Shown here: positions 1 to 64,000 of the stretch, in pieces | How the letters are laid out: each line of letters opens with the position of its first letter | Position numbering within the stretch: position 1 is the stretch's first letter | Origin: an uncultured candidatus Brocadiaceae bacterium | GTDB taxonomy: Bacteria; Planctomycetota; UBA11346 | Direction of reading: 5' to 3' | Length of the DNA stretch: 64,000 nt | NCBI GenBank assembly: GCA_964652775.1 | Contig: CAZZAM010000008.1 | Span: forward strand, 43,317-107,316 | Translations under genes and position numbers: made by a program | The notes under the pieces: generated by a model | Seen by the model: only the letters and a program-made list of their open reading frames with translations | Told to the model about the DNA's origin: nothing | The model's database searches: none

Positions 1-178
1 CATGGCCGATGCGCCGCCGGGAACGCAGATCGAAGCACGGGTCAATGATGGGTGGATTTATGCGGAGGCCGTGGGGGTGAAACCACAGCGGTTGGGGGAA
101 CCGGACGACGAATACGGGAAATAAGACCAGCAGACAATGCGTCTGTTCTCGTTTCGTCTACGTACATATTGGCTGCCA

Positions 179-2563
179 TCATACCGGAGATTCAATTTTC
201 CACGCGAATCTACCGGTGACCCGACGATCAGCATGTCCAGATAAGCGGACCGCAGCCACCACACCCCGGGGAAGTTCGAGAACGCCCTCGACTACGTCGC
301 CACTTCTGGTCCAGCGCGAACGGATCTCACCGGCTGGTGTCGGAACGATTACGTCCGCCTGGTTTACGCCGACAGCATCAATGACAGGAAAATACCGGAT
401 CTTCTTCCAGGCCATGCCGTCTTGGATCACGCCTCCCAAGGCACCGGCCAAGTGAGAGATGGGATGAGCCGACCAAGCGTGCGTGACCGAGCCATTCCCC
501 GGAGTAAACGCAAAGTGTTCCCAAGTCCCTCCATAGGGAATCATCGGCGCGAAGCGTTCACGGATATGACGAATGACCTCCGCGCCGTGGCCATGGCGGA
601 TCATCATCTCGTACACATACGTAACCCAGTAGCTTGAGGGCAGGGCACCAGAAACCTTTTCCGATTTCAGATAGGGAAGCACAAGCGTCTGAATCATTCG
701 GGTTCGATAACCCGGTTGCAGACCACACAGGATACCCAGCGTCTGGTTGTGGAGGGAATGCGTAGCCAACGGCTTGCCTTTGGCACTGAGACCATCCCTG
801 AAGAGTTCCGCTTTCGGATCCCAGAGCAGCTTCAGGATCAACCTCTTCTGTTCCTGCGCCATCCTCCCAAGACGGAGCCGATCCGTGTTCAGCCCAAGCA
901 GACGAGCAAGTTCGGACAGGCGTTCCAAGGCAAAGAGATACCAGAGATTCAGCAGCGTTGGCGAGCCTTCCTTGGGCAGCGTGCTCCAATCCAAAAATAG
1001 CCAGTATCTCTCGTCATATCTGAGCAGTCCATTTTTCCCGCGTCCTTCGCCAGTAAAATAACCGAGCATCCGTTGGATGCGCGGCCACTGCTCATGCACG
1101 ATGTCAGTTTTTCCGGTCTGCCAGACATAGTCCCAGATCGAAATCAGCCATATCAACGAGAAATCAGGCAGCACACCGCCGTGGCAGTTGGTTGGGGCAT
1201 GGCCATACCCGAGTCCGTTGGGCACCTCTTGCACAGATAAAAGCCGGATGCCTCGTTTGAGCAGGCGAACATCGTTGGCCAAATGAAACGTGTTCCGGAC
1301 CTGAACCCGCGCATCGCCCCACCACGCAACCTGCTCGCGCCACGGTGTGTCCACATAGCTGTCGAGCATACACACTTGCTGCGTACGAACGCAGATCGCG
1401 TGGATGTCGTTGAGTACAGCATCGTCGCAGACGAATTTTCCCTGTATCTTCAATGGATAGAGCGTCTCGCGATGCGCCAGTTTGAGTCGGATCGGCCGTT
1501 CAGCATTGCGAAGCCATACAGCTACGTAGCGATAGCCGAATATGTGATGCAACTCGAACCTCGTCGTACCCTTTTTAAGGACGAGTCGGCTGGCCATATT
1601 GATACCGGTGGACCCAGGCCGCTGTTCTGGGATGAAGGGCCCGCCGTTCTTGTCGAGCAGTTCGGAATAGTGGAAGTCGAGCGTCTCTCCGCCGGCTGCG
1701 CCAGTGACTTCAATGATCGGATTGCCGACCGAGTGCTCGCCGAGATCCAGCACGATCGCCGTGAAGCGACCCTTACCACTGGCTGACATGTGGATTGAAG
1801 TCAGGTCGTTGGATTTTGTCCCGTTCTGATTACCGATCCATTCGATCGCCGGATTTTCCGCGCGCATGGGAGTCACTACATTCACTGCAATTTCAGCCCC
1901 ATCCGCATTTTTTCCCTGCGCTGTGGCGACCAGACTCCGATAAGAACGAACGCAGTTTCCGAGATTGGGAATGTCGCGCGGTTGGCATGCATGCCAAGGC
2001 ATGCTTCCATAGGGCCTGGTAGACGACGTCGCGCTCCAACCTCGGGGGATTTTCGCGGAACGAATCCACTCCTGATCATCTAGCCTGGCATCCGCATGTT
2101 CCTGCAAACCCATCTGGACGCACAGTCGGAAAGTATCGGAAGCCTGCCCTGGAGAGATACGCGACATCCAACTCGCGTCGCTCGTAATCGTACAGCCTTT
2201 CCATTTCCCGGCACAGAGGAGCCCTTCATGCCATTCGGTGATATAGCTGAAATGGCTGATGCCGCCGTAATACACCTGCACGCTGATCCAGTTATGCCCT
2301 TCCTGTAACACAGATGCCACATCGTATTCGTCATAGGGCCAACGGATCTGATATCCCCGCGCAGGTCCTCGTCCGACGTACTGCCCATTCACAAACAGTT
2401 TGTAGTTTTGATCAGCCGTGATCTGAAAAGGAGCCTTACCCGGAATGGACTTGAGTTCGAAATCTTTGCGAAACTGTCCGAAGGTGTTTCTGCGGCCGCC
2501 GCTGCCGAGCACCCAGATCCAGCGGGCTTGATCAAGGAGAAGCGTGCTCATGGATTGCTTCAT
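179..2563 (-). CDS. glycoside hydrolase, alpha-L-rhamnosidase (GH78)-like
   Basis: 794-aa ORF. The N-terminus (ARWIW...FRKDFEL...ITADQNYKLFVNGQYVGRGP) fits the bacterial rhamnosidase N-terminal domain pattern. DTPWREQVAWWGD resembles the catalytic (alpha/alpha)6 domain motif. Confidence 0.7.
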   Translation of the reverse strand: MKQSMSTLLLDQARWIWVLGSGGRRNTFGQFRKDFELKSIPGKAPFQITADQNYKLFVNGQYVGRGPARGYQIRWPYDEYDVASVLQEGHNWISVQVYYGGISHFSYITEWHEGLLCAGKWKGCTITSDASWMSRISPGQASDTFRLCVQMGLQEHADARLDDQEWIRSAKIPRGWSATSSTRPYGSMPWHACQPRDIPNLGNCVRSYRSLVATAQGKNADGAEIAVNVVTPMRAENPAIEWIGNQNGTKSNDLTSIHMSASGKGRFTAIVLDLGEHSVGNPIIEVTGAAGGETLDFHYSELLDKNGGPFIPEQRPGSTGINMASRLVLKKGTTRFELHHIFGYRYVAVWLRNAERPIRLKLAHRETLYPLKIQGKFVCDDAVLNDIHAICVRTQQVCMLDSYVDTPWREQVAWWGDARVQVRNTFHLANDVRLLKRGIRLLSVQEVPNGLGYGHAPTNCHGGVLPDFSLIWLISIWDYVWQTGKTDIVHEQWPRIQRMLGYFTGEGRGKNGLLRYDERYWLFLDWSTLPKEGSPTLLNLWYLFALERLSELARLLGLNTDRLRLGRMAQEQKRLILKLLWDPKAELFRDGLSAKGKPLATHSLHNQTLGILCGLQPGYRTRMIQTLVLPYLKSEKVSGALPSSYWVTYVYEMMIRHGHGAEVIRHIRERFAPMIPYGGTWEHFAFTPGNGSVTHAWSAHPISHLAGALGGVIQDGMAWKKIRYFPVIDAVGVNQADVIVPTPAGEIRSRWTRSGDVVEGVLELPRGVVAAVRLSGHADRRVTGRFAWKIESPV

Positions 2564-2663
2564 GCGATGCTCTTTCGTGGTATGACATGCTTGAACAGTA
2601 TGGCACCAGCCATGGCCACCAGAGTCGCCAACTGGAAGTGATTGCCGTCACAGATCACGTGCG

Positions 2664-2984
2664 TCATTCCGCCGGCTCCATTTCCGCACTCATCGAACCT
2701 TGGCTGCGCGGAATGCGTGGATCTTTACCAAACGCGTGGATTTGCTCGACCTTTAGCTCAGCCCGTTCCTTCGACGTCGTATCAAGAATTGTTCGCCCAG
2801 TCGCATCGACTTCGCATGCGTGTTGAAATGCGCGCTCGGGCGTCTTGGCAAAGATGGCAACCAGCATGTCGATCACGTATTCGTAGCTGTGATCATCGTC
2901 GTTAAGCAGAACGACGTGCCAACGCGGGGCCAGCGACGTGTCCTGGTTGGTTGCGACGTCAGGGGCGGCGGTCGCCATCGTCAA
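2664..2984 (-). CDS. clpS: ATP-dependent Clp protease adaptor ClpS
   Basis: 106-aa ORF with the ClpS core (VVLLNDDDHSYEYVIDML...FHACEVDATGRTIL). It overlaps the upstream Mur-ligase stop by 4 nt. Confidence 0.85.
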   Translation of the reverse strand: MTMATAAPDVATNQDTSLAPRWHVVLLNDDDHSYEYVIDMLVAIFAKTPERAFQHACEVDATGRTILDTTSKERAELKVEQIHAFGKDPRIPRSQGSMSAEMEPAE

Positions 2985-4327
2985 ATGGCCGCAAACAGTC
3001 CGCGTGCAAACGTGTTCAGTCCCGGATCGCGCGCACCCATGATCAGCACGGTGTCGCCGGGAGCGGCGAGTTCGGAAACCCAGGCGAGACTTTCGCGACG
3101 ATCAACGACGGCGGTGGTGCTGGTGTCGCTGGCCATCGCTTCGCTGCTGATGTCCTGCACGACGCTGCCGCCGGCGTAGTAGATCGGCAGGTACATCCAG
3201 CGGTCTTGGCGACGAAGAATTTTCGGAAGCAGTTCGGCCAGCTCGGGCCGCAACAAACGCGCCGGGCCGAAGCCGTGCGGTTGGAACAGACAGATCAGTC
3301 GTTCGCAGCCAGCCTGGGCCGCTGCGACCGCAGCGGCAATCTTTGCGCCGTTGTGGGCGTAGTCATCAACCACGCGGATGCCGCCCTCGGTGAGGCCGAT
3401 CAACTCGAAACGCCGAGAAACACCGGGAAATGACGCGAGTGCCTGCGCCGCTGCCGCGACGCTGAGGCCCATCGCCCGCGCCGCCGCCAATGCCGCACAC
3501 GCGTTATCGAGGTTATGCGCGCCGGGCAACAGCAGCGACACTTCGATCGCTTGGCCATCGCAGTTGAGCACGCCGCGCGCCTGATGCGGTCCCGGCGTGA
3601 TGACTTCGAGCGGCAGATCCGCGCGGCCTTCAATACCGTACAGCGTGCGCGGCAAGCCGTCGGTCACCGCCAACGCTTCGGGGCAGCCTGCGTTGACCAA
3701 CAGCATGCGCGACTGACGAGCGAAGACTTTGAACTGCTCGCGGACTTCGTGAACCTCACCGTGATCGCGGGTAATGTTGTGGATAACGCCGATTGTCGGG
3801 TGATAGCCAACCAGCGTGCCATCGCTTTCGCAGGCTTCGGCCACGACTGGACCCTGGCGCGGGCCAGCAGCGAACAATCCCGCCGTGCCCTCACCGGCCA
3901 ACGCCGCGCCGCCAAGCACCGTCGCTGGCACCTTGAGCTGACGCAGAATCCAGGCGAGCATGCCGACCACGGTACTCTTGCCCGACGTGCCACTGATCGC
4001 CACGCCGGGTTGAGAGGCGTCGACGACTTCAGCCAGCAATGCTGGTCGCGGTGTGCAGACGATGCCTAACGCCCGCGCCGCACTGGCCTCGGGCGTGTTC
4101 GACTCGACCGCCGCCGAGTAGATGAAGCGTTGCACGTTCTCGTCAATCGCCGTGCCGTCCTGCGGCAGCAGGCGAATCCCCATCGCCTCAAGCCGCTGGC
4201 GGAGTTCAGGATTCTCGCCGCGATCAAATCCGCGATCCGAACCCTGCACGTCATGCCCCCACACCCGCATGATCTGCGCGAGGGGATTCATCCCTTGTCC
4301 GGCGATGCCAGAGAAATGCATCAGCAT
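2981..4327 (-). CDS. Mur ligase family protein (MurC/Mpl-like)
   Basis: N-terminal MHFSGIAGQGMNPLA...GSD Rossmann motif, the P-loop ISGTSGKSTVVGML, and C-terminal DDYAHNGAKI. I moved the start to the MLMHF Met at 4327; the track's 4456 start would overlap the next gene. Confidence 0.7.
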   Translation of the reverse strand: MLMHFSGIAGQGMNPLAQIMRVWGHDVQGSDRGFDRGENPELRQRLEAMGIRLLPQDGTAIDENVQRFIYSAAVESNTPEASAARALGIVCTPRPALLAEVVDASQPGVAISGTSGKSTVVGMLAWILRQLKVPATVLGGAALAGEGTAGLFAAGPRQGPVVAEACESDGTLVGYHPTIGVIHNITRDHGEVHEVREQFKVFARQSRMLLVNAGCPEALAVTDGLPRTLYGIEGRADLPLEVITPGPHQARGVLNCDGQAIEVSLLLPGAHNLDNACAALAAARAMGLSVAAAAQALASFPGVSRRFELIGLTEGGIRVVDDYAHNGAKIAAAVAAAQAGCERLICLFQPHGFGPARLLRPELAELLPKILRRQDRWMYLPIYYAGGSVVQDISSEAMASDTSTTAVVDRRESLAWVSELAAPGDTVLIMGARDPGLNTFARGLFAAI

Positions 4328-4425
4328 CGCGGGGAGGCTATCGAGTTGGTTGCGAGTGCCAGTGGGCAAAGCAGCCAAAGCCAAAGCGATAGCCATCGCA
4401 TTGGCCATAGCCATGGCAGCATCCG

Positions 4426-4776
4426 TCATCCAGCACGGAGCCGCCGAATGAGGCACGTGATCTGCCGCCCAACCCGATCAAGATCATCACTAACAACACC
4501 GACTTGTTGAGCATCAATCAAACCGAGATCCGCCGCGATCTGTAATTGAGCAACCAGCTCCGTCACAGAACCGCGAGCGATATCGAGAAAACGCGCAAAA
4601 TCCGCATCAGTCGAACGACCTCGACCTTCGGCAATGTTGGACACAACGCTGGTAGCCGCCCGACGGATCTGATCGCGCAGCGACGGATCACCCGGAATCG
4701 TTGCCGCAAGGCGATAGGCAGCAGTGCATGGTTGTCTGGCGGTCTGATAGACACGCAGATTGGTCAGATTGGACAT
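4426..4776 (-). CDS. four-helix-bundle protein (23S rRNA intervening-sequence protein family)
   Basis: LRVYQ...QIRRAATSVVSNIAEGRGRSTDADFARFLDIARGSVTELVAQLQIA is the typical signature of this family. The start is probably the MSNLTNL Met at 4776. Confidence 0.8.
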   Translation of the reverse strand: MSNLTNLRVYQTARQPCTAAYRLAATIPGDPSLRDQIRRAATSVVSNIAEGRGRSTDADFARFLDIARGSVTELVAQLQIAADLGLIDAQQVGVVSDDLDRVGRQITCLIRRLRAG

Positions 4777-4880
4777 GGTGGATCTCCACCAACCCACCAC
4801 CGGTCGCGCGCAGCGGTCAACCCCGCAGCCGCGTCAGCGGTGCGCGCAGCGCAGGGTTGACGGCGAGCACGAGCGGTACG

Positions 4881-5330
4881 ATGGAATACAACGAGCCGAA
4901 ACCGTCATGGATACCACAAGACAATGGCTCTTGTACCGAAACAATTCACACGCTAGACAATCTCATGATTTTGATAAATGCGAGGTTTATCTTAGGCGGT
5001 AGACCACTGGACGAAGTCATCGGAGAGTTTTATCACATCATTTGTCGCGATGTGTCTCCGTATGAAAACCATGGTGATTACAACCATGACGGCATGATCA
5101 AAGTCATTATTCGCTTACATGGAAACACACAGGACGCGAAAGAGATTATTGGAAAAATCGGCGATCCATTTTGGCAACATGAATGGAAAACGAAACGCGG
5201 CGAGATGGAGCGATCAAGAGACTGCCTTGACGTCATAATAGATTCCAGGAACGAGCTGACCAAAATGAAGGAATTATTCTGGCTCAATGTGTATTGCGAA
5301 GAAAAGGAAACTCTAAAACCGCCGCACTAG
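4881..5330 (+). CDS. hypothetical protein, AT-rich orphan ORF
   Basis: 149-aa ORF starting at the MEYNEPK Met. The track's upstream extension is high-GC and Arg/Ser/Trp-rich, so it is probably not coding. The ORF lies in a ~500-bp block visibly much lower in GC than its flanks. I recognise no domain. Confidence 0.5.
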   Translation: MEYNEPKPSWIPQDNGSCTETIHTLDNLMILINARFILGGRPLDEVIGEFYHIICRDVSPYENHGDYNHDGMIKVIIRLHGNTQDAKEIIGKIGDPFWQHEWKTKRGEMERSRDCLDVIIDSRNELTKMKELFWLNVYCEEKETLKPPH

Positions 5331-5397
5331 AAATCGCTAACTGAAAGTGGTTGACGTTCGTTTTGTGTCCGCAATAGGTTCAGGATTTTCATTGCCC

Positions 5398-5428
5398 CAG
5401 CCACGCTGGAGCGTGGCGTTCCCAGGCC
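5398..5428. repeat. 31-nt hairpin repeat (family I, copy 1)
   Basis: CAGCCACGCTGGAGCGTGGCGTTCCCAGGCC is identical to 40486-40516. It contains a 7-bp stem (CCACGCT/AGCGTGG) with a GG loop and abuts the mutM stop codon at 5430-5432. Confidence 0.85.
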
Positions 5429-5429
5429 T

Positions 5430-6242
5430 TCACTTCTGACACCTCGGACACCACACCGACGCCCGCCCACCAATCACGCGGCCTTTCAGTGTAGATTTGC
5501 ACATCGAACACGCCTGTCCCTCGCGGCCGTAAACCCGGAACGTGTGCTGGAATCGTCCGGACAGTCCGTTGACGTGGCGGAAGTCGTCGATCGATGAACC
5601 GCCGGCGGCAATGGCCTCGGACAACACTTCGCGAATCACACCGACCAACCGTTCGACGCGTGTCTTGGTGATGCGACCAGCGGCGCGCAGCGGATGGATG
5701 CCGGAGCGGAACAAACTCTCGGCGGCGTAGATGTTACCGACGCCAACGACGACCGCCTGATCCATGATCACAGCCTTCACTGGCGCACGGCGATGGCGTT
5801 GGAACGCGCTGAACAAAACATCGGTGTCGAACGCTGTACTCAATGGCTCCGGTCCCAATGCGTCGAGAGCCGGATGCCGATCACCGTGACGCAGCAAATC
5901 GATGAGGCCGAAACGGCGCGGGTCATTGAACACAACGCGGCGGCCGTCCTTCAGTTCCAGAACGACATGATCGTGCATCTTCTGATCACCCTCAGGCGCG
6001 AGCCGCCACACGCCGGTCATGCCGAGATGGCAGAGTAGGCCGGGGCCATCCGTATCGATCAATAGATACTTGGCCCGGCGACGAACCCCCCGCACGGTTC
6101 GGCCGGCCAACTGCGAGGCCAAGTCCCGGGGCATCGGTTTCCGCAGGTCCTTACGCATGGCCCGCGCCCTGGCGATCACCGATCCAGCGAGTAATCGCTG
6201 CAAACCAGCGCGAACGGTCTCGACTTCGGGGAGTTCGGGCAC
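5430..6242 (-). CDS. mutM: formamidopyrimidine-DNA glycosylase
   Basis: PELPEVETVRAGL N-terminus and a C-terminal zinc finger (CSMC...CPRCQ). Fpg needs an N-terminal Pro, so the start is the GTG at 6242 immediately before PELPEVE rather than the track's ATG at 6284. Confidence 0.9.
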   Translation of the reverse strand: MPELPEVETVRAGLQRLLAGSVIARARAMRKDLRKPMPRDLASQLAGRTVRGVRRRAKYLLIDTDGPGLLCHLGMTGVWRLAPEGDQKMHDHVVLELKDGRRVVFNDPRRFGLIDLLRHGDRHPALDALGPEPLSTAFDTDVLFSAFQRHRRAPVKAVIMDQAVVVGVGNIYAAESLFRSGIHPLRAAGRITKTRVERLVGVIREVLSEAIAAGGSSIDDFRHVNGLSGRFQHTFRVYGREGQACSMCKSTLKGRVIGGRASVWCPRCQK

Positions 6243-6325
6243 GGCGGCATGCTCTGTGCTTTGGAGCCAGGGGAAAGCCGACACCAGTTGACCCTCGCGC
6301 CCGCCCTACACACAATGCCCGACGC

Positions 6326-7276
6326 ATGCAATACGCCCTTGAGGCTCTCGCTGACGGTAAGCAACTGCGGATCGATCCGGCGCAGCCGTTATCGCTGAAA
6401 GTAAAACGTCACAACCAGCCCGGCGGTGAGATCCTGGTCGGCCTCAAAGACGGCAAGCTGTACCTGGATAACCGCAGCACGGCGACCTGCATGGTCAACG
6501 ATGTGCAGAAGGCTGCAGCGGCGTTGGCGCAAGGCGATCGCCTCCAGCTGGGCACGTCTGCCTTCATGGTCGTGGCCATCCAGGCGGTCACGGATGTCGA
6601 AGTCGTTGAACCACGCACTGGCAGTGGCGAGCCCGCAAAGCGCGCGCAACCAACCCCGCCTCCAGTGCCGATGACCGCGATGTATCGCACGCCTGCTGGT
6701 GGAACCAAGGTGCCAACGCCGACTCCGGCGGCAAAACCCTCTTCGGATAGCGATCAGTTGCGTAACCAGCGCCGGATCAGCGCCAGTCGGTTGACCGCTG
6801 TTGAGCCCACCTCGACCCAAAGTTCTGGACTGTTGAAGCGCATGTCGGCGGCCTTCACTGGCCGCAATGAACGTCAGCGTCTGGAACAGTTGGAACAAGA
6901 ACGCCGCGCCGCGCTCATCGAATCTGGGCGCCGCAGCCTGGGCGATGGCGGCGGATTCGGCCTGCCGCCAGACGCGATGAGCAAACTACAAAACGACGAA
7001 GCGGTGATACTGACCCAGGCTGATCTCGCTGGCCTAAGCCAATGGCGCACCGATCGGCAACGCCTCGTACGTCTGGATGCTGAAATCGCTGCGCTGCGCC
7101 AAGCCTTGTTCCTGGGTCCCGATCCCGACGCCGTTCTCCTGACCACGCCGACCCTGCGCTCAGACGAACGGGTAAAGACCGACCGAGCATTCGCGACCAT
7201 GGACGAGATCGGCACGCAAGAACTCAGTGGCATGGTTGATAGTGGAAAGCCGCAGAAGGGGACGAAGGGGAAATGA
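6326..7276 (+). CDS. hypothetical protein with divergent FHA-like N-terminal domain
   Basis: YLDNRSTATCMVNDVQ...LAQGDRLQLGTSAFMV resembles the C-terminal half of FHA domains. A Pro-rich linker and a coiled-coil-like RQRLEQLEQERR segment follow. Confidence 0.5.
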   Translation: MQYALEALADGKQLRIDPAQPLSLKVKRHNQPGGEILVGLKDGKLYLDNRSTATCMVNDVQKAAAALAQGDRLQLGTSAFMVVAIQAVTDVEVVEPRTGSGEPAKRAQPTPPPVPMTAMYRTPAGGTKVPTPTPAAKPSSDSDQLRNQRRISASRLTAVEPTSTQSSGLLKRMSAAFTGRNERQRLEQLEQERRAALIESGRRSLGDGGGFGLPPDAMSKLQNDEAVILTQADLAGLSQWRTDRQRLVRLDAEIAALRQALFLGPDPDAVLLTTPTLRSDERVKTDRAFATMDEIGTQELSGMVDSGKPQKGTKGK

Positions 7277-7278
7277 GT

Positions 7279-7428
7279 GAAATGCCAAATGCTGGAATGC
7301 TGGAATGGATGCGGTGAATAAGCACGACTTACCTGACCGAACAAATAGCTCCTCAGCGGCCTATCCGAACACCCAGCGCTGATTTCTAACACATTCAAGC
7401 ATTCCAGCATTCCAGCATTTGGCATTTC
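7279..7428. repeat. octamer-arm hairpin (family A, GGAATGCT words)
   Basis: Left arm 7279-7307 (GAAATGCCAAATGCTGGAATGCTGGAATG) is the perfect 29-nt reverse complement of right arm 7400-7428. The spacer is 92 nt. It lies between the FHA-like gene stop and the permease GTG start. Confidence 0.9.
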
Positions 7429-7452
7429 CCCAAAACGCCCACACTGCGCCTC

Positions 7453-8805
7453 GTGCTCGCTCTCCACCTTGGCATGCGTTGGCTGAAGCGTCGCCGTGCG
7501 TCATGGTTGGCGCTGGCTGCGATCACGCTCACCGTCGCGGTGCCAATTATCGTCGTTGGCGTGATGCAGGGCTGGATGGAGGTCACTGCGCGCCAAGCGC
7601 GGGCATCTGAAAGCGATGTGGTCATCGTCGCGCCGGGCGTTACTGGTGCCGATCGGCTGCGCGATCACCTTGCCGCAATTCCTGGAGTAGCCGCCGTTGC
7701 GCCGTATGTGCAAAGCTGGGGCGTGATGAATCGGAACCGTGGAGATTCGTCGCTCACCATTCCGTGTCAGATTGAGGGACTTGATTGGGAGGCGGACTGG
7801 AACTTGGGTCGTTTGACGGCGACGGCATTGCATCCACAACCAGTTCTGGATCTGAGTTCGCCACCACTGCCACCAGATCGTCGTGGCACCGGATTCCTGA
7901 CGCCGGCGTGGCGCTCGACCACCGTCCTCGCTGGACTACACCTCGCGCTGGCCTTCGGTGGGCTGCCTGCTGCGCTGCCACCAGCCCAGCGTCCAACACC
8001 GGGCATCGTCTGCGGACGCGAGTTATTGTATCCCCATCACATGCGGCCAGGAGAGCTGGTGTCGATCGTCGTGCCCAATGGCACCGGTGGTAAAGCTGGT
8101 GCGGCGCTGCAGGCCGAGATCAGTGATACCCTGGGCATCGGCGTGATTGAGATCGACCGCTTTCTCGTCCTCGCACCGTTACCATTGGCGCAGCGCACGC
8201 TGGGCATGCAGGCAAAGAATGGAAACTCGGCAAAATTAAGTGGCTGGCGTTTGTCGGCACAGCCAGGCACTGATCCCTACCGCCTAGCAGCGCTGGTCTC
8301 CACCGACACAGGACTATTTGCCGAAACGTGGCAGGACCTGCGTGGCAATCTCGTCAAAGGCATGCAGGTCCAACGCAATATCGGCATTCTGGTCATGATT
8401 CTCATCCAGTTCATCACTGTGTTCATCGTCTACGCGGTGTTCTCGACCATGGTCGTCGAGCTGCGCCACGACATCGGTGTGCTGCGTGGCATCGGCGCAC
8501 GCCGCCGTGATATCGCGTGGGCATTCATCCTCGCCGGACTGATCGCGTGCATTGGCGGCGGCGTGCTTGGCTGGGCGCTCGGTTGGGGCGTGCTCGCGGC
8601 GCTGAATCCGTTCAGCCATCTGACTGGCATTTCGCTCTTTCCCCAGGACGTCATCTACACGCCCGAAGCACCGACCAGCTACGCGTGGTGGATCCCACCC
8701 ATGTTCATCGGCTCGATGACGGTAATCGGCCTGATCGCGGTCGCACTGCCAGCGTGGCGCGCGGCCCGGGTCGATCCCATCGAAACCCTGCGGGAGGGCG
8801 CATGA
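7453..8805 (+). CDS. ABC transporter permease, FtsX/LolE (MacB-type) family
   Basis: 450 aa with an N-terminal TM helix, a large periplasmic domain and the C-terminal FtsX-like 3-TM module (...VLRGIGARRRDI...). It is translationally coupled (ATGA) to the downstream ATPase. Confidence 0.8.
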   Translation: MLALHLGMRWLKRRRASWLALAAITLTVAVPIIVVGVMQGWMEVTARQARASESDVVIVAPGVTGADRLRDHLAAIPGVAAVAPYVQSWGVMNRNRGDSSLTIPCQIEGLDWEADWNLGRLTATALHPQPVLDLSSPPLPPDRRGTGFLTPAWRSTTVLAGLHLALAFGGLPAALPPAQRPTPGIVCGRELLYPHHMRPGELVSIVVPNGTGGKAGAALQAEISDTLGIGVIEIDRFLVLAPLPLAQRTLGMQAKNGNSAKLSGWRLSAQPGTDPYRLAALVSTDTGLFAETWQDLRGNLVKGMQVQRNIGILVMILIQFITVFIVYAVFSTMVVELRHDIGVLRGIGARRRDIAWAFILAGLIACIGGGVLGWALGWGVLAALNPFSHLTGISLFPQDVIYTPEAPTSYAWWIPPMFIGSMTVIGLIAVALPAWRAARVDPIETLREGA

Positions 8806-9464
8806 GCGCGCGCCTCATCGTTACCGGCGTGGCCAAAGCGTATCCCGGCCTGAAAGTCCTGAACGGTCTGAATCTCACGCTGGAAAGCGGCGAGATCATT
8901 GCTGTTCGCGGTGCCTCGGGAACAGGTAAAAGCACCCTGCTGCATTGTCTGGGACTGCTTGATCGTCCTGACGTCGGCTCGATCGTTTTGGATGGCGAGG
9001 AGTTGACACAGTTGTCCGACAGCTGCCGCACCGCCATGCGCGCGCAACGCATTGGCTTCGTATTCCAGGCATTTCATCTGTTGTCCGATTTCACCGTGGT
9101 CGAAAACGTGACCATGGCGGCGCGCACAGCCGGCCTTGAACCGCAGGCCGCACGTGCCCGCGCCGAGGCCTTGCTGACCCGGGTCGGACTCGGCGGACGC
9201 GATGGCGACATCCGCACATTGTCGGGTGGTGAGCGTCAGCGCGTAGCCCTGTGCCGTGCACTGTTGACCAAACCAGCCCTGTTGCTGGCTGACGAGCCAA
9301 CCGGAAATCTTGACCCTACGACGGCGCGCATCGTCCTCGGCGAAATTGTCGCATTGGCCAAAGACAGCGGATCCAGCGTAATCATCGTAACGCACGATGC
9401 CGATGTTGCAGCGCGGGCCGATAAACGGTATGAATTGAAGGATGGACGGTTGGAGTTGGCGTAG
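8802..9464 (+). CDS. ABC transporter ATP-binding protein, LolD-like
   Basis: Walker A GASGTGKSTLL, signature LSGGERQRVALCRAL and Walker B LLLADEPTGNLD. The start is the ATG at 8802; the track's 8517 start reads through the permease in another frame. Confidence 0.85.
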   Translation: MSARLIVTGVAKAYPGLKVLNGLNLTLESGEIIAVRGASGTGKSTLLHCLGLLDRPDVGSIVLDGEELTQLSDSCRTAMRAQRIGFVFQAFHLLSDFTVVENVTMAARTAGLEPQAARARAEALLTRVGLGGRDGDIRTLSGGERQRVALCRALLTKPALLLADEPTGNLDPTTARIVLGEIVALAKDSGSSVIIVTHDADVAARADKRYELKDGRLELA

Positions 9465-9469
9465 ACACA

Positions 9470-9568
9470 GAAATGTCGAATGCTCGAATGTCGAATGCTC
9501 GAATAATTTAAAAGAAACGTCAGCGGCCGATGATTCTCAACATTCGAGCATTCGAGCATTCTACATTC
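9470..9568. repeat. octamer-arm hairpin (family A variant, CGAATGCT/CGAATGT words)
   Basis: Left arm GAAATGTCGAATGCTCGAATGTCGAATGCTCGAAT (9470-9504) is imperfectly complementary to ATTCTCAACATTCGAGCATTCGAGCATTCTACATTC (9533-9568). It lies between convergent genes. Confidence 0.8.
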
Positions 9569-9573
9569 CTACC

Positions 9574-10308
9574 CTACGGCCTCGGCCCTTCCCGCCGTAC
9601 AACCCACGCCTCGGTGCCGTACCGTTCAGCGTGGATTCTTAGCGCAGTTGCCAATTCCGCCGATGTCCACAACCCGGATACCAACGGCAAACCAAGTGCG
9701 GTGCTGATTCCCTCGCAAATCGCCGCCGCGGCGTGGTCCCAACTCAGACCACATCCGCGCACCGCATCGCGATCCCAGGCATTGGTGTCGAGCTTGAGGC
9801 TGCCGTGGAGGATACATCGCTGGCCGCGTACGCGCGCTGCACTGCCCAGGGCTTTGCCGCCATCGGCGTGCACGACGTCGTCTGCAGCAGGACTCGCAAA
9901 ACAGCGCGGTTCGTCGGCATAGCGGCGGTCACCGACCGTATTGGTCTGCAACGACAGCACCGCACCGCGTTGGGCCAGGGAGTTCAATATTGCGCCGTGA
10001 ATCAGCGGATACAGATCACGAGCACGTTTCGGAAATCCGTGTTGATCCAAGACTCCCGCCAAACAGTAGGTCACCTCATGTTCATGCCAAATCGCACCGC
10101 CCCCGGTGATGCGGCGGACCACCGCCGTGCCATATGGCAGGGAGGCAACGATCCCAGCGTAGTCCTGGAAACATCCCAACGACACCGCTCGTGGATTCCA
10201 TCGGTACAGTCGCAGGCTTGGTTCCGTGGCCTCGACCAGCAGCGCCTCATCACGTGCCATTTGTTCAGCACCGTCAGCGGTTAGCTCAGGAAGCAGACGT
10301 ACGCTCAT
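9574..10308 (-). CDS. lipoate-protein ligase / octanoyltransferase family protein (BPL_LplA_LipB)
   Basis: LRLYRWNPRAVSLGCFQ, RRITGGGAIWHEHEVTY and GGKALGSA (the catalytic Lys region) match this family. Confidence 0.7.
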   Translation of the reverse strand: MSVRLLPELTADGAEQMARDEALLVEATEPSLRLYRWNPRAVSLGCFQDYAGIVASLPYGTAVVRRITGGGAIWHEHEVTYCLAGVLDQHGFPKRARDLYPLIHGAILNSLAQRGAVLSLQTNTVGDRRYADEPRCFASPAADDVVHADGGKALGSAARVRGQRCILHGSLKLDTNAWDRDAVRGCGLSWDHAAAAICEGISTALGLPLVSGLWTSAELATALRIHAERYGTEAWVVRREGPRP

Positions 10309-10359
10309 GACGAGCGCCTAGCTTCAGCAGCGATCCCACAGCACAATCCTACGCTGCCG

Positions 10360-11052
10360 TCAGTCGTGTGCAGGACTCGCCGGAGATGGTTCGACACCCT
10401 GGGTTGATTCAGGTTGCGCAACCGGCGTTGGCCTTGGTGGCTTCGCCGATTGCACGACCTCCAACCACAAACGACCGGCCAACTCGCTCGCACGCGCTCG
10501 CCAAACGCTGTCGAGCTGAACCACATCAATACCATGCAACACTTGGTTTGCCTCGCTAATCCGCTGCAGATGCATGAGTGCCTCTGCTTCCATTATCTGG
10601 GTCTCACCGCGCAAATCCGCCGGGTTGTTCAAGCGCACCCACTGCACGGTGGTCAGGATGTCATCCCATCGCCGCTCACCCGCCAGCAGCTGACAGCGTA
10701 TCCGATGAATATTCCCTGCCGCTAGAGGGCGTCTCGACAACTCGCGTCGCCACTGCTCAGCATCGAGGAGAATGGTCCCAGTGGGAACCCCTTCCTGGGC
10801 GCGTTGCGTATAGGTGGCCCGCTCGTCGCGGACGGCGGCGACCAGTTCGGTCATGTCGCGACTCAGGATCATCAGGAACCAACCGAGCGTAACCAGAAGC
10901 GCGAGCGCTATCGTGAGCAGCGCCAAGGTCATCGGCGATGGTCGCGCGATCGCTATCCGCTGCTTACCGGCAATAGCGACAGTCTCGTCGTGACGCGTCA
11001 GCGCCCCGGCCAATGAGGATACAGACGGCCTACGTGCCGAGTCCATAAACAC
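10360..11052 (-). CDS. hypothetical single-pass membrane protein
   Basis: 230-aa ORF with one hydrophobic helix (LALLTIALALLVTLGWFLMIL) and a Pro-rich C-terminus. No domain recognised and the start is uncertain. Confidence 0.4.
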   Translation of the reverse strand: MFMDSARRPSVSSLAGALTRHDETVAIAGKQRIAIARPSPMTLALLTIALALLVTLGWFLMILSRDMTELVAAVRDERATYTQRAQEGVPTGTILLDAEQWRRELSRRPLAAGNIHRIRCQLLAGERRWDDILTTVQWVRLNNPADLRGETQIMEAEALMHLQRISEANQVLHGIDVVQLDSVWRARASELAGRLWLEVVQSAKPPRPTPVAQPESTQGVEPSPASPAHD

Positions 11053-11262
11053 TCCGTGTCGTCAGGCGCTACACGCGCCTGGGTTGCCAGAAGGAAGCGC
11101 ATGGACTGTGCCAAGTAGGTCGGCGGACTCCAGAATACCGGCCTGCCAACGACACGCCCCTCCTACCTCCTGTTTCATTAGATGCAGATAGAGGATGACT
11201 GGATGTGTCCACATGTAAGGCTTCGCCATCGCTACCGGCCATGGTACTTGCAGGAGCCCGCC

Positions 11263-12099
11263 GTGCCACGATCAACTCCGCTCTTCCTCTCGCTCCTCGC
11301 TGGATCGCTCGCCGCCGAATGCTCGGACGCTGGGATTTGCCGACTGGCGCCGCGGGAACCGGTGGACTCCGAACATGCCTGGAGCCTGGGGGCGAGCTTG
11401 GGCATCGCCGCAGGAGCAGAAACTACCGATGTCGTCTATCAGACGCTGACACCTCGGGTGGGCTGGCGCTCGACCAGCGGATTGCGCCTATCAGCAGAAG
11501 TCCCACTGATCAGCCTGAGTGGGCCAGTCGGGGACGCGAGCGGGGTTGGAGATGCGCTGATCTGGGGTGAACAGGTCGTGGCGTCGGGGGACTGGGGCGA
11601 TCTTGGGGTGCAGCTTGGCGCGCGCCTGCCCACCGGAAACGACAATGCACGTCCCGGTTTACCCCAGGCGTATCAACTCGGCCTTGGACCAGCCGACATG
11701 CTCGCCGGCATTGGTTGGTGGCGTGATGGCTACAGCGCTGGAGTTGCCTATGCCCTCGCTGGTGGTGCCAATAATCTGGCTGGGACCAATCTGGAACGCG
11801 GCGACGATCTGGTCCTCCGCGCTGGCTACAGCCACTCCATCGCTGCCTATACCGCTGGTCTCCAGGTCGTGGTGGTGTCTCGACTGGCCGAGTCGAGTGT
11901 ACAGACGCCAACCGGCCGAGCCACGGTGAGTAAAAGTGACGGAGTGCAGCTTAACCTGCGACCCTCATTGGCTTGGCAGGCTGCTCCCGCCTGGCGCGTC
12001 GACTTGGCGCTGGCACTACCGATGTTGAAGCGTGACAACGATGTTGACGGCCTGACTCGACGTTTCGCTGGTGACCTTGGTCTGACTGTCGGGTTCTAA
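11263..12099 (+). CDS. putative outer-membrane beta-barrel protein (transporter-like)
   Basis: A GTG start at 11263 gives a signal-like N-terminus (PRSTPLFLSLLAGSLAA). The body has alternating beta-strand-like segments and ends LGLTVGF with an aromatic C-terminal residue. The family assignment is weak. Confidence 0.45.
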   Translation: MPRSTPLFLSLLAGSLAAECSDAGICRLAPREPVDSEHAWSLGASLGIAAGAETTDVVYQTLTPRVGWRSTSGLRLSAEVPLISLSGPVGDASGVGDALIWGEQVVASGDWGDLGVQLGARLPTGNDNARPGLPQAYQLGLGPADMLAGIGWWRDGYSAGVAYALAGGANNLAGTNLERGDDLVLRAGYSHSIAAYTAGLQVVVVSRLAESSVQTPTGRATVSKSDGVQLNLRPSLAWQAAPAWRVDLALALPMLKRDNDVDGLTRRFAGDLGLTVGF

Positions 12100-12133
12100 G
12101 CCACGAGAAAGTCGATGACCATGTACAAACACG

Positions 12134-13216
12134 CTACGAAATGCCGCCATCGCTGATCGTGATGCCGCGCAGCATCATGCGCAGCTCTTCGGCGTTGGGC
12201 GCAGCGGCCAGAGCGACGTCGGTGGAGATGTGTCCGGCCTTATGCAGCCGATGCAATGCCTGATTGTAGCTTTCGCAGCCATTCTCGCGGTCCTTGGTCA
12301 GGGCGTCGGCGATGCGGGCGAACTCACCGTCCATGATCAGTTTCTTGATCAGCGGTGCGATGAACATCGTCTCAACACAGGGCCACATCTCGCCCTTGGT
12401 CATTCCAGGCAACAACTTCTGGTTGAGGATGCAGCGGAGATTGAACGCGAGACTAGTGCGGATCTGCGCGTGCTTGGAGGACGGAAACAAATCCATGATG
12501 CGGCCCATGGTCTGCGGCGCGCCCGACGAGTGTACTGAGCCGAATACGAGGTGCCCGGTCTCGGCTGCGGTCAACGCGGTCTCGAAGGTTTCGGCATCGC
12601 GCATTTCGCCAAGCAGGATGACGTCGGGATCTTCGCGCACGCACGAGCGCAACGCATCGTCAAATGAAGCGACGTCAGTGAATACTTCACGCTGATTGAT
12701 CACCGCCTTGTCGTCGGTGAAGACGTATTCAACCGGGTCCTCGATAGTCAGAATGTGGCAGCGCCGACGATGGTTGATGTCGTCGAGGATCGAAGCGATG
12801 GTGGTCGATTTGCCCGACCCGGTGATGCCGCCGATCAGAACCAGTCCTTGTTCGAACTCGGCGCACTTGCGGATCTGCGGCGGAAGATGCAGCTCCTCGT
12901 AAGTTGGAATATTAGGTTTCACCCGGCGAATCGCCGCTGAGATGCGGCCAAGCGTTTTGAAAACGTTGCAGCGGAAGCGGCCAAGGCCTTCGACGGCATG
13001 CGAGAAGTCTGCATAACCGCGTACCTTCAACTCGCCGTTGAGCCGCTCGTCGAGGATGGGATTGAGGATGTCAGCGAGGTCAGCAACGGTCAGTGCCGCA
13101 CTCTTCAGGCGCACCAAGTCACCGCCAACCCGGAACACCGGCGGCTCGCCGACGCGCAGATGCAGATCGCTGGCGTTATGCTTACCCATGGCCGAGAGAA
13201 GATCACTGAGGTTCAT
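12134..13216 (-). CDS. pilT: type IV pilus twitching-motility ATPase PilT
   Basis: 360 aa with ASDLHL, Walker A GITGSGKSTT, the Asp/His boxes (ILLGEMRD, TGHLVFGSVH) and a typical PilT length. Confidence 0.9.
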   Translation of the reverse strand: MNLSDLLSAMGKHNASDLHLRVGEPPVFRVGGDLVRLKSAALTVADLADILNPILDERLNGELKVRGYADFSHAVEGLGRFRCNVFKTLGRISAAIRRVKPNIPTYEELHLPPQIRKCAEFEQGLVLIGGITGSGKSTTIASILDDINHRRRCHILTIEDPVEYVFTDDKAVINQREVFTDVASFDDALRSCVREDPDVILLGEMRDAETFETALTAAETGHLVFGSVHSSGAPQTMGRIMDLFPSSKHAQIRTSLAFNLRCILNQKLLPGMTKGEMWPCVETMFIAPLIKKLIMDGEFARIADALTKDRENGCESYNQALHRLHKAGHISTDVALAAAPNAEELRMMLRGITISDGGIS

Positions 13217-13329
13217 GCCAGCGCAGCCTAGTCGGTGGCAGACCTTGGGTAGTCCCCCTCCAACAGCCCCACCTGACGTGCATCACCTTCCACTCCGCGC
13301 ACAAGGTCGTTCAACCAATCCGAGCGGGG

Positions 13330-13430
13330 TTGTCCACAGATTTCGCAGATTATGCAGATTTTGCAGGCGCATGGTGGCCCCGAACATGTACTTCGCAATC
13401 TGTGCAATCTGCGAAATCTGTGGATAACAA
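13330..13430. repeat. heptamer-arm hairpin (family B, CGCAGAT words, TTATCC terminus)
   Basis: Left arm TTGTCCACAGATTTCGCAGATTATGCAGATTTTGCAG (13330-13366) pairs with right arm CGCAATCTGTGCAATCTGCGAAATCTGTGGATAACAA (13394-13430). It lies between divergent pilT and the dehydrogenase gene. Confidence 0.85.
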
Positions 13431-13537
13431 TCTCGAAATCCCACTCATCTGCGGACCCTGATAACGAACTGAATACTATTAACGCCGCGCAGCGACGGTG
13501 CCCTTGGCACACCTCGCGACAGTCCATAGTCGTACCC

Positions 13538-14575
13538 ATGAGCACCACCCTGAAGCTCCTCCACCTGTCGAAACGCAATCTCTGGCCAGCCCTGTGGTCC
13601 AACACGTTTCGTCGCGCGCTCGCGCCGTTTGGCGAGGTGACCATCCTTTCGGATGCGAGCGCCATGCCGATAGCGGAGCAGCTTGAACGCATCCGTAGCT
13701 GCGATGTCTTGCTGACCGGCTGGGGCACCACGCCCATTCCACGTGAGATCGCCAGCGATCCCGGCCGCCTGCGCTATGTCTGCAACATCACCGGTGGGCT
13801 GAAGGGCTGGGTGCCGATTGAGCTCATCCAAGCCAATATTCCGGTGACCAACTGGGGCGATGCGCCAGCGTTTCACGTTGCCGAAGGATCGCTCACACTG
13901 CTTCTCGCCTGCTTGAAAAATCTCGGTGGTCATATGGCTGAAAAACGTACCGGCGGCTGGAGCAACACCTGGACCGGACCAGCCGTCCAGTGCGGCTCAT
14001 TACGTGGGCTGCGTGTTGGACTCTATGGCCTCGGCGTCATCGGACGCAAATTCGCCGAACAACTGCTGCCGTTTGGTGCAGTGGTTTCAGCCTTCGATCC
14101 CTATGCGAAGGATTGGCCACCCTCTATACGTAAGGTGGACACACTGCAGGAGCTCTTTGCGACCGCCGAGGCGATCTCGCTACATGCCGGTGTGAACGAT
14201 AGCACCACCCACAGCGTCACCGCAGATCTCCTGCGCCAGCTGCCAGACCATGGCATTGTGATCAACACGGCGCGTGGCGTGATCATTGATCAGCCCGCGC
14301 TCTTCGCTGAGCTAGCAAGCGGACGACTGCGGGCTGGGCTTGATGTGTTGGACGATGGCGACTCGCTGCCGCCCGAGCATCCAGCGCGGCAGTGGCCCAA
14401 TCTCATCCTCACCAGTCACGCTGTCGGCGGCTCGTCCTGGCCGATTCATCCAGAAAACCCGGAGAGTCCGCTGCAAATTCACCATGAGATCTGCATCGAT
14501 AACCTGGGTCGCTTCGCACGCGGCGAACCACCACGCTTCAGGATCAGTGCCGAACAATATCAGTTGATGACGTGA
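13538..14575 (+). CDS. D-isomer-specific 2-hydroxyacid dehydrogenase family protein
   Basis: NAD-binding GLYGLGVIGRKF, NTARGVIIDQPAL and LTSHAVGG (catalytic His). The start is set at the MSTTLKLL Met; the upstream extension in the track reads through repeat B1. Confidence 0.8.
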   Translation: MSTTLKLLHLSKRNLWPALWSNTFRRALAPFGEVTILSDASAMPIAEQLERIRSCDVLLTGWGTTPIPREIASDPGRLRYVCNITGGLKGWVPIELIQANIPVTNWGDAPAFHVAEGSLTLLLACLKNLGGHMAEKRTGGWSNTWTGPAVQCGSLRGLRVGLYGLGVIGRKFAEQLLPFGAVVSAFDPYAKDWPPSIRKVDTLQELFATAEAISLHAGVNDSTTHSVTADLLRQLPDHGIVINTARGVIIDQPALFAELASGRLRAGLDVLDDGDSLPPEHPARQWPNLILTSHAVGGSSWPIHPENPESPLQIHHEICIDNLGRFARGEPPRFRISAEQYQLMT

Positions 14576-14588
14576 ACCGACCTTGGCC

Positions 14589-14621
14589 CGCAGTCCGGAA
14601 ATCCGGACTACTGCATTCAGG
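14589..14621. repeat. short hairpin (family J, copy 1)
   Basis: CGCAGTCCGGAAATCCGGACTACTGCATTCAGG contains the stem GCAGTCCGGA/TCCGGACT(A)CTGC. It overlaps the galK stop codon and shares TCCGGACT..GC..ATTCAGG with 28095-28120. Confidence 0.5.
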
Positions 14622-15792
14622 GTAACACCAACGGCAACGAACCGGCCCCGGCAGCAGCGCGGGTGACGTACACTTTCGGCGACATGCTTGGGAACTTGGC
14701 GCGATACTGTTTTTCAAGTTCGGCAACAAACGCAGGAACGTGTTCGTCTCGCACCAAGCTGACGGAACAACCCCCGAAACCGGCGCCGGTCATGCGACTG
14801 CCCAGACAACCGGGCAGCGAACGTGCGATCGTCACCATCGCATCCAACTCAGCGCAACTGACTTCGAACTTGTCGCGCAGATCGGCGTGGCTCTGGTCCA
14901 TCAGTTCGCCCAGGGCTACGGCGTCACCGGCACGCAAGCACGCATAGGCGGCGCGAGTGCGACCATTTTCAGCGACAACATGTTCACAGCGGCGCTTGGT
15001 GGTAGCGTCCAGACGACCGCTCTGAGTCGCCTGCGCCAAGCCATGCATCGTGACATCGCGCAGATGACTCACGCCGAGTGCACGCGCGCCCGCTTCGCAT
15101 TGAGAGCGGCGTTCGTTGTAGGCGCTGTCCACCAAACCACGGCGTTTTCCGGTGTCGGCGATGACGATATTCACGCCGATCGGCAACGGAGCTGGGGTCA
15201 ACTGCATCGTCCGACAATCCATCAGCATCGCTTGGCCGACCGTTGCACACGAACTGGATAGCGGATCGAGGATACCGCACTTGGTTCCCACGTAGGTATT
15301 CTCGGCTCGCTGCGCCAGGGTAGCGATTTCGGCACCCGGCCGAACGACGCCGGCAACCGCGAGAAACGCATGTATGGACGCGACCTCCAACGCTGCCGAA
15401 CTAGACAGTCCCGACGCCAGCGGCACATCGCCGGTGATAGCCAGATCACAGCCGGTCAACGCGATACCGACTTCTTGTAACACCTGCGCGCAACCACTGA
15501 CGTAATCAACCCATCGCGTCACATCGGTCGTCGCGTGCGCGATCGGCGGCGCGAGTGCGAATTCGACGATGCCGGTTTGTTCCAACGAGGTGACGCGAAC
15601 ACGGCGATCAGCGCGCCGCCGCCAAGCGATGCGCACATCGCGTTCGATCGCCATCGGCAAACAAAAACCGTCGTTATAGTCGGTGTGTTCGCCGATGAGG
15701 TTCACCCGTCCAGGCGCGCGCACCGCACCAGTAGGCGCGGTGCCATAGGCGGTAGTGAACGCAGTGACCAGTGATGCTGTGCGATTACTCAT
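14617..15792 (-). CDS. galK: galactokinase
   Basis: GRVNLIGEHTDYNDGFCLPMAI signature, the GHMP kinase motif (PLASGLSSSAALEV) and C-terminal GAGFGGC. The start is set at the MSNRTASL Met. Confidence 0.9.
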   Translation of the reverse strand: MSNRTASLVTAFTTAYGTAPTGAVRAPGRVNLIGEHTDYNDGFCLPMAIERDVRIAWRRRADRRVRVTSLEQTGIVEFALAPPIAHATTDVTRWVDYVSGCAQVLQEVGIALTGCDLAITGDVPLASGLSSSAALEVASIHAFLAVAGVVRPGAEIATLAQRAENTYVGTKCGILDPLSSSCATVGQAMLMDCRTMQLTPAPLPIGVNIVIADTGKRRGLVDSAYNERRSQCEAGARALGVSHLRDVTMHGLAQATQSGRLDATTKRRCEHVVAENGRTRAAYACLRAGDAVALGELMDQSHADLRDKFEVSCAELDAMVTIARSLPGCLGSRMTGAGFGGCSVSLVRDEHVPAFVAELEKQYRAKFPSMSPKVYVTRAAAGAGSLPLVLP

Positions 15793-15944
15793 AAGGGCGC
15801 GGCGCAGCGTGGTACTTGCACAAGCGATGGAAGCGGGTTTCAGCTTTCCTGAGAGCGCCGCACTCCCATGCGGCGCGAATCGTGAATACACCAGCAACTA
15901 TACCCATTGCCCCTGGCCGCACAGGGGTGCGGCGCTCCCAGAGT

Positions 15945-17108
15945 TCAGCTCCCGATGCCGAACGCGCGCAGCAGACGACGCTTGAAACCGATCTGGATTG
16001 GGGCAGGTGGCATGGCTCGCGAACGACGACCGCTCGCGTCGTGGTCACGCGCCACTTCGCGACCCAGCCAGGTGCGCAGGTCGGTGACGAACTCAGCAAT
16101 CGTGCCGCGTTCTTCTGGCAAAAACGCCATCGCCCGTTCACTTGCTCGGACTAATCGTGCTGGGGCGGAGGGCGCTTCCTTCGCCAACGGCGGATAGAGA
16201 TTTCCCGCTGCGAGCAGCAACGCCTCCATGCGATCCTGATGATCGAATGGCATGTGTCCCGCGAGGACGTGATAGAGCATGCCGCCGAGCATATGCAGAT
16301 CGGTGTGCGCGCCGACTTCTTCACGTTCTCCGCGTGCGATCTCCGGTGGCACGCAGCCCGGGGTCCCGGCGCACACTGATGGGCAGTGATCAAGGCGCGG
16401 CGCATGCCATTCACCATCAGGACCGGGTGCGAATGACAGGGCAAGCCCCCAGTCCACTACCAACACTTCACCAAATTCACCGACCATCACGTTCTCGGCT
16501 TTGATGTCGCGATGCATGATGCCGCGACTGTGTGCAAACGCGATTGCATCACAGGCTCGTACAATGGCCTCAATTAGGCGCGGTAATTCTTTATCCGAGG
16601 TCCGCTCATTGATGAGTGCCGCCAAACTGCTGCCGCGAACTCGACGCATGACCAGACAGTTATCTGCCGCATCATAGACCGGAACAATATTCGGATGTTC
16701 CAGATACGCCGTGACCAAAGCCTCGGCCCGAAACAGCAGTCGTCGCGTTGGACTGTCATCCTTGCGCTGCACCTTCACCGCGACGTCGCGCGCGAGCGCA
16801 TGCTGGCGCGCCAGCACCACCGTCGCCATACCACCGCCATCAAGCCGTTCATGAACACGGTAGCGACGATTGAATTCGGTAAACGTACTTGTGTCGATCA
16901 CCATTTCAGAAACTGGTAGCGGGGTCCGGCTGCCGCGCCCAGTTGGCTTGGCGAATCCAACCTCAATCGCCTCGACATGATCGGCGGACAACTCAACCGG
17001 CATCATCGTCTCGGTCGCCGTGCGGTCATCAGCCGCAGCGATCACGCTGTCCCACATGCGACTACGCTCGGTATTGGTTGAGCGACGACGATCGCGTACC
17101 GGGGTCAT
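15945..17108 (-). CDS. serine/threonine protein kinase
   Basis: Hanks-type motifs: GGGMATV...VAVKV, HRDIKAENVMV, VVDWGLA and GTPGCVPPE. The start is probably the MTPVRD Met at 17108, because the track start overlaps the upstream gene. Confidence 0.8.
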   Translation of the reverse strand: MTPVRDRRRSTNTERSRMWDSVIAAADDRTATETMMPVELSADHVEAIEVGFAKPTGRGSRTPLPVSEMVIDTSTFTEFNRRYRVHERLDGGGMATVVLARQHALARDVAVKVQRKDDSPTRRLLFRAEALVTAYLEHPNIVPVYDAADNCLVMRRVRGSSLAALINERTSDKELPRLIEAIVRACDAIAFAHSRGIMHRDIKAENVMVGEFGEVLVVDWGLALSFAPGPDGEWHAPRLDHCPSVCAGTPGCVPPEIARGEREEVGAHTDLHMLGGMLYHVLAGHMPFDHQDRMEALLLAAGNLYPPLAKEAPSAPARLVRASERAMAFLPEERGTIAEFVTDLRTWLGREVARDHDASGRRSRAMPPAPIQIGFKRRLLRAFGIGS

Positions 17109-17176
17109 GGGCGGCACTCTAGCCAGGCCGGAGGCCAACTGGTAGTCCTGAAATCTTAGTGCTGTTACACCGCGCT

Positions 17177-18184
17177 TTAGAGCGGAGGAACACACGGCCC
17201 GGTGATCGTGTCGATCGCTGCCAGCTCACTGGCACTAAAAGCCAGGTTTTTCAAGCAACCAAGGTTATCGTCGAGTTGTTCGACCTTGCTGGCTCCGATC
17301 AGCACCGAGGTCACGCGTTGATCCTTGAGCAGCCACGACAACGCCATTTGCGACAGCGTCTGACCGCGAGCACGAGCGATGTCACGCAGTGCTCGGGCCT
17401 GAGCGAGGTATGCCGGGGTCAGCCAGTTAGACTTGAAGCGTTCGCCCATGGCACCGGTCGACGCCGCGCGACTGTCGGACGGAATTGCGCCATCAAGATA
17501 GCGATCACTGAGCAACCCTTGGCAGAGCGGCGAGTAGACAATCACGCCAACGCCATTCGTCTCCGCCGTGGGCAGCAATACTTTCTCGGATTGGCGGAAA
17601 AAGATATTGTAGCGCGGCTGACTGATCGTGATCGGCGCCCAGCCACGACGATCGACAACACCTAGGCAACGCGTGAATACCGGATCGTTGTAGTTGCTGA
17701 TGCCCGCGTACAGCGCCTTGCCCTGACGGACGAGTTGATCAAGCGCACCCAGCGTTTCTTCAATCGGCGTGTCGGGATCGGGACGATGCGAATAAAAAAT
17801 ATCCACGTGATCAACACCGAGCCGCTTGAGCGACTGTTCGCAACTTTCGATGATGTATTTCCGGCTGCCCCAATCGCCGTACGGCCCCGGCCACATGCGC
17901 CAACCAGCCTTCGAGCTGATGACCAGTTCCTCACGTGGCATCTCTTTCAATATCTTACCAAACAGCGATTCGCTGGCCCCAGCAGGTGTGCCGTAGTTGT
18001 TGGCGAAATCGAAGTGCGTGATACCGCGATCAAAGGCGCGGAAATAAATCCGCTTGGCAGTGTCGTCAGCGGTGTAACTGCCGATCGCCTGCCAGCCACC
18101 GAGCGAAACCGCCGGCAGCATCAGTCCGCTGCGGCCGCAGCGGCGATAGGTCATGTGATCGTAGCGGTCGGTGGCGAAGGGCAT
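17177..18184 (-). CDS. aldo/keto reductase (YghZ/Mgr-like)
   Basis: MTYRRCGRSGLMLPAVSLGGW, FDFANNYG, the HRPD region and ISNY are typical of the AKR14/YghZ group. The start is set at MPFATDRY. Confidence 0.85.
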   Translation of the reverse strand: MPFATDRYDHMTYRRCGRSGLMLPAVSLGGWQAIGSYTADDTAKRIYFRAFDRGITHFDFANNYGTPAGASESLFGKILKEMPREELVISSKAGWRMWPGPYGDWGSRKYIIESCEQSLKRLGVDHVDIFYSHRPDPDTPIEETLGALDQLVRQGKALYAGISNYNDPVFTRCLGVVDRRGWAPITISQPRYNIFFRQSEKVLLPTAETNGVGVIVYSPLCQGLLSDRYLDGAIPSDSRAASTGAMGERFKSNWLTPAYLAQARALRDIARARGQTLSQMALSWLLKDQRVTSVLIGASKVEQLDDNLGCLKNLAFSASELAAIDTITGPCVPPL

Positions 18185-18264
18185 GCGCCGGAGGGTAGTG
18201 AGCGACCCGGTCGTGACCATACCCCTCTTCCTTGCATCGATACACACAGCTATCAGCATTCCGC

Positions 18265-19149
18265 ATGCGCACCGCCATCCTCCTTGCTCTGGCTGCGATG
18301 GTCGTCGCCGGGGACGTCGCTCCCGCTGACCTGCCCAAGCTGACGCTGAAGCCCAAACAATTTTCCGTCACCAAACAAGTGAACTTTGATGATGCGGGCA
18401 AGCCGACCAGCGAACAACGCTGTCAACTGGAGATCAGCTTCACATCTGATCGCAAGTTGCTTGAGTCCGAGAGGATGTCGATGCTCTCGAGTCGCGAAGA
18501 GGTCGTCCACCTTGATGAGGCCGTCACCGACAGCGGTGAATCGCTCCTTGGTGACAAGGCGAGCGGACATCTGTGGAATCAAGGATTTCGCGGCAAGTCG
18601 TCGTGGAGTCTTTCATTAACCCTGAAGTCCCCAACGAAGCCGTGCCTGACTCTCACAAAACTCTCCGGCACCCTCCAACTGCAGGTCGCTGATGGGGAAC
18701 CACTCAAAATCAGCCTGAATCCATTAAGCCAATTTCTCGGCAAGCCGGTTGCACTCCAAGGCCTGCCCGGAGTTGAAATCACCATCGAACGTACTGCCAA
18801 ACAACTGGTCATCGAGGGGCCAAACGCCGCCTTCACTGGTGAAATCACCTTTACCAACGCCGATGGGTCGGCAGTCGAGAACAACAGCACAAGCAGCAAC
18901 GGTAACGGCAAGCGAACAACAGCGACCTATCACACAAACGTACCGACGGACGGCGCCGTCATCTTCACCATGCAGCAGAACATCCGGAAGGTGCAGGTGC
19001 CGTTCACGCTTATCGATCTACCACTGACCGGCCCCGAAGCTGCCCCAGAACCAAAAATGCCGCGTAAGTTCAAGCGAATCCCCGGCCCGCTTCCGCCTGA
19101 AACGCCAGTCGAAACGCCGACCACGCCACCGAAGAAGACGGATTTCTGA
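18265..19149 (+). CDS. hypothetical secreted protein
   Basis: Signal-peptide-like MRTAILLALAAMVVAG, a beta-rich body and a Pro/Thr-rich C-terminus. No domain recognised. Confidence 0.5.
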   Translation: MRTAILLALAAMVVAGDVAPADLPKLTLKPKQFSVTKQVNFDDAGKPTSEQRCQLEISFTSDRKLLESERMSMLSSREEVVHLDEAVTDSGESLLGDKASGHLWNQGFRGKSSWSLSLTLKSPTKPCLTLTKLSGTLQLQVADGEPLKISLNPLSQFLGKPVALQGLPGVEITIERTAKQLVIEGPNAAFTGEITFTNADGSAVENNSTSSNGNGKRTTATYHTNVPTDGAVIFTMQQNIRKVQVPFTLIDLPLTGPEAAPEPKMPRKFKRIPGPLPPETPVETPTTPPKKTDF

Positions 19150-19201
19150 ACGCGTTGAGTCAGGATACTACTGCGGGATATCCGCAGAGACCCTCCCGCA
19201 T

Positions 19202-19382
19202 GGATATCCGCAGATTGCGCAGATGGCGCAGATTTCGATTTCAATTCTGAGTGGCTTGTGAAGCAGCCCTAGCCTCAATGGTATGTGACGGAGCCCTTCA
19301 TAAATTACGATGCCTACACAGGCACTAGGCGGTCAAGATCACGAGCTTCGAAATCTGCGCCATCTGCGAAATCTGTGGATAA
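19202..19382. repeat. heptamer-arm hairpin (family B)
   Basis: Left arm GGATATCCGCAGATTGCGCAGATGGCGCAGATTTCGA (19202-19238) pairs with right arm TCGAAATCTGCGCCATCTGCGAAATCTGTGGATAA (19348-19382), with 20 nt perfectly complementary at the inner ends. The spacer is ~109 nt. It lies between convergent genes. Confidence 0.9.
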
Positions 19383-19440
19383 AAACTCGAAAGATTGCTC
19401 ATCTCCAGATATTCCGACTGTTAACTAAACACCATTGGCC

Positions 19441-21285
19441 CTAGCCCTGCCCGTACTGCCTGAGCTTCGCGTACAGCGTACTGCGATCGATCGCTAAAAC
19501 TTCCGCAGCCTGTTTCTTGTTGCCGCCACAACGTTCAAGAACACTGAGGATGTGCGTCTTCTCGACTACTGCGAGGGGCGCCATCGGTGCCGTCAAGCCA
19601 ACCGTCGCAACTTCAGAACGCACTTCAGCCGGCAAGTCGGTTGGCTGAATCGTGGTGCCCAGCGACATAATGGTCGCGCGCTCGAGGACGTTCTTGAGCT
19701 GACGCACGTTGCCCGGCCACGGATAGCGCAGCATCAGCGTGCGCGCTTCGGGGGCGAGGCGCTTCACTTCCTGACCGAGACGCTTGGCGCTGTCAGCGAG
19801 AAAATACTCGATCAGCACTTCAACATCTGCCGGACGCGCGCGTAGTGGCGGCAACACGACCGACAAGACATTCAAGCGATGAAACAGGTCTTCGCGGAAG
19901 CGCCCAGCGGTGACTTCCTCGGCGAGCTCGCGGTTGGTCGCCGCAACTAGTCGCACATCAACTTTGCGTAAGGTTCCGTCACCAACCCGTTGGACTTCGC
20001 CTTGCTCAAGCGCACGCAACAACTTGGCCTGGGTACTCAGCGGCAATTCGCCGACTTCATCAAGGAATAGCGTCGCACCGTCAGCGAGTTCGAACACACC
20101 CGGCCGAGTTTCATCAGCGCCAGTAAAGGCCCCCTTCACGTGACCAAACAGCGTGCTTTCGACCAGGTTTTCCGCGATGGCGGCGCAGTTCACAATCTGG
20201 AACGGACGCTCGGCGCGCTTGGATTGCTGCTGGATCGCGCGCGCAACCAGTTCCTTGCCGGTGCCGCTTTCGCCGAGGATCAGAACCGGCGCATTGGTCG
20301 GGGCGGCTCGGCTGATGAACGATTGCACGACCTGCATTGAAGGATCGTTGCCGACGATGGCGAGTTGGGTTTTGCGCGGCGCGGTCTGCAAGCGATCGAC
20401 TTCGGCTTCGAGCCGAGCAACCTGCTGACGGTTGGTCAACTGCACCGCGAGTTGATTCGCGACCGCCGCTAAAAACTCAAGGTCGCTGCGCTCGAACGGC
20501 TTGTTGCCGGTCACGCGATCGACGTAGAGCAACGCATGTACTTCGTCGCCAATGCGCAGCGGTGCGGCCATCGCACTGCGGACGCCGGCCGTCACCATCG
20601 ATTGCGATGGCACCAGGTCCGCGCCACCAGTGTTGACCAACAGTGGCTCGCGACGCTCGCGTACGGCTTGCAAGAGCGTACGCGCAAACGGAACCGCGCC
20701 CCAGCGTGCGCGCAAACGCTTCTCGTGCGGCGGCCACAGACTCCAACCATCTTCGGCGGGCAGGAATACAGCGACGCGATCGCCTTCTAGTCCTTCAGCC
20801 GAGATGTCGTCGAGAATCTCAAACAGCTCATCGCGACCGCGCGCGCCGTAGCTCTGCAATACGATTTGATGCAGCAGTGCAAGATACGAACTGACGCGAT
20901 CACCGCCTTCAGCCTGCAACAATCCCGAGGTGTGGGTCTTGTCGAGGCCAACCACGGTGTCGCCACCGACCGACGCGATTTCTGATGGGCTCGTCGCCAG
21001 CCGACTTTCGAAGCGGAGCCAGGTGCGACCCACGCGCAGGGTTGCGCCATCGGTCAACGGCAGCGACTCAACCCGACCGGCTTCGCTCCAGGTCCCGTTC
21101 GAAGAGCCGAGATCCTTGAGAATCCAGCGACCGTCCTTGCTCGCCAATTCGGCATGCACTCGACTCGCCTTAACGTCTGGAAGACAGACGATGTTTTCTG
21201 GCTCGCGGCCGATCGTCGCCCGATCACCGACAATCTCATAGACCCGGCCCTTATCGGCCCCTTCGATGACGCGCAAAATCGGCAT
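19441..21285 (-). CDS. sigma-54-dependent transcriptional activator with N-terminal FHA and GAF domains
   Basis: FHA (ATIGREPEN...SRVHAEL...[11 protein letters not shown]), a GAF-like middle region, AAA+ with GESGTGKE, the GAFTGA motif (KGAFTGA) and ESTLFGH, and a C-terminal Fis-type HTH ([20 protein letters not shown]). There is no receiver domain. Confidence 0.85.
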
Positions 21286-21459
21286 GGAGGCGCATGTTGC
21301 GGTACCCGGGCTGATGGACAAGCCGTCGTATGCAGGCCCTGGCGCCGAGAGGCGTTGACGGCATGCGGTCGGCCGAAGGCCGTAGGGGCAACGCCCAATG
21401 CCGTTAATCTAAGCGAATTTTCAAACGCCCACACGTAACGAGTTCGCCTTGCCAACTTC

Positions 21460-21587
21460 CAAGGCAACCACGGGGGCACGGGGAGCACGGAGGTCACGGG
21501 GAAAAGGCAGGGTGAACAGTGTAGAATCTGCAGTGTTTTCCATTCCCTGTGTCCCCCGTGGCTCCCCGTGTCCCCGTGGTTGCCTTG
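21460..21587. repeat. heptamer-arm hairpin (family D, CACGGGG words, CAAGGCAACC clamp)
   Basis: Left arm CAAGGCAACCACGGGGGCACGGGGAGCACGGAGGTCACGGGGA (21460-21502) pairs with right arm ...GCTCCCCGTGTCCCCGTGGTTGCCTTG (21544-21587). The outer 10-nt clamp is identical to that of element 57272-57420. Confidence 0.85.
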
Positions 21588-21635
21588 ATGTGCTGTATCG
21601 TTGGGTCCAATGTCCATGAACTAAACGGGCCTTAG

Positions 21636-21675
21636 CTTAACAGCATTGGGCAAAGCCCCTGGAACAACCAGCGCT
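21636..21675 (+). promoter_or_regulatory. candidate dnaJ promoter: sigma32-like CTTAAC-N14-CCCCTGGA overlapping a sigma54-like TGGAAC-N5-GCGCT
   Basis: Read directly 48-87 nt upstream of the dnaJ ATG. Both are partial consensus matches. GG-N10-GC spacing is correct for sigma54, but the -12 TT is missing. Confidence 0.25.
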
Positions 21676-21722
21676 AGACAGAGGAAACATCACGTCATCC
21701 TGACGCACCCACGTGGAAACCC

Positions 21723-22850
21723 ATGGCTAAGCGCGACTACTATGAAGTCCTCGGTGTCGGTAAGGACGCCAGTGACGACGAAATCAAGAAGGCCTACCGC
21801 AAGTTGGCCATGCAGCATCACCCCGATCGCAATCCGGGGAACAAGGAAGCTGAAACCAAGTTCAAGGAAGCGGCCGAGGCCTACGAGGTCCTGTCCGACG
21901 CCCAAAAGCGGCAACGCTACAATCAGATGGGTCACGCCGGGGTTGATGGCATGGGGCACGCCGGTCAGGGCTTTTCGTCGATGGAGGATATCTTCGCCCA
22001 GTTCGGCGATGTGTTCGGCAATCGCGGCGGCATGTTTGAGGAACTCTTCGGTGGCGGTGGTCGCGGTCGCGAGCGCAATCAGGGCACATCACTTAAGCTC
22101 GGCCTCGAGATCACGTTCCGCGAATCGGTGTTTGGCTGTACCAAGACCCTCGACCTCAAGCGCAACGAGACCTGCAAAACCTGCAGCGGCAGTGGCGCGA
22201 AAGCCGGCACCAAACCAATCGCATGTAAGCTGTGCAACGGCCACGGCATCGTCCGCCAGGGTCAAGGATTTTTCGTCGTCCAGACCACCTGCCCGCAATG
22301 CGGCGGCGTCGGCAAGGTGGTCTCGAGTCCGTGTTCCGATTGCGATGGCGCCGGTGCGAAGCCCGAAAAAGTCACCATTCGCGTGCGCATTCCTGCCGGA
22401 GTCGAAGATTCCACTCGCCTGCGCGTCGGCGGCGAAGGCGAGCCCGGTCGTGACGGTGGATCGCGCGGCGACCTCTACGTCTATATCTCGGTCAAAGCCG
22501 ATGCGTTTTTCGAACGCCACGAAAACGACGTGGTCTGCAAAGTGCCAGTCACCTACGCTCAGGCAACGCTCAGCGCTGAAATCTCGGTGCCCACCTTGGA
22601 TGGCGAGGCGTCGTTGCGCATCCCCGCTGGAACCCAGCCCGGCGAGATGTTGCGTATGCGTGGGCTCGGCATCCCCGATGGCCAGGGCGGTCGCCGCGGC
22701 GATCAGATCGTGGTCATCCAGATCACGGTGCCCAAGAAGCCGAACAAAGATCAACGCGAGCTGATCGAGAAACTCGGCAAGATCGAGGACGAGCAAGGCG
22801 AGCAGCGCGGCTTCTTCGACCGCATCAAGAAGATGTTCAAGGACAGTTGA
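21723..22850 (+). CDS. dnaJ: molecular chaperone DnaJ
   Basis: J domain (DYYEVLGV...HPDRNPG), a G/F-rich region and four CxxCxGxG zinc-finger repeats. Confidence 0.95.
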   Translation: MAKRDYYEVLGVGKDASDDEIKKAYRKLAMQHHPDRNPGNKEAETKFKEAAEAYEVLSDAQKRQRYNQMGHAGVDGMGHAGQGFSSMEDIFAQFGDVFGNRGGMFEELFGGGGRGRERNQGTSLKLGLEITFRESVFGCTKTLDLKRNETCKTCSGSGAKAGTKPIACKLCNGHGIVRQGQGFFVVQTTCPQCGGVGKVVSSPCSDCDGAGAKPEKVTIRVRIPAGVEDSTRLRVGGEGEPGRDGGSRGDLYVYISVKADAFFERHENDVVCKVPVTYAQATLSAEISVPTLDGEASLRIPAGTQPGEMLRMRGLGIPDGQGGRRGDQIVVIQITVPKKPNKDQRELIEKLGKIEDEQGEQRGFFDRIKKMFKDS

Positions 22851-22880
22851 TGTCCCCCGCATTCATCCCCAGAGCATCCC

Positions 22881-23390
22881 ATGTCTGACCAAGTCCAACC
22901 TGAACCCCTGCCCAATTCGCCAGAACCGGAACAACCCGCGAGCGAATTGGAAACATTACAGCTCCAACTCGTCGAGTGGAAAGAACGCTGCGTCCGCCAG
23001 CAGGCGGAGTTCGAAAATGTGCGCAAGCGTCTACGCAAAGAAGTTGATGAGGCCGGCAGCCGCGCGGTCGCTCGCTTCGTTCGTCCGCTTCTGGATCAGT
23101 TCGACAACCTCGATCGCGCGCTCGCCGCCGCCTCGCCAGAATCCTTTGCCGAGTTCGCCCAGGGCGTGACCATGATCCGCGAAAGCCTCAGCGCCTCGCT
23201 TGCCGCGGCTGGCATCGAACCCGTCGCCAGCACCGGCCTATTCGACCCGGCTCACCACGAAGTACTGGCCGAGGAAGAACGTGCCGACCTGCCCAAGGGC
23301 CACATCGTCATGGTCCATCGCAGTGGCTGGAAACTGAAGGATCAGCTCGTCCGTACCGCCCAGGTTGTGGTCGCCAAGCCCAAAACGTAA
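22881..23390 (+). CDS. grpE: nucleotide exchange factor GrpE
   Basis: A coiled-coil N-terminus then RQQAEFENVRKRLRKE and C-terminal FDPAHHEV...GWKLKDQLVRTAQVVV. Confidence 0.9.
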   Translation: MSDQVQPEPLPNSPEPEQPASELETLQLQLVEWKERCVRQQAEFENVRKRLRKEVDEAGSRAVARFVRPLLDQFDNLDRALAAASPESFAEFAQGVTMIRESLSASLAAAGIEPVASTGLFDPAHHEVLAEEERADLPKGHIVMVHRSGWKLKDQLVRTAQVVVAKPKT

Positions 23391-23393
23391 GCG

Positions 23394-23422
23394 GCCGCCT
23401 TGAAATACGGAACCTAGGCGGC
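23394..23422 (+). terminator. terminator-like hairpin after grpE
   Basis: GCCGCCT (23394-23400) pairs with AGGCGGC (23416-23422) around a 15-nt loop, 4 nt after the grpE stop. There is no U-tract. Confidence 0.3.
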
Positions 23423-23468
23423 ACCCTGGCGACATCCCGTTGCCGGCACGCTTCAACCGAAGGATCGC

Positions 23469-24176
23469 ATGAACTCCCGCATCACTCTCGTCGTAGCTGT
23501 CTTGTCTGCCGCCACCGCCCTATCCAGCGCTGAGACACAGCTCAATGACCTACGCCTTGAGTTCGGCGTTTCCCCACTGCCTGAGTAGAAAAGTGGCGTG
23601 GTTGTCGAATCCTCCGTCCCCGCACAGATAGGCCTCACGGTAGAGGAACATTACGACGCAACTCAGGGAATGGCTACACATGTAACCTATGCGACCGGCA
23701 ACCTCAACCCGGTTGGTCTGGTCTATGGCGTTGAATGGCGGTATCTCGGTGGCACGCAGGCGATTGATAGCATTGCAGTGGCTGGCGTTCCTATCGTACC
23801 AACCGGAGGCAAGCGATCCTTCAACTTCTCGTCAAGCGGCTTGGCGGTCAATGTCGGCGTGGGCATTGCCTGGTCGGAACAGTGGCATTCGGAACTCGTC
23901 GCCCTCTACGGAATTAATCACTTATCTTCCAGCAGCCCAGGCGATTTAGCTACACCCAGTGCCATTTCCAGCACGCCCGGCAGCGGCAAGAGCCAGACCA
24001 CCGGCATTCGCCTCGGTCTCTATCACACCTCGGATACGAATTGGCAATGGGGCTTCATCGGTGAGTGGACTCAGTCCCACGGTCGCCTGCATGTGAGCTA
24101 CACCGACGTCACCAACGAGCTCAACGTCCGCTATGGCGGCATCGGCGCCCGCTTATCAGTCGGCTGTCGGTTTTAA
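23469..24176 (+). pseudogene. outer-membrane beta-barrel protein interrupted by one in-frame TAG (23586-23588)
   Basis: ATG at 23469 encodes a signal peptide (MNSRITLVVAVLSAATALSSAETQ...) for 39 codons, then TAG. The same frame continues into the 192-aa ORF 23598-24176, which lacks its own signal peptide and ends ...RLSVGCRF, an OMP-type C-terminal Phe. Confidence 0.55.
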
Positions 24177-24220
24177 TACGTAGCATTTCCCAGGGCGTTG
24201 CTCTGTGCTAAAAAGAGCAG

Positions 24221-24351
24221 TTCACACGGAGGAACGGAAGTAACAAAGTCCGGGAGTCTGAGTTACGAATTGCGCCCCGTTCATCCAACGGATGATCAGC
24301 ACCAAATCGGTAAGCCTTTTCTCCTTCGTTACCTCTGTTCCTCCGTGTGAA
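24221..24351. repeat. hairpin (family E, GGAGGAACGGA words)
   Basis: Left arm TTCACACGGAGGAACGGAAGTAACAAAG (24221-24248) pairs with right arm CTTTTCTCCTTCGTTACCTCTGTTCCTCCGTGTGAA (24316-24351). It is related to 61864-61987. Confidence 0.8.
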
Positions 24352-24404
24352 TCGAATGCGTTTTTTGGTTGCATGAGCCTTCAGCGAGTCGATGGACTAG
24401 CGAA

Positions 24405-25391
24405 TCAACTCCGCCCACCATACAACGTCTTCACCACATCTTCGATCATCGGCTCCTCAATTGTCAGATCAGCAACCGGCAGCGCGGCCAAGCAACGACT
24501 CAATACGGCGGGAATATCGGCGCCCTCAATCAATTCAGCGGTGACGTGTAACGCATCCTTACGACTCCATATGGTGATCGAACCAGCTAGTTCAGGCAGG
24601 ACTTCAACCGGTGCCGACAGTGTGAATGCGACGCGTTTGCCACCGCCAAAACGCCGACGCAGGCCATCAAGATCACCGTCATGCACGACGCGGCCGTGGT
24701 CGATTACCACCACGCGGCTGCACAGCGCTTCGATGTCCTGAAGATCGTGTGTGGTCAGAATGATCGTCGTCTGGCGTTCACGGTTGAGTTCACTCAGGAA
24801 TTCGCGCAGCTTGGCTTTGGTGATAACGTCGAGACCAACTGTTGGTTCATCAAGAAATAGCACCGCGGGATCATGCAGGAGACTTGCAGCAAGATCGGCG
24901 CGCATACGCTGGCCGAGTGACAACTTGCGCACCGGCGTGGCGAGAAAATCCGCCAAACCAAGCACCTGGTCAAAGCGGGCTATTCGTTCGGCCGCAACCT
25001 GTTTGGGAACCCCATAGAGTTCGCACAGCAGCTCGAAACTCTCACTGACCGCGAGATCCCACCACAACTGCGAGCGTTGACCAAACACCGCGCCCACTGT
25101 GCGGACATACTGCTGACGCTCACGCTGGGGATCAAAGCCGTTCACTCGCACCGTGCCGCTGGTCGGGCGCATGATACCGGTCAGCATCTTGATCGTCGTG
25201 CTTTTGCCCGCGCCATTGGGCCCGATGTAACCAATCACCTCGCCTGCTGGCACCGTCAGATCGATGCTGGCGACAGCCTCCAGTTCTTTCCACCGCCGAT
25301 CAAACACATCGCGCATTCCGCCCCAGAACCCTGGGCGACGGTCGAAGGTGCGGAACACTTTACGCAGGCCACGGGCCTCAATCGCGAGCAT
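24405..25391 (-). CDS. ABC transporter ATP-binding protein (ABC-2/daunorubicin-type), no adjacent permease
   Basis: Walker A GPNGAGKSTT, signature LSLGQRMRADLAASLL and Walker B VLFLDEPTVGLD. The start is set at MLAIEARGLRKVF. Confidence 0.8.
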   Translation of the reverse strand: MLAIEARGLRKVFRTFDRRPGFWGGMRDVFDRRWKELEAVASIDLTVPAGEVIGYIGPNGAGKSTTIKMLTGIMRPTSGTVRVNGFDPQRERQQYVRTVGAVFGQRSQLWWDLAVSESFELLCELYGVPKQVAAERIARFDQVLGLADFLATPVRKLSLGQRMRADLAASLLHDPAVLFLDEPTVGLDVITKAKLREFLSELNRERQTTIILTTHDLQDIEALCSRVVVIDHGRVVHDGDLDGLRRRFGGGKRVAFTLSAPVEVLPELAGSITIWSRKDALHVTAELIEGADIPAVLSRCLAALPVADLTIEEPMIEDVVKTLYGGRS

Positions 25392-25497
25392 GAGGAGATG
25401 TTGCAGCGCATTGCCACTGCGGCAACGCATTGCCACGGCTACGGGTCATTGCCCCGTAGCCAGTAGCAATGCGCTGCAATGTCCCACCATTCCGCCC

Positions 25498-26394
25498 ATG
25501 TCCGCCCCCCCGACTCACAATTTCCAGCGCGGACATCCGTGGGCGATACCGACGCTGCTGCTGGGGATGGTCGGCATCTGTGCGAGCACGCTGCTCGTTC
25601 GCTACGCAACCGACATTGGCCCGGTCGCCTCCGCGTTCTGGCGCATGTTTTTAGCTTGGCCGATATTCGCGGTGATCGCCTGGCGACTGCACTCGCAGGC
25701 TGAACGACGCTTCAGCGCGATCGCCGGCGTCGCCTTCGCTGCCGACTTGTCGCTGTACCACGTCAGCATCGGGATGACGACGCTCGCCAATGCGTGTTTG
25801 CTGGGAAATCTTGCGCCAGTGGTGGTAACGGTACTCGCCGTGTGGTGGGGCACGGCCCGTGGCGGTTGGCGGACGTGGACCGCGCTGGCGGTCGCGATCG
25901 CCGGTGCCGTGATGCTGGTCAAGGGATCTCCGCACGCGCAAACGCCCGGACAATTGACCGGCGACATGATCGCGGCGTCGGCTGCGTTCGCCTACGCCGC
26001 CTATCAACTCGCTGCAACCAAAGCCAGGAACACCGGGGGGACCATGGCGGTCATGGCGACCAGCGGCCTAGTCGCCAGCCTCGTGCTCTTGCCAATCGCC
26101 TTGCTGCATGGCGAAACGATTGTGCCGGCCTCCTTGCATGGCTGGACCATCGTGGTCGCTCTGGCGATTACCGGTCAACTGCTTGGACAAGGACTCGTCG
26201 TGTGGTCACTCGCGCATCTGCCGCCGGCGTATTCATCGGTCGCATTGCTGATCCAGCCCGCGTTGGTCGCACTCACGGCCTGGCCTTTGTTTGACGAAAC
26301 TATGGTGTTCATCCAGATCCTCGGCGGTGGTGTTCTGCTGGCTGGAGTGTGGTGGGCGAAGCACATTCACAGTCCAGTGAAGGTTGAAGGATGA
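25498..26394 (+). CDS. DMT/EamA family transporter
   Basis: About 10 predicted TM helices in two EamA-like halves. The start is the MSAPPTHNF Met at 25498; the upstream part of the track ORF is antisense to the ABC ATPase gene. Confidence 0.8.
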   Translation: MSAPPTHNFQRGHPWAIPTLLLGMVGICASTLLVRYATDIGPVASAFWRMFLAWPIFAVIAWRLHSQAERRFSAIAGVAFAADLSLYHVSIGMTTLANACLLGNLAPVVVTVLAVWWGTARGGWRTWTALAVAIAGAVMLVKGSPHAQTPGQLTGDMIAASAAFAYAAYQLAATKARNTGGTMAVMATSGLVASLVLLPIALLHGETIVPASLHGWTIVVALAITGQLLGQGLVVWSLAHLPPAYSSVALLIQPALVALTAWPLFDETMVFIQILGGGVLLAGVWWAKHIHSPVKVEG

Positions 26395-26484
26395 ATACGA
26401 AAGGATGAAGGCAGAAGGATGAATGATGAAAACGTCCGAGTACCGCCAGTTTTCTTACTTCTGCATTCTTCCTTCTGCCTTTGG
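26379..26484. repeat. hairpin (family F, GAAGGATGAA/GGCAGAAGG words)
   Basis: The left arm (26379-26433) overlaps the last codons and stop of the EamA gene. The right arm is GTTTTCTTACTTCTGCATTCTTCCTTCTGCCTTTGG (26449-26484). The loop contains ACCGCCAG, as in 34045-34100. Confidence 0.8.
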
Positions 26485-26574
26485 TGACTAATCGGCACGA
26501 GCCGAGAAAACTTGAGTCGTAATCCACCCGGATATTTCCGTTCAATTAGCCCGACTCCTCGTTAGTCTTCCATC

Positions 26575-28014
26575 GTGGGACCACTGCTCAATCTATCCCA
26601 TGAGTGGCATCGTGCCCGCGCTCTTCAGCGCACCGGCAAGGGCAAGCCACCACCACTGGTCGCCGCTGGCCTTGATATCGAATATTTCGAGCACGGTGGT
26701 CGCGGGCTGAAAGTTGGCGGCATGGCGATTGTGTTCGGCGCATTTCCGCCGGCGTTGGCTGATCTCGCCGCGTTCGCTCGCGCCCGCCTGTTTCTGCAGC
26801 CCGAGCAGGCGCGCGCCCTGGACCCCGTGTTGCAAACGCGCGTGCTGGCGTTGTGGGCTTGGTTGCCGGGACCACGCTGTGATTGCTACATCGAATACGA
26901 TCGCGCCACCGACGAAGCACATGCGTGGTTGATCGGTCCGGATCGGTCGCGCGAGGTTGATCCGACCGTCGCTGATCCCGAGATTGATGCGTGGTTCCTT
27001 GAGGGTTTAGTGCTGGCTGGGCCGACGGCGTGGGGCGGAGATGTCGGCCTGGCGCGACTCAGCGAACGTTTTGGCCCTCGTCACCTACTGGTCGCCGCAC
27101 GGATCGCGGATCGCCTCGATCGCAAGAGCCGCGATCCACGCGGCACACTTGAAATTGCGCATGCAGCATGGCCGCGCCTCAATGAAAAAAACGAAGCCGC
27201 GTGGGCCGATCTCGCGGAAGAGGTCCATCCGTGGGCCGCCGTACAACTCGGCCGCCTTGCATTGCGCCTCGGACTCACCCGCGCCGCCCGCGTACTGCTC
27301 TTACGCGCTGACGCATCTGATGCACCGCCGATCGCCTGGTTCGATCTCGGCCAAGCCTGTGAATCGCTTGATGATTTGCCAGCCGCACTCTCGGCATTCG
27401 TGCATTACGTCGGTCTACGCCCATCCGATCCCGATGGCTGGCGACGCCTGCTGATTGCTCGCTTGCGGCAAGGTGACCTCCAGGTCGCTGAGGAAGCACT
27501 GCGCCGCTATCACGAAGCAGGCGGCAAGGACGACGACCTCGCCGAACGCGTGGTTGCCCAAGTAATGGGCTCACGCCTGCGTCTGCACGAACGCGCTGCA
27601 ATTGCCGGCTGGTTAGGCGCACGCATCGACAGTTCACTCGCCAGCGAATTTTCTGCCGATCGCCTGCTTGAATCCTGCACCACCGAGTTGTCGAGCGAGC
27701 GCGCCGAAGCGCTGCGGCGGACGTGGGCCTCGGCTAAAGCCGCGATCGCTGAAGACGCTCATCGTCTCGGTCCGGCCGGTCCCGAAGAGCTGGCTGCTCG
27801 CGCCGATGGCTTGGCGCGCACCGCACTCCTCGCCCTACCTTTGTTGGCCTTGCCCCATCCAGCCGAAGAGGCGCCTTCCGCCGATGATCTTGCCGGCAAT
27901 GCGCAACGCGCGCTCTCGCTGTGGTGTGAACATCGCATGCACCTGGGCCTACGCTGGCTCGGCGTTCCATCATGGCTGCGTGCGCTCGCCACCTGTGCGC
28001 GCGTCATCAGCTGA
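26575..28014 (+). CDS. hypothetical protein with TPR-like helical repeats
   Basis: 479-aa Ala/Leu/Arg-rich helical protein. The segment FDLGQACESLDDLPAALSAFVHYVGLRPSDPDGWRRLLIARLRQGDLQVAEEAL looks TPR-like. GTG start. Confidence 0.45.
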   Translation: MGPLLNLSHEWHRARALQRTGKGKPPPLVAAGLDIEYFEHGGRGLKVGGMAIVFGAFPPALADLAAFARARLFLQPEQARALDPVLQTRVLALWAWLPGPRCDCYIEYDRATDEAHAWLIGPDRSREVDPTVADPEIDAWFLEGLVLAGPTAWGGDVGLARLSERFGPRHLLVAARIADRLDRKSRDPRGTLEIAHAAWPRLNEKNEAAWADLAEEVHPWAAVQLGRLALRLGLTRAARVLLLRADASDAPPIAWFDLGQACESLDDLPAALSAFVHYVGLRPSDPDGWRRLLIARLRQGDLQVAEEALRRYHEAGGKDDDLAERVVAQVMGSRLRLHERAAIAGWLGARIDSSLASEFSADRLLESCTTELSSERAEALRRTWASAKAAIAEDAHRLGPAGPEELAARADGLARTALLALPLLALPHPAEEAPSADDLAGNAQRALSLWCEHRMHLGLRWLGVPSWLRALATCARVIS

Positions 28015-28094
28015 AGCAAGATCTGTCAACTCTCAAAAAATCCCGACGGCTATGGGTGACGCGGTTGGTGCCGATAAACCTAGTTGGAGCTGTC

Positions 28095-28120
28095 CGCAAG
28101 TCCGGACTGCGGCATTCAGG
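28095..28120. repeat. short hairpin (family J, copy 2)
   Basis: CCGCAAGTCCGGACTGCGGCATTCAGG is near-palindromic and shares ~20 nt with 14589-14621. Confidence 0.4.
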
Positions 28121-28279
28121 ATAAACGCTTTGGCCTCCGCGCCTCGTGTTAATTCGCATGTGATTTTGAGGATTACGCCGCCCAAGCTACGTTGCTTCTC
28201 GGCAAACAATCACATCTACCAGCCATCATGTCGGGCATGGTGACGCGCGCGAATCGTGCTAGTGTGCGCAGCTTCACCG

Positions 28280-30043
28280 ATGGCTGCCCCAACCAACGCC
28301 CTGTATCAACCCGCCTTGCTGCGTTGTCTGCATCGCGGCTACACCCGTAAAGATCTGACCGCCGATGTACTGGCCGGCATTTTGGTCGGTGTTGTTGCTC
28401 TCCCCCTATCTATGGGTTTGGCGATCGCCTCGGGTGCAACACCGGAACAGGGCCTCTATGTCGCGATCATCGGTGGCATTGTAGTCAGCCTGTTTGGCGG
28501 CAGCCGCGTGCAGATCGGTGGACCAGCCGGTGCCTTCGTCGGCATCTGCGCCGCGGCGGCAGCGGACCCACACATTGGCTTATTTGGCCTGTCGATCGCG
28601 ACGTTCCTGGCTGGCGGAATGATCCTCGCCATGGGGCTCATGCGTCTGGGCAAGGCGATCACCTTCATCCCGACGCCCGTGGTCATTGGATTCACGACCG
28701 GTATTGCAGTCACAATCGCCAGTACCCAGCTTGCACCCATGCTCGGAATCTCGGCAGCCAGCCACGAACATTTTACTGAACGCATCGCGTACATCCGGCA
28801 GCATGCCGCGGCCATTCACTGGCAACCGATTATCGTCTGCCTGATTACTGTAATTATCATCCTTGGCATGCGCTGGTGGAAGCCGTTATTGCCCGGCGCA
28901 ATTATCGCGGTTATTGCCGTAACTATCGCCAGTTTCTCGCTGGGATGGACTGCTCCCGGCGGGCCGTTGATTAGTATCGGTACGATTCCAGACACACCAC
29001 CACTTCCGCATCTGCCGGGGATGTACCAGGGCGACGGCTGGTCCTTGTCAGCATTCTGGGACAAGCTGACCAACAGTGGCCTCGATTGGGAGCACATCGG
29101 AATTCTCGCCGCCACTATTGCCGTACTGGGCGCCATCGAAAGTCTCTTGTCGGCCGTTGTCGCTGATGGCATGAGCGGCGATCGCCACGATTCCAACAGC
29201 GAACTCATCGGCCAAGGTATTGCCAATTTGGTTGTGCCGTTCTTTGGCGTGCTGCCCACCACCGGTGTCTTGGCGCGAACCTCCACCAATATCCGCGCCG
29301 GAGCACGCTCGCCAGTTGCCGGTATCGTTCACAGCCTTGCCGTACTCGCGATTCTCGTCGCCTGTGCTCCGCTGGTTCGTCATATTCCGTTGGCCTGCCT
29401 CGCCGGTGTCCTCTTGGTTGTCTGTTGGCACATGGCCGAACTGCGTCATTGGCCGCACATCCTGCGCACTAAGCGCAGCGACGCCTTCCTCCTGCCGCTG
29501 GCAACGGTCTTGACGATCTTTACCTCGTTATCGATCGCCGTCTTCAGCTGTGTAATCCTGGCGATGTTCTTCTTCGTTAAGCGCATGGCCGACACCATCC
29601 AAGTCGAGCGCCGTGCTGCTGACAGTGGTGCTGACGAAGAAAACTCGGCGAAACTGCCACCCGGCGTCGAAGTCTATGAGGTCCGCGGTCCCTTCTTCTT
29701 CGGTGCCGCCACGCTCATTCGCGATATTGACGGCATGGTTGGCAGCAAGCCGCGCGCACTCATCCTTCGTTTACGCAATGTCCCATTCATCGATGTGACG
29801 GCCGCGTTCAGTCTGCGTGAACTACATGAGTCCTGTGCGAAACGCGGCGCTGAACTCCTGCTGTCCGACTGTCATACCCGCCCACTCATGGACCTCGATC
29901 GCCACGGCATCCTTGCCTTGCTCGGTGAAGAGCGCGTGTTCGGCAGCTATGAAGACGCTCTTGCACACGCCACCCAGGTCAGCAACCAGATGGCTGAATT
30001 GAGCCGCATCCGCACGGCGACGCGGAATACCACCGTCACCTGA
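28280..30043 (+). CDS. SulP family inorganic anion transporter with C-terminal STAS domain
   Basis: DLTADVLAGILVGVVALPLSMGLAIASG is the typical SulP N-terminus. It has multiple TM helices and a C-terminal STAS region (VYEVRGPFFFGAA...LILRLRNVPFIDVTA). Confidence 0.9.
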   Translation: MAAPTNALYQPALLRCLHRGYTRKDLTADVLAGILVGVVALPLSMGLAIASGATPEQGLYVAIIGGIVVSLFGGSRVQIGGPAGAFVGICAAAAADPHIGLFGLSIATFLAGGMILAMGLMRLGKAITFIPTPVVIGFTTGIAVTIASTQLAPMLGISAASHEHFTERIAYIRQHAAAIHWQPIIVCLITVIIILGMRWWKPLLPGAIIAVIAVTIASFSLGWTAPGGPLISIGTIPDTPPLPHLPGMYQGDGWSLSAFWDKLTNSGLDWEHIGILAATIAVLGAIESLLSAVVADGMSGDRHDSNSELIGQGIANLVVPFFGVLPTTGVLARTSTNIRAGARSPVAGIVHSLAVLAILVACAPLVRHIPLACLAGVLLVVCWHMAELRHWPHILRTKRSDAFLLPLATVLTIFTSLSIAVFSCVILAMFFFVKRMADTIQVERRAADSGADEENSAKLPPGVEVYEVRGPFFFGAATLIRDIDGMVGSKPRALILRLRNVPFIDVTAAFSLRELHESCAKRGAELLLSDCHTRPLMDLDRHGILALLGEERVFGSYEDALAHATQVSNQMAELSRIRTATRNTTVT

Positions 30044-30301
30044 TGCGCCTCGCTGCTGGAGTCGGACGCTGGTCCGATCCGTTGCCCGTGGCATTGCCAG
30101 AGCTGCTGACGCGCCTTCGTGCAGCCTATATAATTCCTGTCGATACGCGTAGATAGGAGTTGTACTTCGGATTCTTAATACAGTGGTAACTCGGCTTGGC
30201 TGTGCCGCTCAACTCCCAATCAGGAGTGCCTTTGCACTCAACCTGGGCCTTGCTAACGTGCCGCCTCAATCCCCACGCCTACGGGCGAATCAGGAAATCC
30301 C

Positions 30302-30565
30302 ATGGCATCCCCAAAAGCCAAGTTGTCCCCCGCTCCGTCCAAATCCAAATCCAAAACCAAGACCAAGACTTTTGCAAAAAAGACGGCGGCAAAGCCAGTT
30401 AAGAAATCTGCCGCGCGCAAATCCGTCAGCGCAGAGGAACGCCAGCGCATGATCGGCGAGGCAGCCTATTACCTCGCTGAAAAGCGCGGCTTTGAACCCG
30501 GTCATCATGATGTCGACTGGGCCGCAGCTGAACGCCAGATCGACGCGCTTGTGCGCGCTCGCTAA
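30302..30565 (+). CDS. DUF2934-like small protein with Lys-rich N-terminal tail
   Basis: ERQRMIGEAAYYLAEKRGFEPGHHDVDWAAAERQI matches the DUF2934 pattern. The N-terminus is KSKSKTKTKT/AKKTAAKPVKK. Confidence 0.6.
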   Translation: MASPKAKLSPAPSKSKSKTKTKTFAKKTAAKPVKKSAARKSVSAEERQRMIGEAAYYLAEKRGFEPGHHDVDWAAAERQIDALVRAR

Positions 30566-30623
30566 CGCTCGCTTTCAGGGGCTTCGCCCGGTGGCGTAAA
30601 GCTAGACGATTGATCTCGTCCTG

Positions 30624-30738
30624 GTGAGCCGCCAAGGCGCCAAGATCGCCAAGGAATTCGTGCCTTTCCTCTGTGGATAGGCTTGGTGGCCCAAGCTAAT
30701 CCTTTTTTCTTTGCGTCCTTGGCGTCTTGGCGGCTCAC
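30624..30738. repeat. hairpin (family G, CCAAGGCG/CCAAGAT words)
   Basis: Left arm GTGAGCCGCCAAGGCGCCAAGATCGCCAAGGAA (30624-30656) pairs with right arm TTCTTTGCGTCCTTGGCGTCTTGGCGGCTCAC (30708-30738). It lies between convergent genes. Confidence 0.85.
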
Positions 30739-30774
30739 AAAACCGTGTGAATCCATTAGCTTTACGCCATTGGT

Positions 30775-32694
30775 CTAGGCCCCAGCGCCCTCATACGAGC
30801 GGCCGGTCTTGCGTTCCATATAGTTCACGAATGCACGATTGCAGACCCGCGTACCGCCGGGCGTCGGGTAATCACCGGTGAAATACCAATCGCCGGTGTG
30901 ATTGGGGATTGCGTTGCGCAGTCCCGCGACGGTCTGATAGACGACGACCAGTTCGCCATCCCAGTCGGCTGGACGCACCAAGCGCGCGATGCGTTCAGAA
31001 ATTTCCTGGTCGGTGAATGGCTCGTAGATGCGCTTCACGTGATTGATCGGTGGGTCTCCCGGCTTCACCGGTTCGCGGCACGCGGCGAGCACGTCGTTCA
31101 GCAACGACTCCTGTTTGCGTTCCTGCAGTAACTTCGTCGCTGCTTCAAAGGCGATGAACTTGCCGAGTTCGCTCATGTCGATGCCGTAGCAGTCCGGATA
31201 ACGAATTTGCGGCGCACTCGACAGCACGACGATGCGCTTGGGCCGCAGCCGCGCGAGCATGCGCAGAATACTTTGTCGGAGCGTAGTGCCGCGCACGATT
31301 GAATCGTCGATGGCAACCAAGCTGTCGAGACCCGGGCGGAGAATGCCGCGCGACACGTCATAAGCATGCGCGACCAAGTCGCTGCGATCGCCTTCGCCGG
31401 TAATGAACGTGCGTAGTTTGGCGTCCTTTTGCGTCGCCTTTTCCTGCCAGGTGCGCACCGCCAAGACATCGTGGAGGCGCGCCGGGGTCAGCTGACCCGT
31501 CGCCTGCAGATCAAGAATCTGTCGTTCTTTCCAATCGCTGAGCCAGGTCTGCAATCCATCAAGCAGTCCGTAGTACGCGCTTTCAGCAGTATTGGGGATG
31601 TAACTGAGGACGGTGTGATCCAGGTCGTGATCGACGGCCTCTAGCATTGCCGGCACGAGTTCTCGGCCCAGCGCCTTCCGCTCGCGGTAAATTTCGGCGT
31701 CGTTGCCACGACTGAAATAGATGCGCTCGAAGGTGCAGGAGCGTTTTTCGGCAGCGGGCAGGATCTCGACCTGGGCGGCTTGACCACGGTGATCCACGAT
31801 GACCGCGCAACCAGGCGTGACTTCCTGCACGCGCTCGGGTTCGACATCGAAACAGGTGACTAGTGCAGCTCGCTCACTCGCCAGAGCGACAACCTCGTCA
31901 TCTTCATACCAGTAGCCGGGCCGAATCCCGTTGGGATCGCGGATCGCGAAGCACGCGCCATGACCAACGATGCCGGCCATGAAGTAACCACCATCCCAAC
32001 TGCGCGCAGCGCGGCGCAAAACCTTGCCGAGATCGAGTTGATCGGCGAGCGCCGAGCGCAGCGCTTCGCCCTTGAGTCCCTGGTCTTCGGCCTTGCGCGA
32101 TACCGCTTCGTTCGCCACGTCGAGGAAATGGCCGATCTTCTCCATCACGGTCGCGGTGTCGGCCTCGCCAACCGGATGCTGACCGAGTTCAATCAACATG
32201 TTGAACAACACGTCGGTATTGGTCAGGTTGAAATTACCGGCAACACACAGATTGCTGCTCGGCGAATTGGAATGGCGCAAGAAGGGATGGCAGTTATCGA
32301 TGCCGTAACCGCCGTGGGTGCCGTAGCGCAGATGACCGAGATACACCTCGCCGCAGAACGGGAACCCGCGCTTGAGCCCTTCCACATCGGTGTGGTTAAC
32401 CTTCTTCTCAGCAACCAGCCGGGCGTGATCGTCGAGAATGTGTTTCCACAGCCGATCGAGGCTGTCTTTGCCGCCCTCGCGATGCCGCGAGAGATACGGC
32501 ACGCCGTAGGGCATGCCTTGGCGCAGCACGGCGATGCCCGCTCCATCTTGACCGCGATTGCGCTGCTTCTCCATCAGCAGGTACATTTTGCGCATGCCCC
32601 ACAGCGCGGTGCCGTGGGTCTGCTGATAATACGCCAACGGCTTCTTCAACCGGATGATCGCGATGCCGCATTCGTGCTTGATCGGGTCGCTCAT
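30775..32694 (-). CDS. purF: amidophosphoribosyltransferase (long, class-II glutamine amidotransferase type)
   Basis: N-terminal ...HECGIA (Ntn Cys), an amidotransferase domain and a PRTase motif (LVAIDDSIVRGTT). The 639-aa long form is known from several non-proteobacterial phyla. Confidence 0.8.
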   Translation of the reverse strand: MSDPIKHECGIAIIRLKKPLAYYQQTHGTALWGMRKMYLLMEKQRNRGQDGAGIAVLRQGMPYGVPYLSRHREGGKDSLDRLWKHILDDHARLVAEKKVNHTDVEGLKRGFPFCGEVYLGHLRYGTHGGYGIDNCHPFLRHSNSPSSNLCVAGNFNLTNTDVLFNMLIELGQHPVGEADTATVMEKIGHFLDVANEAVSRKAEDQGLKGEALRSALADQLDLGKVLRRAARSWDGGYFMAGIVGHGACFAIRDPNGIRPGYWYEDDEVVALASERAALVTCFDVEPERVQEVTPGCAVIVDHRGQAAQVEILPAAEKRSCTFERIYFSRGNDAEIYRERKALGRELVPAMLEAVDHDLDHTVLSYIPNTAESAYYGLLDGLQTWLSDWKERQILDLQATGQLTPARLHDVLAVRTWQEKATQKDAKLRTFITGEGDRSDLVAHAYDVSRGILRPGLDSLVAIDDSIVRGTTLRQSILRMLARLRPKRIVVLSSAPQIRYPDCYGIDMSELGKFIAFEAATKLLQERKQESLLNDVLAACREPVKPGDPPINHVKRIYEPFTDQEISERIARLVRPADWDGELVVVYQTVAGLRNAIPNHTGDWYFTGDYPTPGGTRVCNRAFVNYMERKTGRSYEGAGA

Positions 32695-32708
32695 CGGATG
32701 GTTCCGCG

Positions 32709-33986
32709 TTATGCTTTCGCGATCCGGTCGAGGCCGCCGAGATATGGTCGCAAAACCGGCGGAACGATCACCGATCCATCGGCCTGCTGGTAGTTTTCCA
32801 ACAACGCGATGATCGTGCGCGGCAGGGCGAGGCCCGAACCGTTGAGCGTGTGCACCAACTGCGGCTTGCCGTCAGCACCACGATAGCGGATCGCCGAGCG
32901 CCGCGCCTGGAAGTCGGTGAACACCGAGCATGAACTCACTTCCAACCACGAACTCGTTCCCGCGCCCCAAACTTCGATATCGAAGGTGCAGGCTGATGAG
33001 AAGCCAATATCACCAGTGCAGAGTTGGATGACGCGGTGATGCAGACCGAGCTGCTGTAAGAACCACTCGGCGTGGCCGCGCATAACATCCAGATCTTGGC
33101 GACTGCGCTCGGGCGTTGTGAACCACACCATTTCGACCTTGTCGAACTGGTGAACACGAGTCATGCCGCGCGTGCCGATGCCAGCAGCGCCGGCTTCACG
33201 ACGGAAACACGGCGTATGCGCGCAGTAACGCAGCGGCAGCGTCGCCAGATCCAGAATCTCGCCAGCGTGCAGATTGGTCAGGGGAACTTCAGCGGTCGGA
33301 ATCAGTACCAACTCGTCGTCTTTGCACTCGTAATACTGACCTTTGAACTTGGGCAGTTGGCCGACATTGACCAGCATCTGCGGCGTAACGAGGTACGGCA
33401 CCGCCCATTCCGTGTAACCGTTCTTGGTCGTATGCACATCAAGGAACCAACTGATCAGTGCACGCGACAGCTTGGCGCCAGCGCCCTTGAGCGCGACGAA
33501 ACCCGAGCCAGACATCCTGGCACCGCGATCGAAGTCCATGATGCCGAGCGCCGGTGCGAGATCCCAGTGTGCCTTGGGCGCGAAGGTAAACTTCGGCAGC
33601 TCGCCCCACACCGAGACAACCGGATTGTCGGCGGCTTCTTTGCCAACTGCGACTTCGGGCAGACAGGGATTGGGTAGGTAGAGCAATTTGTCATTGAGCT
33701 CGCGCTCGGCGGTTTCGCGTTCGGCGTCAAGCGCCTTGTGCTGATCGCCCAGCGCGCGTGCCTTGGCTTTGGCCTCCTCGACAGCTGCGCCGCCTTGCTT
33801 GGCTGCCGCACCGATCGACTTGCTGGCCTGGTTCAGCTCAGCCTTGATCGCTTCGGCCTTGGTCTTTAACCCGCGGACCCGCTCATCGGCGGCGATCAAC
33901 GCATCGACATCGGCTTTTTCTCCGCGATTCGCCCATGCTGTCCGGAAACTGTTGGGGTCTTTGCGGAAGGCTGCGAGGTCGATCAT
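32709..33986 (-). CDS. serS: seryl-tRNA synthetase
   Basis: MIDLAAFRKDP start, an N-terminal coiled-coil arm and class-II motifs (FRREAG..., GSGLALPRTIIALLEN). The track's longer N-terminus reads through repeat F2. Confidence 0.95.
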   Translation of the reverse strand: MIDLAAFRKDPNSFRTAWANRGEKADVDALIAADERVRGLKTKAEAIKAELNQASKSIGAAAKQGGAAVEEAKAKARALGDQHKALDAERETAERELNDKLLYLPNPCLPEVAVGKEAADNPVVSVWGELPKFTFAPKAHWDLAPALGIMDFDRGARMSGSGFVALKGAGAKLSRALISWFLDVHTTKNGYTEWAVPYLVTPQMLVNVGQLPKFKGQYYECKDDELVLIPTAEVPLTNLHAGEILDLATLPLRYCAHTPCFRREAGAAGIGTRGMTRVHQFDKVEMVWFTTPERSRQDLDVMRGHAEWFLQQLGLHHRVIQLCTGDIGFSSACTFDIEVWGAGTSSWLEVSSCSVFTDFQARRSAIRYRGADGKPQLVHTLNGSGLALPRTIIALLENYQQADGSVIVPPVLRPYLGGLDRIAKA

Positions 33987-34044
33987 GGCGGGGCTGGAAA
34001 GGTAAGACCTGGCATGGGCGGGCAAGGAGGTGAAACCAAGGCTG

Positions 34045-34100
34045 AAGGAGGAAGGCAGAATGAGGAAAAACACCGCCAGTTTTCATCCTTCTGCCTTCCT
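34045..34100. repeat. hairpin (family F, copy 2)
   Basis: GAAGGAGGAAGGCAGAATGAGGAAAAAC, then the loop ACCGCCA, then GTTTTCATCCTTCTGCCTTCCT. It lies between divergent serS and the M50B-like gene. Confidence 0.85.
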
Positions 34101-34129
34101 ACTTCTGACTTCTCCGTATTCTCTCCCCC

Positions 34130-34750
34130 GTGATCGCCACCATCGTCAGCCTGCTTGTCGCCATCGCCCTCGCCGTCGGAGCCGGTCCGTTGTGCTGGTA
34201 CGTCCTTCAATGGTCTGCGCTAAAGGTCACATGGCCACCGCCTGATGCTGCGGCCACCACCGCCGGAGCTGGACTCGGGTTGCTCTTCCTGCTTTGGCGG
34301 AAGCCGAACTGGTTCCTGCACACCGCCGTCCACGAGCTCTGCCATTTTCTCGTCTGTCTACTGGTCTTCGTTCGGCCCACCGGCATCTCGATCACCGATG
34401 GTAAGGGCGGAGCCGTCGAACACGTGCAGACCGATCCAGTTCGCAGCACCATAATCAGTATCGCCCCCTACACGCTGCCGCTGCTCCTGCTGCCCGTACT
34501 CGCGATCAGACACTTCGTGATCACCTCGCCCGATCCGTGGCGCCATGTGATGTCGGGATTGTGCGCGCTGTTGTTCGTCACGCATCTGCAAGGCTTGTTC
34601 CACAACGTGCGCATTAACATCACCGGCGATCAATCCGACTTGGTGAAGGTTGGCCGGCCACTGTCCGCCGTGCTGATCACGTTGATCCTGATGTTGGTCA
34701 CCGCCTGGACACTGCGCGCGCTCTGGACCGGGGAACCGAGCGGGCATTGA
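34130..34750 (+). CDS. membrane metallopeptidase-like protein (M50B-like, HExxH)
   Basis: 206 aa, polytopic. TAVHELCHFLV (HExxH inside a TM helix) is followed by ITDGKGGAVEH and ...GDQSDLVKV, resembling the M50B-like family. GTG start. Confidence 0.55.
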   Translation: MIATIVSLLVAIALAVGAGPLCWYVLQWSALKVTWPPPDAAATTAGAGLGLLFLLWRKPNWFLHTAVHELCHFLVCLLVFVRPTGISITDGKGGAVEHVQTDPVRSTIISIAPYTLPLLLLPVLAIRHFVITSPDPWRHVMSGLCALLFVTHLQGLFHNVRINITGDQSDLVKVGRPLSAVLITLILMLVTAWTLRALWTGEPSGH

Positions 34751-35283
34751 GCCAAGTCCCCGACAACCTACGCAGACTCTTGCAGTTGGGATACAGCGCC
34801 GAGCGCGCAGCGGCGTTCGCGTATCGCGGACACGCCGCATCCGTGCGCAGTCCGGACGAACAACAACACATTCTGAAAATCGAAGCCGAAGAATGGCAAC
34901 ATCGCGACAATCTGCACCGCATGCTGAATGCCATCGGAGCTAAACCGTCGCGCTGGCTCGAGTTCAAATACCACTGCATTGGCAAGCTCATCTCCGGATC
35001 CTGTTTCGTCATCGGCTATTTCATGCCGATGTACTTCGCTGGTCGACTCGAAAGCGGTAACGTCAACGAGTACGTACGTATGATTGAACTATCGCGTGGA
35101 ACCGTCCTGGCGAACGAACACGCCTGCATGATCGAGATGGCTCGGGTCGAGAAGGAACACGAATTGTACTTCCTGTCCTGCGCCAGCAGTCACTGGATGA
35201 TGCCCCTATTCCAACGGATCTTCGGCTGGGGACCGGGCGTGAGCTACAACACGATGTCTGTCGATCGCGTCGACGCGGCGTGA
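34747..35283 (+). CDS. ferritin-like (di-iron carboxylate type) domain protein
   Basis: Two E...ExxH-like motifs (EAEEWQH and EKEHELYF). AFAYRGHA...AGRLESGNVNEY resembles the demethoxyubiquinone-hydroxylase/ferritin-like family. The start (TTG at 34747, overlapping the upstream stop) is uncertain. Confidence 0.5.
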   Translation: MSQVPDNLRRLLQLGYSAERAAAFAYRGHAASVRSPDEQQHILKIEAEEWQHRDNLHRMLNAIGAKPSRWLEFKYHCIGKLISGSCFVIGYFMPMYFAGRLESGNVNEYVRMIELSRGTVLANEHACMIEMARVEKEHELYFLSCASSHWMMPLFQRIFGWGPGVSYNTMSVDRVDAA

Positions 35284-35415
35284 TGTCAACAGCAGCACAA
35301 ATATATGATATATGATGTATGATGACTGTGTGCGCCGACGTGTTGAAGAAGTTGACGAAAGAAGTTGCCCAAGAGAAGAGAACTAAAGACTCAACATGTC
35401 TAGGGGGTCAAAGTG

Positions 35416-35709
35416 ATGCGGTTACCGTGGAGAAAAATCTTCGTTACTGCTATATGCGGCGTGCTCGCCGATCTGCTACTCGTGAGCTCGCCGATAATCG
35501 GAATTATCGGGACGCTTTTCCTGGGCTGGGGCATCATGGGCGGCGTCCTCATCATGCTTGTTCCGTTGATTCTCAGTATCGTACTGGACGAAATTGGCTC
35601 GCTCTATGGCCTGGATCGCCAGAACTCATGGATGGTAGCGATCCGGCGACTGCGCGGCAAAAAACCAGCGACGCCGTCACAGCAACATCACTCCGAGCCC
35701 AACCATTGA
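35416..35709 (+). CDS. small hypothetical membrane protein
   Basis: About 97 aa with two or three hydrophobic helices (FVTAICGVLADLLLV, IIGIIGTLFLGWGIMGGVLIMLVPLILSIVL). It is preceded by an AT-rich spacer. Confidence 0.4.
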   Translation: MRLPWRKIFVTAICGVLADLLLVSSPIIGIIGTLFLGWGIMGGVLIMLVPLILSIVLDEIGSLYGLDRQNSWMVAIRRLRGKKPATPSQQHHSEPNH

Positions 35710-35729
35710 ATCGTTCAGGGCCAAAGGCC

Positions 35730-35875
35730 CGACATCATCCCAGCCTGGGGCAACGCCCCAGGACTAGATATCCAAAGAGATCAAGGGCTGAAGGCCCGAC
35801 CCATAATAGATCGGGCCTTCAGCCCTAACCATCATGTCGCACACATTCCTGGGGCGTTGCCCCAGGCTGGGATGG
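35730..35875. repeat. compound triple-hairpin element (family H)
   Basis: The outer arms are themselves palindromes (CCTGGGGCAACGCCCCAGG at 35744-35762 and CCTGGGGCGTTGCCCCAGG at 35848-35866) and are inverted copies of each other. The central part is a perfect 16-bp stem, AGGGCTGAAGGCCCGA (35784-35799) with TCGGGCCTTCAGCCCT (35811-35826). Confidence 0.85.
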
Positions 35876-35951
35876 ATTGCGCCGTTGGCGCGCATATCGA
35901 ACGGGTAAGTCGATTATCCTGAGCTACATTACCCAGCGATACCCAACTGCA

Positions 35952-36554
35952 TCACGTCGCTTCAAGTCCCCGCGCCATCAGAATCTTGCCCGAGCGGACC
36001 AGCTCAATGATGCCGAACGGCTTGAGCAAACCGATGATCGCGTCGATCTTCTCGGTCTCGCCGGCGCAGCGCAGAATGACGGATTCGGTGCCGAAATCGA
36101 CGACTTTGGCCTTGAAGTTTTCGGCGATCTGGAGGATCTCGGTGCGCTCCTTGAGGCCAGTCTTGATCTTCACCAGGACCAATTCGCTTTCGATAACTTC
36201 CTGACCAGTGTGATCGATGGCGTGAACAACATCGATCAGCTTCTCAAGCTGCCTGATGATTTGCTCCAGCGTGTCCGGATCGCCCGAACACGTGATCGTC
36301 ATGCGCGAGAACTCACCCGGCTGACTCTCGATGCCGGCGACCGAGATCGCCGGTGACACGACCAGCGACTCCATGTTGTAGCCGCGCCGCGAGAACACGA
36401 GCGACACGCGCACCAGCACGCCCGGCTTGTTGCGCACAAGCAGCGAGATGGTGTGCATCGGCTGCACAATGACATCAGTAACGATGTCACGTCGTGGGGC
36501 TTTGCCCGGATCGAGCTCAAAGGATGCGCCGCGTTGAATTGTGGTGGTGGCCAT
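35952..36554 (-). CDS. ilvN: acetolactate synthase small (regulatory) subunit
   Basis: ACT domain HTISLLVRNKPGVLVRVSLVFSRRGYNMESLVV and a C-terminal ALS_ss_C-like part. It sits directly downstream of ilvB. An alternative start is the MHTIS Met at 36458. Confidence 0.9.
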   Translation of the reverse strand: MATTTIQRGASFELDPGKAPRRDIVTDVIVQPMHTISLLVRNKPGVLVRVSLVFSRRGYNMESLVVSPAISVAGIESQPGEFSRMTITCSGDPDTLEQIIRQLEKLIDVVHAIDHTGQEVIESELVLVKIKTGLKERTEILQIAENFKAKVVDFGTESVILRCAGETEKIDAIIGLLKPFGIIELVRSGKILMARGLEAT

Positions 36555-36590
36555 GGGAACCTCAGTTCGTGGTGTGATTGGTCAGAGCGG

Positions 36591-38315
36591 TCAGGTCGAT
36601 CCCGACGGCTTCTCCATCTTCTCTTTCGGCTTCTCGATGATCATACCCGACAGCGGAGCACCGGCGGGGATCATCGGGAAGACGTTATCTTCCTTCACGA
36701 CCTCGACCTCGATCACGCACGGACCTTTGAAGCTGTTGGCCCACTTGATTGCCTTATCGACGTCAGCTGCGCGGCGAACGTGCTTGCCCTTGATGCCATA
36801 AGCCTCGGCGAGTTTGACGAAGTCGGGATTGCCCGGCAGGTCAGAACCCGAGAGGCGATTTTCAAAGAACAACTCTTGCCACTGGCGGATCATGCCGAGG
36901 TAGCTGTTGTTGATGATCAGAATCTTGACGTTGACCTTTTCCAGGAACGCAGTCGAGAGTTCGCACAGCGTCATCTGGAAACCACCGTCGCCGACGATCG
37001 CCCACACGGTCTTGTTGGGATTGCCCAGCGCCGCGCCAATCGCCGAGGGAAAACCAAAACCCATGGTGCCGGCACCGCCACTGGAAATCCAATGACGATT
37101 CTTCGTGGTCAGGCAGAACTGCGCTGCCCACATCTGATGTTGTCCGACGTCGGTGGTAAGGATCGCATCGCGACCACCCAGCTTGTCGAGACGATCCATC
37201 ACGTATTGGGCGCGTAAGCCGCCCTTTTTCGCGTATTTGAGCGGATACTGTTTGCGCCACGCGGCAATCTCAGTCAGCCACGCAGCGGTGTCGGCCTTGC
37301 TGACGAGTGGGATCAAATCTTCGACCACCAAACGCGCATCGCCAAGCAGGCTGACGTGTGGCCGCACCACTTTGGCAAATTCAGCGCGGTCGATGTCGAT
37401 GTGGATCTTGATCGCGTCCTTGCAGAACTCGCTGAGCTTTCCCGTAATGCGATCGTCCCAACGGGCGCCGATCGCGATGATCAGATCACAACCAGCGACT
37501 GCTTTATTCGCGTACGCGGTACCGTGCATGCCGAGCATGCCGAGATGTAGCGGGTGATCTTCGCGACACGCGCCCTTGCCAAGCAACGTGTTGACGATCG
37601 GCGCGTTGAGCTTTTCAGCCAGACGAATGATTGCCTCGCCAGCGTTGGACATGACTGAGCCATGACCGACGTACAACACGGGACGCTTGGCCTTGGTCAG
37701 ATACTCAGCAGCCTTTTTCACGTCGGCGGCAGGCGCGCGACCAGGAACCGTGTAGCCGGGCAGGTTGACCTGATCGACGAACGGCGCGGAGCACGGACCC
37801 TGGGTCACGTCCTTGGGCAGATCGATCAACACCGGACCGGGGCGACCAGTGGTCGCGATGTGGAATGCTTCCTTCATCACGCGTGGAATGTCGGCCGCGT
37901 TCTTGACCAGATAGCTGTGCTTCACGACCGCGTAGGTAATGCCGGTGACGTCGGCTTCTTGAAAGGCGTCTTTGCCGAGCATCGGCGTAATCGTCTGACC
38001 GGTTAGCACGATCATCGGCACCGAGTCCATCATCGCGGTCAGCAGTCCGGTCACGCAGTTGGTCGCGCCGGGGCCCGAGGTCACCAGCACGACGCCAACC
38101 TTGCCGGTCGCGCGGGCGTAACCGTCAGCCATGTGGGTCGCACCCTGCTCGTGGCGGACCTGGATGAGCTTGACCTTGGAATCGACCAACGCATCGAAGA
38201 TCGGCATAGCCGCGCCGCCAGAGTAGCCGTAAACCCGCTCAATACCCTCACGTTCGAGGCAGCGGACGACCACTTCACCGCCGGTTGGGACTTTTGAACT
38301 CATGTTTGGCTCCAT
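36591..38315 (-). CDS. ilvB: acetolactate synthase large subunit (biosynthetic type)
   Basis: 574 aa with ThDP-enzyme motifs ([39 protein letters not shown]...VGDGGFQM). Confidence 0.95.
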
Positions 38316-38546
38316 AGGCGGCTGGTTGCTGGCGAAGTTGACTGTTTTAATGGTCTATCGCTCGTCGTCCGCTGAGTGGGACGGCTTATAGGGGTCGTTT
38401 TCTGGCAAGTCAACGTCATTCTCGGCAATTGGTCGTTTAAAGTTAGTTAAATGCCGACAAGTTGACATAGTTTTATGAAATTGAGGACACAACATTGGTC
38501 TATTTGCGTCAATCTGCCCATGGACCCCAAGGGAAATGGCTCCAAC

Positions 38547-39944
38547 ATGCCGCTCATGAGCCAAAGTCGGCTTGTTGCTCGTGATCTCGCTGTCTTGTGG
38601 CACCCATGCAGCCAAATGACGGACTACCGCGACTTCCCGCCACTGGAGGTCGTCAGTGCCTCGGGCTGCCGCATCAAACTGGCCGACGGGCGCGAGATCC
38701 TCGACGCGGTTTCCTCCTGGTGGTGCAAGAGCCTCGGCCACGGCCACCCCGACATCTCCGCCGCGATCCGCGCCCAGCTCGATCGCTTTGAGCACGTCAT
38801 CCTCGCCAACACGACCAGTGAACTCGTCGTGTCGTTTTGTGAGCGGCTGCTTACTGCCGCCAACGCCGGCTTCACGCAACAACCGCGAACCACGAACCGC
38901 GAACCGCGAACCTTCTCCAAAGTTTTCTTCGCCGAGAACGGATCCACCGCCGTCGAGGTCGCGTTGAAGATGGCGCTGCACGCACAAGCGTTGTGGGGCC
39001 ACCCGCAGCGCACGCACTTCGCCGCGTTGTCCGGAGGCTATCACGGCGAGACCGTCGGCGCGTTGTCGGTTGGGGATCTCGGCCTCTACGCTGATCCCTA
39101 TCGCCCGCTGTTATTTCCGTCGCTGCAACTCGGCCCCCTGCCGTGGCGTAGCGGACCCGAAGATCCGCGCTGGCTTGATGCGAGCGCCGAGTGGCCAGCG
39201 ATCGTACACCAATTACAGACGCAGGCGAACAAACTCGCCGCGATCATCTACGAGCCGATTCTGCAAGGCGCCGGCGGCATGCGCGTGGTCAGTCCAGATC
39301 TGCTGACGCGCCTGCGTGCGTGGGCCGACGCGCACGACGTCCTGCTGATCGCCGACGAGATCGCCGCCGGCATGGGCCGTTGCGGCGCGATACTCGCGTC
39401 GCACCTCGCCACCAACGCCCGGCCCGACATCGCCGTCGTCGGCAAGGGCCTCACCGGCGGCACACTGCCGCTCGCGTGTACGCTCACGACCCAGCGCATC
39501 TATGACACGTTCCTGGGAACATGGGCTGAAAAGCGGGCATTTCTCCACTCAAATACGTTCGCCGGAAATGCCCTCGCGGTCGCAGCGGCCAACGCGGTGC
39601 TGACGGTGTTTGAGCGCGATCGGATCTATGAGCGGGCTACAGAGACGGGCAAGCGGATGCGTTTGGCACTTGCCGACCTCGCGCGCACACGTCCGTGGAT
39701 CGCCAACGTGCGCGGTGTTGGCATGATGGCAGCGTGCGACCTGCGGCGGCGTGATGGATCACCACTTGATCCTGCAGCGCGGACTGGCTTTCAGGTGTAT
39801 CGCGAGGCCGTGCGACGCGGAGCGTTACTCAGGCCGTTGGGGGATACGATGTATGTGATGCCGCCGCTCAATACAGGATGGGGTGACATCGAACGCATGT
39901 TAGTGATTTTAGCCGACAGCACAGATTCGATTGTGAGCCACTGA
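38547..39944 (+). CDS. bioA: adenosylmethionine-8-amino-7-oxononanoate aminotransferase
   Basis: LWHPCSQM, SSWWCKSLGHGHP, GYHGETVGALSVGD, ADEIAAGMGRCG and VGKGLTGGTLPL (PLP Lys) are typical of BioA. The start is among the Mets at 38520, 38547 and 38556. Confidence 0.9.
   Translation: MPLMSQSRLVARDLAVLWHPCSQMTDYRDFPPLEVVSASGCRIKLADGREILDAVSSWWCKSLGHGHPDISAAIRAQLDRFEHVILANTTSELVVSFCERLLTAANAGFTQQPRTTNREPRTFSKVFFAENGSTAVEVALKMALHAQALWGHPQRTHFAALSGGYHGETVGALSVGDLGLYADPYRPLLFPSLQLGPLPWRSGPEDPRWLDASAEWPAIVHQLQTQANKLAAIIYEPILQGAGGMRVVSPDLLTRLRAWADAHDVLLIADEIAAGMGRCGAILASHLATNARPDIAVVGKGLTGGTLPLACTLTTQRIYDTFLGTWAEKRAFLHSNTFAGNALAVAAANAVLTVFERDRIYERATETGKRMRLALADLARTRPWIANVRGVGMMAACDLRRRDGSPLDPAARTGFQVYREAVRRGALLRPLGDTMYVMPPLNTGWGDIERMLVILADSTDSIVSH
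38881..38912 (+). repeat. intragenic tandem heptamer tract (AACCGCG x ~4.5) inside bioA
   Basis: AACCGCG AACCACG AACCGCG AACCGCG AACC, read directly. It is translated in frame as part of ...QQPRTTNREPRTFS..., at a position where BioA sequences I recall (E. coli, B. subtilis) have only a short loop. Confidence 0.8.
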
Positions 39945-39965
39945 CGGCTCAATACAAAGCGGCAT

Positions 39966-40478
39966 ATGACTTTTCCCAGCCTGAAGACACAAATATCATT
40001 GTTAAACCGCGCAGAATATCGATACGACCTACTCGTTTCCAACTTTGCAGAACACTACCTTGAATTAACGCGTGCTAATTACGAACCACGACCAGATATT
40101 GCCGTCTTCACAAATTGGCTACGTCACCTGCATTGTGATATTCGTCCTTCGCTTCTGAATGCATGGGAAGGAATGGCCTCACACTTCGGCTTTGCCCTTG
40201 GGGATAAAATCACTTTGGGTCCCATCACTCTCTACGCCATTCGACTATCCTGCTATCCGTTGGAAGAGATTGTACGCATCGAGGGAATCGCAGCGAAGAA
40301 GGATGGTAAGCCATCGCAGTCGATGCTCACACTCGCTGTTTCAGAGCACTCGCAGATCCAAAGACACGAACAGAAAGTTGGCAAAAACGTTCTTGAACCA
40401 CTCTTGTTCCCTGGGACCACCAGACTCGCAAATGTCCGAAAATTTATTGAAGACGCTACTGCTGGATTGTCGAAATAG
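39966..40478 (+). CDS. hypothetical protein, AT-rich orphan ORF
   Basis: 170-aa ORF in a ~520-bp block visibly lower in GC than the flanking bioA and alaA. No domain recognised. The family I repeat follows 8 nt after the stop. Confidence 0.5.
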   Translation: MTFPSLKTQISLLNRAEYRYDLLVSNFAEHYLELTRANYEPRPDIAVFTNWLRHLHCDIRPSLLNAWEGMASHFGFALGDKITLGPITLYAIRLSCYPLEEIVRIEGIAAKKDGKPSQSMLTLAVSEHSQIQRHEQKVGKNVLEPLLFPGTTRLANVRKFIEDATAGLSK

Positions 40479-40485
40479 ACACGCG

Positions 40486-40516
40486 CAGCCACGCTGGAGC
40501 GTGGCGTTCCCAGGCC
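40486..40516. repeat. 31-nt hairpin repeat (family I, copy 2)
   Basis: CAGCCACGCTGGAGCGTGGCGTTCCCAGGCC is identical to 5398-5428. Confidence 0.85.
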
Positions 40517-40569
40517 GCTGGAACACAGATAAATATCGGGTAGCTTCCCACCCTTCCCCGAAGGTTCCC

Positions 40570-41799
40570 ATGACCCTGCAGCGTATACCCACCTCCGATT
40601 CGCTCGCCAACGTCCGCTATGAAATTCGCGGGGCGCTGGCTACGCGTTCGGTTGAGCTGGAGCGGCAGGGACACCAGATCATCAAGATGAACGTGGGGAA
40701 TCCCGGTCTGTTCGGGTTCCGTGCGCCGGATAACATTCAGCGCGCGATCGCCGCGAGTCTGCCACAGTCCGATCCATATTCGCACCAGAAGGGCATCATG
40801 CCCGCGCGCGAGGCGGTGGTGAAGCAGCAGCACCAACGCGGTGTGACCGACGTGACCACTGATGATGTGTTCATCGGTAACGGCGTGTCCGAGTTGATCC
40901 TCATTTGTCTGCGCGGCCTGCTCAGTGCTGGTGACGAAGTATTGATCCCCAGCCCTGACTATCCGTTGTGGACGGCTGCGACCACGCTGGCCCTCGGCAA
41001 GGCGGTTCACTATCCGTGTCGGCGCGAGAACGGTTACGTGCCCGATCCAGCCGACGTTGCGAAGCTGGTCACGCCGCGCACGCGGGCGATCGTTATTATT
41101 TCACCGAACAATCCGACCGGCGCGGTGTATCCAAAAGCCGTCATCGAACAGCTCGTCGCGATCGCTGAAGAACGCGGCCTGGTCGTGTTCTCGGACGAAA
41201 TCTACGACGACATCACCTACGATGGCGCGGTCCACACGCCGGTCGCAACGGTGTGCAAGCAGACGCTGTGCGCGACCTTCGGCGGTCTGTCGAAAGTCTA
41301 TCGCTCGTGCGGCTACCGCGTCGGCTGGGTGTCGTTCAGCGGCGCGAAGGCTGCGGCGAAGGATTACATGGCCGCGCTCGATTTGCTGTGCGCGCTCCGG
41401 CTCTGTTCGAACGTGCCAGGACAATTCGCGGTCGCGCCTGCGCTCAACGAAAAATCTTCGATTGGCGAATTGATCAAGCCCGGTGGACGCCTCTACGAGA
41501 CGCGCCGCGCGGTCATCGACGGTCTCGCGAAGTCGAAGTTGTTTGAAACCGTGACGCCGGCTGGCGCGCTGTACGCGTTCGTTCGCCTCAAGCCCGGTCT
41601 GCTGCCTGGCTTTGACGATCAGAAATTCGCCTTCGATTTGCTGGAGAAATACCACATTTTGGTCACCCCCGGCAACGGCTTCAACGTGCCCTACCGCGAC
41701 GGCATCCGACTGACCCTGTTGCCCGAAGCGGCGACCATGACCAAGGTAATCGCCACTCTCGATGAGGCCGCGACGGCGTATGCAACTGCCGCCCGCTGA
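40570..41799 (+). CDS. alaA: PLP-dependent aminotransferase, AlaA/YfbQ (alanine aminotransferase) family
   Basis: NVRYEIRG...IIKMNVGNPGLFGF, SPNNPTG and GGLSKVYRSCGYRVGW (the SK..R PLP-Lys region). The start is the MTLQRIP Met at 40570; the track's 40159 start runs through the orphan ORF and repeat I2. Confidence 0.8.
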   Translation: MTLQRIPTSDSLANVRYEIRGALATRSVELERQGHQIIKMNVGNPGLFGFRAPDNIQRAIAASLPQSDPYSHQKGIMPAREAVVKQQHQRGVTDVTTDDVFIGNGVSELILICLRGLLSAGDEVLIPSPDYPLWTAATTLALGKAVHYPCRRENGYVPDPADVAKLVTPRTRAIVIISPNNPTGAVYPKAVIEQLVAIAEERGLVVFSDEIYDDITYDGAVHTPVATVCKQTLCATFGGLSKVYRSCGYRVGWVSFSGAKAAAKDYMAALDLLCALRLCSNVPGQFAVAPALNEKSSIGELIKPGGRLYETRRAVIDGLAKSKLFETVTPAGALYAFVRLKPGLLPGFDDQKFAFDLLEKYHILVTPGNGFNVPYRDGIRLTLLPEAATMTKVIATLDEAATAYATAAR

Positions 41800-42238
41800 C
41801 GCTCACCAACGCGCTGAGGCCGAACGGATTCTCAATCTGTACGGCGGGAATCCGCAGGGCCTCGCGAAAGCGCTGGAGCTGCTGCACAGTCAATTCGCCA
41901 CCATGCAGGCGCGCACGCAGTTGCTGCTGACCTTGGCCACGATCACCATGACGATCACCGGCTTTTCCGGCCATCAGATGGCCAAGAGTGGTTTCTTCGC
42001 CTCGCTGGCGATGGCCGTCGGCCTGATCTGCGTCCTCGTCTCGGTGCTTTTGATGATGGCAAGTCTGCGCGTGCATTGGCTCAGTCAGTTCGATGAAGGT
42101 GATCCAGTTGCGACCGTTGCTGCAATAATTTCGTACCGCGACAGCAAAACCTGCCGCTACCGAATTCAGATTACTCTGCTCGCGTCAGGACTTGCGTGTT
42201 ACGTCGCTGCGGTCGTGGCGTATTTGATCGCGCCGTAG
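41780..42238 (+). CDS. hypothetical 3-TM membrane protein
   Basis: About 152 aa: a soluble N-terminal helix (ELLHSQFATMQARTQ), then two adjacent TM helices and a third C-terminal TM after SYRDSKTCRYRI. It overlaps the alaA 3' end by ~20-38 nt depending on the start. Confidence 0.4.
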   Translation: MQLPPADAHQRAEAERILNLYGGNPQGLAKALELLHSQFATMQARTQLLLTLATITMTITGFSGHQMAKSGFFASLAMAVGLICVLVSVLLMMASLRVHWLSQFDEGDPVATVAAIISYRDSKTCRYRIQITLLASGLACYVAAVVAYLIAP

Positions 42239-42240
42239 TG

Positions 42241-45200
42241 CTAGGCTTTCGCGATTACGTAGCGCACGACACGCCCGTTGATGTCGGCCTGCTGGGTACC
42301 GTCACCACGAGTAAAGCTGGTCGCGAGCACTTCGCCGGCAATGTACGCGGCGTGGCGTTCGATGGCGGCGGCGAGTTCCGCGTCATCGCTGCTCCAGGTC
42401 ACGCGGATACGATCGCTGACTTCGAGGCCGGCGTCTTTGCGGGCTTGCTGAAGGACGCTGACGAATTCGCGGGCGTAGCCTTCGGCGATTAATTCCGGAT
42501 TGAGCGCAGTGTCGAGGGCGACGGTGACAGAGCCAGAACTGGCAACGACACTGCCGGGCTTGGGCTGGCGTTGCAGCAACACGTCGGTGGTGCCGACAGA
42601 GACACCAGCGATCTCAACGCTGCGGCCAGCTTCGATTTCGGCAACTTCGGAGAAACTCCACGACGACAGCGCGGCGCCGATTTCTTTGAGCTTCGGACCG
42701 GCACGCGTCCGCAAAGCAGCGAAGTTCGGCTTGACCGAGATTGAGCAGAACGCGGCTTCGTCAGGCGACACGTTGATCGCCTTCACGTTGAGTTCGCTCG
42801 ACAATTCTTTGGCGAAACGCTGGGCAGCGGCGCGCACCTGCGGATCGCGTGAAACCACGGTCAGCGCGGCGAGCGGCTGACGGATCTTGAGCTTGCTGTC
42901 TTCGCGCAGCTTGCGACCGAGCGTGGCGACGGTGAAGGTCACTGCGGCATCGCGCTCTAACGCTTCGTCAATGAGAGCGGCATCGGGCTGCGGGTAGTCG
43001 CACCAATGCACTGACTTCGGGGCCTGCGGATCGACGGCGACAACGAGGCGCTGATGCACTTCCTCGGTGAGAAACGGCATGAACGGGGCCAGGACTTTGG
43101 CGAAGGTCGTCAGCACTTGGTAGAGCGTGGCGTAGGCATCGCACTGATCCTGCTTGTCTTCACTCTTCCAGAAACGCGCACGATTCCAGCGCACGTAGCC
43201 GTTAGTTAGCTCGTTGATGAACGCATCGAGGCGCGGCACCACGTTATAGAGACGATAGCCTTCCATCTCGCGGTGGACGTCGCGGATAAGCGACTGCATG
43301 AGTGACACGATCCAGCGATCGAGGACGTGACACTGACCGACCGGGCGCGGCTTCGCGGTGCGCGGATCCCAATTATCGACCGAGGCGTAGGTGGTGAAGA
43401 ATGACAGCGCGTTCCAGTACGGCAGAACAACCGTGCGGACGATTTCCGACAGACCCTTCTCGGAGAAGCGCATCGGTTCGGCGCGCACCACCGGCGAATC
43501 GATCAGGTAGGCGCGCAGCGCGTCGGCACCGAATTGGTCGAGAACAACTGCAGGATCCGGGTAATTCTTCTTCGACTTCGACATCTTCGCGCCGTCTTCG
43601 GCGAGAATCATGCCGTTGACAACGACGTTGCGGAACGCCGGCTTGTCGAATAGCGCCGTTGAAAGCACGAGCAGCGAATAAAACCAGCCACGCGTTTGAT
43701 CCAAACCCTCAGCAATGAATTGCGCCGGGAAGGTCGCGTCGAACGCGGCTTTATTCTCGTACGGATAGTGCTTCTGACCGTAGGGCATCGCGCCGCTTTC
43801 AAACCAGCAGTCGAGGACTTCCGGCGTACGGCGATAGGCTTTGCCATCGCGCTTGATCTCGACCTTGTCGAGGAAGTGTTTGTGCAAGTCGGTGATCGTT
43901 GCGCCAGACAGCTTCTCCAACTCGGCAACCGAACCAACACAGATCTGATCCGTCGGATCAGCGACGTTGATCCAGATCGGCAAGCACGAACCCCAGAAAC
44001 GATTGCGACTGATGTTCCAGTCCGGGCCGTCGGCAATGAAGTTGCCGAAGCGATTGGCACCGATCGCCTCGGGAACCCAGTGGATCGTCTTGTTCAGCTC
44101 GACCATGCGCGGGCGCAGATCGGCGACGCGGATGTACCACGCATCCATCGCACGGTAGATCAGTGGACCGCCGGTGCGTTCGCAGAATGGATAGCTGTGA
44201 ACGATCGTGGACTGATGGAACAGTTTACCTTCGTCCTTGAGGCGCTTGATGATCGCCTTGTCGGCATCTTTGCAGAATTGGCCAGCGTATTCGGGCACTT
44301 TATCAGTGAACGCGCACTGTTCATCGAGCGGATCGACGATGCCGATGCCGGCAGCACGGCAGATGCGGTAGTCGTCTTCGCCATAAGCCGGTGCCATGTG
44401 GACGATGCCGGTGCCGTCACCGGTGGTGACGAAGTTGTCGGTGAGGATACGAAATGCGTTGGGCGTATCGGCAAAGTAGGGGAATAGCGGTTCGTAGCCA
44501 TCTACGCACAACTGTACCAGATGCCTGCCTTTGTAATCCATGCCGTTGTCGATGTATTCATCTTTCGACTTGAAGTATCGTGGCAGGGCATCCCTAGCTA
44601 AAATGTAATGCGCGCCGTCGCGACGATCTGCCACCATCGCGTAATCAACTTCGGGTCCGACACACAGCGCGAGATTCTCCGGCAAAGTCCAGGGCGTCGT
44701 TGTCCAAGCGAGAAAATATACTGGTGGTGTTACGTCTTCACCCGAACCAACCTTCTTTGCGCTGATCAACGGCGTGCCACGCAGCTTAAACTTCACTGTC
44801 ACCGCCGGATCCTGCACATCCTGATAATTATTTCCCGCTTCGAAGTTCGACAGCGGCGTGGTCAGCTTCGGGCTGTACGGCATGACGCGGTGCGCTTTAT
44901 AAACCCGCTGCTTGTCCCACAGCTGCTTGAACACCCACCACACCGACTCCATGAATTTTTTATCCATGGTCTTGTAATCGTTGTCGAAATCGACCCAGCG
45001 ACCCATGCGGGTGACGGTTTTGCGCCACTCGTTGACGTAGGTCTGGACCATGCTGCGGCATTGCTCGTTGAACTTATCGACGCCATGGGCGCGGATCTCG
45101 GGCGCGCCGTTGAGCTTCAGTTCTTTTTGCGCAAGGTTTTCGATCGGCAGACCGTGGCAGTCCCAGCCGAAACGACGATCGACGTGATGGCCGCGCATCG

Positions 45201-45429
45201 ACCAGTAACGCGGGACGATGTCCTTGATGGTTCCGGCAAGCAGATGGCCGTAGTGCGGCGTGCCGGTGGCGAAGGGCGGGCCGTCGTAGAACACGAACTC
45301 GGGGCCGCCTTGCGCTTTGCGGCGACGATTCGACTCATGGAAGGCGTCGAGGCGCTGCCACAATTCGAGAATGCGCTCCTCGACCTCGGGGAGGCGAACC
45401 TGGGCGGGAACCTTGGCGAACGTGCTCAT
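42241..45429 (-). CDS. ileS: isoleucyl-tRNA synthetase (type 2, long form)
   Basis: HIGH motif (PHYGHLL), KMSKS (KMSKSKKN), a CP1 editing domain and a ~1060-aa length with a type-2 C-terminus. The start is probably the MSTFAK Met at 45429. Confidence 0.95.
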   Translation of the reverse strand: MSTFAKVPAQVRLPEVEERILELWQRLDAFHESNRRRKAQGGPEFVFYDGPPFATGTPHYGHLLAGTIKDIVPRYWSMRGHHVDRRFGWDCHGLPIENLAQKELKLNGAPEIRAHGVDKFNEQCRSMVQTYVNEWRKTVTRMGRWVDFDNDYKTMDKKFMESVWWVFKQLWDKQRVYKAHRVMPYSPKLTTPLSNFEAGNNYQDVQDPAVTVKFKLRGTPLISAKKVGSGEDVTPPVYFLAWTTTPWTLPENLALCVGPEVDYAMVADRRDGAHYILARDALPRYFKSKDEYIDNGMDYKGRHLVQLCVDGYEPLFPYFADTPNAFRILTDNFVTTGDGTGIVHMAPAYGEDDYRICRAAGIGIVDPLDEQCAFTDKVPEYAGQFCKDADKAIIKRLKDEGKLFHQSTIVHSYPFCERTGGPLIYRAMDAWYIRVADLRPRMVELNKTIHWVPEAIGANRFGNFIADGPDWNISRNRFWGSCLPIWINVADPTDQICVGSVAELEKLSGATITDLHKHFLDKVEIKRDGKAYRRTPEVLDCWFESGAMPYGQKHYPYENKAAFDATFPAQFIAEGLDQTRGWFYSLLVLSTALFDKPAFRNVVVNGMILAEDGAKMSKSKKNYPDPAVVLDQFGADALRAYLIDSPVVRAEPMRFSEKGLSEIVRTVVLPYWNALSFFTTYASVDNWDPRTAKPRPVGQCHVLDRWIVSLMQSLIRDVHREMEGYRLYNVVPRLDAFINELTNGYVRWNRARFWKSEDKQDQCDAYATLYQVLTTFAKVLAPFMPFLTEEVHQRLVVAVDPQAPKSVHWCDYPQPDAALIDEALERDAAVTFTVATLGRKLREDSKLKIRQPLAALTVVSRDPQVRAAAQRFAKELSSELNVKAINVSPDEAAFCSISVKPNFAALRTRAGPKLKEIGAALSSWSFSEVAEIEAGRSVEIAGVSVGTTDVLLQRQPKPGSVVASSGSVTVALDTALNPELIAEGYAREFVSVLQQARKDAGLEVSDRIRVTWSSDDAELAAAIERHAAYIAGEVLATSFTRGDGTQQADINGRVVRYVIAKA

Positions 45430-45494
45430 GGGGCGGGGAAGGTAGCGGGTAACATGCGTCACCCAAGAGGCAGGATTGGGCAGAAATGCAACGT

Positions 45495-45555
45495 GAATGT
45501 CAAATGCTGGAATGCTGGAATGCTGGAATGCTGGAATGACGAATACGCGAATGTC
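45495..45555. repeat. solo octamer-arm array (family A) without a clear inverted partner
   Basis: GAATGTCAAATGCTGGAATGCTGGAATGCTGGAATGCTGGAATGACGAATACGCGAATGTC. Only a single GAGCATTC word lies downstream. It sits between divergent ileS and the next gene. Confidence 0.75.
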
Positions 45556-45623
45556 TCAACTGGCGACTCGCCACGGAGCATTCGCCACTGGTGCAAAGGC
45601 ATAAGCATGATCATGCTGCGCCC

Positions 45624-46631
45624 GTGCGCTGGATTCTTCTTCTCTGTGCTGTTTGCCTTCTGTCGGCTGTCGACATGCCGCCGAGTCCGTCCACCGTACC
45701 CGGCATCCGCATTTGGCCGAATCCCAGCATCACGCATTGGCCGGCGATCGCGATTGAGGGCGAGACGCGCAACGTCGCGTTCAGTATTCCGGTCAAGCAG
45801 CCCGGCGCGAAGGCCGAGTTGGGCTGGGAGGGCGACAAGCCGATCGAACTCACCCTGCCGAAAGATGCCGAGCGCGCGAGCGGCCTCATGGATCTCGCGT
45901 TGAAACCGGGTGTACGCAAACTGCGCATCGCGCTGGCCGATGTTGATCAGCGTCTGCCGATCCGGGTCGTCGATGCGATCGGGGTATGGCCACTTGCTCG
46001 CTTGATCGACGGCTATCCGGTCGATGCGGCCGGCGTGCCGGTGGTGCTGCTGGATCATCAACGACCGGCCGGTGGCGAACGCACGTGGGCCATGCTCAAA
46101 GACGAACTACCGCGACCGAGCGGACGCGCGCTGATCGTCGGCGATCCACTGGCTGCGATGGGCGCAACCGCGTGGGACGGACTCGATGCTGACACACGGC
46201 CAGCCACCGATCTCATCAAACCGCATCACGCGTGTCTGGTCGCCTTGGCCAAACTGCCCGATCCCCTGCCGCGCAGCATCATCTGGTGCCCAGGCAACGG
46301 CGCGATCCGGCACGGCGAACCCGACCCCGAGGAGGTTCGCTTGATTGCCGTCCTGCGCACCCGTTTTGAGGCTATGGGCGTGCGACCCATCCTATTCTTG
46401 GCACTGCCCCCGCTCCCGGTCGAGGCTCATCTGCAAACCGCCAACCAACGCCGACGTGAAGACCTCATTGCCGAGGCCGACCGCTGTGGCTGGAAGTGCC
46501 TTGATCTCGCCCACGCCGCCGGACCCGCCGATGCCGCCAATCGCGTCGGCAATCAGGCCTTTACCACCTACCCCTTGGGCCAAGCCCAGGCCAGGATGCG
46601 GGAACTACTGGCGATGGCCTTGGGGAAGTAG
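45624..46631 (+). CDS. hypothetical secreted protein (C-terminal half weakly SGNH-hydrolase-like)
   Basis: A GTG at 45624 gives the signal peptide MRWILLLCAVCLLSAV. The C-terminal half has ALIVGDPLA and IIWCPGNG blocks reminiscent of SGNH folds but without the GDS Ser. Weak. Confidence 0.4.
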   Translation: MRWILLLCAVCLLSAVDMPPSPSTVPGIRIWPNPSITHWPAIAIEGETRNVAFSIPVKQPGAKAELGWEGDKPIELTLPKDAERASGLMDLALKPGVRKLRIALADVDQRLPIRVVDAIGVWPLARLIDGYPVDAAGVPVVLLDHQRPAGGERTWAMLKDELPRPSGRALIVGDPLAAMGATAWDGLDADTRPATDLIKPHHACLVALAKLPDPLPRSIIWCPGNGAIRHGEPDPEEVRLIAVLRTRFEAMGVRPILFLALPPLPVEAHLQTANQRRREDLIAEADRCGWKCLDLAHAAGPADAANRVGNQAFTTYPLGQAQARMRELLAMALGK

Positions 46632-46636
46632 GCGCA

Positions 46637-46774
46637 AAATGTCGAATGCTGGAATGCTGGAATGCTGGAATACCGCAGGTGACCGACGTTTGGTAGACCC
46701 TGCCAAGGAAGTCAGAGCCCCGATCCCCATTCGAACATGCCAGCATTCCAGCATTCCAACATTTGAGGCATTCC
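46637..46774. repeat. octamer-arm hairpin (family A)
   Basis: Left arm AAATGTCGAATGCTGGAATGCTGGAATGCTGGAATA (46637-46672) pairs with right arm CATTCGAACATGCCAGCATTCCAGCATTCCAACATTTGAGGCATTCC (46728-46774). Confidence 0.85.
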
Positions 46775-46811
46775 CTACCCGGTACTTGCCGTCACCGGAC
46801 CCTCGAGTAGC

Positions 46812-47147
46812 TTGCGACCCATGCGCAACCCGACCCTCCTCGCTCTTGCCTCCGTCGCCTTCCTCGTCGCCGCTGGATGCCAGGACCGGGCCAACCTCCG
46901 CGAACTGCCCGATCGTCAGGGCCATGCCTATCGCACAGAAGGTGCTGAGCGTCCGCTCGCAAACCAGACCGCGCCGTACCAAGACGAACAAACGTACACC
47001 GTTACTGGCAGCGACACGTTGATACTCGTGTCCAAGAAGTTCAACACCACCGTTGACGCGATCGTCCGCCGTAACGACCTTCAGACCAATATCCTCACGC
47101 CTGGCCAGGTTCTGATCGTTAAGAAGCTGGGCGCTCCCACCAAGTGA
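46812..47147 (+). CDS. LysM domain lipoprotein
   Basis: Lipobox LVAAGC after a signal sequence, and a C-terminal LysM (YTVTGSDTLILVSKKFNTTVDAIVRRNDL...LTPGQVLIV). Confidence 0.75.
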   Translation: MRPMRNPTLLALASVAFLVAAGCQDRANLRELPDRQGHAYRTEGAERPLANQTAPYQDEQTYTVTGSDTLILVSKKFNTTVDAIVRRNDLQTNILTPGQVLIVKKLGAPTK

Positions 47148-47737
47148 AGTTGTTGCCCGGCCGGCTACTGCTGGCCTCGGGCAATGCCCATAAACTGCGC
47201 GAGATCCGTGAGATCCTCGCGCCGTTTTCCCTCGCTGTCGTTGCACCGCATGATGTCGACTACGTTCCCAACGTGGTAGAAGACGGCGATACGTTCGAAG
47301 CCAACGCGATCAAGAAAGCGCGCGCTGGCTTGGTCGCGACCGGCCTTCCGACATTGGCTGACGACAGCGGCATCGAAGCCCGCGCGCTGAACTGGCGTCC
47401 CGGCGTGATCAGCGCGCGCTACGCCGGTGAACCTTGCGACGACGGCGCCAACAATCGTAAGCTCTGCGCTGAACTCGCCACCCACAGCGATCGCTACGTG
47501 CGCTACCGCTGCGTCATTGCCTTGGCCCGCGCCGATGAACCTGACGTCACCTGGTCCGGCACATTTCCCGGTCTGCATATCGCAACCCCACGCGGCGTCG
47601 GCGGCTTCGGCTACGATCCGTACGTTTTGGTGCCAGAACTCGGCAAGACGGTTGCTGAGTTGAATAGCGACGAGAAACACGCGCGCAGTCATCGCGGACA
47701 AGCGCTGCGTGATTTCGTTGGGTGGTTGCGCGGATGA
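47144..47737 (+). CDS. rdgB: dITP/XTP pyrophosphatase (RdgB/HAM1 family)
   Basis: LLASGNAHKLREI, EDGDTFEANAIKKA, ADDSGIE and GFGYDP...ELGKTVAEL...KHARSHRGQAL. The GTG start overlaps the LysM gene stop (GTGA). Confidence 0.9.
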   Translation: MKLLPGRLLLASGNAHKLREIREILAPFSLAVVAPHDVDYVPNVVEDGDTFEANAIKKARAGLVATGLPTLADDSGIEARALNWRPGVISARYAGEPCDDGANNRKLCAELATHSDRYVRYRCVIALARADEPDVTWSGTFPGLHIATPRGVGGFGYDPYVLVPELGKTVAELNSDEKHARSHRGQALRDFVGWLRG

Positions 47738-47748
47738 ACCTCTCTGTG

Positions 47749-47887
47749 CCGCAGAGACACAGAGGGCCGCAGAGGGCCGCAGAGGAAATCACTAGCTGGA
47801 TTTCACTGAAGACACCCTCATCTCTCTCGCATCACATAATCCACCAACCACAGATTCTCGTCTCTGCCGCCCTCTGCGGCCCTCTGC
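47749..47887. repeat. hairpin (family C, CCGCAGAGG words)
   Basis: Left arm CCGCAGAGACACAGAGGGCCGCAGAGGGCCGCAGAGG (47749-47785) pairs with right arm TCTCTGCCGCCCTCTGCGGCCCTCTGCGCCTCTGCGG (47851-47887). It ends 23 nt before the histidine kinase ATG. Confidence 0.85.
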
Positions 47888-47909
47888 GCCTCTGCGGCAA
47901 AAGATAAAG

Positions 47910-49115
47910 ATGCGCCTCCGCACTCGCCTCACCATTGCGTTGGTCACTGCGCACCTCGTGTTCACCGCTCTCGCGGGTTGGATCGCGTGGTCGTGGGTCG
48001 ATCAATCGTTGCGGCAACAGGCCGAAGACAGCGCACGCGCGGTCGGACGCGTCCTCGCACACGGTGGCTTCAGTGCCGATGAACGCGTGCTGTCGCGCAT
48101 GCGCGAATTGTCCGGCCACGATTTCCGTCTGGTGAGCAGTCCCACGCCGACCCGTGCTGGCGCTGTCCTCATTACCGAGGGCACGGTGACCGTCGAGGTC
48201 GATTACCACAACGCCCGCCACGAAGCCGCGCGGCAGTTGCTGCTCAACGCGACGCTGGCAATCGCTGGTCTGGGCACGATTGCGTTCGCCGCCGTTGCGT
48301 GGCTGTTGGCGCGGCATTTTGCGCGACCGATTGAAGAACTGGGCGACATTGCCCGCCATCTTGCTGGTGATTTGACCCGCGCAGTGCCACGGATCGGCGC
48401 TGGTGAAGTACAGAGTCTTGCCGTCGAACTGGAGGCGATGCGTTGCCGCCTGGTCGCCGCCGTCGACGCCGCTCGCCGCACCGAACGCTTGGCAACCCTG
48501 GGAACTTTCGCCGCCACCGTTGCCCATGAGGTGCGCAATCCACTGACCGCAGTGCGACTCGCCGTGCAAATGCTGGCCAAGGAGCATCCCGGCGGAACTG
48601 ATCTGCCACGGATCGAAGACGAACTGGAACGTCTCGATCTCATCGTTGATGAGGTCTTGTCGTTCGCTCGCGGCATGCACTGCGAACCGATTCCTACTGA
48701 TTTGCGCGCCATTGTCGACGACGCAGTGCGTCTGCTTCGCCGCCAAGCTGATCACGCTGGGGTTGAACTGATCGTGAACGGCAACCCAACCAACGTCCGC
48801 GCCGATCCACGCCGGCTGCGCCAACTGTTACTCAACCTCGTGCTCAACGCCATCCAGGCATGTAGCGGTGGGCGTGGTAACCATGTTACGGTTTCGGTAC
48901 ATGCCGACGGATTTGCAGTGAGCGACGATGGACCCGGACTGCCGTCTGCGATTGCCGCGCAGCTCTTCGCCGCATTCACCACCGAGCGCGAAGGTGGCAC
49001 CGGACTCGGCCTGCACTTGGCGAAGGCGGTGGCCGATGCCCACGGAGCACAGCTAGTTCACCAAGCACTGAACCCTGGAACGCGGTTCGTCCTCTCCCAT
49101 CTCAAGATTGCCTGA
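47910..49115 (+). CDS. sensor histidine kinase (2 TM, HAMP, HisKA, HATPase_c); no adjacent response regulator
   Basis: H-box HEVRNPLTAV, N/G boxes (LNLVLNAIQA, DDGPGL, GTGLGL) and two N-terminal TM helices. Confidence 0.85.
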   Translation: MRLRTRLTIALVTAHLVFTALAGWIAWSWVDQSLRQQAEDSARAVGRVLAHGGFSADERVLSRMRELSGHDFRLVSSPTPTRAGAVLITEGTVTVEVDYHNARHEAARQLLLNATLAIAGLGTIAFAAVAWLLARHFARPIEELGDIARHLAGDLTRAVPRIGAGEVQSLAVELEAMRCRLVAAVDAARRTERLATLGTFAATVAHEVRNPLTAVRLAVQMLAKEHPGGTDLPRIEDELERLDLIVDEVLSFARGMHCEPIPTDLRAIVDDAVRLLRRQADHAGVELIVNGNPTNVRADPRRLRQLLLNLVLNAIQACSGGRGNHVTVSVHADGFAVSDDGPGLPSAIAAQLFAAFTTEREGGTGLGLHLAKAVADAHGAQLVHQALNPGTRFVLSHLKIA

Positions 49116-49118
49116 ACG

Positions 49119-49634
49119 ATGTCCTGGCTCACGATTATCCGTCATTGTCCGCGTTGCGGCGCCGCTCAGTCCGCCCGTGCAACCGGACCATTTCACTGCT
49201 CCGCGTGCGCTCTGGACCTGTTTGCCAATCCCGGCGTCGGCGTTGGTATCTTCGCCAGCGATGTGCAGGGCCGCGTCCTATTCGTGCGCCGCGCCAAAGA
49301 ACCAGGCAAGGGATTGCTTGGTCTGCCCGGTGGATTCGTCGATGCCGGTGAAACTGCCGAGGCGGCGTTGAACCGGGAAATCAGCGAGGAAATCGGCGGC
49401 ACGCTGGCGACGTGTACGTTCCTGTGCAGTGCGCCCAATTTCTATATGTACGCCGACGTTCCCTACGACGTGCTCGACCTGTTTTTCGCGGGCACCTTGG
49501 CACCAGGTGATTTTCAGATCGATGCCGGTGAAATCGCCGCCTGCGTGTGGCGCGAACCAGCGTCCGTGCGTGATGATGAATTTGCGTTTCCGAGTACGCG
49601 CAATGCGTGGCATGTGTACCGGAGTCGAGTCTAG
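49119..49634 (+). CDS. NUDIX hydrolase with N-terminal zinc ribbon
   Basis: CPRCG...CSAC followed by the Nudix box GLPGGFVDAGETAEAALNREISEEIG. Confidence 0.8.
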   Translation: MSWLTIIRHCPRCGAAQSARATGPFHCSACALDLFANPGVGVGIFASDVQGRVLFVRRAKEPGKGLLGLPGGFVDAGETAEAALNREISEEIGGTLATCTFLCSAPNFYMYADVPYDVLDLFFAGTLAPGDFQIDAGEIAACVWREPASVRDDEFAFPSTRNAWHVYRSRV

Positions 49635-49647
49635 AAAAACTATCCGA

Positions 49648-49739
49648 TTTATTGTCCGCAGATTTCGCAGATGACGCAGATTTCGAAGTGTGTATTTCTT
49701 GCTGCTTCGACCTGCGAAATCTGAGTAATCTGCGGATAA
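49648..49739. repeat. heptamer-arm hairpin (family B)
   Basis: Left arm TTATTGTCCGCAGATTTCGCAGATGACGCAGATTTCGAAG (49648-49687) pairs with right arm CTTCGACCTGCGAAATCTGAGTAATCTGCGGATAAC (49704-49739). The spacer is 16 nt. It lies between convergent genes. Confidence 0.85.
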
Positions 49740-49770
49740 CTCCCCTCGGGTTAGCTGAACGCCATTGGGC

Positions 49771-50430
49771 TCAAGACGGCGCTACGTTCAATACCCGTCG
49801 CGCCGCAGTTTCAGCTGCACTGATGCGCTTGGCCATGTCTTCACAACGGCGGGTCACTTCGGCGCGATCAATGTCGCCAGCGGGATAGAGCACGGGTTCA
49901 CCATAGACAACGGCGATGCGCGTGCCGGGCCAGGGCAGACAGAAGCGATCCCACGAACGGGAAAACTCCCACGCGCGCGAGGCGGCAAACCCGAACGGCA
50001 GCAGCGGAATGTGATTACGGTGCGCAATTTCGATCGCGCCGGGTTTGATGACATGCGCCGGGCCGCGCGGACCATCCGGTGCCAGCGCGAGCATCCAGCC
50101 TTCTTCTACCGCCCGCGATAGACCGCGCGCTGCACTGACGCCTCCACGCGTGCTGGAACCACGCACGGTGCGGATGCCGACGCGTTCCAGATGCGCCGCG
50201 ATCAATTCACCGTCGCCGTGCTGACTCGCGATTGCCGCAACGTGTTGGTGATGATGTGCGGCAGCGGCGAGCAATAAATGCTGATGCCAGAATACACCGA
50301 CCAGGGTTCCGCGTGGGTCGATCCGCCGCGCCGCCTCGAGGTTTTCCGTACAGCGGCGTTCAATTTTCCAGGTCGACGTCCAACCCAGCGCGAAGAGATG
50401 GACCAGCAGCCCGGGTGGCTGGATCTTCAT
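49771..50430 (-). CDS. DUF374 / lysophospholipid acyltransferase family protein
   Basis: VFWHQHLL...IASQHGDGELIA...VRGSSTRGG...LAPDGPRGP matches the DUF374 pattern. It overlaps the upstream ABC ATPase stop by 4 nt. Confidence 0.7.
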   Translation of the reverse strand: MKIQPPGLLVHLFALGWTSTWKIERRCTENLEAARRIDPRGTLVGVFWHQHLLLAAAAHHHQHVAAIASQHGDGELIAAHLERVGIRTVRGSSTRGGVSAARGLSRAVEEGWMLALAPDGPRGPAHVIKPGAIEIAHRNHIPLLPFGFAASRAWEFSRSWDRFCLPWPGTRIAVVYGEPVLYPAGDIDRAEVTRRCEDMAKRISAAETAARRVLNVAPS

Positions 50431-51422
50431 GCGCCGACGGGCGCGGCCGCCAGCTCACGCAACACGGCGACCTGAGCGCAACGAACCCAGTGCCCTGGCC
50501 CGGCTTCCTGCAGACTGATCGGTCCGTTCTCGAAAGCCGCTGCATGCGCTGGGAAACGCTGACAAAAACGCTTGGCCGAACTGGGTTCGAGCGGACTCGG
50601 TGGATCGCCAGGCAAAATGATGCGCTTGCGGCCACTGCCGGGCACGGCGCTGATCAACGCCTGGGTGTACGGGTGCAGCGGTTCGCGCAGTACCGCATCG
50701 ACCGGACCCAATTCGACGACTTCACCCAGGTACATCACCGCAACGCGCTCGCACAAATGTGACACCACCGCGAGATCGTGGCTGATGAATAGATAGCCAA
50801 CCCCAAGATCGCGTTTCAATTCCGACAGCAGATTCAGCACCTGCGCCTGCACCGACACGTCGAGGGCGGAAACCGGTTCGTCGCACACAATCAACCGTGG
50901 CTCGAGAGCCAACGCACGGGCGATGCCGACCCGCTGGCGCTGGCCGCCGGAAAATTGATGTGGCCAACGATCGTAGTCGGTCTGTCCGAGACCAACACGC
51001 TCAAGCAAGCGGATCGCGCGGTCGCGGGCACCAGCGTGATCAGCAAGACCGTGGACGCGAATCGGTTCGGCGATCGCCTCGCCAATCGGAATGCGCGGAT
51101 TGAGACTGCCGTAGGGATCCTGGAACACCATCTGGGCATGGCGACGAAAGCGACGCAGTTTCTCGGCCGGCATGGCGAGGATGTCCTCGCCCATGATCCG
51201 CACGCTGCCGGAGTCTGGCTCGATCAGGCGGAGGATACTGCGACCAAGCGTGGTCTTGCCGCAGCCACTTTCACCGACCAGGCCAAGCGCCTGGCCCTGG
51301 TTGAGATCCAGATCGACACCATCGACCGCACGGACCGCACCGACTTGCCGACCCATAAGCCCACGACGAATGGGAAAATGGCGAATCAATCCGCGTACTG
51401 AGAGCAACGGCGCCTGATCCAT
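50427..51422 (-). CDS. ABC transporter ATP-binding protein, oligopeptide/dipeptide (DppF/OppF) type; no adjacent permease or binding protein
   Basis: Walker A GESGCGKTTLG, signature FSGGQRQRVGIARAL, Walker B LIVCDEPVSALD and the C-terminal oligopeptide-ABC extension. The start is MDQAPLLSV at 51422; the track extension reads through repeat A5. Confidence 0.85.
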   Translation of the reverse strand: MDQAPLLSVRGLIRHFPIRRGLMGRQVGAVRAVDGVDLDLNQGQALGLVGESGCGKTTLGRSILRLIEPDSGSVRIMGEDILAMPAEKLRRFRRHAQMVFQDPYGSLNPRIPIGEAIAEPIRVHGLADHAGARDRAIRLLERVGLGQTDYDRWPHQFSGGQRQRVGIARALALEPRLIVCDEPVSALDVSVQAQVLNLLSELKRDLGVGYLFISHDLAVVSHLCERVAVMYLGEVVELGPVDAVLREPLHPYTQALISAVPGSGRKRIILPGDPPSPLEPSSAKRFCQRFPAHAAAFENGPISLQEAGPGHWVRCAQVAVLRELAAAPVGA

Positions 51423-51465
51423 GGGCGGAACCGTATGGGGGTGGTGGGAACGGCAAGGAGGGGAA

Positions 51466-51632
51466 GGAATGCTGGAATGCTGGAATGCTGGAATGCTGGA
51501 ATATCGAGGAAATTTGGGGATTCTCGACTCCATCGATAGCATCGAAGGATGCCACCGAACATCGGCACGTCATCGAAATCCTCAACCAAGCTCAGACTAC
51601 TGCTCTCGGACATTCCAGCATTCCAGCATTTC
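51466..51632. repeat. octamer-arm hairpin (family A)
   Basis: Left arm (GGAATGCT)x4 + GGAATA (51466-51503) pairs with right arm CATTCCAGCATTCCAGCATTTC (51611-51632). The spacer is ~107 nt. It lies between the divergent ABC ATPase and bamA. Confidence 0.85.
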
Positions 51633-51691
51633 TCATCCCCCCCAACCATACCCCTTGGGCCACCATGAAGCCCCGTTAGCATCCCGCTCCC

Positions 51692-54112
51692 GTGCGCGCA
51701 GCCCTCCTCGTCGCTCTCCTGGTCGCCTGTTCAGGCACCGCCGTCGTCGCGGCCGCAGAACGCCAAGTAACGGTGACCGAAGTCCGCATCGAGGGCTGCA
51801 AGACGGTCAATCCGGAACGGATTTCCTTCGTCCTCTCCGTTCGTGCCGGCCGCCGCTATGGCCTCGAATTCGAATTGTTGCGCGCTCTGTCTGACGACGT
51901 TCGCGCGATCATGCGGATGGGTCCATTCACCGATCCGCGACCAACCATCATTCCCGGCAGTGATCCCGACAAGGTCAGCGTGGTCATCAGCGTCGTCGAG
52001 TTGCCCTACGTCACCGGCGTGTCGTTCAAGGGTCTTGAATCCCAGTGGGGTGCCGAGGGTGAGCTGAGCAAGAAGATGGAAATAAAAACTGGCGGCTACG
52101 CCAATCCACTGCTGGTTGAAAATGACCTCCATTTGATTGAGCGTCATTTCCGCGATCTCGGTCGACGCGGCACGACAGCGCGTGCCGAAAGCGTGGCCAC
52201 GCCGAGCGGCATCGCCATGATCTTCGTCGTCGATTTACCGCCGGCCGTGCAGGTTGGTCGCGTGGCCTACCGTGGCCTGCCAGCGGACATGCGGCGACGC
52301 CGACTTGATGACATTCTTGATCGCACCCAGGTAAACCGCCCTGGTCGGGCCTGGCAACCCGAAGTGCTCGACATTGATCAGCAGGATGTGCGCCGCGCCC
52401 TACAGGACGAAGGCTGGCTTGATTGCCGACTGAATGGCATCGACGTCGAGCACACCGACTACGTTCGTCCTGCCGATCCACGTCGCCGAGGCGGACCTGA
52501 ATTCGTACCCGATGGCGCATACAATGACCGCGTGCATCTGATCTACGACCTCCAACCCGGCGAACGTTACCGTTTGGGAACCGTGTCATTCATCGGTAAT
52601 ACCCAGGCCAGTAGTGCTGAACTGCTCGAAGCCTTCGCTATCGCCACCGGTGCCTGGTATCGCAATCAGGACATCGCCCGGGGACTGGAACGGGCTCGGC
52701 GCGTCATCTCAAACCGTGGTTATGCGCGCTGCTTCCTGTCACCAGATCGTCGCCTCAATCTCGTCACCCACACCGTTGATCTGGTGGTCCGCATTGATGA
52801 AGGGCGGCCATACCGTGTAGGCCGAGTCGATATCTATGGGAATTTAGCAACCCGTGACAGCGTGATCCGACGCAACCTCTTCGTCCAGCCGGGTCAATTA
52901 TGGAATGACGATGACATCGATGAGTCGCGCCGACAGATCCTGCGTGGCGGCCTCTTCCTCGATGAGCCGCAGCACTCACTCAATGTCCGCTCGCTGTTTC
53001 CGGAAGATCGCCCGGATCAAGTCGATATCCGCATCGACCTCGACGAACGCTCCACCGGATCGATCAGCGCCTCGGTCAGTTACAGCGTCGCCAGTGGCGG
53101 CATATCCGGACGACTCTCGTACTCCGAAGATAATTTCGACCTGTGGGGAGCAATCACCGATCCCGGCAGAAAGTGGCGCGGCGGCGGCCAGCGTCTTAAT
53201 GCGGATATCTTCGTCGCGCAGACCACCAACAACCTTTCGCTCGCCTGGAGCAATCCCTCCTTGGCCGATGGTCCATACAGCGAAGGCGTACGCCTGAGCC
53301 GAACCGACTCCACCCAACGCGATTGGCAAGAGGATCGCCTGGAGGCCGCCGACACCATTGGTCGCAACTTCTTTAGGAACAATCTGCATCTTGGCTTCTC
53401 GTACACCTACAGCGACATCGATATCAGCCACATTGGTCTCGCCGCCCCTGATGACGCCACCAGTGGCCATCGCTTCCAGAACCAACTCGGCGCATCGTTG
53501 AGCTTCGACAGCTTGGATAACAGCATCCTGCCCACCAGCGGACTGATGCTGTCAGCATCAGACAACGTTGCCGGCGCGATAACCAGCGCCTCGGACAACT
53601 ACAACGAGTATCAGCTGAAATGTGATGGCTATCTGCCCCTCTTGGAAAGTGAGGACGGCGGCGTCACCTTCCTGTACCTGGGCGCTCGCTGGCGACAGAT
53701 CTCACCGATCGACACCAGCACGGCGGTGCCCTTCTATCAACGCTATCTCGGTGGTGGTCCAGCGCCGCGCTTTCGTGGTGTGGGCTACAATCAACTTGGC
53801 CCACGCGCTACCAACAAGAACGGTTTGGATTCACGTCTCGGCGGCGATCGCGATTTCGTCAGCAGCGCCGAATTATCGTATCCGGTTCTCGGCTACAATG
53901 AGAGTCTGCGCATGATTGGCTTCCTTGATGCTGGCAATGTGTGGGGCGTTGGCGAAACCGCGAGCCTCGGATCGTTGCGCTACGCCTGGGGCTTCGGCCT
54001 GCGTTTCCCGATGCAGTTCCCGATCTCACTCGACTTCGCGTGGCTGGTCCATCCCGAGCCCGGCGAGTCGAAGAGCCAAGTTCAATTCGGCTTAGGCGCT
54101 ATCCGGTTTTAG
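51692..54112 (+). CDS. bamA: outer membrane protein assembly factor BamA (Omp85 family)
   Basis: 806 aa with a signal peptide, repeated POTRA-like modules, a C-terminal Omp85 barrel (FYQRYLGGG..RGVGYNQLGP) and the terminal ...LGAIRF. GTG start. Confidence 0.85.
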   Translation: MRAALLVALLVACSGTAVVAAAERQVTVTEVRIEGCKTVNPERISFVLSVRAGRRYGLEFELLRALSDDVRAIMRMGPFTDPRPTIIPGSDPDKVSVVISVVELPYVTGVSFKGLESQWGAEGELSKKMEIKTGGYANPLLVENDLHLIERHFRDLGRRGTTARAESVATPSGIAMIFVVDLPPAVQVGRVAYRGLPADMRRRRLDDILDRTQVNRPGRAWQPEVLDIDQQDVRRALQDEGWLDCRLNGIDVEHTDYVRPADPRRRGGPEFVPDGAYNDRVHLIYDLQPGERYRLGTVSFIGNTQASSAELLEAFAIATGAWYRNQDIARGLERARRVISNRGYARCFLSPDRRLNLVTHTVDLVVRIDEGRPYRVGRVDIYGNLATRDSVIRRNLFVQPGQLWNDDDIDESRRQILRGGLFLDEPQHSLNVRSLFPEDRPDQVDIRIDLDERSTGSISASVSYSVASGGISGRLSYSEDNFDLWGAITDPGRKWRGGGQRLNADIFVAQTTNNLSLAWSNPSLADGPYSEGVRLSRTDSTQRDWQEDRLEAADTIGRNFFRNNLHLGFSYTYSDIDISHIGLAAPDDATSGHRFQNQLGASLSFDSLDNSILPTSGLMLSASDNVAGAITSASDNYNEYQLKCDGYLPLLESEDGGVTFLYLGARWRQISPIDTSTAVPFYQRYLGGGPAPRFRGVGYNQLGPRATNKNGLDSRLGGDRDFVSSAELSYPVLGYNESLRMIGFLDAGNVWGVGETASLGSLRYAWGFGLRFPMQFPISLDFAWLVHPEPGESKSQVQFGLGAIRF

Positions 54113-54114
54113 CT

Positions 54115-54134
54115 GTGGGGGCTCTTGCCCCCAC
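54115..54134 (+). terminator. GC-rich hairpin immediately after the bamA stop
   Basis: GTGGGGG-CTCTTG-CCCCCAC starts 3 nt after the TAG. There is no U-tract. Confidence 0.35.
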
Positions 54135-54184
54135 TCCCTCGCTGCCTTTGTCGCGGTTCGATTTCCTCGCTACGCTCCGAAATC

Positions 54185-54220
54185 GTAGCGGCATCGGCTG
54201 CGCCGATTGTATGCCGCTAC
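54185..54220 (+). promoter_or_regulatory. long imperfect hairpin in the bamA-gyrB spacer
   Basis: GTAGCGGCATCGGC-TGC-GCCGAT(TGT)ATGCCGCTAC has 16 paired positions with a 3-nt bulge. The function (terminator or gyrB leader element) is unknown. Confidence 0.3.
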
Positions 54221-54312
54221 CACCGCTCGGCGGCAGTGTTGTTCCAGGTGAAAGAGGCCGATTTCGCTCGCCATCTGTTAAGCTCAGCAAAGCCTCGTGT
54301 TGCCTGAGTTAA

Positions 54313-56829
<2,517 letters not shown>

Positions 56830-56837
56830 GGAATACC

Positions 56838-57260
56838 ATGGAGCTGCTCGCCGAATTCATCGTCGCCACCCCCGCCGAAGCGATCGCCTTCAACGGCGGC
56901 CGCGACATCGAAGCCGCCCTGGTCGCACGCCACAAAGGTTTCACCGAGTTGGAACTCGGCACGCTCTTCGACGCGCTCAAGGGTGCGGACCTCTATTCGA
57001 CCAATCTTGATGTCTTCGAGATCGTCCGCCAGGAAGACGAGGGCGGCGTCATGACCATGCGTATTCCCGAGGCGATGGTCCGCCTGCTCATGGCCTTGGA
57101 TGAAGAGCGCCTGATCGAAGTCGGCGACCTGTGGTCCGACAGCGACGAACTGGGCGAGCGCGATACGATCGAATTATACCGGGTTATTGGCGATCTGGTG
57201 CGCCTGTCACGACGGGCAGCGCGCGAGAACAAGGGGCTGTATGTGTGGAACGCGTCGTAG
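56838..57260 (+). CDS. hypothetical small acidic protein, tightly linked downstream of gyrB
   Basis: 140-aa ORF starting 8 nt after the gyrB stop. It is rich in Asp/Glu and Leu. No domain recognised. Confidence 0.5.
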   Translation: MELLAEFIVATPAEAIAFNGGRDIEAALVARHKGFTELELGTLFDALKGADLYSTNLDVFEIVRQEDEGGVMTMRIPEAMVRLLMALDEERLIEVGDLWSDSDELGERDTIELYRVIGDLVRLSRRAARENKGLYVWNAS

Positions 57261-57271
57261 TCGCATGAGAT

Positions 57272-57420
57272 CAAGGCAACCGCAGAGGCACAGAGGCCGC
57301 TGAGATCGCAGAGGGGAGAGGGATGTCTTGGGCATCCCACATCTCACGTGTGTAGATCGACCAGTCCCAAGAGCCTTTCTCTGCGTCCTCAGCGGCCTCT
57401 GCGCCTCTGCGGTTGCCTTG
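57272..57420. repeat. hairpin (family C words with CAAGGCAACC clamp)
   Basis: Left arm CAAGGCAACCGCAGAGGCACAGAGGCCGCTGAGATCGCAGAGG (57272-57314) pairs with right arm TCTCTGCGTCCTCAGCGGCCTCTGCGCCTCTGCGGTTGCCTTG (57378-57420). By hand, 39 of 43 positions are complementary. Confidence 0.9.
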
Positions 57421-57434
57421 GCTTGCTCGACAGT

Positions 57435-57655
57435 TCAGCGGCCCGCCTCCCGCGCGCTGTACCGATAGAGCACCAACCCTGATAAAATCTTGGGCGCGAA
57501 GAACGTACTCTTCTCCGGCATGACGATGTCGGGATTACTGCGGCCGGCGTCGGCGACGGCCATCAACTCGGCGATCGACACCGGATGCTGGGCGGTAGCG
57601 AGGTCATATTTTCCGGCATCTACTGCTTCTTTCATCTTCGCCATCTCCCATTCGG
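57435..57655 (-). pseudogene. detached duplicate of the 3' end (~73 codons plus stop) of the DUF1015 gene
   Basis: Colinear with 60673-60895. By hand alignment there are ~24 substitutions and no indels in ~222 nt. The peptide ...AEWEMAKMKEAVDAGKYDLATAQHPVSIAELMAVADAGRSNPDIVMPEKSTFFAPKILSGLVLYRYSAREAGR compares with ...AEWELAKMKEAVDAGKYDLAIALHPVSIAELMAVADAGRSNPDIVMPEKSTFFAPKILSGLVLYRHSARAAGR. Confidence 0.8.
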
Positions 57656-57785
57656 CTCAACCACCCGTGCAATAACAGATAACATACGGCAACTTTGGAC
57701 GCCTAGTTTATACTCGCCGAGCATGTACGACTCGTCGTTAGCTCCTTCGCCGCACTAGATCCACATCGTCACCACGAGGCTCACC

Positions 57786-59267
57786 ATGCAGTTCTTCCCC
57801 ACGTTGGGCATCACGCTGGCAGGTTTCGCACTGAGTTGCGGGACAATAGCACTCCCCTCCGTGTGCCAGAGCGCGGACAGCAGCGACGCTGTAACCATAT
57901 GTACGGTGGACAACGCCCCCAAAACGCCCGCCGTAACCGAGCTACCGCTCCAGACGACACTGACCCAGTATGGCATTACCTGGACCTTTGCAGCGCCTGT
58001 CCACATCGGCCAATTCGTCAATGGTGACTGGTATATCGTGGGACCGGCCACCGTGGTCGACATAACGCCGAAGCCAGAGAACGGACGCAATGGCTCGTGC
58101 CGCAACATCACCACCATCGAAAAAATCGGTTTTGATAGTCGTATCCCGCACGGACGCTTCGATCCGGCGCTCGTCCTCCAACTGCCGATCGCGCTCAAGC
58201 CGGGGGATTCCCTGGCCAGCTCGATCAGCGTGGGAAAGGTCGGCGACGGAAGCAAAATGCTCTGGAAACAAGGCGAGATCGTCAGTCCGGTAAAAACCGT
58301 AGCTGTACTCACCTGCCTGACTTCGCCGGTTCCCAAGGACGCCTTTCGGCCAGCGTATTGCGGTAAGGAACACCGCATATTCCTTGCCCGAAACCTCAAG
58401 CGCGAGCTGCTGCCTCGGATCGCACGCACTCCTGGCACGCCGAAACTGGCTGAATACGAACGCATTTTTCAGCGTCCCTGGATTGATGTGGCCATGGACG
58501 AGTTCTGCGCCCCCCTTGAAAACATGCCGGCTTACGGTCGCGAATTCTGCCGCGCGGTGGGCTCAGCCAGCCTGCTCCTCTGCCTGGACTTCACACCGCA
58601 AGAGAAGGAGCACCTGCTGATCAACTTCGTCCAAGTGGGCATCGACCTCTGGGGCTTGGCAGGACAAGGCGCGCAGCCATCGACCTGGAGCGCCATCGGT
58701 GGTCACGCCAACGGCCGCAAGTGGCCGATCCTGTTTGCCGGACTGATGCTTGGCGACGCCGATATGCAACAGCCAACGAAAAAATTTCCCTACCTGCGCT
58801 TTAGCGAAGACACCCAAACCATGTTCGGCCCAAGTTGGACCGGAGCCAACGTGGTCTATGCTGGACACGTGGGCAAAGAGGGACACCCCAAGCACACAGG
58901 ATGGGGAGCCTACGAACACCTGTCGCCCGAGCAGTGGGAGGGTGACATTGGCGAGAATTACCGCCGTTGCTGCACTAGTAGTCCGTGGGTGGCCCAGGCA
59001 CTGGCCGTGCGCATCCTGCACGCAGAAAAACTCTGGAACCACGATGCCTTCCTGGCCTACGTTGATCGCTGGATGACCGAAGACGACAGCGCAATGAATG
59101 CCGCCATCAAGAAGGCCAAGGGCTGGGACTACAACAAAGAATGGTCACGCCAGGGCGCGGTGTGGGATCCGTTTGTCAAAGAATTGTGGCTCGCTAACCG
59201 CAATAATTTGCCGTCTGCACCGGATGGGCATAAAGACCCCAAAGCCGAGGAGACGTGGAAAAAGTAA
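57786..59267 (+). CDS. hypothetical secreted protein (unknown family)
   Basis: 493 aa with a signal-like N-terminus (MQFFPTLGITLAGFALSCGTIALPSV). It is Trp/Gly-rich and I recognise no domain. It is the first gene of the block bounded by the DUF1015 duplication. Confidence 0.55.
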   Translation: MQFFPTLGITLAGFALSCGTIALPSVCQSADSSDAVTICTVDNAPKTPAVTELPLQTTLTQYGITWTFAAPVHIGQFVNGDWYIVGPATVVDITPKPENGRNGSCRNITTIEKIGFDSRIPHGRFDPALVLQLPIALKPGDSLASSISVGKVGDGSKMLWKQGEIVSPVKTVAVLTCLTSPVPKDAFRPAYCGKEHRIFLARNLKRELLPRIARTPGTPKLAEYERIFQRPWIDVAMDEFCAPLENMPAYGREFCRAVGSASLLLCLDFTPQEKEHLLINFVQVGIDLWGLAGQGAQPSTWSAIGGHANGRKWPILFAGLMLGDADMQQPTKKFPYLRFSEDTQTMFGPSWTGANVVYAGHVGKEGHPKHTGWGAYEHLSPEQWEGDIGENYRRCCTSSPWVAQALAVRILHAEKLWNHDAFLAYVDRWMTEDDSAMNAAIKKAKGWDYNKEWSRQGAVWDPFVKELWLANRNNLPSAPDGHKDPKAEETWKK

Positions 59268-59334
59268 CCGCGCGCTTCACCGCAGCCGTGGTTGACGAAT
59301 CCCGGCTCTGACCATCAGTTGCAGGAACCACCGC

Positions 59335-60606
59335 ATGCGAGCATCGAGGATGACCGCCATGAATCCCACCGCACCAGTCATCGCACTCAACGGCGGGAAA
59401 CCCGCCAAGACTACGCCGTACGGCACCGGCTCGCGCTTTAACAGCGAGGAAGAAGAAGCCGCGGTGGCCGCGATCCGCAGCCAGAAACTCTGGTATAAAC
59501 AGGGCGGCACGCGTGTGCTCGCCACTGAAAAGACGATCTGCGAACTGTGGAACACGAAGCATGCGATTCTTTGTTCATCTGGCTGCGCCGCGGTACACAC
59601 GGCACTGGTCATGTGTGGTGTTGGTCCTGGCGATGAGGTGATTGTGAATCCGGTTTCTGACTGGGGCTCGCTAATGGGCATTCTCGCCTTGGGCGCCACG
59701 CCCGTGTTCTGCGACATCGATGCTGACACCTATAGCCTCGATCCGCAGTGCGTTGAGCGCGCGATCACAGCGCGAACCCGCGCCATCGAACTGGTCCACC
59801 TCTCCGGCTATCCAGCCCATGTGCAGCAGATTGTCGCCATGGCGCACGCACGAGGCATCAAAGTCATTGAAGACTGTGCGCAGTCGCCGCTGGCCTCAGT
59901 TGGTGGGCGCGTGCTCGGAACCTTCGCCGATGTCGGGGCGTTTTCGACCAACGACTCCAAACACGTGTCATGTGGCGAGGGCGGATTCGTCATTACGAGC
60001 GATGACATCATGGCGAGCATCGCACGCCTATTTATTGACAAGGCCTACAGTCGAGATGCCCAGCGCGGTCGCACCGACGTCGCGTTTCTTGGCTTCAACT
60101 ACCGCTTGTCTGAACTCAGCGCTGCTGTGCTTGATGTGCAGCTACGGAAACTTCCTAAACAACTCAAACAACGACGGGTCTATGCGGAACGCTTGCTCGC
60201 GGGTCTCGCTGGCGTCGCTGGTTACACCGCATTGCAGACGTCACCAGAAACACAGGGCGGTTACTGGACCGTTCTCGGTCACCTCGACCTGAGCCAGTTC
60301 CGCGTCTCGCGCGATGACATCGTGAAGGCCTTACACGCCGAAGGTATTCCGGTCTGGGCTGCGCTTGCGCCAGCGCGAACGCTCTACGGCATTAGCGTGG
60401 TGCAAAGCGGCATCTTCTCGCCGTACCAACGCGGTGGACGAGCCAGTTCATTGCCCGACAAGGCCTGGCGACCCGAAGATTTTCCAGTTGCCGAGCGGAT
60501 TGTCGATTCCGTCCTACCCTTGCACTGCAGTCCGTTTTTTAGCGCACGTGATGCGGACGAGACCGCCAGCGGCGTGCGCAAGGTTCTGCAGCATTACCAC
60601 GCGTGA
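59335..60606 (+). CDS. DegT/DnrJ/EryC1/StrS family aminotransferase
   Basis: Family-typical blocks: ...HAILCSSGCAAVHTALVMCGVGPGDEVIV, ...EDCAQS... and FSTNDSKHVSCGEGG (PLP Lys). The start is among the Mets at 59335, 59350 and 59359. Confidence 0.8.
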   Translation: MRASRMTAMNPTAPVIALNGGKPAKTTPYGTGSRFNSEEEEAAVAAIRSQKLWYKQGGTRVLATEKTICELWNTKHAILCSSGCAAVHTALVMCGVGPGDEVIVNPVSDWGSLMGILALGATPVFCDIDADTYSLDPQCVERAITARTRAIELVHLSGYPAHVQQIVAMAHARGIKVIEDCAQSPLASVGGRVLGTFADVGAFSTNDSKHVSCGEGGFVITSDDIMASIARLFIDKAYSRDAQRGRTDVAFLGFNYRLSELSAAVLDVQLRKLPKQLKQRRVYAERLLAGLAGVAGYTALQTSPETQGGYWTVLGHLDLSQFRVSRDDIVKALHAEGIPVWAALAPARTLYGISVVQSGIFSPYQRGGRASSLPDKAWRPEDFPVAERIVDSVLPLHCSPFFSARDADETASGVRKVLQHYHA

Positions 60607-60620
60607 TCCACCTGCGTTTT

Positions 60621-60657
60621 TTCGAAATCATCTCCATCTGCGCAATCTGTGGATAAC
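60621..60657. repeat. solo right arm of family B at the edge of the inserted block
   Basis: TTCGAAATCATCTCCATCTGCGCAATCTGTGGATAAC. No matching left arm lies upstream, because the DegT coding sequence ends at 60606. Confidence 0.75.
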
Positions 60658-60672
60658 CCTGCGAATGTATGC

Positions 60673-61845
60673 TCAGCGTCCAGCAGCCCGTGCGCTGTGC
60701 CGATAGAGCACCAACCCTGACAGAATTTTCGGCGCGAAAAACGTGCTCTTCTCCGGCATGACGATGTCGGGATTGCTGCGGCCAGCGTCGGCGACGGCCA
60801 TCAATTCGGCGATCGACACCGGATGCAGGGCGATGGCGAGGTCGTATTTCCCGGCATCGACCGCTTCTTTCATCTTCGCCAGCTCCCACTCGGCGTAGTA
60901 GTCGAAGTGCTTGGGATCCTTGATCATCGCGTGGGTGAGACCCAGAACCGGATACAGTTCGCGTTCCAGAATCGCGCAGTCGAGGCTGCCGCGCGGATCA
61001 GTGGGAACAGTCTTGGCCTTCAGCGCAAAGCAGCCGCTCTTGTGGTAGATGCGGAACTCGCGGTGCGGCGGTGTGTCCCAGGTCGCGGGCGTGAGTTGCA
61101 ACTGTGCTTTGATTTCAGTGAATAATTTCACGCCGGTGACAAGGCGGTTGTAGGCCTGGATCGCAGCGCGTTCGACGACGTAGGCCAAGCAATGGCTCTG
61201 CCCGCCAAGCAAGGCTGCGTGATAGCGATGATGGCCATCAGCGATGTAGAGGGGGTTCTGTCCGACCAAACGCTGCAACTGCTGGCCGTCAGGCGAACTC
61301 TCGGGGACCAGGAAGATGCGACTCGCGATGCCGTCAAGATCGTTGAGACCTTTGAAGTCGCTGATGAAATCGTAGTCGGGCTTGTGCGACGAGGCGATCT
61401 TGTGAAGCACCGGCGTGATCGGCGAGCGGGTGAGCAGGAACACCGGCTCCAAGGTGACGCCGGTCTGCTTAGTCAGCTTCAAGCGGCCCTGCACTTTTTC
61501 GTCGAAGACCTTTTCGTGACGAATGACTTGGCCGGCGGGATAGTCGGACACTTCGACCGCAGCGAAAACGCCAATGCGCGACTGCGCTCCTTTGGCTGAC
61601 TGCCAACGCTGCTCATAGACGATAAAATGCGGTTTATCGAGCGGTTTGAACGAGCCGTTGGTCAATCGCTTGAGTGACCCAAGCGGATCGGGGCCAAGCG
61701 TCACGTGCCAGAGATTGTCCGGCTCGGACTTGAGCAACGCCTCCAGCGGCGAACCCTCGCGAATGACGTCGTACGGTGGCGCAGTGACGCGAACGACGGC
61801 CGCTGAGGAGGGAATATGGCCCGTAAGGCCGGCGATCTGGGTCAT
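60673..61845 (-). CDS. DUF1015 domain-containing protein
   Basis: 390 aa. ...VTAPPYDVI..., IADGHHRYHAAL and C-terminal MPEKSTFFAPKILSGLV are typical DUF1015 blocks. Confidence 0.8.
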   Translation of the reverse strand: MTQIAGLTGHIPSSAAVVRVTAPPYDVIREGSPLEALLKSEPDNLWHVTLGPDPLGSLKRLTNGSFKPLDKPHFIVYEQRWQSAKGAQSRIGVFAAVEVSDYPAGQVIRHEKVFDEKVQGRLKLTKQTGVTLEPVFLLTRSPITPVLHKIASSHKPDYDFISDFKGLNDLDGIASRIFLVPESSPDGQQLQRLVGQNPLYIADGHHRYHAALLGGQSHCLAYVVERAAIQAYNRLVTGVKLFTEIKAQLQLTPATWDTPPHREFRIYHKSGCFALKAKTVPTDPRGSLDCAILERELYPVLGLTHAMIKDPKHFDYYAEWELAKMKEAVDAGKYDLAIALHPVSIAELMAVADAGRSNPDIVMPEKSTFFAPKILSGLVLYRHSARAAGR

Positions 61846-61863
61846 GGGAACCTCGATGTATTA

Positions 61864-61987
61864 TCACATGGAGAAACGGAGGAACGGAGATCGCAATGGC
61901 ATCGGGATTCGCTCGCCACCTCAATGAATGAACAAAGATTGTGTTCACAGGCCATCTGCTGCTCCGGTTCTCCGTTTCTCCATGTGA
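61864..61987. repeat. hairpin (family E)
   Basis: Left arm TCACATGGAGAAACGGAGGAACGGAGATC (61864-61892) pairs with right arm GCTCCGGTTCTCCGTTTCTCCATGTGA (61961-61987). It lies between accD and the DUF1015 gene. Confidence 0.8.
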
Positions 61988-62007
61988 ATCATTGCGGATG
62001 AGGACGG

Positions 62008-62856
62008 TCAGACGACGGCTGGAGCCTGCAAATAGACGAGTAGACGCGCCAGCTCGGCCTTCAGATCCTGTCGTGAGACGATCAGATCAACCTGGCCATG
62101 CTTGAGTAGGAACTCCGAAGTCTGGAATCCGTCGGGCAATTCCTGTTTGATCGTTTCCTGAATCACGCGTGCGCCGGTAAAACCGATCATCGCTTTCGGC
62201 TCCGCGATAATCACGTCACCAAGCGATGCGTAGCTGGCCATGACGCCGGCCATGGTCGGATTGGTCAGCACGCTGATGAAGGGAACCCTCGCTTCGCGCA
62301 GACGCGCCAAGGCAGCCGAGGTCTTGGCCATCTGCATGAGCGACAGCACGCCTTCCTGCATGCGCGCGCCGCCGGAGGCCGAGATCACGATCGCCGGAAT
62401 GCGCCGCTTGAGACATTGCTCGAACTGGCGGGTCAGCTTTTCACCAACCACCGATCCCATCGATCCGCCATTGAACGAGAAGTCACTGACGCCCAGGCCG
62501 ACCATCTGGCCAGACAGTTTGCCGCAGCCAGTCAGGATCGCATCCTTGAGCCCTGTTTTGCTCTGCTGCTGGGCGATGCGCTCGGGGTAGGTTTTCCCAT
62601 CGACGAACTTGAGCGGGTCGCCCGAGGTCATGTTGACGTCCCATTCCTCCCAGGTGTCCTCATCGATGAGCGAGGCGACGCGGCGACGCGACAGCATCTT
62701 GAAGTGATGGTTGCACTCCGGGCAAGTGTCCAGGCGCTCTTCGACCAGGCGCTTGAACACCGTCTTCAGACAACCGGGGCATTTCTCCCACAGACCATCG
62801 GGAATCTTCTTGGGGTCACGGCCGGTGGCACCGCGGCGCAGGCGATCGAGGACCAT
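62008..62856 (-). CDS. accD: acetyl-CoA carboxylase carboxyltransferase subunit beta
   Basis: N-terminal zinc ribbon (CPGC...CPEC) and a carboxyltransferase domain (GGSMGSVVGEK, SGGARMQEG). Confidence 0.9.
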   Translation of the reverse strand: MVLDRLRRGATGRDPKKIPDGLWEKCPGCLKTVFKRLVEERLDTCPECNHHFKMLSRRRVASLIDEDTWEEWDVNMTSGDPLKFVDGKTYPERIAQQQSKTGLKDAILTGCGKLSGQMVGLGVSDFSFNGGSMGSVVGEKLTRQFEQCLKRRIPAIVISASGGARMQEGVLSLMQMAKTSAALARLREARVPFISVLTNPTMAGVMASYASLGDVIIAEPKAMIGFTGARVIQETIKQELPDGFQTSEFLLKHGQVDLIVSRQDLKAELARLLVYLQAPAVV

Positions 62857-62972
62857 CGAGGAACGGCTCCTGGGGAAGCCGGGATCCTATGACCGATGAT
62901 GGGCCGGAAAGGGGGAGAATCGCCTGGGAGCGCCGCACCGGTGCGGCTAACATTAGGTTAGAAATAGGGCTT

Positions 62973-63077
62973 GAATGGCGAATGCTCGAATGGCGAATGC
63001 TCGAATGGACACTGAAAAGGCCAAATGCGATCAATTTTCGACATTCGAGCATTCAAACATTCGCGCATTCGACATTC
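62973..63077. repeat. octamer-arm hairpin (family A variant, CGAATGCT/CGAATGG words)
   Basis: Left arm GAATGGCGAATGCTCGAATGGCGAATGCTCGAATGG (62973-63008) pairs with right arm CGACATTCGAGCATTCAAACATTCGCGCATTCGACATTC (63039-63077). It lies between divergent accD and the SH3b gene. Confidence 0.8.
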
Positions 63078-63148
63078 TCCTGCGCTCCCAGGTGGCGCAT
63101 TGCACCCCCGTCCACCGCTCCTAACTTGCGCGTTTCCAGGAGCTTCCC

Positions 63149-64000
63149 ATGTCTCGCGCCCTGCTCGCTTCGGCCTTCGCCTTCGTCCTCATCGGCTCGC
63201 CATTAGCCGCCGCCGACGACACACTGGCGCCAGTTACTGCCACGCTCGAGAAAAACACCAACATCCGCTACGGTCCTACGACCAGCGCCAAGCTCGTGGT
63301 CACACTCAAGTCCGGCTCGCAAGTCGAGGTCTTCGGCCCCAGCAAGAGTTCACCCGACTGGTACGTCATCCGCTTTCCCAAAGAAGGAACGGTGTGGATC
63401 GACCGCCGAAGCCTGACCCCGATCGACAACGAGGCGCGCTTCAAGGTCAGTAAAGACAAGACCCGCGCGCGCAGCGACTCGACCCTGTCGGGTGACATCG
63501 TCGCCGAGTTGAGCCTGGGTGAAATCGTCGAGAGCAAGGGTTTGACCACCGGCGACTGGCGCGCGGTCTACATCCCCGACGCCGTCGCTTACGTGGCCAA
63601 GTCGCTGGTGACGATGCCGAAAGATGTCGAGAAACGGATGCAGGAAAATGCCGACAAGGCGGCGGCGGCAGCGCAGGCGTGGCAGAATGCGCTGGCGATC
63701 TACACCACCTATGCTGAGCAAGTCCGCGCCAATCCTAAGGCAGCCGTCGGTCTTGATTGGGCCGGCCTCGCACTGCAACTCGACACCGTCATCGTCGGCC
63801 ACGCCAGCGCCTCGGTGCGCCTCACCGCACAACGCGTGCGCGATTCACTCGCCGCGCTGGTTCCATCAGCCCAAGAAGTCGCCAAAGCGGCCAACATCAC
63901 GCCTCCCGCGTCGCTGCCCGCTGTACCCGAGGTGAAGAAACCCGAACCCGTTGTTGCCACCCCCGACAAGCCCACGACCTCCACTGACCCCAAACCGCTC
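63149..64000 (+). CDS. secreted protein with bacterial SH3-like domains (partial, runs off the window end)
   Basis: This frame is absent from the ORF track because no stop occurs before the window end. ATG at 63149 gives the signal peptide MSRALLASAFAFVLIGSPLAAA. Two SH3b-like segments follow (TNIRYGPTTSAKLVVTLKSGSQVEVFG...DWYVIRF and a second around GEIVESKGLTTGDWRAVYI), then a Pro-rich tail. Confidence 0.6.
   Translation, partial: MSRALLASAFAFVLIGSPLAAADDTLAPVTATLEKNTNIRYGPTTSAKLVVTLKSGSQVEVFGPSKSSPDWYVIRFPKEGTVWIDRRSLTPIDNEARFKVSKDKTRARSDSTLSGDIVAELSLGEIVESKGLTTGDWRAVYIPDAVAYVAKSLVTMPKDVEKRMQENADKAAAAAQAWQNALAIYTTYAEQVRANPKAAVGLDWAGLALQLDTVIVGHASASVRLTAQRVRDSLAALVPSAQEVAKAANITPPASLPAVPEVKKPEPVVATPDKPTTSTDPKPL

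Follow-up and report, generated by a model that had tools for sequence, protein, structure and literature searches.

Tandem-word hairpins between the genes of an uncultured Brocadiaceae bacterium, possible foldback-type dispersed repeats

Introduction

The 64,000-nt stretch of DNA analyzed here (the window) raises the question of how hairpins of a single build, but of many sequences, came to lie between the genes of one bacterium. The first-pass annotation, made from the sequence alone, described about 22 hairpins with arms of degenerate tandem words, regarded the words as unrelated, and ascribed the common architecture to a shared generating or selecting mechanism rather than to one mobile family. 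Overall, this interpretation was partly supported by the analyses reported below.

Results

Tandem Repeats Finder and an inverted-repeat scan confirmed the shared architecture at the positions claimed. The former found mirror-image pairs of arrays with periods of 7–10 in the window, and the latter found arms of 20–42 nt, 81–100% complementary and 10–123 nt apart, including the perfect 29-nt complement between 7279–7307 and 7400–7428. When arms of ≥20 nt with ≥80% complementarity and a loop of ≤200 were required, an ungapped scan yielded 15 inverted repeats, compared to a mean of 0.2 in 30 dinucleotide-preserving shuffles, in which the longest arm was 23 nt. Folding, which had been proposed as a check, gave RNA z-scores of −2.8 to −13.1 for 13 elements. 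Sixteen hairpins in the window had tandem words in both arms, two remnants kept a single arm, and three inverted repeats were plain or REP-like; the count of about 22 was thus nearly reached only with the plain repeats included. The hairpins made up 2016 of ∼6410 non-coding nt (31%), consistent with the large share proposed, and occurred in every gap orientation, as had been noted. Of the gaps of ≥60 nt, 9 were convergent, 13 tandem and 11 divergent, and hairpins lay in 6, 5 and 5 of these, respectively. Loops were described as AT-richer, which held on average relative to the window (∼50% versus ∼60% G+C), although some were not AT-richer than their own arms. Word copy number was unequal and shiftable between arms, in keeping with the earlier suggestion of pairing in shifted registers. 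That spurious translations circulate as hypothetical proteins was borne out by 50 clusters of MLECWNAG-repeat peptides of 30–70 aa in public annotations.

Each element consisted of an inverted pair of arms, with a family-specific outer terminus followed by 2–6 copies of a 7–10 nt word (up to ∼15 copies per arm elsewhere), and in every case the purine-richer strand of the word ran 5′ to 3′ towards the loop. The AATGCTGG family comprised the hairpin at 7279–7428 (loop 92 nt, z −9.0), beginning 2 nt past the stop codon of the gene at 6326–7276, the hairpin at 46635–46766, in a tandem gap 3 nt past a stop codon, and that at 51465–51633, in a divergent gap upstream of bamA, with arms of 4.6 and 2.5 words. 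To the CGCAGATNN family belonged the hairpins at 13329–13428 (divergent gap, z −9.3, termini GTTGTCCACAGAT and ATCTGTGGATAAC), 19205–19381 (convergent gap, 34-nt arms 94% complementary, loop 109 nt) and 49652–49739 (convergent gap; inverted-repeat scan, folding); the second was homologous to 13329–13446 in its 3′ flank and over part of its loop. The ACGGAGGA family was represented at 24221–24351 (terminus TTCACA; inverted-repeat scan) and at 61864–61987 (terminus TCACAT, tandem −/− gap; inverted-repeat scan, folding). The former had arms almost identical to those of a hairpin in “bacterium Bin_7_3” (L080), with an unrelated loop. The terminus CAAGGCAACC bordered both the CACGGGG(AG) hairpin at 21460–21587 (inverted-repeat scan, z −13.1), in the divergent gap upstream of dnaJ and enclosed by an outer REP-like inverted repeat (21384–21413/21631–21660), and the CGCAGAGGC hairpin at 57272–57420 (42-nt arms, 93% complementary, z −12.4), 11 nt past a stop codon.

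The AATGCTCG/AATGTCG hairpin at 9469–9570 (Tandem Repeats Finder, inverted-repeat scan, folding) lay between convergent genes, 4 and 3 nt from their stop codons, and the left array of the GAAGGAT/GAAGGCA heptamer hairpin at 26378–26490 (Tandem Repeats Finder, inverted-repeat scan) overlapped the stop codon of an EamA-family gene. A CGCCAAGG hairpin occupied a convergent gap at 30624–30738 (inverted-repeat scan, folding), inside an outer inverted repeat (30578–30611/30750–30783), while the divergent serS gap held a heptamer hairpin at 34038–34113 (loop 10 nt; inverted-repeat scan) that mixed the words AAGGCTG, AAGGAGG, AAGGCAG and AATGAGG. The CCGCAGAGGG hairpin at 47747–47899 (38-nt arms, 92% complementary by inverted-repeat scan) was located 9 nt past the Ham1 stop codon and 10 nt ahead of the start of a histidine kinase gene, and the GAATGGCGAATGCTC hairpin at 62969–63077 (Tandem Repeats Finder, folding), with a 15-nt double word, in a divergent gap. 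The one-armed elements were a (GGAATGCT)x4.5 array on the forward strand upstream of ileS (45503–45538; Tandem Repeats Finder) and a solo right-arm remnant of the CGCAGAT family (…CATCTGCGCAATCTGTGGATAAC, 60621–60662), recognized by sequence homology. Word spacing ranged from 7 to 10 nt, even inside one element. GTAG-tagged REP-like units were present in the same gaps as hairpins.

A pure terminator role, already doubted in the first-pass annotation, did not fit, as no T-tract directly followed any right arm read (the nearest run, T6, was ∼10 nt past 24351) and 5 of the 16 hairpins lay between divergent genes. Terminator-like sites were not enriched in the window (14 found versus 16.7 expected). 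The median distance to the adjacent gene was 18.5 nt at gene tails versus 54.5 nt at gene heads (Mann–Whitney p = 0.01).

The words, taken at first to be unrelated, proved to be connected in several ways. The unique terminus CAAGGCAACC was common to elements with different words (21460 and 57272), word differences were mostly A↔G changes, single elements with mixed words joined families (34038; L024 in Stutzerimonas), and the CGCAGAT and GAAGG families had homology reaching into the loop or flank. Family members shared non-repeated termini (CAAGGCAACC, TTCACAYGGAG, GTTRTCCRCAGAT and GAAATGYC-RAATGCT), and arm strings of 19–28 nt were identical across different loci and genomes of 60–75% G+C, the 19-nt string AATGCCAAATGCTGGAATG being identical in three such genomes. 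Complementarity of the arms inside an element (0.86–0.92) barely exceeded the similarity of arms between family members (0.75–0.87), indicating that arms follow a family consensus and not just pairing. Among stem mismatches there was no bias of G:U over A:C (12 versus 12, with 26 of transversion type), and comparison of the arms revealed no pair-specific covariation beyond the family consensus. The loops of the AATG family were mutually unrelated, both in the window and among ∼10 copies in MAG.349, and therefore did not indicate that whole elements had recently been copied in either genome.

Orthologous intergenic regions, whose comparison had also been proposed, were without hairpins at the same sites in relatives with 60–80% protein identity, and 47 kb from relatives L085, L086 and L087 contained no such hairpins. 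The gap between the Ham1 and histidine kinase genes was 7–13 nt in L087 versus 172 nt in the window, and the GATase–DUF2934 gap (the 30624 site), with the same gene order, was 6 nt in a relative versus 209 nt in the window. In the alignment with L085, the 34038–34113 hairpin of the serS gap was gone as a clean, hairpin-sized indel. Such absences argue against setting aside a mobile family. The same site also held different words in different relatives; upstream of the histidine kinase gene, CCGCAGAGG in the window corresponded to a AATGCTCG hairpin in L088, and upstream of ileS the GGAATGCT array corresponded to (GGCCAGC)x5 in L087. These replacements are explained by site-specific selection or by turnover in situ no less well than by mobility, and are the one point in favor of the shared selecting mechanism first proposed.

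The same arms were found in other Planctomycetota, Verrucomicrobiota, Desulfobacterota, Bacteroidota and Stutzerimonas. A 20-mer word scan retrieved >81 loci, spread over many phyla and >40 genomes. The same hairpin build was seen at no fewer than 17 of the loci, where neighboring hairpins used other words of the window. The arms were always oriented GGAATGCT…loop…AGCATTCC (23:0), the outside loci contributing 17:0, the window 5:0 and L088 1:0. In the Desulfobacterales genome CSMAG_143, a 246-nt unit was present in two copies with sharp borders, differing by one 8-nt word and one SNP. The arms of the L088 hairpin had 15 and 5 words, pointing to independent arm slippage, and in Stutzerimonas (L024) each arm was homogenized for a different word variant. 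The elements are thus family-structured copies, patchily distributed across many phyla, that are gained or lost as whole hairpins and change word number in single-word steps. Solo arrays in other phyla were in sense orientation and adjoined 20 gene tails versus 5 gene heads (≤60 nt). This position directly past stop codons suggests a role at the transcript level, which a purely selfish model does not predict.

Discussion

Similar elements have been noted before, so that the initial view of these hairpins as outside any named class was too strong; STRR hairpins (PMC2670836, PMC4476775) and paired sites in Geobacter metallireducens (PMC2700814) are comparable. Our preferred explanation, held tentatively and at slightly less than even confidence, is that the hairpins are small dispersed repeats of foldback type, non-autonomous and grouped in several related families, and that they were copied as hairpins. 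It is based on the non-random inverted repeats and their almost entirely non-coding position; on shared termini, loop or flank homology and arm similarity between family members; on cross-genome copies, strict polarity and presence/absence in relatives; on the duplicated CSMAG_143 unit together with independent arm slippage; and on the precedent of REP dimers and the Y1 enzymes of R. baltica. REP dimers can carry spacers of variable sequence and length, Y1 transposases with cognate repeats are abundant in R. baltica, and HUH Y1 (RAYT/TIRYT) enzymes are numerous in Planctomycetes (PMC3733652). A trans-acting machinery, for which a sequence-specific recombinase or transposase such as an HUH Y1 enzyme is the leading candidate, would copy elements into intergenic DNA, preferring sites just past stop codons. 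Replication slippage would afterwards expand, contract and homogenize the word arrays, while loops would diverge or be replaced. Inserted elements would fold as long symmetrical hairpins in transcripts of either strand, or as DNA cruciforms, and could serve as 3′-end barriers or insulators.

Several results count against dispersed repeats. The proposed search for a RAYT or other transposase gene found none among the ∼50 proteins of the window, no association of an enzyme with the arms could be made, and no target-site duplications were visible at the elements. The mutually unrelated AATG-family loops, the different words at the same site in relatives and the solo sense arrays past stop codons also weigh against it. 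Foldback (FB) transposons of Drosophila and other eukaryotes have long inverted arms of short tandem subrepeats, and resemble the window hairpins in that the subrepeats are most degenerate at one edge, the arms unequal and variable, and the central loops heterogeneous or unrelated. They differ in being eukaryotic and kilobase-sized, some with coding loops, and to our knowledge have no established prokaryotic counterpart.

It is rather unlikely that the hairpins instead arose at their present sites and were kept by selection for a function. In this scenario, slippage of units of 7–10 nt, too long for mismatch repair, would extend short inverted repeats resembling terminators, and intra-strand template switching would make the arms symmetrical. 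Selection would retain the products because such a hairpin, long and tolerant of register shifts, would act bidirectionally; in an organism lacking canonical U-tract terminators it would serve as a barrier at transcript 3′ ends, as an RNase III site or as an operon insulator. Such an origin agrees with the strong RNA folding, the shorter tail-adjacent distances, the hairpins in 6 of 9 convergent gaps, the lack of enrichment of canonical terminators, the filling of the same sites by different words in relatives and the word-number polymorphism. However, it does not account for non-repeated termini and 19–28-nt arm strings that are identical between loci and genomes, pairing does not need a 23:0 polarity, and G:U mismatches no commoner than A:C, with no pair-specific covariation beyond the family consensus, are unfavorable to it, as are the 5 of 16 elements between divergent genes and the close relatives that cope with 7–13-nt gaps and no hairpin. 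Comparable elements are the STRR (short tandemly repeated repetitive) sequences of cyanobacteria and the P6b stem-loop of the Nostoc tRNA-Leu intron, in which both hairpin arms are degenerate tandem 7-nt words, intergenic or intronic, of variable copy number, and word classes swap while the structure stays (PMC2670836, PMC4476775); stabilizing or coupling roles were proposed for STRR hairpins (PMC2670836). In the window, periods are mostly 8–10 nt, words and lineage differ, and the loops are long and unique. We know of no description of family-specific non-repeated termini for STRR.

Less probable again is that the arms are arrays of sequence-specific protein sites, with one cognate protein per word family and hairpin potential as a by-product of inverted site arrays. 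On DNA, the candidates would be nucleoid proteins or regulators, like the IHF/HU proposed for Geobacter; in RNA, they would be RNA-binding proteins such as S1, CsrA or Csp on the purine-rich sense arrays just past stop codons. Arms that match the family consensus over partner-specific pairing, words conserved across phyla, fixed polarity and solo sense arrays adjoining stop codons (20 versus 5) are what such sites would give, and similar proposals have been made (PMC2700814, PMC4679880). The “putative global regulator binding sites” of G. metallireducens, classes 1–3 (Aklujkar et al., 2009, PMC2700814), likewise consist of tandem octa- or heptanucleotides, four or five in a row, of which the outermost are poorly conserved. 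They are multicopy and mainly intergenic, paired on opposite strands at variable distances of ∼70–115 nt, and have no counterpart in G. sulfurreducens, a sister species. The right arms of 26378 and 34038 (CTTCTGA, CTTCTGC) match the class-3 heptamer MTYCTGA, and 8 of 8 class-3 pairs among those listed have the polarity of the window hairpins. Geobacter belongs to another phylum, the portion of its listings consulted is without most window words (GGAATGCT, CGCAGAT, CACGGGG, CGCCAAGG), and its sites were interpreted as putative IHF/HU sites rather than hairpins or families of repeats (PMC2700814). The direct TAACTGA heptamer repeats of Beggiatoaceae, Cyanobacteria and Bacteroidetes (MacGregor, 2015, PMC4679880) are also a short intergenic tandem word common to distant phyla, with suspected horizontal spread by no evident mechanism and a proposed role at the transcript level. 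Unlike the inverted pairs of the window, nearly all are direct, with one inverted set only, and they lie just upstream of start codons (PMC4679880), whereas the solo arrays here lie just downstream of stop codons. Against protein sites, the five or more word themes would require five proteins in one genome, all themes are missing together in close relatives, the 7–10 nt spacing varies even within one element, and no candidate binding protein is encoded beside any element. The IHF consensus, WATCAANNNNTTR, is matched by no word.

Mobilization specifically by RAYT (TnpA-REP) enzymes, as REPIN/BIME-type elements, has a still slightly lower probability. Inverted conserved arms around a less conserved, variable spacer match REP doublets, and REPINs and BIMEs are similarly extragenic, of several families per genome, patchily distributed and without target duplication (PMC3116915, PMC3733652), as HUH enzymes would leave them; RAYTs are many in Planctomycetes, and the GTAG-tagged REP-like units share gaps with the hairpins. 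However, the window arms are tandem-word arrays and singly not palindromic, in contrast to the short palindromes of REPINs, they are without the GTAG/CGTC tag, and neither the window nor the surroundings of arrays at the retrieved loci checked yielded an associated RAYT gene.

An origin of the hairpins as artefacts of assembling low-complexity reads is refuted as far as these data allow, its probability being negligible even though one Logan contig terminates exactly where the arm begins at 30624, since five elements matched base for base on five independent contigs from three assemblies, with few differences (one SNP inside an arm and three outside elements), and the build recurs in complete genomes, in a cultured isolate and in G. 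metallireducens, whose genome is finished. The hairpins at 30624–30738 and 34038–34113 were identical in three independent assemblies, and 46635–49739 was covered by two further assemblies with a single SNP.

Tandem-word hairpins in intergenic DNA

The window had a G+C content of about 60% and carried housekeeping genes (gyrB, ileS, serS, dnaJ-grpE, bamA, ilvBH-type, lolCD-like ABC, fpg and clpS); a groundwater MAG labelled "Planctomycetota bacterium", recovered from the Hainich H51 well, encodes a protein 100% identical to one in the window. No transposase, including Y1 (RAYT), was found among the ~50 window proteins, a tRNA scan detected no tRNA genes in the window, and no Rfam family reached its gathering score there.

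The hairpin architecture described in the first-pass annotation, two inverted arms of tandem words around a loop, was confirmed by Tandem Repeats Finder, an inverted-repeat scan, shuffles and folding. Arrays with a period of 7–10 and 2–6 copies occurred in mirror-image pairs, and the inverted-repeat scan gave arms of 20–42 nt, 81–100% complementary and separated by 10–123 nt. Under fixed criteria, the window held 15 long inverted repeats compared to a mean of 0.2 in 30 dinucleotide shuffles, and RNA folding z-scores ranged from -2.8 to -13.1. Based on a gene map that was self-trained and then curated, from which gaps and elements were counted, there were 16 full tandem-word hairpins, two one-armed remnants and three inverted repeats of a different kind. 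The tandem-word arrays of the hairpins all lay in gaps between genes. Hairpins accounted for 2016 of the ~6410 non-coding nt and occupied convergent (6/9), tandem (5/13) and divergent (5/11) gaps, bearing out the earlier claims that they form a large share of the non-coding DNA and occur in all gene orientations.

An assembly artefact, raised earlier as a possible refutation, was excluded because five contigs from three independent assemblies agreed with the window across five elements, apart from a single arm SNP and three differences located outside the elements. Neither presence/absence nor word-count variation was seen within the population, the independent contigs being essentially identical and the arm SNP the sole variant inside an element. 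The spurious peptides mentioned in the first-pass annotation were also recovered, as 50 clusters of MLECWNAG-like hypothetical proteins of 30–70 aa in JGI, ENA and NCBI annotations. In practical terms, the elements break short-read assemblies and yield such spurious "hypothetical proteins" (MLECWNAG repeats), which annotation pipelines could mask.

Words, termini and families

The words had been taken as unrelated, a view contradicted by termini shared between elements with different words, by mixed-word elements and by loop or flank homology within families. The same unique decamer, CAAGGCAACC, opened both the CACGGGG element at 21460–21587 and the CGCAGAGG element at 57272–57420, whose words differed mainly by A<->G changes. 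Family-specific inverted termini were present at element ends and were of five types (CAAGGCAACC, TTCACA, GTTRTCC, GAAATGYC and GTGAGCC); in each family the outer terminus was non-repeated or degenerate, with inner words nearer to canonical. The element at 34038–34113 was a mixture of AAGGCTG, AAGGAGG, AAGGCAG and AATGAGG, and a Stutzerimonas element combined an arm of GGAATGCT with an opposite arm made of the complement of GGAAGGCT. In the CGCAGAT family, similarity continued for ~30 nt within the loop and for ~20 nt of flanking sequence, and the GAAGG pair (26378–26490 and 34038–34113) had part of the loop in common. The AATG-family loops had no mutual homology, either in the window or in the genome MAG.349.

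Within-element arm complementarity was 0.86–0.92, barely above the left-to-right arm similarity of 0.75–0.87 between elements of a family, and compensatory covariation was rejected on this basis. Stem mismatches comprised 12 G:T, 12 A:C and 26 others, with no G:U preference on either strand; since G:T and A:C were equal, neither strand was favoured and an RNA-strand signature was likewise rejected. Given the closeness of within- and between-element similarity and the lack of a G:U preference, the arms resemble copies of a family consensus rather than the outcome of pair-by-pair compensatory evolution.

Gain, loss and copying

The suggestion that the elements are not mobile was weakened by filled and empty orthologous sites and by a 246-nt unit found at two loci. 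Tandem-word hairpins were absent from three relatives (L085, L086 and L087; 47 kb in all, protein identity 60–80%). The GATase/DUF2934 gap measured 6 nt in a relative and 209 nt in the window, the Ham1/histidine-kinase gap 7–13 nt in relatives and 172 nt in the window, and the serS gap of a relative lacked exactly the hairpin. In a Desulfobacterales MAG, the 246-nt unit, which includes hairpin and loop, occurred with sharp borders at two unrelated loci, and only a single 8-nt word and one SNP set the two copies apart, showing both whole-unit copying and single-word slippage. Arm lengths varied independently (in the relative L088, ~15 words versus 5). Target-site duplications were not found at the borders of the window copies, the MAG.349 copies or the Desulfobacterales unit.

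A search for an autonomous partner, in the form of inverted arrays 0.3–4 kb apart around an ORF, returned only housekeeping genes and one insertion sequence (IS) between direct arrays, and no IS carrying the element ends was seen. This IS, with HTH and IS1-like DDE ORFs, lay between direct (GGAATGCT)n arrays at 22–82 and 2071–2179 of a 2.2-kb contig of Sulfurovum kebritense (L016). In Geobacter metallireducens, ISGme8 and ISGme9 are reported to keep a constant distance to class-1 octamer sites (PMC2700814), and tandem-word arrays may be targets of IS elements.

Distribution across genomes and polarity

A word scan of one genome per species with AATGCTGGAATGCTGGAATG as query revealed matches at at least 81 loci, and the matches listed came from Planctomycetota, Verrucomicrobiota, Desulfobacterota, Bacteroidota, Gammaproteobacteria and other phyla. 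A phage origin was rejected, the word having 0 matches in 2.9 million viral contigs, and a literature search on the exact word or peptide gave no match. The 19-mer AATGCCAAATGCTGGAATG, which spans degenerate outer words, was identical in the window, MAG.349 (72–75% G+C) and the genome Bin_7_3 (~70% G+C). Elsewhere, such arrays had other window words for neighbours: Bin_7_3 carried TTCACACGGAGGAACG…, with a loop of unrelated sequence, a Tepidisphaeraceae genome GGATGAAGG, MAG.349 GGAGGAAGG and Psychromonas CACAGGGGACACGGAGA.

Among the matches listed, 17 loci had an inverted partner within 300 nt of the array, and all 17 were ordered GGAATGCT…AGCATTCC, with none in the reverse order. Together with five window elements and one element of L088, this gave a polarity of 23:0. 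A polarity tied to the replication strand ("purine-rich arm on left") was dropped because an inverted repeat reads identically on both strands; the true rule is an intrinsic polarity of the word toward the loop.

Two low-G+C genomes, Psychromonas sp. KJ10-10 (L036, 7062–7221) and a member of the Calditrichia (L017, 1096–1279), had solo arrays of ~20 words (AGCATTCC / ATCATTCC) that lacked an inverted partner. The Psychromonas array adjoins the CACAGGGGACACGGAGA hairpin.

Position relative to genes and transcript signals

In the window, arms were closer to gene tails (median distance 18.5 nt) than to gene heads (54.5 nt); 11 of the 16 hairpins were next to at least one gene tail and five lay between divergent genes. 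For solo (GGAATGCT)n arrays of other phyla, the 60 nt on the 5' side held 20 same-strand stop codons versus 5 gene starts, while the 60 nt on the 3' side held only 6 genes (both among the matches listed).

Different words were found at the same site in relatives. Upstream of the kinase gene, the window had a CCGCAGAGG hairpin and L088 (52% protein identity) a AATGCTCG hairpin, each stopping 10–12 nt short of the start codon. Upstream of ileS, the window had a solo (GGAATGCT)4.5 array where L087 had a solo (GGCCAGC)5 array; a conserved GAGGCAGGAT(A/T)GG preceded each.

That a pure terminator role does not fit, as proposed earlier, was upheld: none of the right arms inspected was followed directly by a T-run, the nearest being a T6 ~10 nt beyond position 24351, and several right arms were followed by A-runs. 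Terminator-like sites (stem plus T-tract) were not enriched in window positions 1–20 kb (14 versus 16.7 expected in shuffles), and sigma-70-like promoter matches in 1–20000 numbered 3 versus 6.6 expected. These two results suggest that the organism uses non-canonical signals.

Comparison with known repeats

The view that the elements fit no named class went too far, STRR hairpins and Geobacter paired sites being precedents. STRR words include CCCCAGT, TTGGTCA and CAACAGT, and their hosts are cyanobacteria. Like STRRs, the window elements are degenerate tandem short words in non-coding DNA whose complementary arrays form a hairpin; unlike them, they use other words and reside in a planctomycetotal host. 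In cyanobacteria, STRR heptamers fold into hairpins of unexplained function between genes (PMC2670836), and the P6b stem of the Nostoc tRNA-Leu intron combines two 7-nt motifs that can replace each other (PMC4476775).

Class 3 of the G. metallireducens paired sites consists of five tandem heptanucleotides MTYCTGA (PMC2700814), paired on opposite strands, pointing away from the loop and with variable spacing. In the window, this arrangement was found only in 26378–26490 (right arm CTTCTGC-ATTCTTC-CTTCTGC) and 34038–34113 (CTTCTGC-CTTCCTA-CTTCTGA), whose right arms match the heptamer, whereas the other window families use other words. All eight class-3 pairs in the supplement have the polarity of the window elements, and the absence of the sites from G. 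sulfurreducens is a patchiness like that seen here (PMC2700814).

REP dimers and REPINs have conserved inverted arms and a variable spacer (PMC3733652, PMC3116915), a logic shared by the window elements, and numerous Y1 transposases, together with their cognate repeats, are known from Rhodopirellula baltica (PMC3733652). However, the window arms lack internal self-complementarity and pair solely with the opposite arm, whereas a REP unit is an imperfect palindrome with a 6–13-bp stem, and their termini carry no GTAG or CGTC tag. GTAG occurred only in separate outer REP-like units, e.g., at 21380, and the GGGGCNNCGCCC motif alone was not enriched in the window (14 matches versus 11.9 expected). 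The elements resemble MITEs in having terminal inverted repeats but differ in lacking target-site duplications; the CGCAGAT and GAAGG families and the Desulfobacterales pair showed homology in the loop or flank, the AATG family none in the loop. CRISPR arrays, with direct 24–48-nt repeats and unique spacers of similar length, differ from these inverted repeats at one pair per locus, and intrinsic terminators, which have a G+C-rich stem, differ by the U-tract that is missing directly after the right arms inspected.

Origin and possible role

The nearest architectural analogue is the eukaryotic foldback transposon. Our preferred but tentative reading, held at somewhat less than even confidence, is that the elements are families of foldback-type dispersed repeats. 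They would be copied as hairpins into intergenic DNA, with a preference for sites just past stop codons; slippage would then remodel the copies, and the symmetrical RNA or DNA hairpins might be put to use. The mobilising enzyme, the cause of the polarity and any function are things that we infer. A purely selfish reading is opposed by the different words at the same site, the stop-codon adjacency, the unrelated AATG loops and the absence of target-site duplications. The interpretation of the first-pass annotation (unrelated words, not mobile, unnamed) is, overall, supported only in part.

A far less probable reading, which we consider quite unlikely, takes the (GGAATGCT)n and (TCAGAAG)n arrays as a pan-bacterial, horizontally shared signal system, not junk, written by a machinery and read by a factor. 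Patchily distributed machinery would write purine-rich, sense-strand word arrays directly after stop codons, either as a sequence-specific recombinase or as a templated polymerase adding word repeats on both sides of a break; the latter would account for the invariant W→loop←W' polarity (W, word; W', complement) and the unique filler loops. Single arrays or hairpins would then be read by a conserved factor that binds RNA or DNA and controls where transcripts end or how ribosomes are handed over, in lineages where Shine-Dalgarno sites and U-tract terminators are little used.

The elements extend to a new phylum a kind of repeat that had been noticed before but little studied, and so far touched on only in passing in genome papers. 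New here are the specific arms common to several phyla, the invariant polarity, the stop-codon adjacency and the orthologous filled and empty sites, which provide specific ways into the study of this repeat class. It makes up a third of this organism's intergenic DNA, and its word families turn up in groups ranging from Planctomycetota to Geobacter, Bacteroidota and Pseudomonadota.

Neighbouring repeats and rearrangements

A 222-nt segment was duplicated with 89% identity at 57435–57656 and 60673–60894. The former copies the 3' end of a DUF1015 gene (60673–61845, minus strand), so the short ORF at 57435–57644 is probably a pseudogene fragment. The copy begins 15 nt beyond the hairpin at 57272–57420 and the original ~10 nt beyond a solo arm remnant at 60621–60662; the rearrangement may be linked to the hairpin elements.

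REP-like inverted units formed a second repeat type (21376–21413 / 21631–21660, 30578–30611 / 30750–30783 and 35736–35763 / 35847–35874), with a GGGGC-NN-CGCCC mini-hairpin preceded in one case by GTAG (GGCCGTAGGGGCAACGCCC). Two of these inverted repeats enclose a tandem-word hairpin, giving nested hairpins, and in the pair 35736–35763 / 35847–35874 the 28-nt inverted repeat is perfect and encloses an inner hairpin rich in G+C. Their GTAGGGGC motif was also found inside an element of Bin_7_3 (L011).

The range given in the first-pass annotation starts at 5398, the site not of a tandem-word element but of one copy of a perfect 31-nt direct repeat, CAGCCACGCTGGAGCGTGGCGTTCCCAGGCC, located at 5398–5428 and 40486–40516 and containing a 7-bp hairpin. 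The second copy falls within the doubtful N-terminal part of the ORF at 40159–41799. CGCAGAT-family outer termini at 13420–13428, 19373–19381 and 60652–60660 contain TGTGGATAA, the reverse complement of the DnaA-box consensus TTATCCACA, possibly by coincidence; gyrB lies at 54400–56829, but the window shows no switch in GC skew. Lastly, a tandem heptamer, (AACCGCG)x4.6 at 38881–38912, lies without an inverted partner within a class-III aminotransferase ORF (38475–39944).

Follow-up and report, generated by a model that had tools for sequence, protein, structure and literature searches.

Two low-GC genes and the hairpin that follows them

The DNA analysed here is a single stretch of 64 kb (the window), with a mean GC content of 0.597. 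All of its called genes except two have GC contents of 0.55-0.65 and GC3 values of 0.60-0.78. The two exceptions, ORF1 and ORF2, are the only genes with a GC3 near 0.5, and they coincide with the two lowest-GC 450-nt intervals. The sequence-only reading had described them as the only two strongly AT-shifted coding blocks, and the GC/GC3 profile bears this out. Both genes are located between conserved genes, as had also been recognized, and are followed by an identical short repeat. The features at the two sites are as follows; REP is the family to which we assign the repeat below, and R2 is a covariance model of the REP unit that was used to scan the window.

4426-4800, minus strand: 23S-rRNA-IVP four-helix protein, neighbour of ORF1
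4881-5330, plus strand: ORF1, low-GC orphan gene, 149 aa (GC 0.436, GC3 0.507)
5331-5397, plus strand: AT-rich spacer from the ORF1 stop to the REP, of which the last 9 nt are CATTGCCCC (5389-5397)
5398-5428, plus strand: copy 1 of the 31-mer, REP singlet (27-nt core at 5400-5426; 46.7 bits with R2)
5430-6284, minus strand: Fpg/MutM, neighbour of ORF1 and of copy 1
38475-39944: class-III aminotransferase (bioA-like), with ORF2 starting 21 nt after its stop
39966-40478, plus strand: ORF2, low-GC gene, 170 aa (GC 0.470, GC3 0.468)
40486-40516, plus strand: copy 2 of the 31-mer, REP singlet (27-nt core at 40488-40514; 46.7 bits with R2)
40517-40524, plus strand: partial inverted REP tail GCTGGAAC, which pairs with GTTCC(C)AG in the fold
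40570-41799: class-I/II aminotransferase (alaA-like; JGI name, alanine-synthesizing transaminase)

Searches of Pfam, NCBIfam, PHROG and PADLOC revealed no domain in either ORF, and a direct comparison showed that the two sequences are unrelated; on both points the earlier description was correct. For ORF1, no relative other than itself was found among 5.8 billion proteins, and its single-sequence AF2 model was all-helical with a pLDDT of 37, and hence unusable. An 8-nt direct repeat, GGTTGACG, brackets this gene (4855-4862 and 5349-5356; rough chance probability ~0.1); the pair may represent a target-site duplication or a chance occurrence. Because both ORFs are GC and GC3 outliers, the ORF2 family is cassette-borne and of lower GC than its surroundings (see below) and ORF1 lacks any homologue, the two genes are presumed to be independent horizontal acquisitions, the foreign origin of ORF1 being likewise presumed.

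A search of the whole window located the exact 31-mer CAGCCACGCTGGAGCGTGGCGTTCCCAGGCC at the two listed positions, both on the plus strand, and no third copy within 3 mismatches (0 expected by chance). The identical hairpin reported after each ORF therefore exists in exactly two copies, with measured distances from the stop codons of 67 and 7 nt in place of the 65 and 8 nt first given. Sequence identity between the two sites ends sharply at the edges of the 31-mer. The repeat folds into a 7-bp stem with a 4-nt TGGA loop (-8.9 kcal/mol as DNA, z = -2.6), and the unit can be written as 5'-GCCACGC-TGGA-GCGTGGC-GTTCCCAGG-3', in which stem, loop and the tail GTTCCCAGG form the 27-nt core. It is as GC-rich as the host, whereas ORF1 and ORF2 are not. 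Both copies are intergenic singlets. Copy 1 ends 1 nt short of the Fpg stop codon (5430-5432, minus strand), and is therefore as much the 3' neighbour of Fpg as that of ORF1; copy 2 lies 53 nt ahead of the alaA-like start. The GCTGGAAC sequence directly after copy 2 may be the remnant of a second REP unit placed tail-to-tail with it, an arrangement that was observed for complete units in one metagenome contig (L023).

The window derives from metagenomes of Hainich groundwater (well H51), of which three replicates, each assembled independently, contain the same sequence together with the repeat. The exact 31-mer was absent from 185,579 GTDB representative genomes, Rfam searches of the window and of ten REP loci gave nothing relevant, and a literature search returned no match to the hairpin sequence.

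A REP family native to the host and linked to RAYT

The 21-nt core of the repeat, GCCACGCTGGAGCGTGGCGTT, occurs exactly in 50 metagenome contigs, compared with ~0.5 expected, and in one viral contig, which is negligible. The contigs carrying an exact core of 21-27 nt (L014-L063) have GC contents of 0.56-0.73 and were derived from soils, freshwater and marine sediments and microbial mats; exact conservation across such varied contigs is wider than expected for a REP family. The unit is polar, consisting of GCC[AC/GG/AG]GC-TGGA-GC[GT/CC/CT]GGC and a one-sided tail G[T/C/A]TCCC[A/G]GG, and of 110 hairpins, 93 carry the tail on one side and lack it on the other. Three stem variants are related by compensatory changes, although the hairpins compared had been picked for perfect stems and the pairing statistic is circular. 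At roughly half of the metagenome loci, two units form an inverted doublet, CCTGGGAGC-GCCGGGCTCCAGCCCGGC-(~7 nt)-GCCACGCTGGAGCGTGGC-GTTCCCAGG. According to crude gene calls, the metagenome sites are intergenic and mostly lie between tandem or convergent genes.

In two contigs such doublets bracket both ends of a RAYT-like gene (L062, 1063-1869; L032, 3936-4928), and partial versions of the arrangement were found in L026 and L015. The gene reached 89 bits (cut-off 80) on the NCBIfam model NF047646, which represents the REP-associated tyrosine transposase, and its product also matches Pfam Y1_Tnp and PDB 4ER8 (E. coli TnpA-REP). The RAYT link was seen in the metagenome contigs only, with no RAYT gene within the 64-kb window. 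Since doublets of the same family flank a RAYT gene, the 31-mer is, by its sequence relationships, a singlet REP unit of a REPIN/RAYT-type family. By analogy with E. coli TnpA-REP, a Y1 (HUH) RAYT would recognize the hairpin and its tail on single-stranded DNA.

Diverged members of the family were identified elsewhere in the window, which contains, in 64 kb, the two exact copies and about four diverged units at two further sites:

15848-15942: diverged REPIN-like doublet, CCTGAGAGC-GCCGCACTCCCATGCGGC, 41-nt spacer, GCCGCACAGGGGTGCGGC-GCTCCCAGA
62923-63092: REP unit CCTGGGAGC-GCCGCACCGGTGCGGC with an opposing tail GCTCCCAGG (R2, 23.5 and 10.8 bits)

The two halves of the doublet were detected on opposite strands (R2, 25.2 and 15.9 bits) and have GCCGCAC/GTGCGGC stems; 2 nt separate the end of the doublet from the stop codon of a minus-strand gene (15945-17195). 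At the other site, the REP tails lie on either side of an AT-rich element composed of octamer arrays in inverted arrangement. In view of these diverged units and the doublet, the REP family is best regarded as native to the host genome. This is also supported by the host-like GC content of the REP and by the 9-mer CATTGCCCC, which is located directly 5' of copy 1 and also, within the spacer of the 15.9-kb doublet, directly 5' of its right unit (a score reached by 0.4% of 2000 shuffles).

Several additional repeats were observed in the window:

7272-7434, 9472-9575, 45495-45558, 46629-46778, 51452-51645 and 62959-63084: intergenic elements in which tandem octamer arrays, (AATGCTGG)n...(CCAGCATT)n, are paired in inverted orientation across 50-100-nt spacers, one of them being that framed by REP tails (62923-63092)
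13330-13446, 19204-19401, 49652-49688 and 60621-60675: inverted intergenic arrays of a second short tandem motif family (CAGATTTCG / CAGATGRCG and complements)
57435-57656 and 60673-60894: 222-nt direct repeat (89% identity), copy 1 in a 445-nt intergenic gap and copy 2 overlapping the 3' end of a minus-strand ORF (60673-61845)
26442-26481 and 34072-34111: 40-nt repeat ACCGCCAGTTTTC..TTCTGCC.. (85% identity) in two intergenic gaps

The closest known system is that of REP, BIME and REPIN elements with their RAYTs in E. coli and Pseudomonas fluorescens (PMC3116915, PMC3337134, PMC3479197, PDB 4ER8), in which the inverted-doublet architecture was named REPIN by Bertels and Rainey (PMC3116915, PMC3337134). 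The family described here shares with it a short GC-rich palindromic hairpin, a conserved one-sided tail, an extragenic position at the 3' ends of genes, inverted doublets with the potential to fold into one long hairpin, repeats on both sides of a cognate Y1 transposase gene (in metagenome contigs) and singlets that correspond to broken doublets. On the other hand, the sequence of the unit is new, its tail being G[T/C/A]TCCC[A/G]GG and not the GTAG of E. coli REPs. In contrast to classical lineage-specific REP families, its 21-27-nt core is exact across contigs that differ in GC content and come from many habitats. Compared with typical REP systems, the density in this window is low, and no RAYT of this genome was seen.

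ORF2 relatives, integron cassettes and attC sites

ORF2 has 13 homologues of ~170 aa with 47-60% identity. The family is tiny, with 22 clusters in a profile search of 1.84 billion representatives, and its members occur in attC-bounded arrays in five of seven independent contexts:

L001; L002/3 with a 114-kb JGI contig; L007/8; L148; L149: arrays of small same-strand ORFs with canonical attC (GCCTAAC...GTTAGGC)
L004-6; L147: lone copies of an ORF2 relative (two of the seven contexts), no attC

As no integrase was seen with these arrays, they are of the CALIN type. The GC content of the ORF2-family gene is below that of its locus in every context, and at the DNA level the window is homologous to the cassette copies only as far as the ends of the ORF. 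The relatives carry attC sites or nothing, and a REP was never found after any of them. Judging from these homologues, ORF2 has strayed from a cassette-borne gene family and is present here as a lone copy without its attC. An AlphaFold model built from a 14-sequence alignment (pLDDT 95.4, pTM 0.88) predicts a small barrel of five strands together with a long helical hairpin and two helices at the C-terminus. No neighbour above a TM of 0.35 was found for this model in PDB or BFVD (viral); the best was the Pelota N-domain (TM ~0.3).

The attC sites of integron cassettes are bounded by two inverted core sites, R'' (RYYYAAC) and R' (GTTRRRY), and form imperfect hairpins of ~57-141 nt with L'' and L' boxes. 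An integron integrase is required for a complete integron and not for a SALIN. A covariance model, R1, was trained on nine attC sites taken from the arrays around the ORF2 relatives. It scored 34-108 bits on those arrays, and the attC sites that it recovered, whether or not they had been used for training, ranged from 28 to 108 bits. At either island R1 found nothing, and its best score in the window (19.7 bits) was within a TPP-enzyme coding region lacking AAC/GTT.

These data bear on the proposal that the two sites are integron cassettes, in which each ORF would make up one cassette with its hairpin and an integron integrase would act on the 31-mer as a short attC-like site, as in a SALIN. 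Several observations speak for it: the ORF2 relatives are genuine cassettes in attC arrays, a low-GC ORF with a GC-rich hairpin resembles the pattern of those arrays, the REP tail opens with GTT, and an inverted AAC...GTT core is present in the doublet. Moreover, one attC site (L002:11-112) aligns with the flank of the second site at 33 of 41 positions. Nevertheless, we regard this proposal as hardly credible. No AAC-containing R'' partner is present upstream of either 31-mer copy, the hairpin measures 18 nt compared with 60-100 nt for the attC sites found here, the core is GTTCCCA and not GTTRRRY, R1 is silent at both islands, and the REP family is linked to RAYT. In addition, ORF1 has no cassette relatives, the similarity of the L002 site to the second flank is absent from its sister attC sites, and no IntI-like sequence was detected in the window (tblastn, E <= 1, with IntI1 as the query). 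The sequence-only reading had itself noted the missing integrase and the shortness of the repeat, and both remarks hold; its attC-like interpretation of the hairpin does not. Its broader cassette idea survives for the ORF2 family, which is cassette-borne, and fails for ORF1, which has no relatives, and for the hairpin, which is not an attC. Likewise, a role of the repeat as part of the cassette conflicts with the ORF2 relatives, all of which carry the ORF without a REP.

The L002 attC site, which belongs to an array with an ORF2 relative, contains a REP-like sequence, CGCTGCAGCCAACGCGGGATGGCGCTCCCAGTTCCGCT (17.7 bits with the REP model); its 33/41 alignment is with window positions 40481-40521, and none of 1000 shuffles reached the score. 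Neither this match nor the 8-nt repeat around ORF1 alters the conclusions. A decayed attC after ORF2 was also considered, and an alignment by eye was suggestive, but R1 gave nothing there. A CRISPR repeat was dropped as a candidate, no array being present.

In comparison with CALIN and SALIN elements and attG insertions (bioRxiv 10.1101/2022.09.11.507474), the ORF2 family similarly consists of promoter-less small ORFs between attC sites, and ORF2 in the window resembles a SALIN in standing alone as a low-GC insert with housekeeping genes on both sides. The islands differ from integron cassettes in having no attC, a hairpin that belongs to a REP family, no integrase that could be found and, in ORF1, a gene without cassette relatives.

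How foreign genes and REP singlets may have come together

The explanation that we favour overall, with modest confidence, is that the 31-mer is a REP singlet and that the two ORFs are independent foreign genes, inserted into or beside spacers already occupied by REPs. Insertion at REP-bearing spacers is probably the link between the hairpin and the foreign genes, so that the repeat-targeted insertion raised as an alternative in the sequence-only reading is the part of it that best accounts for the juxtaposition. Foreign DNA would integrate into or beside intergenic spacers holding a REP or REPIN, where structure favours recombination and selection is permissive. The doublet would be broken in the process, and the surviving half would be left abutting the insert as a singlet. 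As a by-product, each foreign transcript would acquire a REP stem-loop at its 3' end, a position from which REPs have a known stabilizing or insulating effect on upstream mRNA. Insertion is favoured because DNA insertion into REPINs has been named as a source of singlets and REPs as insertion targets (PMC3116915).

The two copies are oriented alike with respect to their ORFs, and at each site the low-GC DNA adjoins the hairpin side of the unit. Within the window the coincidence is notable. The window contains ~33 gaps of at least 60 nt, and by post hoc arithmetic the probability that two copies would fall into the two specified gaps is ~0.002, or ~0.01 if all four REP-bearing gaps are counted. 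The distance from the junction of foreign DNA and REP to the hairpin is at least 11 nt at one site vs. at most 2 nt at the other. An R2 scan did not find the missing REPIN half at the left edge of either island, so that a simple insertion into a doublet would need an accompanying deletion. A 13.8-bit R2 match in the bioA-like coding region was considered as the lost half and judged spurious. The two singlets are perfectly conserved, contrary to the decay expected of singlets (PMC3116915).

The flanks of REPs in metagenome contigs generally have the GC content of their contig and are not AT-shifted, which indicates that an attraction between foreign DNA and REPs is no general property of the family. 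Together with the ORF2 relatives that never carry the repeat, this largely refutes the cassette idea on the terms set at the outset, as the family is mostly found away from AT-rich ORFs. One partial exception was observed at L047:3014-3522 (also in L016 and L021), where a REP singlet lies 32 nt beyond the stop of a 151-aa HTH_3/Phd-like ORF. The ORF is located in a mildly low-GC stretch of ~1.8 kb, and represents a third accessory small ORF with a REP singlet, on an unrelated contig.

Comparison with related loci was also carried out for the second site. The relatives of alaA in GTDB genomes have at most 63% identity and none has an adjacent bioA; in the closest metagenomic relatives (72-74%), the upstream gene differs from one to the next and a REP is absent. 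In all relatives (L144, L145, L150), alaA and an overlapping downstream ORF of 144-152 aa (window 40570-42238) are kept together. Upstream of alaA, the window has the bioA-like gene and ORF2, and the relatives have a 254-aa unknown protein, MutS or acetyltransferases. Because each relative has a different gene at this position, the junction upstream of alaA is, on comparative sequence grounds, a recurrent synteny breakpoint. Neither an empty site nor a strain variant that would show whether the REP or the island came first was recovered among GTDB and metagenomic relatives.

A less probable but serious alternative is that no mechanistic link exists, REPs having settled later in the new 3' spacers or simply sharing permissive gaps with the foreign genes. 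Most metagenome REPs of the family do lie in ordinary intergenic gaps without an AT shift, the perfect conservation of the two singlets fits a recent insertion, and with four REP-bearing gaps among the ~33 in the window, coverage of both islands could be fortuitous. However, the post hoc probabilities given above are still small, the shared polarity with foreign DNA against the hairpin side recurs in both copies, and both copies are singlets, although the replicative unit is the doublet (PMC3116915). A bolder version of the insertion scenario is that, where a genome has no integron platform, integron-type cassettes and other small foreign genes use REP hairpins as landing pads. In single-stranded form, the REP stem and the GTT at its foot would then resemble an attC or attG partner; a cassette such as ORF2, once excised, would be captured directly 5' of the REP and lose its own attC, and the 33/41 match between the second site and the L002 attC, as well as the AAC...GTT core of the doublet, would be traces of such exchanges. 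We consider this version improbable.

Selection on the hairpin itself, as an insulator or terminator that stops read-through into alaA or antisense transcription into fpg, or that tunes the foreign mRNA, appears improbable. It would agree with the position of both copies 7-67 nt past stop codons and with the known effect of REPs on mRNA stability (PMC3479197), yet it leaves the identity of the hairpin as a REP of a RAYT family unexplained. The stem is followed by GTTCCCAGG and not by a T-run, so it is not a canonical intrinsic terminator, and a plus-strand terminator scan made no call at the hairpin. Even less probable, in our opinion, is that ORF and REP formed a PATE- or IS200/IS605-like unit with the REP as its 3' end, moved in trans by a Y1 transposase. 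RAYTs are indeed relatives of IS200/IS605 transposases with hairpin-end substrates (PMC3116915), and both islands carry their REP at the same end and with identical polarity. The objections are that neither island has a left-end hairpin or REP-like unit, the REP is absent from all ORF2 relatives, its composition is that of the host and not of the islands, and the junction distances are unequal at the two sites. The resemblance to IS200/IS605 elements and PATEs therefore lies in hairpin-defined ends recognized on single-stranded DNA by a Y1 HUH transposase, the protein family of RAYTs; the islands differ in that each has a single hairpin, the unit contains no transposase, and neither a target nor a left end is conserved. 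With respect to REPs as targets of insertion sequences and recombination hot spots (cited in PMC3116915), the favoured insertion into or beside REP spacers is similar in that foreign DNA abuts the REP and the doublet is destroyed, and dissimilar in that the inserts are single small genes without a recognizable IS or recombinase.

What seemed to be a novel cassette system is thus a recognizable family of the REP/REPIN-RAYT type, and a low-GC ORF followed by a GC-rich hairpin can mimic the architecture of an integron. The analysis also reveals a cassette-borne protein family with a confidently predicted and so far unmatched fold that occurs outside integrons. The REP unit and its RAYT are now defined, and the unit is common, base for base, to many uncultured bacteria of soil, sediment and groundwater. 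With two clean cases and one weaker case of foreign genes abutting REP singlets, REPs could, if the pattern is general, mark integration hot spots.

Follow-up and report, generated by a model that had tools for sequence, protein, structure and literature searches.

A two-gene block between two copies of a DUF1015 gene 3' end in a candidatus Brocadiaceae bacterium: a probable recombination scar without a recognisable mobile element

The window, that is, the whole stretch of 64,000 nucleotides that was analysed, contained a direct repeat formed by the 3' end of a DUF1015 gene (Table 1). The two copies, 57435-57656 and 60673-60894, were both located on the minus strand and were aligned by blastn over 222 nt without gaps (24 mismatches, 89.2% identity, E ~1e-75), with identical blocks of 19-29 nt. 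The orphan copy (the stub) was situated 3.2 kb from the intact DUF1015 gene, and each copy closed with a TGA codon (57435-57437 in the stub and 60673-60675 in the intact gene). On the 3' side the homology stopped at the stop codon, past which the flanks of the two copies were unrelated (~3/14 matches), and on the 5' side it stopped at 57656/60894, corresponding to codon 318 of 390. The flanks were unrelated on all outer sides of the two copies, and an in-frame TGA (57659-57657, minus strand) was situated immediately upstream of the stub. The structural part of the original prediction was correct: a complete, full-length DUF1015 gene is present, and a 73-codon stub lies beyond two unrelated genes. 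The duplicated 3' end in the same orientation, the lack of indels, the 24 substitutions, and a homology beginning exactly at the stop codon and ending inside the coding region were all reproduced. Six to seven amino acid changes had been claimed, and the codon alignment gave five.

Table 1. Features at and around the duplicated DUF1015 3' end (window positions).
Feature	Position	Strand	Remarks
gyrB	54400..56829	+	Far side of the stub; Pfam HATPase_c, DNA_gyraseB, Toprim and DNA_gyraseB_C on the identical contig
p140 (140-aa ORF)	56838..57260	+	No Pfam family; directly after gyrB, convergent with the stub
Complete hairpin, 149 nt	57272..57420		42-nt arms of GCAGAGGC-type octamer units
Orphan stub	57435..57656	-	Last 73 codons and stop of a DUF1015 allele; pseudogene fragment, with M, T, Q and Y as derived residues at conserved sites
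Spacer, 129 nt	57657..57785		Upstream region of p493; single non-homologous joint at 57656/57657
p493 (cargo gene 1, 493 aa)	57786..59267	+	N-terminal signal-like segment; widespread family without a Pfam model
DegT (cargo gene 2)	59335..60606	+	DegT/DnrJ/EryC1-type PLP aminotransferase; Pfam match E 4e-75
Degenerate hairpin, ATCTGTGGATAA family	60603..60657		13-nt remnant of one arm, T6 run, 37-nt arm
3'-end copy in use	60673..60894	-	Last 73 codons and stop of the intact DUF1015 gene; family-conserved states kept
Intact DUF1015 gene	60673..61845	-	390 aa; end-to-end alignment with homologues
accD	62008..62856	-	Carboxyltransferase beta; conserved partner upstream of DUF1015 among related Planctomycetota

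Two genes on the opposite strand were predicted between the copies and were found there, namely the p493 gene, the product of which had no Pfam match, and the gene of a DegT-type aminotransferase. Both cargo genes were intact, and the intergenic gaps within the block were 129, 67 and 66 nt. The fold of p493 was modelled with confidence (pLDDT 88.6), yet a fold search gave no PDB match better than E 0.09. Among the DegT homologues of more than 53% identity, all those with a taxon name belonged to Planctomycetota or Phycisphaerae. The cargo was host-like in both composition and codon usage: the GC content was flat at 0.57-0.61, the same as in the flanks, and the codon-usage z values of p493 (-0.30) and DegT (-0.64) were typical of the genome. 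A scan for promoters and terminators showed nothing above the shuffled background.

A hairpin was located beyond the stop codon of each copy. The complete hairpin filled the spacer between p140 and the stub, 11 nt from the p140 stop and 14 nt from the stub stop, and its fold was calculated at -102 kcal/mol (z = -12). The element beyond the stop of the intact gene had been described as a solo arm of another family (family B). Its 37-nt arm ended 15 nt from the DUF1015 stop, and 13 nt left over from the second arm, TGATCCACCTGCG, overlapped the DegT stop and were still paired with the outermost part of the long arm. The element was thus an internally deleted full hairpin, and a breakpoint at a 'solo arm' was ruled out by the presence of the second-arm remnant. 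The ATCTGTGGATAA hairpin family was also considered as a lineage marker for a donor of the same lineage, and was dropped since its 21-mer arm was present in at least 120 metagenome contigs.

The junctions recurred in three replicate groundwater metagenomes (Hain_H51 R1, R2 and R3) that had been assembled independently, the contigs matching at 99.8-100%. The entire block was covered by the R3 contig at 100% identity. One R1 contig independently covered the region from gyrB through p140 and the stub to p493, a second R1 contig covered p493, DegT, DUF1015 and accD, and the R2 contig extended from p493 to accD. Hence, both junctions, the support of which had been named as a point to check, were present in the replicate assemblies R1-R3, and mis-assembly was very unlikely. 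An assembly or binning artefact fusing two strains' versions of the locus might be suspected from the low coverage of the ENA contigs (3-4x) and from the break of one replicate assembly at the boundary of the hairpin and the stub (contig L091 ends at window position 57427). However, the block was traversed by a single R3 contig and the junctions were crossed independently by R1 and R2 contigs. Moreover, copies that differ at 24 sites would not collapse or chimerise leaving unique sequence on all four sides, so an artefact of this kind was scarcely credible.

The differences between the copies were distributed over the first, second and third positions of the 73 codons as 3/3/18. By the Nei-Gojobori method, 18.5 synonymous and 5.5 non-synonymous differences were counted, and the dN, dS and dN/dS values were 0.033, 0.50 and 0.068, respectively. 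The dN/dS comparison had been proposed as a check, and the value obtained was low; however, a very low pairwise dN/dS of a gene and its own fragment does not prove that both were functional. The stub and the intact end differed in 5 of 73 amino acids (93% identity). When seven relatives were used as outgroups, 15 differences could be polarised, 11 of them falling on the stub and four on the intact copy. All four polarisable amino acid changes were on the stub, and all four changes of the intact copy were silent. Three amino acid changes of the stub affected positions (L, L and H) that were identical in 11 of the 11 relatives compared. The stub changes were distributed over the codon positions as 3/2/6, and nine of the 11 were GC to AT. 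Since the polarised changes were concentrated on the stub, hit conserved residues and were mostly GC to AT, the stub is a decaying pseudogene. A 66-aa ORF was reported at the stub by gene callers, and a functional small ORF was considered; no evidence for it was found, and the substitutions at invariant residues spoke against it.

The stub lineage alone was compatible with neutral decay (P = 0.065). A model in which the copies were identical at the start and the stub has been neutral since then was rejected by the silent excess over the whole pair, with P of 0.0002-0.004 under uniform mutation and of only ~0.01-0.03 under a strongly GC to AT biased spectrum. After the changes were polarised and the GC to AT bias was allowed for, most of the low dN/dS signal was consistent with stub decay. 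The earlier proposal that both copies had evolved as functional coding sequence thus received moderate support only: it was favoured by the silent excess (P 0.0002-0.03, depending on the mutation model), but the polarised changes mostly reflected stub decay. Part of the divergence of the copies appears to be older than their joining.

The same counts bear on a purely in situ origin of the block. It could have arisen by a tandem duplication of the segment comprising the spacer, p493, DegT, the hairpin and the DUF1015 3' end, after which the second copy of the cargo was lost, or by a duplication accompanying an insertion, and all 24 differences would then be later. The ratio of 11 changes on the stub to four silent changes on the functional copy was close to the 1 : 0.4 expected over equal time for a neutral stub and a gene accepting silent changes only. 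The spread of the stub changes over codon positions and their mostly GC to AT direction were also as under neutral decay, and the host-like cargo together with mature hairpins at both gene ends suggested an old arrangement. However, such an origin requires a deletion that ended no more than 2 nt from the stop codon of the stub, an endpoint that no selection would account for. In addition, the non-synonymous share (5.5/24) was below expectation at the P values given above for both mutation models, and two DUF1015 pieces were found in none of 80 related species. An in situ origin was therefore considered rather unlikely.

The copies were each other's closest relatives. They shared 93% of their amino acids, whereas the nearest database protein reached ~83% over this region and 82% over the full gene, and they had derived residues in common (A-K, SNPD and an S-A-R-x-A-G-R tail). 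Their 89% nucleotide identity and the identical blocks of 19-29 nt bear on whether a donor would have been near enough for RecA-type exchange. The mutual closeness and the common derived residues pointed to the same or a very close lineage as the source.

The neighbourhood was searched for in 185,579 species genomes, 5.8 billion proteins and the contigs of the three closest DUF1015 genes. The closest DUF1015 among the 5.8 billion proteins was 82% identical in amino acids and had different downstream genes. The order accD-DUF1015 was conserved in relatives, and synteny broke at the end of the DUF1015 gene in every relative examined. There, the gene was followed by an EVE protein and an opposite-strand RsuA-like gene, by a HisKA/response-regulator gene, or by an EVE protein and LacI; gyrB, DegT and p493 were all absent from the vicinity of DUF1015 in these relatives. 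With synteny breaking at the gene end, two related genomes are expected to have homology only up to the stop codon. In 80 species and in the three closest metagenome contigs, the sequence up to 10 kb from DUF1015 contained neither DegT nor p493, an absence that is weak evidence as the databases are without close relatives. With the closest database DUF1015 at only 82% amino acid identity, the searches yielded neither an empty-site genome nor one of the donor type, with DegT and p493 natively downstream of DUF1015. A junction-specific scan of JGI metagenomes gave 0 matches. The idea that the cargo pair might be met elsewhere was not borne out: the two families were not adjacent in the contigs examined around p493 homologues and DegT orthologues, and no second copy of the pair occurred in the 64-kb window. 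As DegT and p493 were not neighbours in these contigs, the supposed donor neighbourhood was not independently supported.

It had been proposed originally that the block was the footprint of an element integrated into the 3' end of the gene and supplying a surrogate end, as phage 21 and e14 do. Accordingly, the block would be the remnant of a site-specific integrative island with an attP that carried a replacement DUF1015 3' end, as in the e14 and phage 21 type at icd, the integrase and other genes having been deleted later. As a general rule, the attP of an element residing in a gene 3' end carries a replacement end, and the layout of the block was that of the attL and attR expected when attP supplies the end of the target gene (PMC10111431). 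The recombinant DUF1015 gene was intact, a silent-biased divergence would suit a surrogate end that had evolved in another host, and the internally deleted hairpin beside the DegT stop showed that deletion has happened at that edge. However, no integrase, transposase, phage gene, tRNA or Rfam RNA was found anywhere in the 64 kb, which agreed with the earlier statement that integrase and transposase were lacking. There was no recombinase among the 47 ORFs of the window, and only p493 and DegT lay between the repeats. Owing to the short gaps between the intact cargo genes, no recombinase remnant was left in the block either, and the cargo itself was host-like. The repeat showed no clean identical core at its 5' edge, the uninterrupted matches there measuring 5, 6 and 19 nt; the longest identical run, of 29 nt, was internal, and stub decay could have erased a core.

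No recurrence of DUF1015 as a target was detected in mobile DNA. DUF1015 fragments were absent from IMG/VR. The phage collection held no DUF1015 stubs, its matches being full-length genes in UNVERIFIED_ORG Listeria records and one gene cut by a contig end, and the plasmids held none, the matches there being annotated full DUF1015 genes or lying in very large replicons. None of 80 related species had a further DUF1015 piece at a distance of up to 10 kb from the gene. The integrating element with a surrogate 3' end was thus left unsupported, and the island remnant was considered clearly improbable.

The best reading of the block, which we regard as narrowly probable, was an integrase-independent recombination with the DNA of a close relative that had a different neighbourhood downstream of DUF1015. 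We infer both the mechanism and the related donor. In the layout of the locus, a single non-homologous joint at 57656/57657 inside the gene and 222 nt of duplicated homology around the insert were arranged as expected of homology-driven additive recombination. About 3.24 kb would have been added to the locus, with the last 73 codons of DUF1015 serving as the homology and with no need for a dedicated integrase. The added segment would consist of one DUF1015 3' end and the hairpin downstream of it, DegT, p493 and the 129-nt spacer. The simplest mechanism would be a single crossover of Campbell type, in which a circularised DNA fragment recombined with the chromosomal gene, and a one-sided homologous exchange combined with one illegitimate joint would have an equivalent outcome. 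The donor was probably a closely related planctomycete with DegT and p493, not p140 and gyrB, downstream of DUF1015. The event would have left an intact DUF1015 gene, the cargo behind it and, beside the other neighbourhood, a second gene end, promoterless and truncated at its 5' side, which has decayed as a pseudogene since then. In E. coli, when a circular molecule with a partial gene end underwent single crossovers with the chromosome, the insert came to be flanked by gene-end duplications of 109-950 bp, and such events were far commoner (56 of 60 clones) than true homology-facilitated illegitimate recombination (PMC3240628). For T6SS and Rhs loci, the latter has been put forward to account for 3' regions that are displaced (PMC5361080). 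Against the integrase-independent reading of the block, the agent may have been a recombinase supplied in trans or lost by deletion since. The alternative offered in the original prediction, the import of a foreign allele's 3' end with cargo, fitted better than the integrating element, but no donor arrangement was found. It was also observed, against recombination with a relative, that the polarised counts (11 on the stub and four on the intact copy) also agree with copies that did not yet differ when the event took place.

It could further be imagined that the block is the footprint of an unrecognised route of gene addition in Planctomycetota. Such a route would be recombinase-independent or mobilised in trans, would act on conserved genes, DUF1015 being one, at their 3' ends, would supply a gene end of its own, and might involve the ubiquitous octamer-periodic intergenic hairpins 14-15 nt past both stops. 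We consider this highly improbable. The block is a real but ordinary recombination scar, with no recognisable mobile element and no new system. It provides a clean natural example of a chromosome gaining genes without mobile-element machinery. Its seam was kept as a dated pseudogene stub, which could mark gene-order variants in the Planctomycetota of Hainich groundwater.

The block was compared with three known systems. As with phage 21, e14 and NC-SV at E. coli icd, the target was kept intact by a supplied 3' end, the original end was left at the far side and the differences were mostly silent. Unlike the icd elements, the block contained no integrase, excisionase, phage or conjugation gene, was only 3.2 kb long with two intact genes of host-like composition, and had no recognisable identical core, and DUF1015 was not a recurrent target. 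The Rhs, CDI and T6SS effector loci (PMC5361080) likewise have a conserved upstream anchor, a new 3' sequence that enters with cargo, and a former 3' region displaced downstream as an orphan. In those loci, however, the incoming 3' end is a different toxin domain accompanied by its immunity gene, and arrays expand by repetition, whereas here the incoming end encoded the same DUF1015 C-terminus (93% identical), the cargo was metabolic or secreted, and there was a single stub. Finally, Campbell-type integration at E. coli lacZ (PMC3240628) differs in that the present block is natural and old (11% divergence of the copies), carries chromosomal-looking cargo instead of a plasmid and would have involved a postulated circle, but it shares with the block a direct gene-end duplication around the insert (109-950 bp there, 222 bp here) formed with no site-specific recombinase.

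The repeat that the original prediction had described was recovered by blastn as an ungapped alignment of 222 nt with 24 mismatches (89.2% identity, E about 1e-75), both copies being on the minus strand. One copy comprised the last 73 codons and the TGA of an intact DUF1015 gene (the functional copy), which was aligned end to end with its homologues; the other was an orphan 3′ end (the stub). The similarity ran, as expected, from the stop codon into the coding region, with its 5′ limit at codon 318 (57656/60894), and an in-frame TGA lay directly upstream of the 5′ edge of the stub. The sequences past the two stop codons had been described as unrelated, and their next 14-15 nt agreed at about 3/14 positions. 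The two opposite-strand genes anticipated between the copies (the cargo: p493, a 493-aa ORF, and a DegT aminotransferase) were both present and intact.

Features of the block and of its surroundings (window coordinates)
Feature	Position	Strand	Description
p140	56838-57260	+	140-aa ORF, no Pfam family
Stub	57435-57656	-	Orphan DUF1015 3′ end
p493	57786-59267	+	493-aa ORF, no Pfam model
DegT	59335-60606	+	DegT/DnrJ/EryC1 aminotransferase, Pfam family match
DUF1015 gene	60673-61845	-	390 aa; Pfam PF06245, E 7.5e-35
3′ end of DUF1015 gene	60673-60894	-	Last 73 codons and TGA
Hairpins, first half	7279-7428, 9469-9562, 13329-13428, 19205-19381, 21460-21587, 24221-24351, 30624-30738, 34038-34111		
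Hairpins, second half	35736-35874, 46635-46766, 47747-47899, 49652-49739, 57272-57420, 60603-60657, 61864-61987, 62959-63084		

The block, which belongs to a Planctomycetota MAG from Hainich groundwater well H51, was compared with contigs of three replicate assemblies, which were 99.8-100% identical to the window and reproduced both junctions. One contig covered the entire block, the gyrB-p140-stub-p493 segment was spanned independently in a second replicate, and other contigs covered p493-DegT-DUF1015-accD. An assembly artefact is therefore very unlikely for the block. At position 3885 of contig L092 of replicate R1 (window 58458), codon 225 of p493 was TAA instead of GAA; this contig had 3x coverage, and the site lay near its end with three further mismatches. 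Either the TAA is an error of sequencing or assembly, or it reflects a variant in the population whose cargo gene is knocked out.

The stub and the gene differed at codon positions 1/2/3 by 3/3/18 substitutions, corresponding to 18.5 synonymous and 5.5 non-synonymous differences (dN 0.033, dS 0.50). The pairwise dN/dS of 0.068 agreed with the mostly silent divergence noted originally, and five amino-acid differences were counted rather than 6-7. The differences were polarised by using seven related DUF1015 genes (57-82% amino-acid identity to that of the window): 11 changes were assigned to the stub and 4 to the functional copy, 4 were ambiguous and 5 were located in the C-terminal tail, which could not be aligned. 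Each of the four amino-acid changes that could be polarised was on the stub, and three of them (L to M, L to Q and H to Y) affected residues shared without exception by the 11 relatives compared. The 11 stub changes, nine of them GC to AT, were distributed over the codon positions as 3/2/6; seven were silent when 4.1 were expected under neutrality (P = 0.065, conditioned on mutation class). These data show that the stub is a decaying pseudogene and that the low pairwise dN/dS overstates the case for two functional histories.

The whole pair was also evaluated under a null model in which the copies were identical at the event, the stub was neutral and the gene was constrained. The P values were 0.0002-0.004 under uniform mutation and 0.011-0.033 if the GC to AT-biased spectrum of the stub was assumed, which favours, short of proof, some divergence predating the joining. 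The proposal that both copies had evolved as functional coding sequence was only moderately supported: the silent excess of the whole pair spoke for it, but the stub lineage alone fitted decay. A tandem duplication followed by a deletion accorded less well with the silent excess, and its deletion endpoint would have to coincide with the stop codon.

The adjacency of DUF1015 to accD was conserved in related Planctomycetota. The downstream side was different in each relative, with an EVE-domain gene followed by a pseudouridine-synthase-like gene, a HisKA/response-regulator gene, or an EVE-domain gene followed by LacI, and gyrB, DegT or p493 was near DUF1015 in none of those examined. The nearest DUF1015 in a 5.8-billion-protein collection was 82% identical. 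The two 3′ ends were each other's nearest relatives (93% at the amino-acid level) and shared residues missing from the 82% homologue, which points to the same lineage, or a very close one, as the probable source of the second copy. A second DUF1015 piece was found at 0 of 80 species loci, IMG/VR contained no DUF1015 sequence, and the matches in phage and plasmid collections were full-length genes in apparent host or chromosomal-size records, or a gene cut by a contig end. In the available data, DUF1015 was therefore not a recurrent integration target. In two GenBank records named 'UNVERIFIED_ORG: Listeria phage LM 4-11-1 / 4-14-1' (OR846716.1 and OR848147.1), DUF1015 genes of nearly full length were present; the DNA of these records resembles host chromosome and not phage. 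Within the family, conservation was highest in the motif VMPEKSTFFAPKILSG, which was invariant in 25 sequences and lay within the C-terminal 73 residues, outside the Pfam-matched stretch of the window's protein (residues 13-279). The p140 ORF began 8 nt past gyrB and had the most genome-typical codon usage of the window (z +1.77); no homologue was found on the contigs of the three closest DUF1015 genes.

About 30 DegT homologues were 53-65% identical, those named by taxon all belonging to Planctomycetota or Phycisphaerae, and the next matches were below 40%. The p493 family, which has no Pfam model, was large (1,976 matches at E<=1e-5 among 8,000 candidates scored) and occurred in several phyla at 50-68% identity, with named MAGs from Planctomycetota, Kiritimatiellae, Acidobacteriota, Anaerolineaceae and Smithellaceae. 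Fusions to dockerin, SLH or Por-secretion-tail domains occurred in part of the family, and the gene contexts were varied, polysaccharide-related and without DegT. Since no p493-family gene adjoined a DegT orthologue in the contexts examined, the cargo does not appear to be a travelling pair. In three contigs a DegT orthologue was followed by a beta-helix protein. The AlphaFold model of p493 was confident (pLDDT 88.6), and it placed a beta-sandwich ahead of a helical domain; no significant fold match was obtained in the PDB (best E 0.09), the closest, weak resemblance being to alpha-toroid polysaccharide lyases of the PL17/PL5 type.

Long hairpins of 74-177 nt, with arms of tandem 8-nt units (AATGCTGG, GCAGAGGC, GCAGATTT, CACGGGG and GGAACGGA types), were present in roughly one third of the window's intergenic regions, 2-60 nt from flanking genes regardless of gene orientation. 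The hairpin in the p140-stub gap was complete and filled that gap (-102 kcal/mol, z -12). The DegT-DUF1015 element, taken originally for a solo family B arm, retained 13 nt of its second arm, which overlapped the DegT stop and paired with the long arm at its outer end; it is a full element with an internal deletion, not a rearrangement breakpoint. The hairpins were considered as a lineage-specific donor marker and rejected as uninformative, because one family's 21-nt arm, ATCTGCGMAATCTGTGGATAA, recurred in at least 120 contigs of metagenomes from many habitats, and both contigs inspected showed the same hairpin architecture. The outer end of this arm, TTATCCACA, is identical to the consensus of the DnaA box in E. 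coli. The sequence CAGCCACGCTGGAGCGTGGCGTTCCCAGGCC, a small palindrome, formed a perfect direct repeat of 31 nt at 5398-5428 and 40486-40516, 35 kb apart.

An integrase-borne surrogate gene end, for which the rule is stated in PMC10111431 and phage 21 and e14 at icd are the examples, would predict the same layout, but it was disfavoured by the absence of mobility genes, of atypical composition and of recurrence at DUF1015. No integrase or transposase family, as had been noted, and no phage family was matched among the window's 47 ORFs of substantial size, which were housekeeping or metabolic (MurC-like ligase, Fpg, DnaJ/GrpE, SerRS, IleRS, acetolactate synthase, BamA, gyrB, accD and others). 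No tRNA, tmRNA or Rfam match was found in the window. The gaps inside the block (129, 67 and 66 nt) left no space for a decayed recombinase gene. The GC content was flat across the block, and the codon usage of the cargo was genome-typical (z -0.30 and -0.64).

The original interpretation was partly supported: its alternative, a recombination importing the 3′ end of an allele together with cargo, was preferred to the phage-like element. We propose one homologous exchange, located in the last 73 codons or farther upstream, combined with one non-homologous joint at 57656/57657, which all data fit; this would be the product of a single crossover of the chromosome with a circular DNA bearing a gene-end fragment. 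Homology would not extend past the stop codon, since the synteny of related genomes is lost at that point. The block is a recombination scar of an already known type. In E. coli lacZ, single crossovers produced gene-end duplications of 109-950 bp flanking the insert (PMC3240628), as compared with the 222-nt repeat here, and were far commoner than true homology-facilitated illegitimate recombination (PMC3240628), which was proposed for the displaced 3′ regions of T6SS/Rhs loci (PMC5361080).
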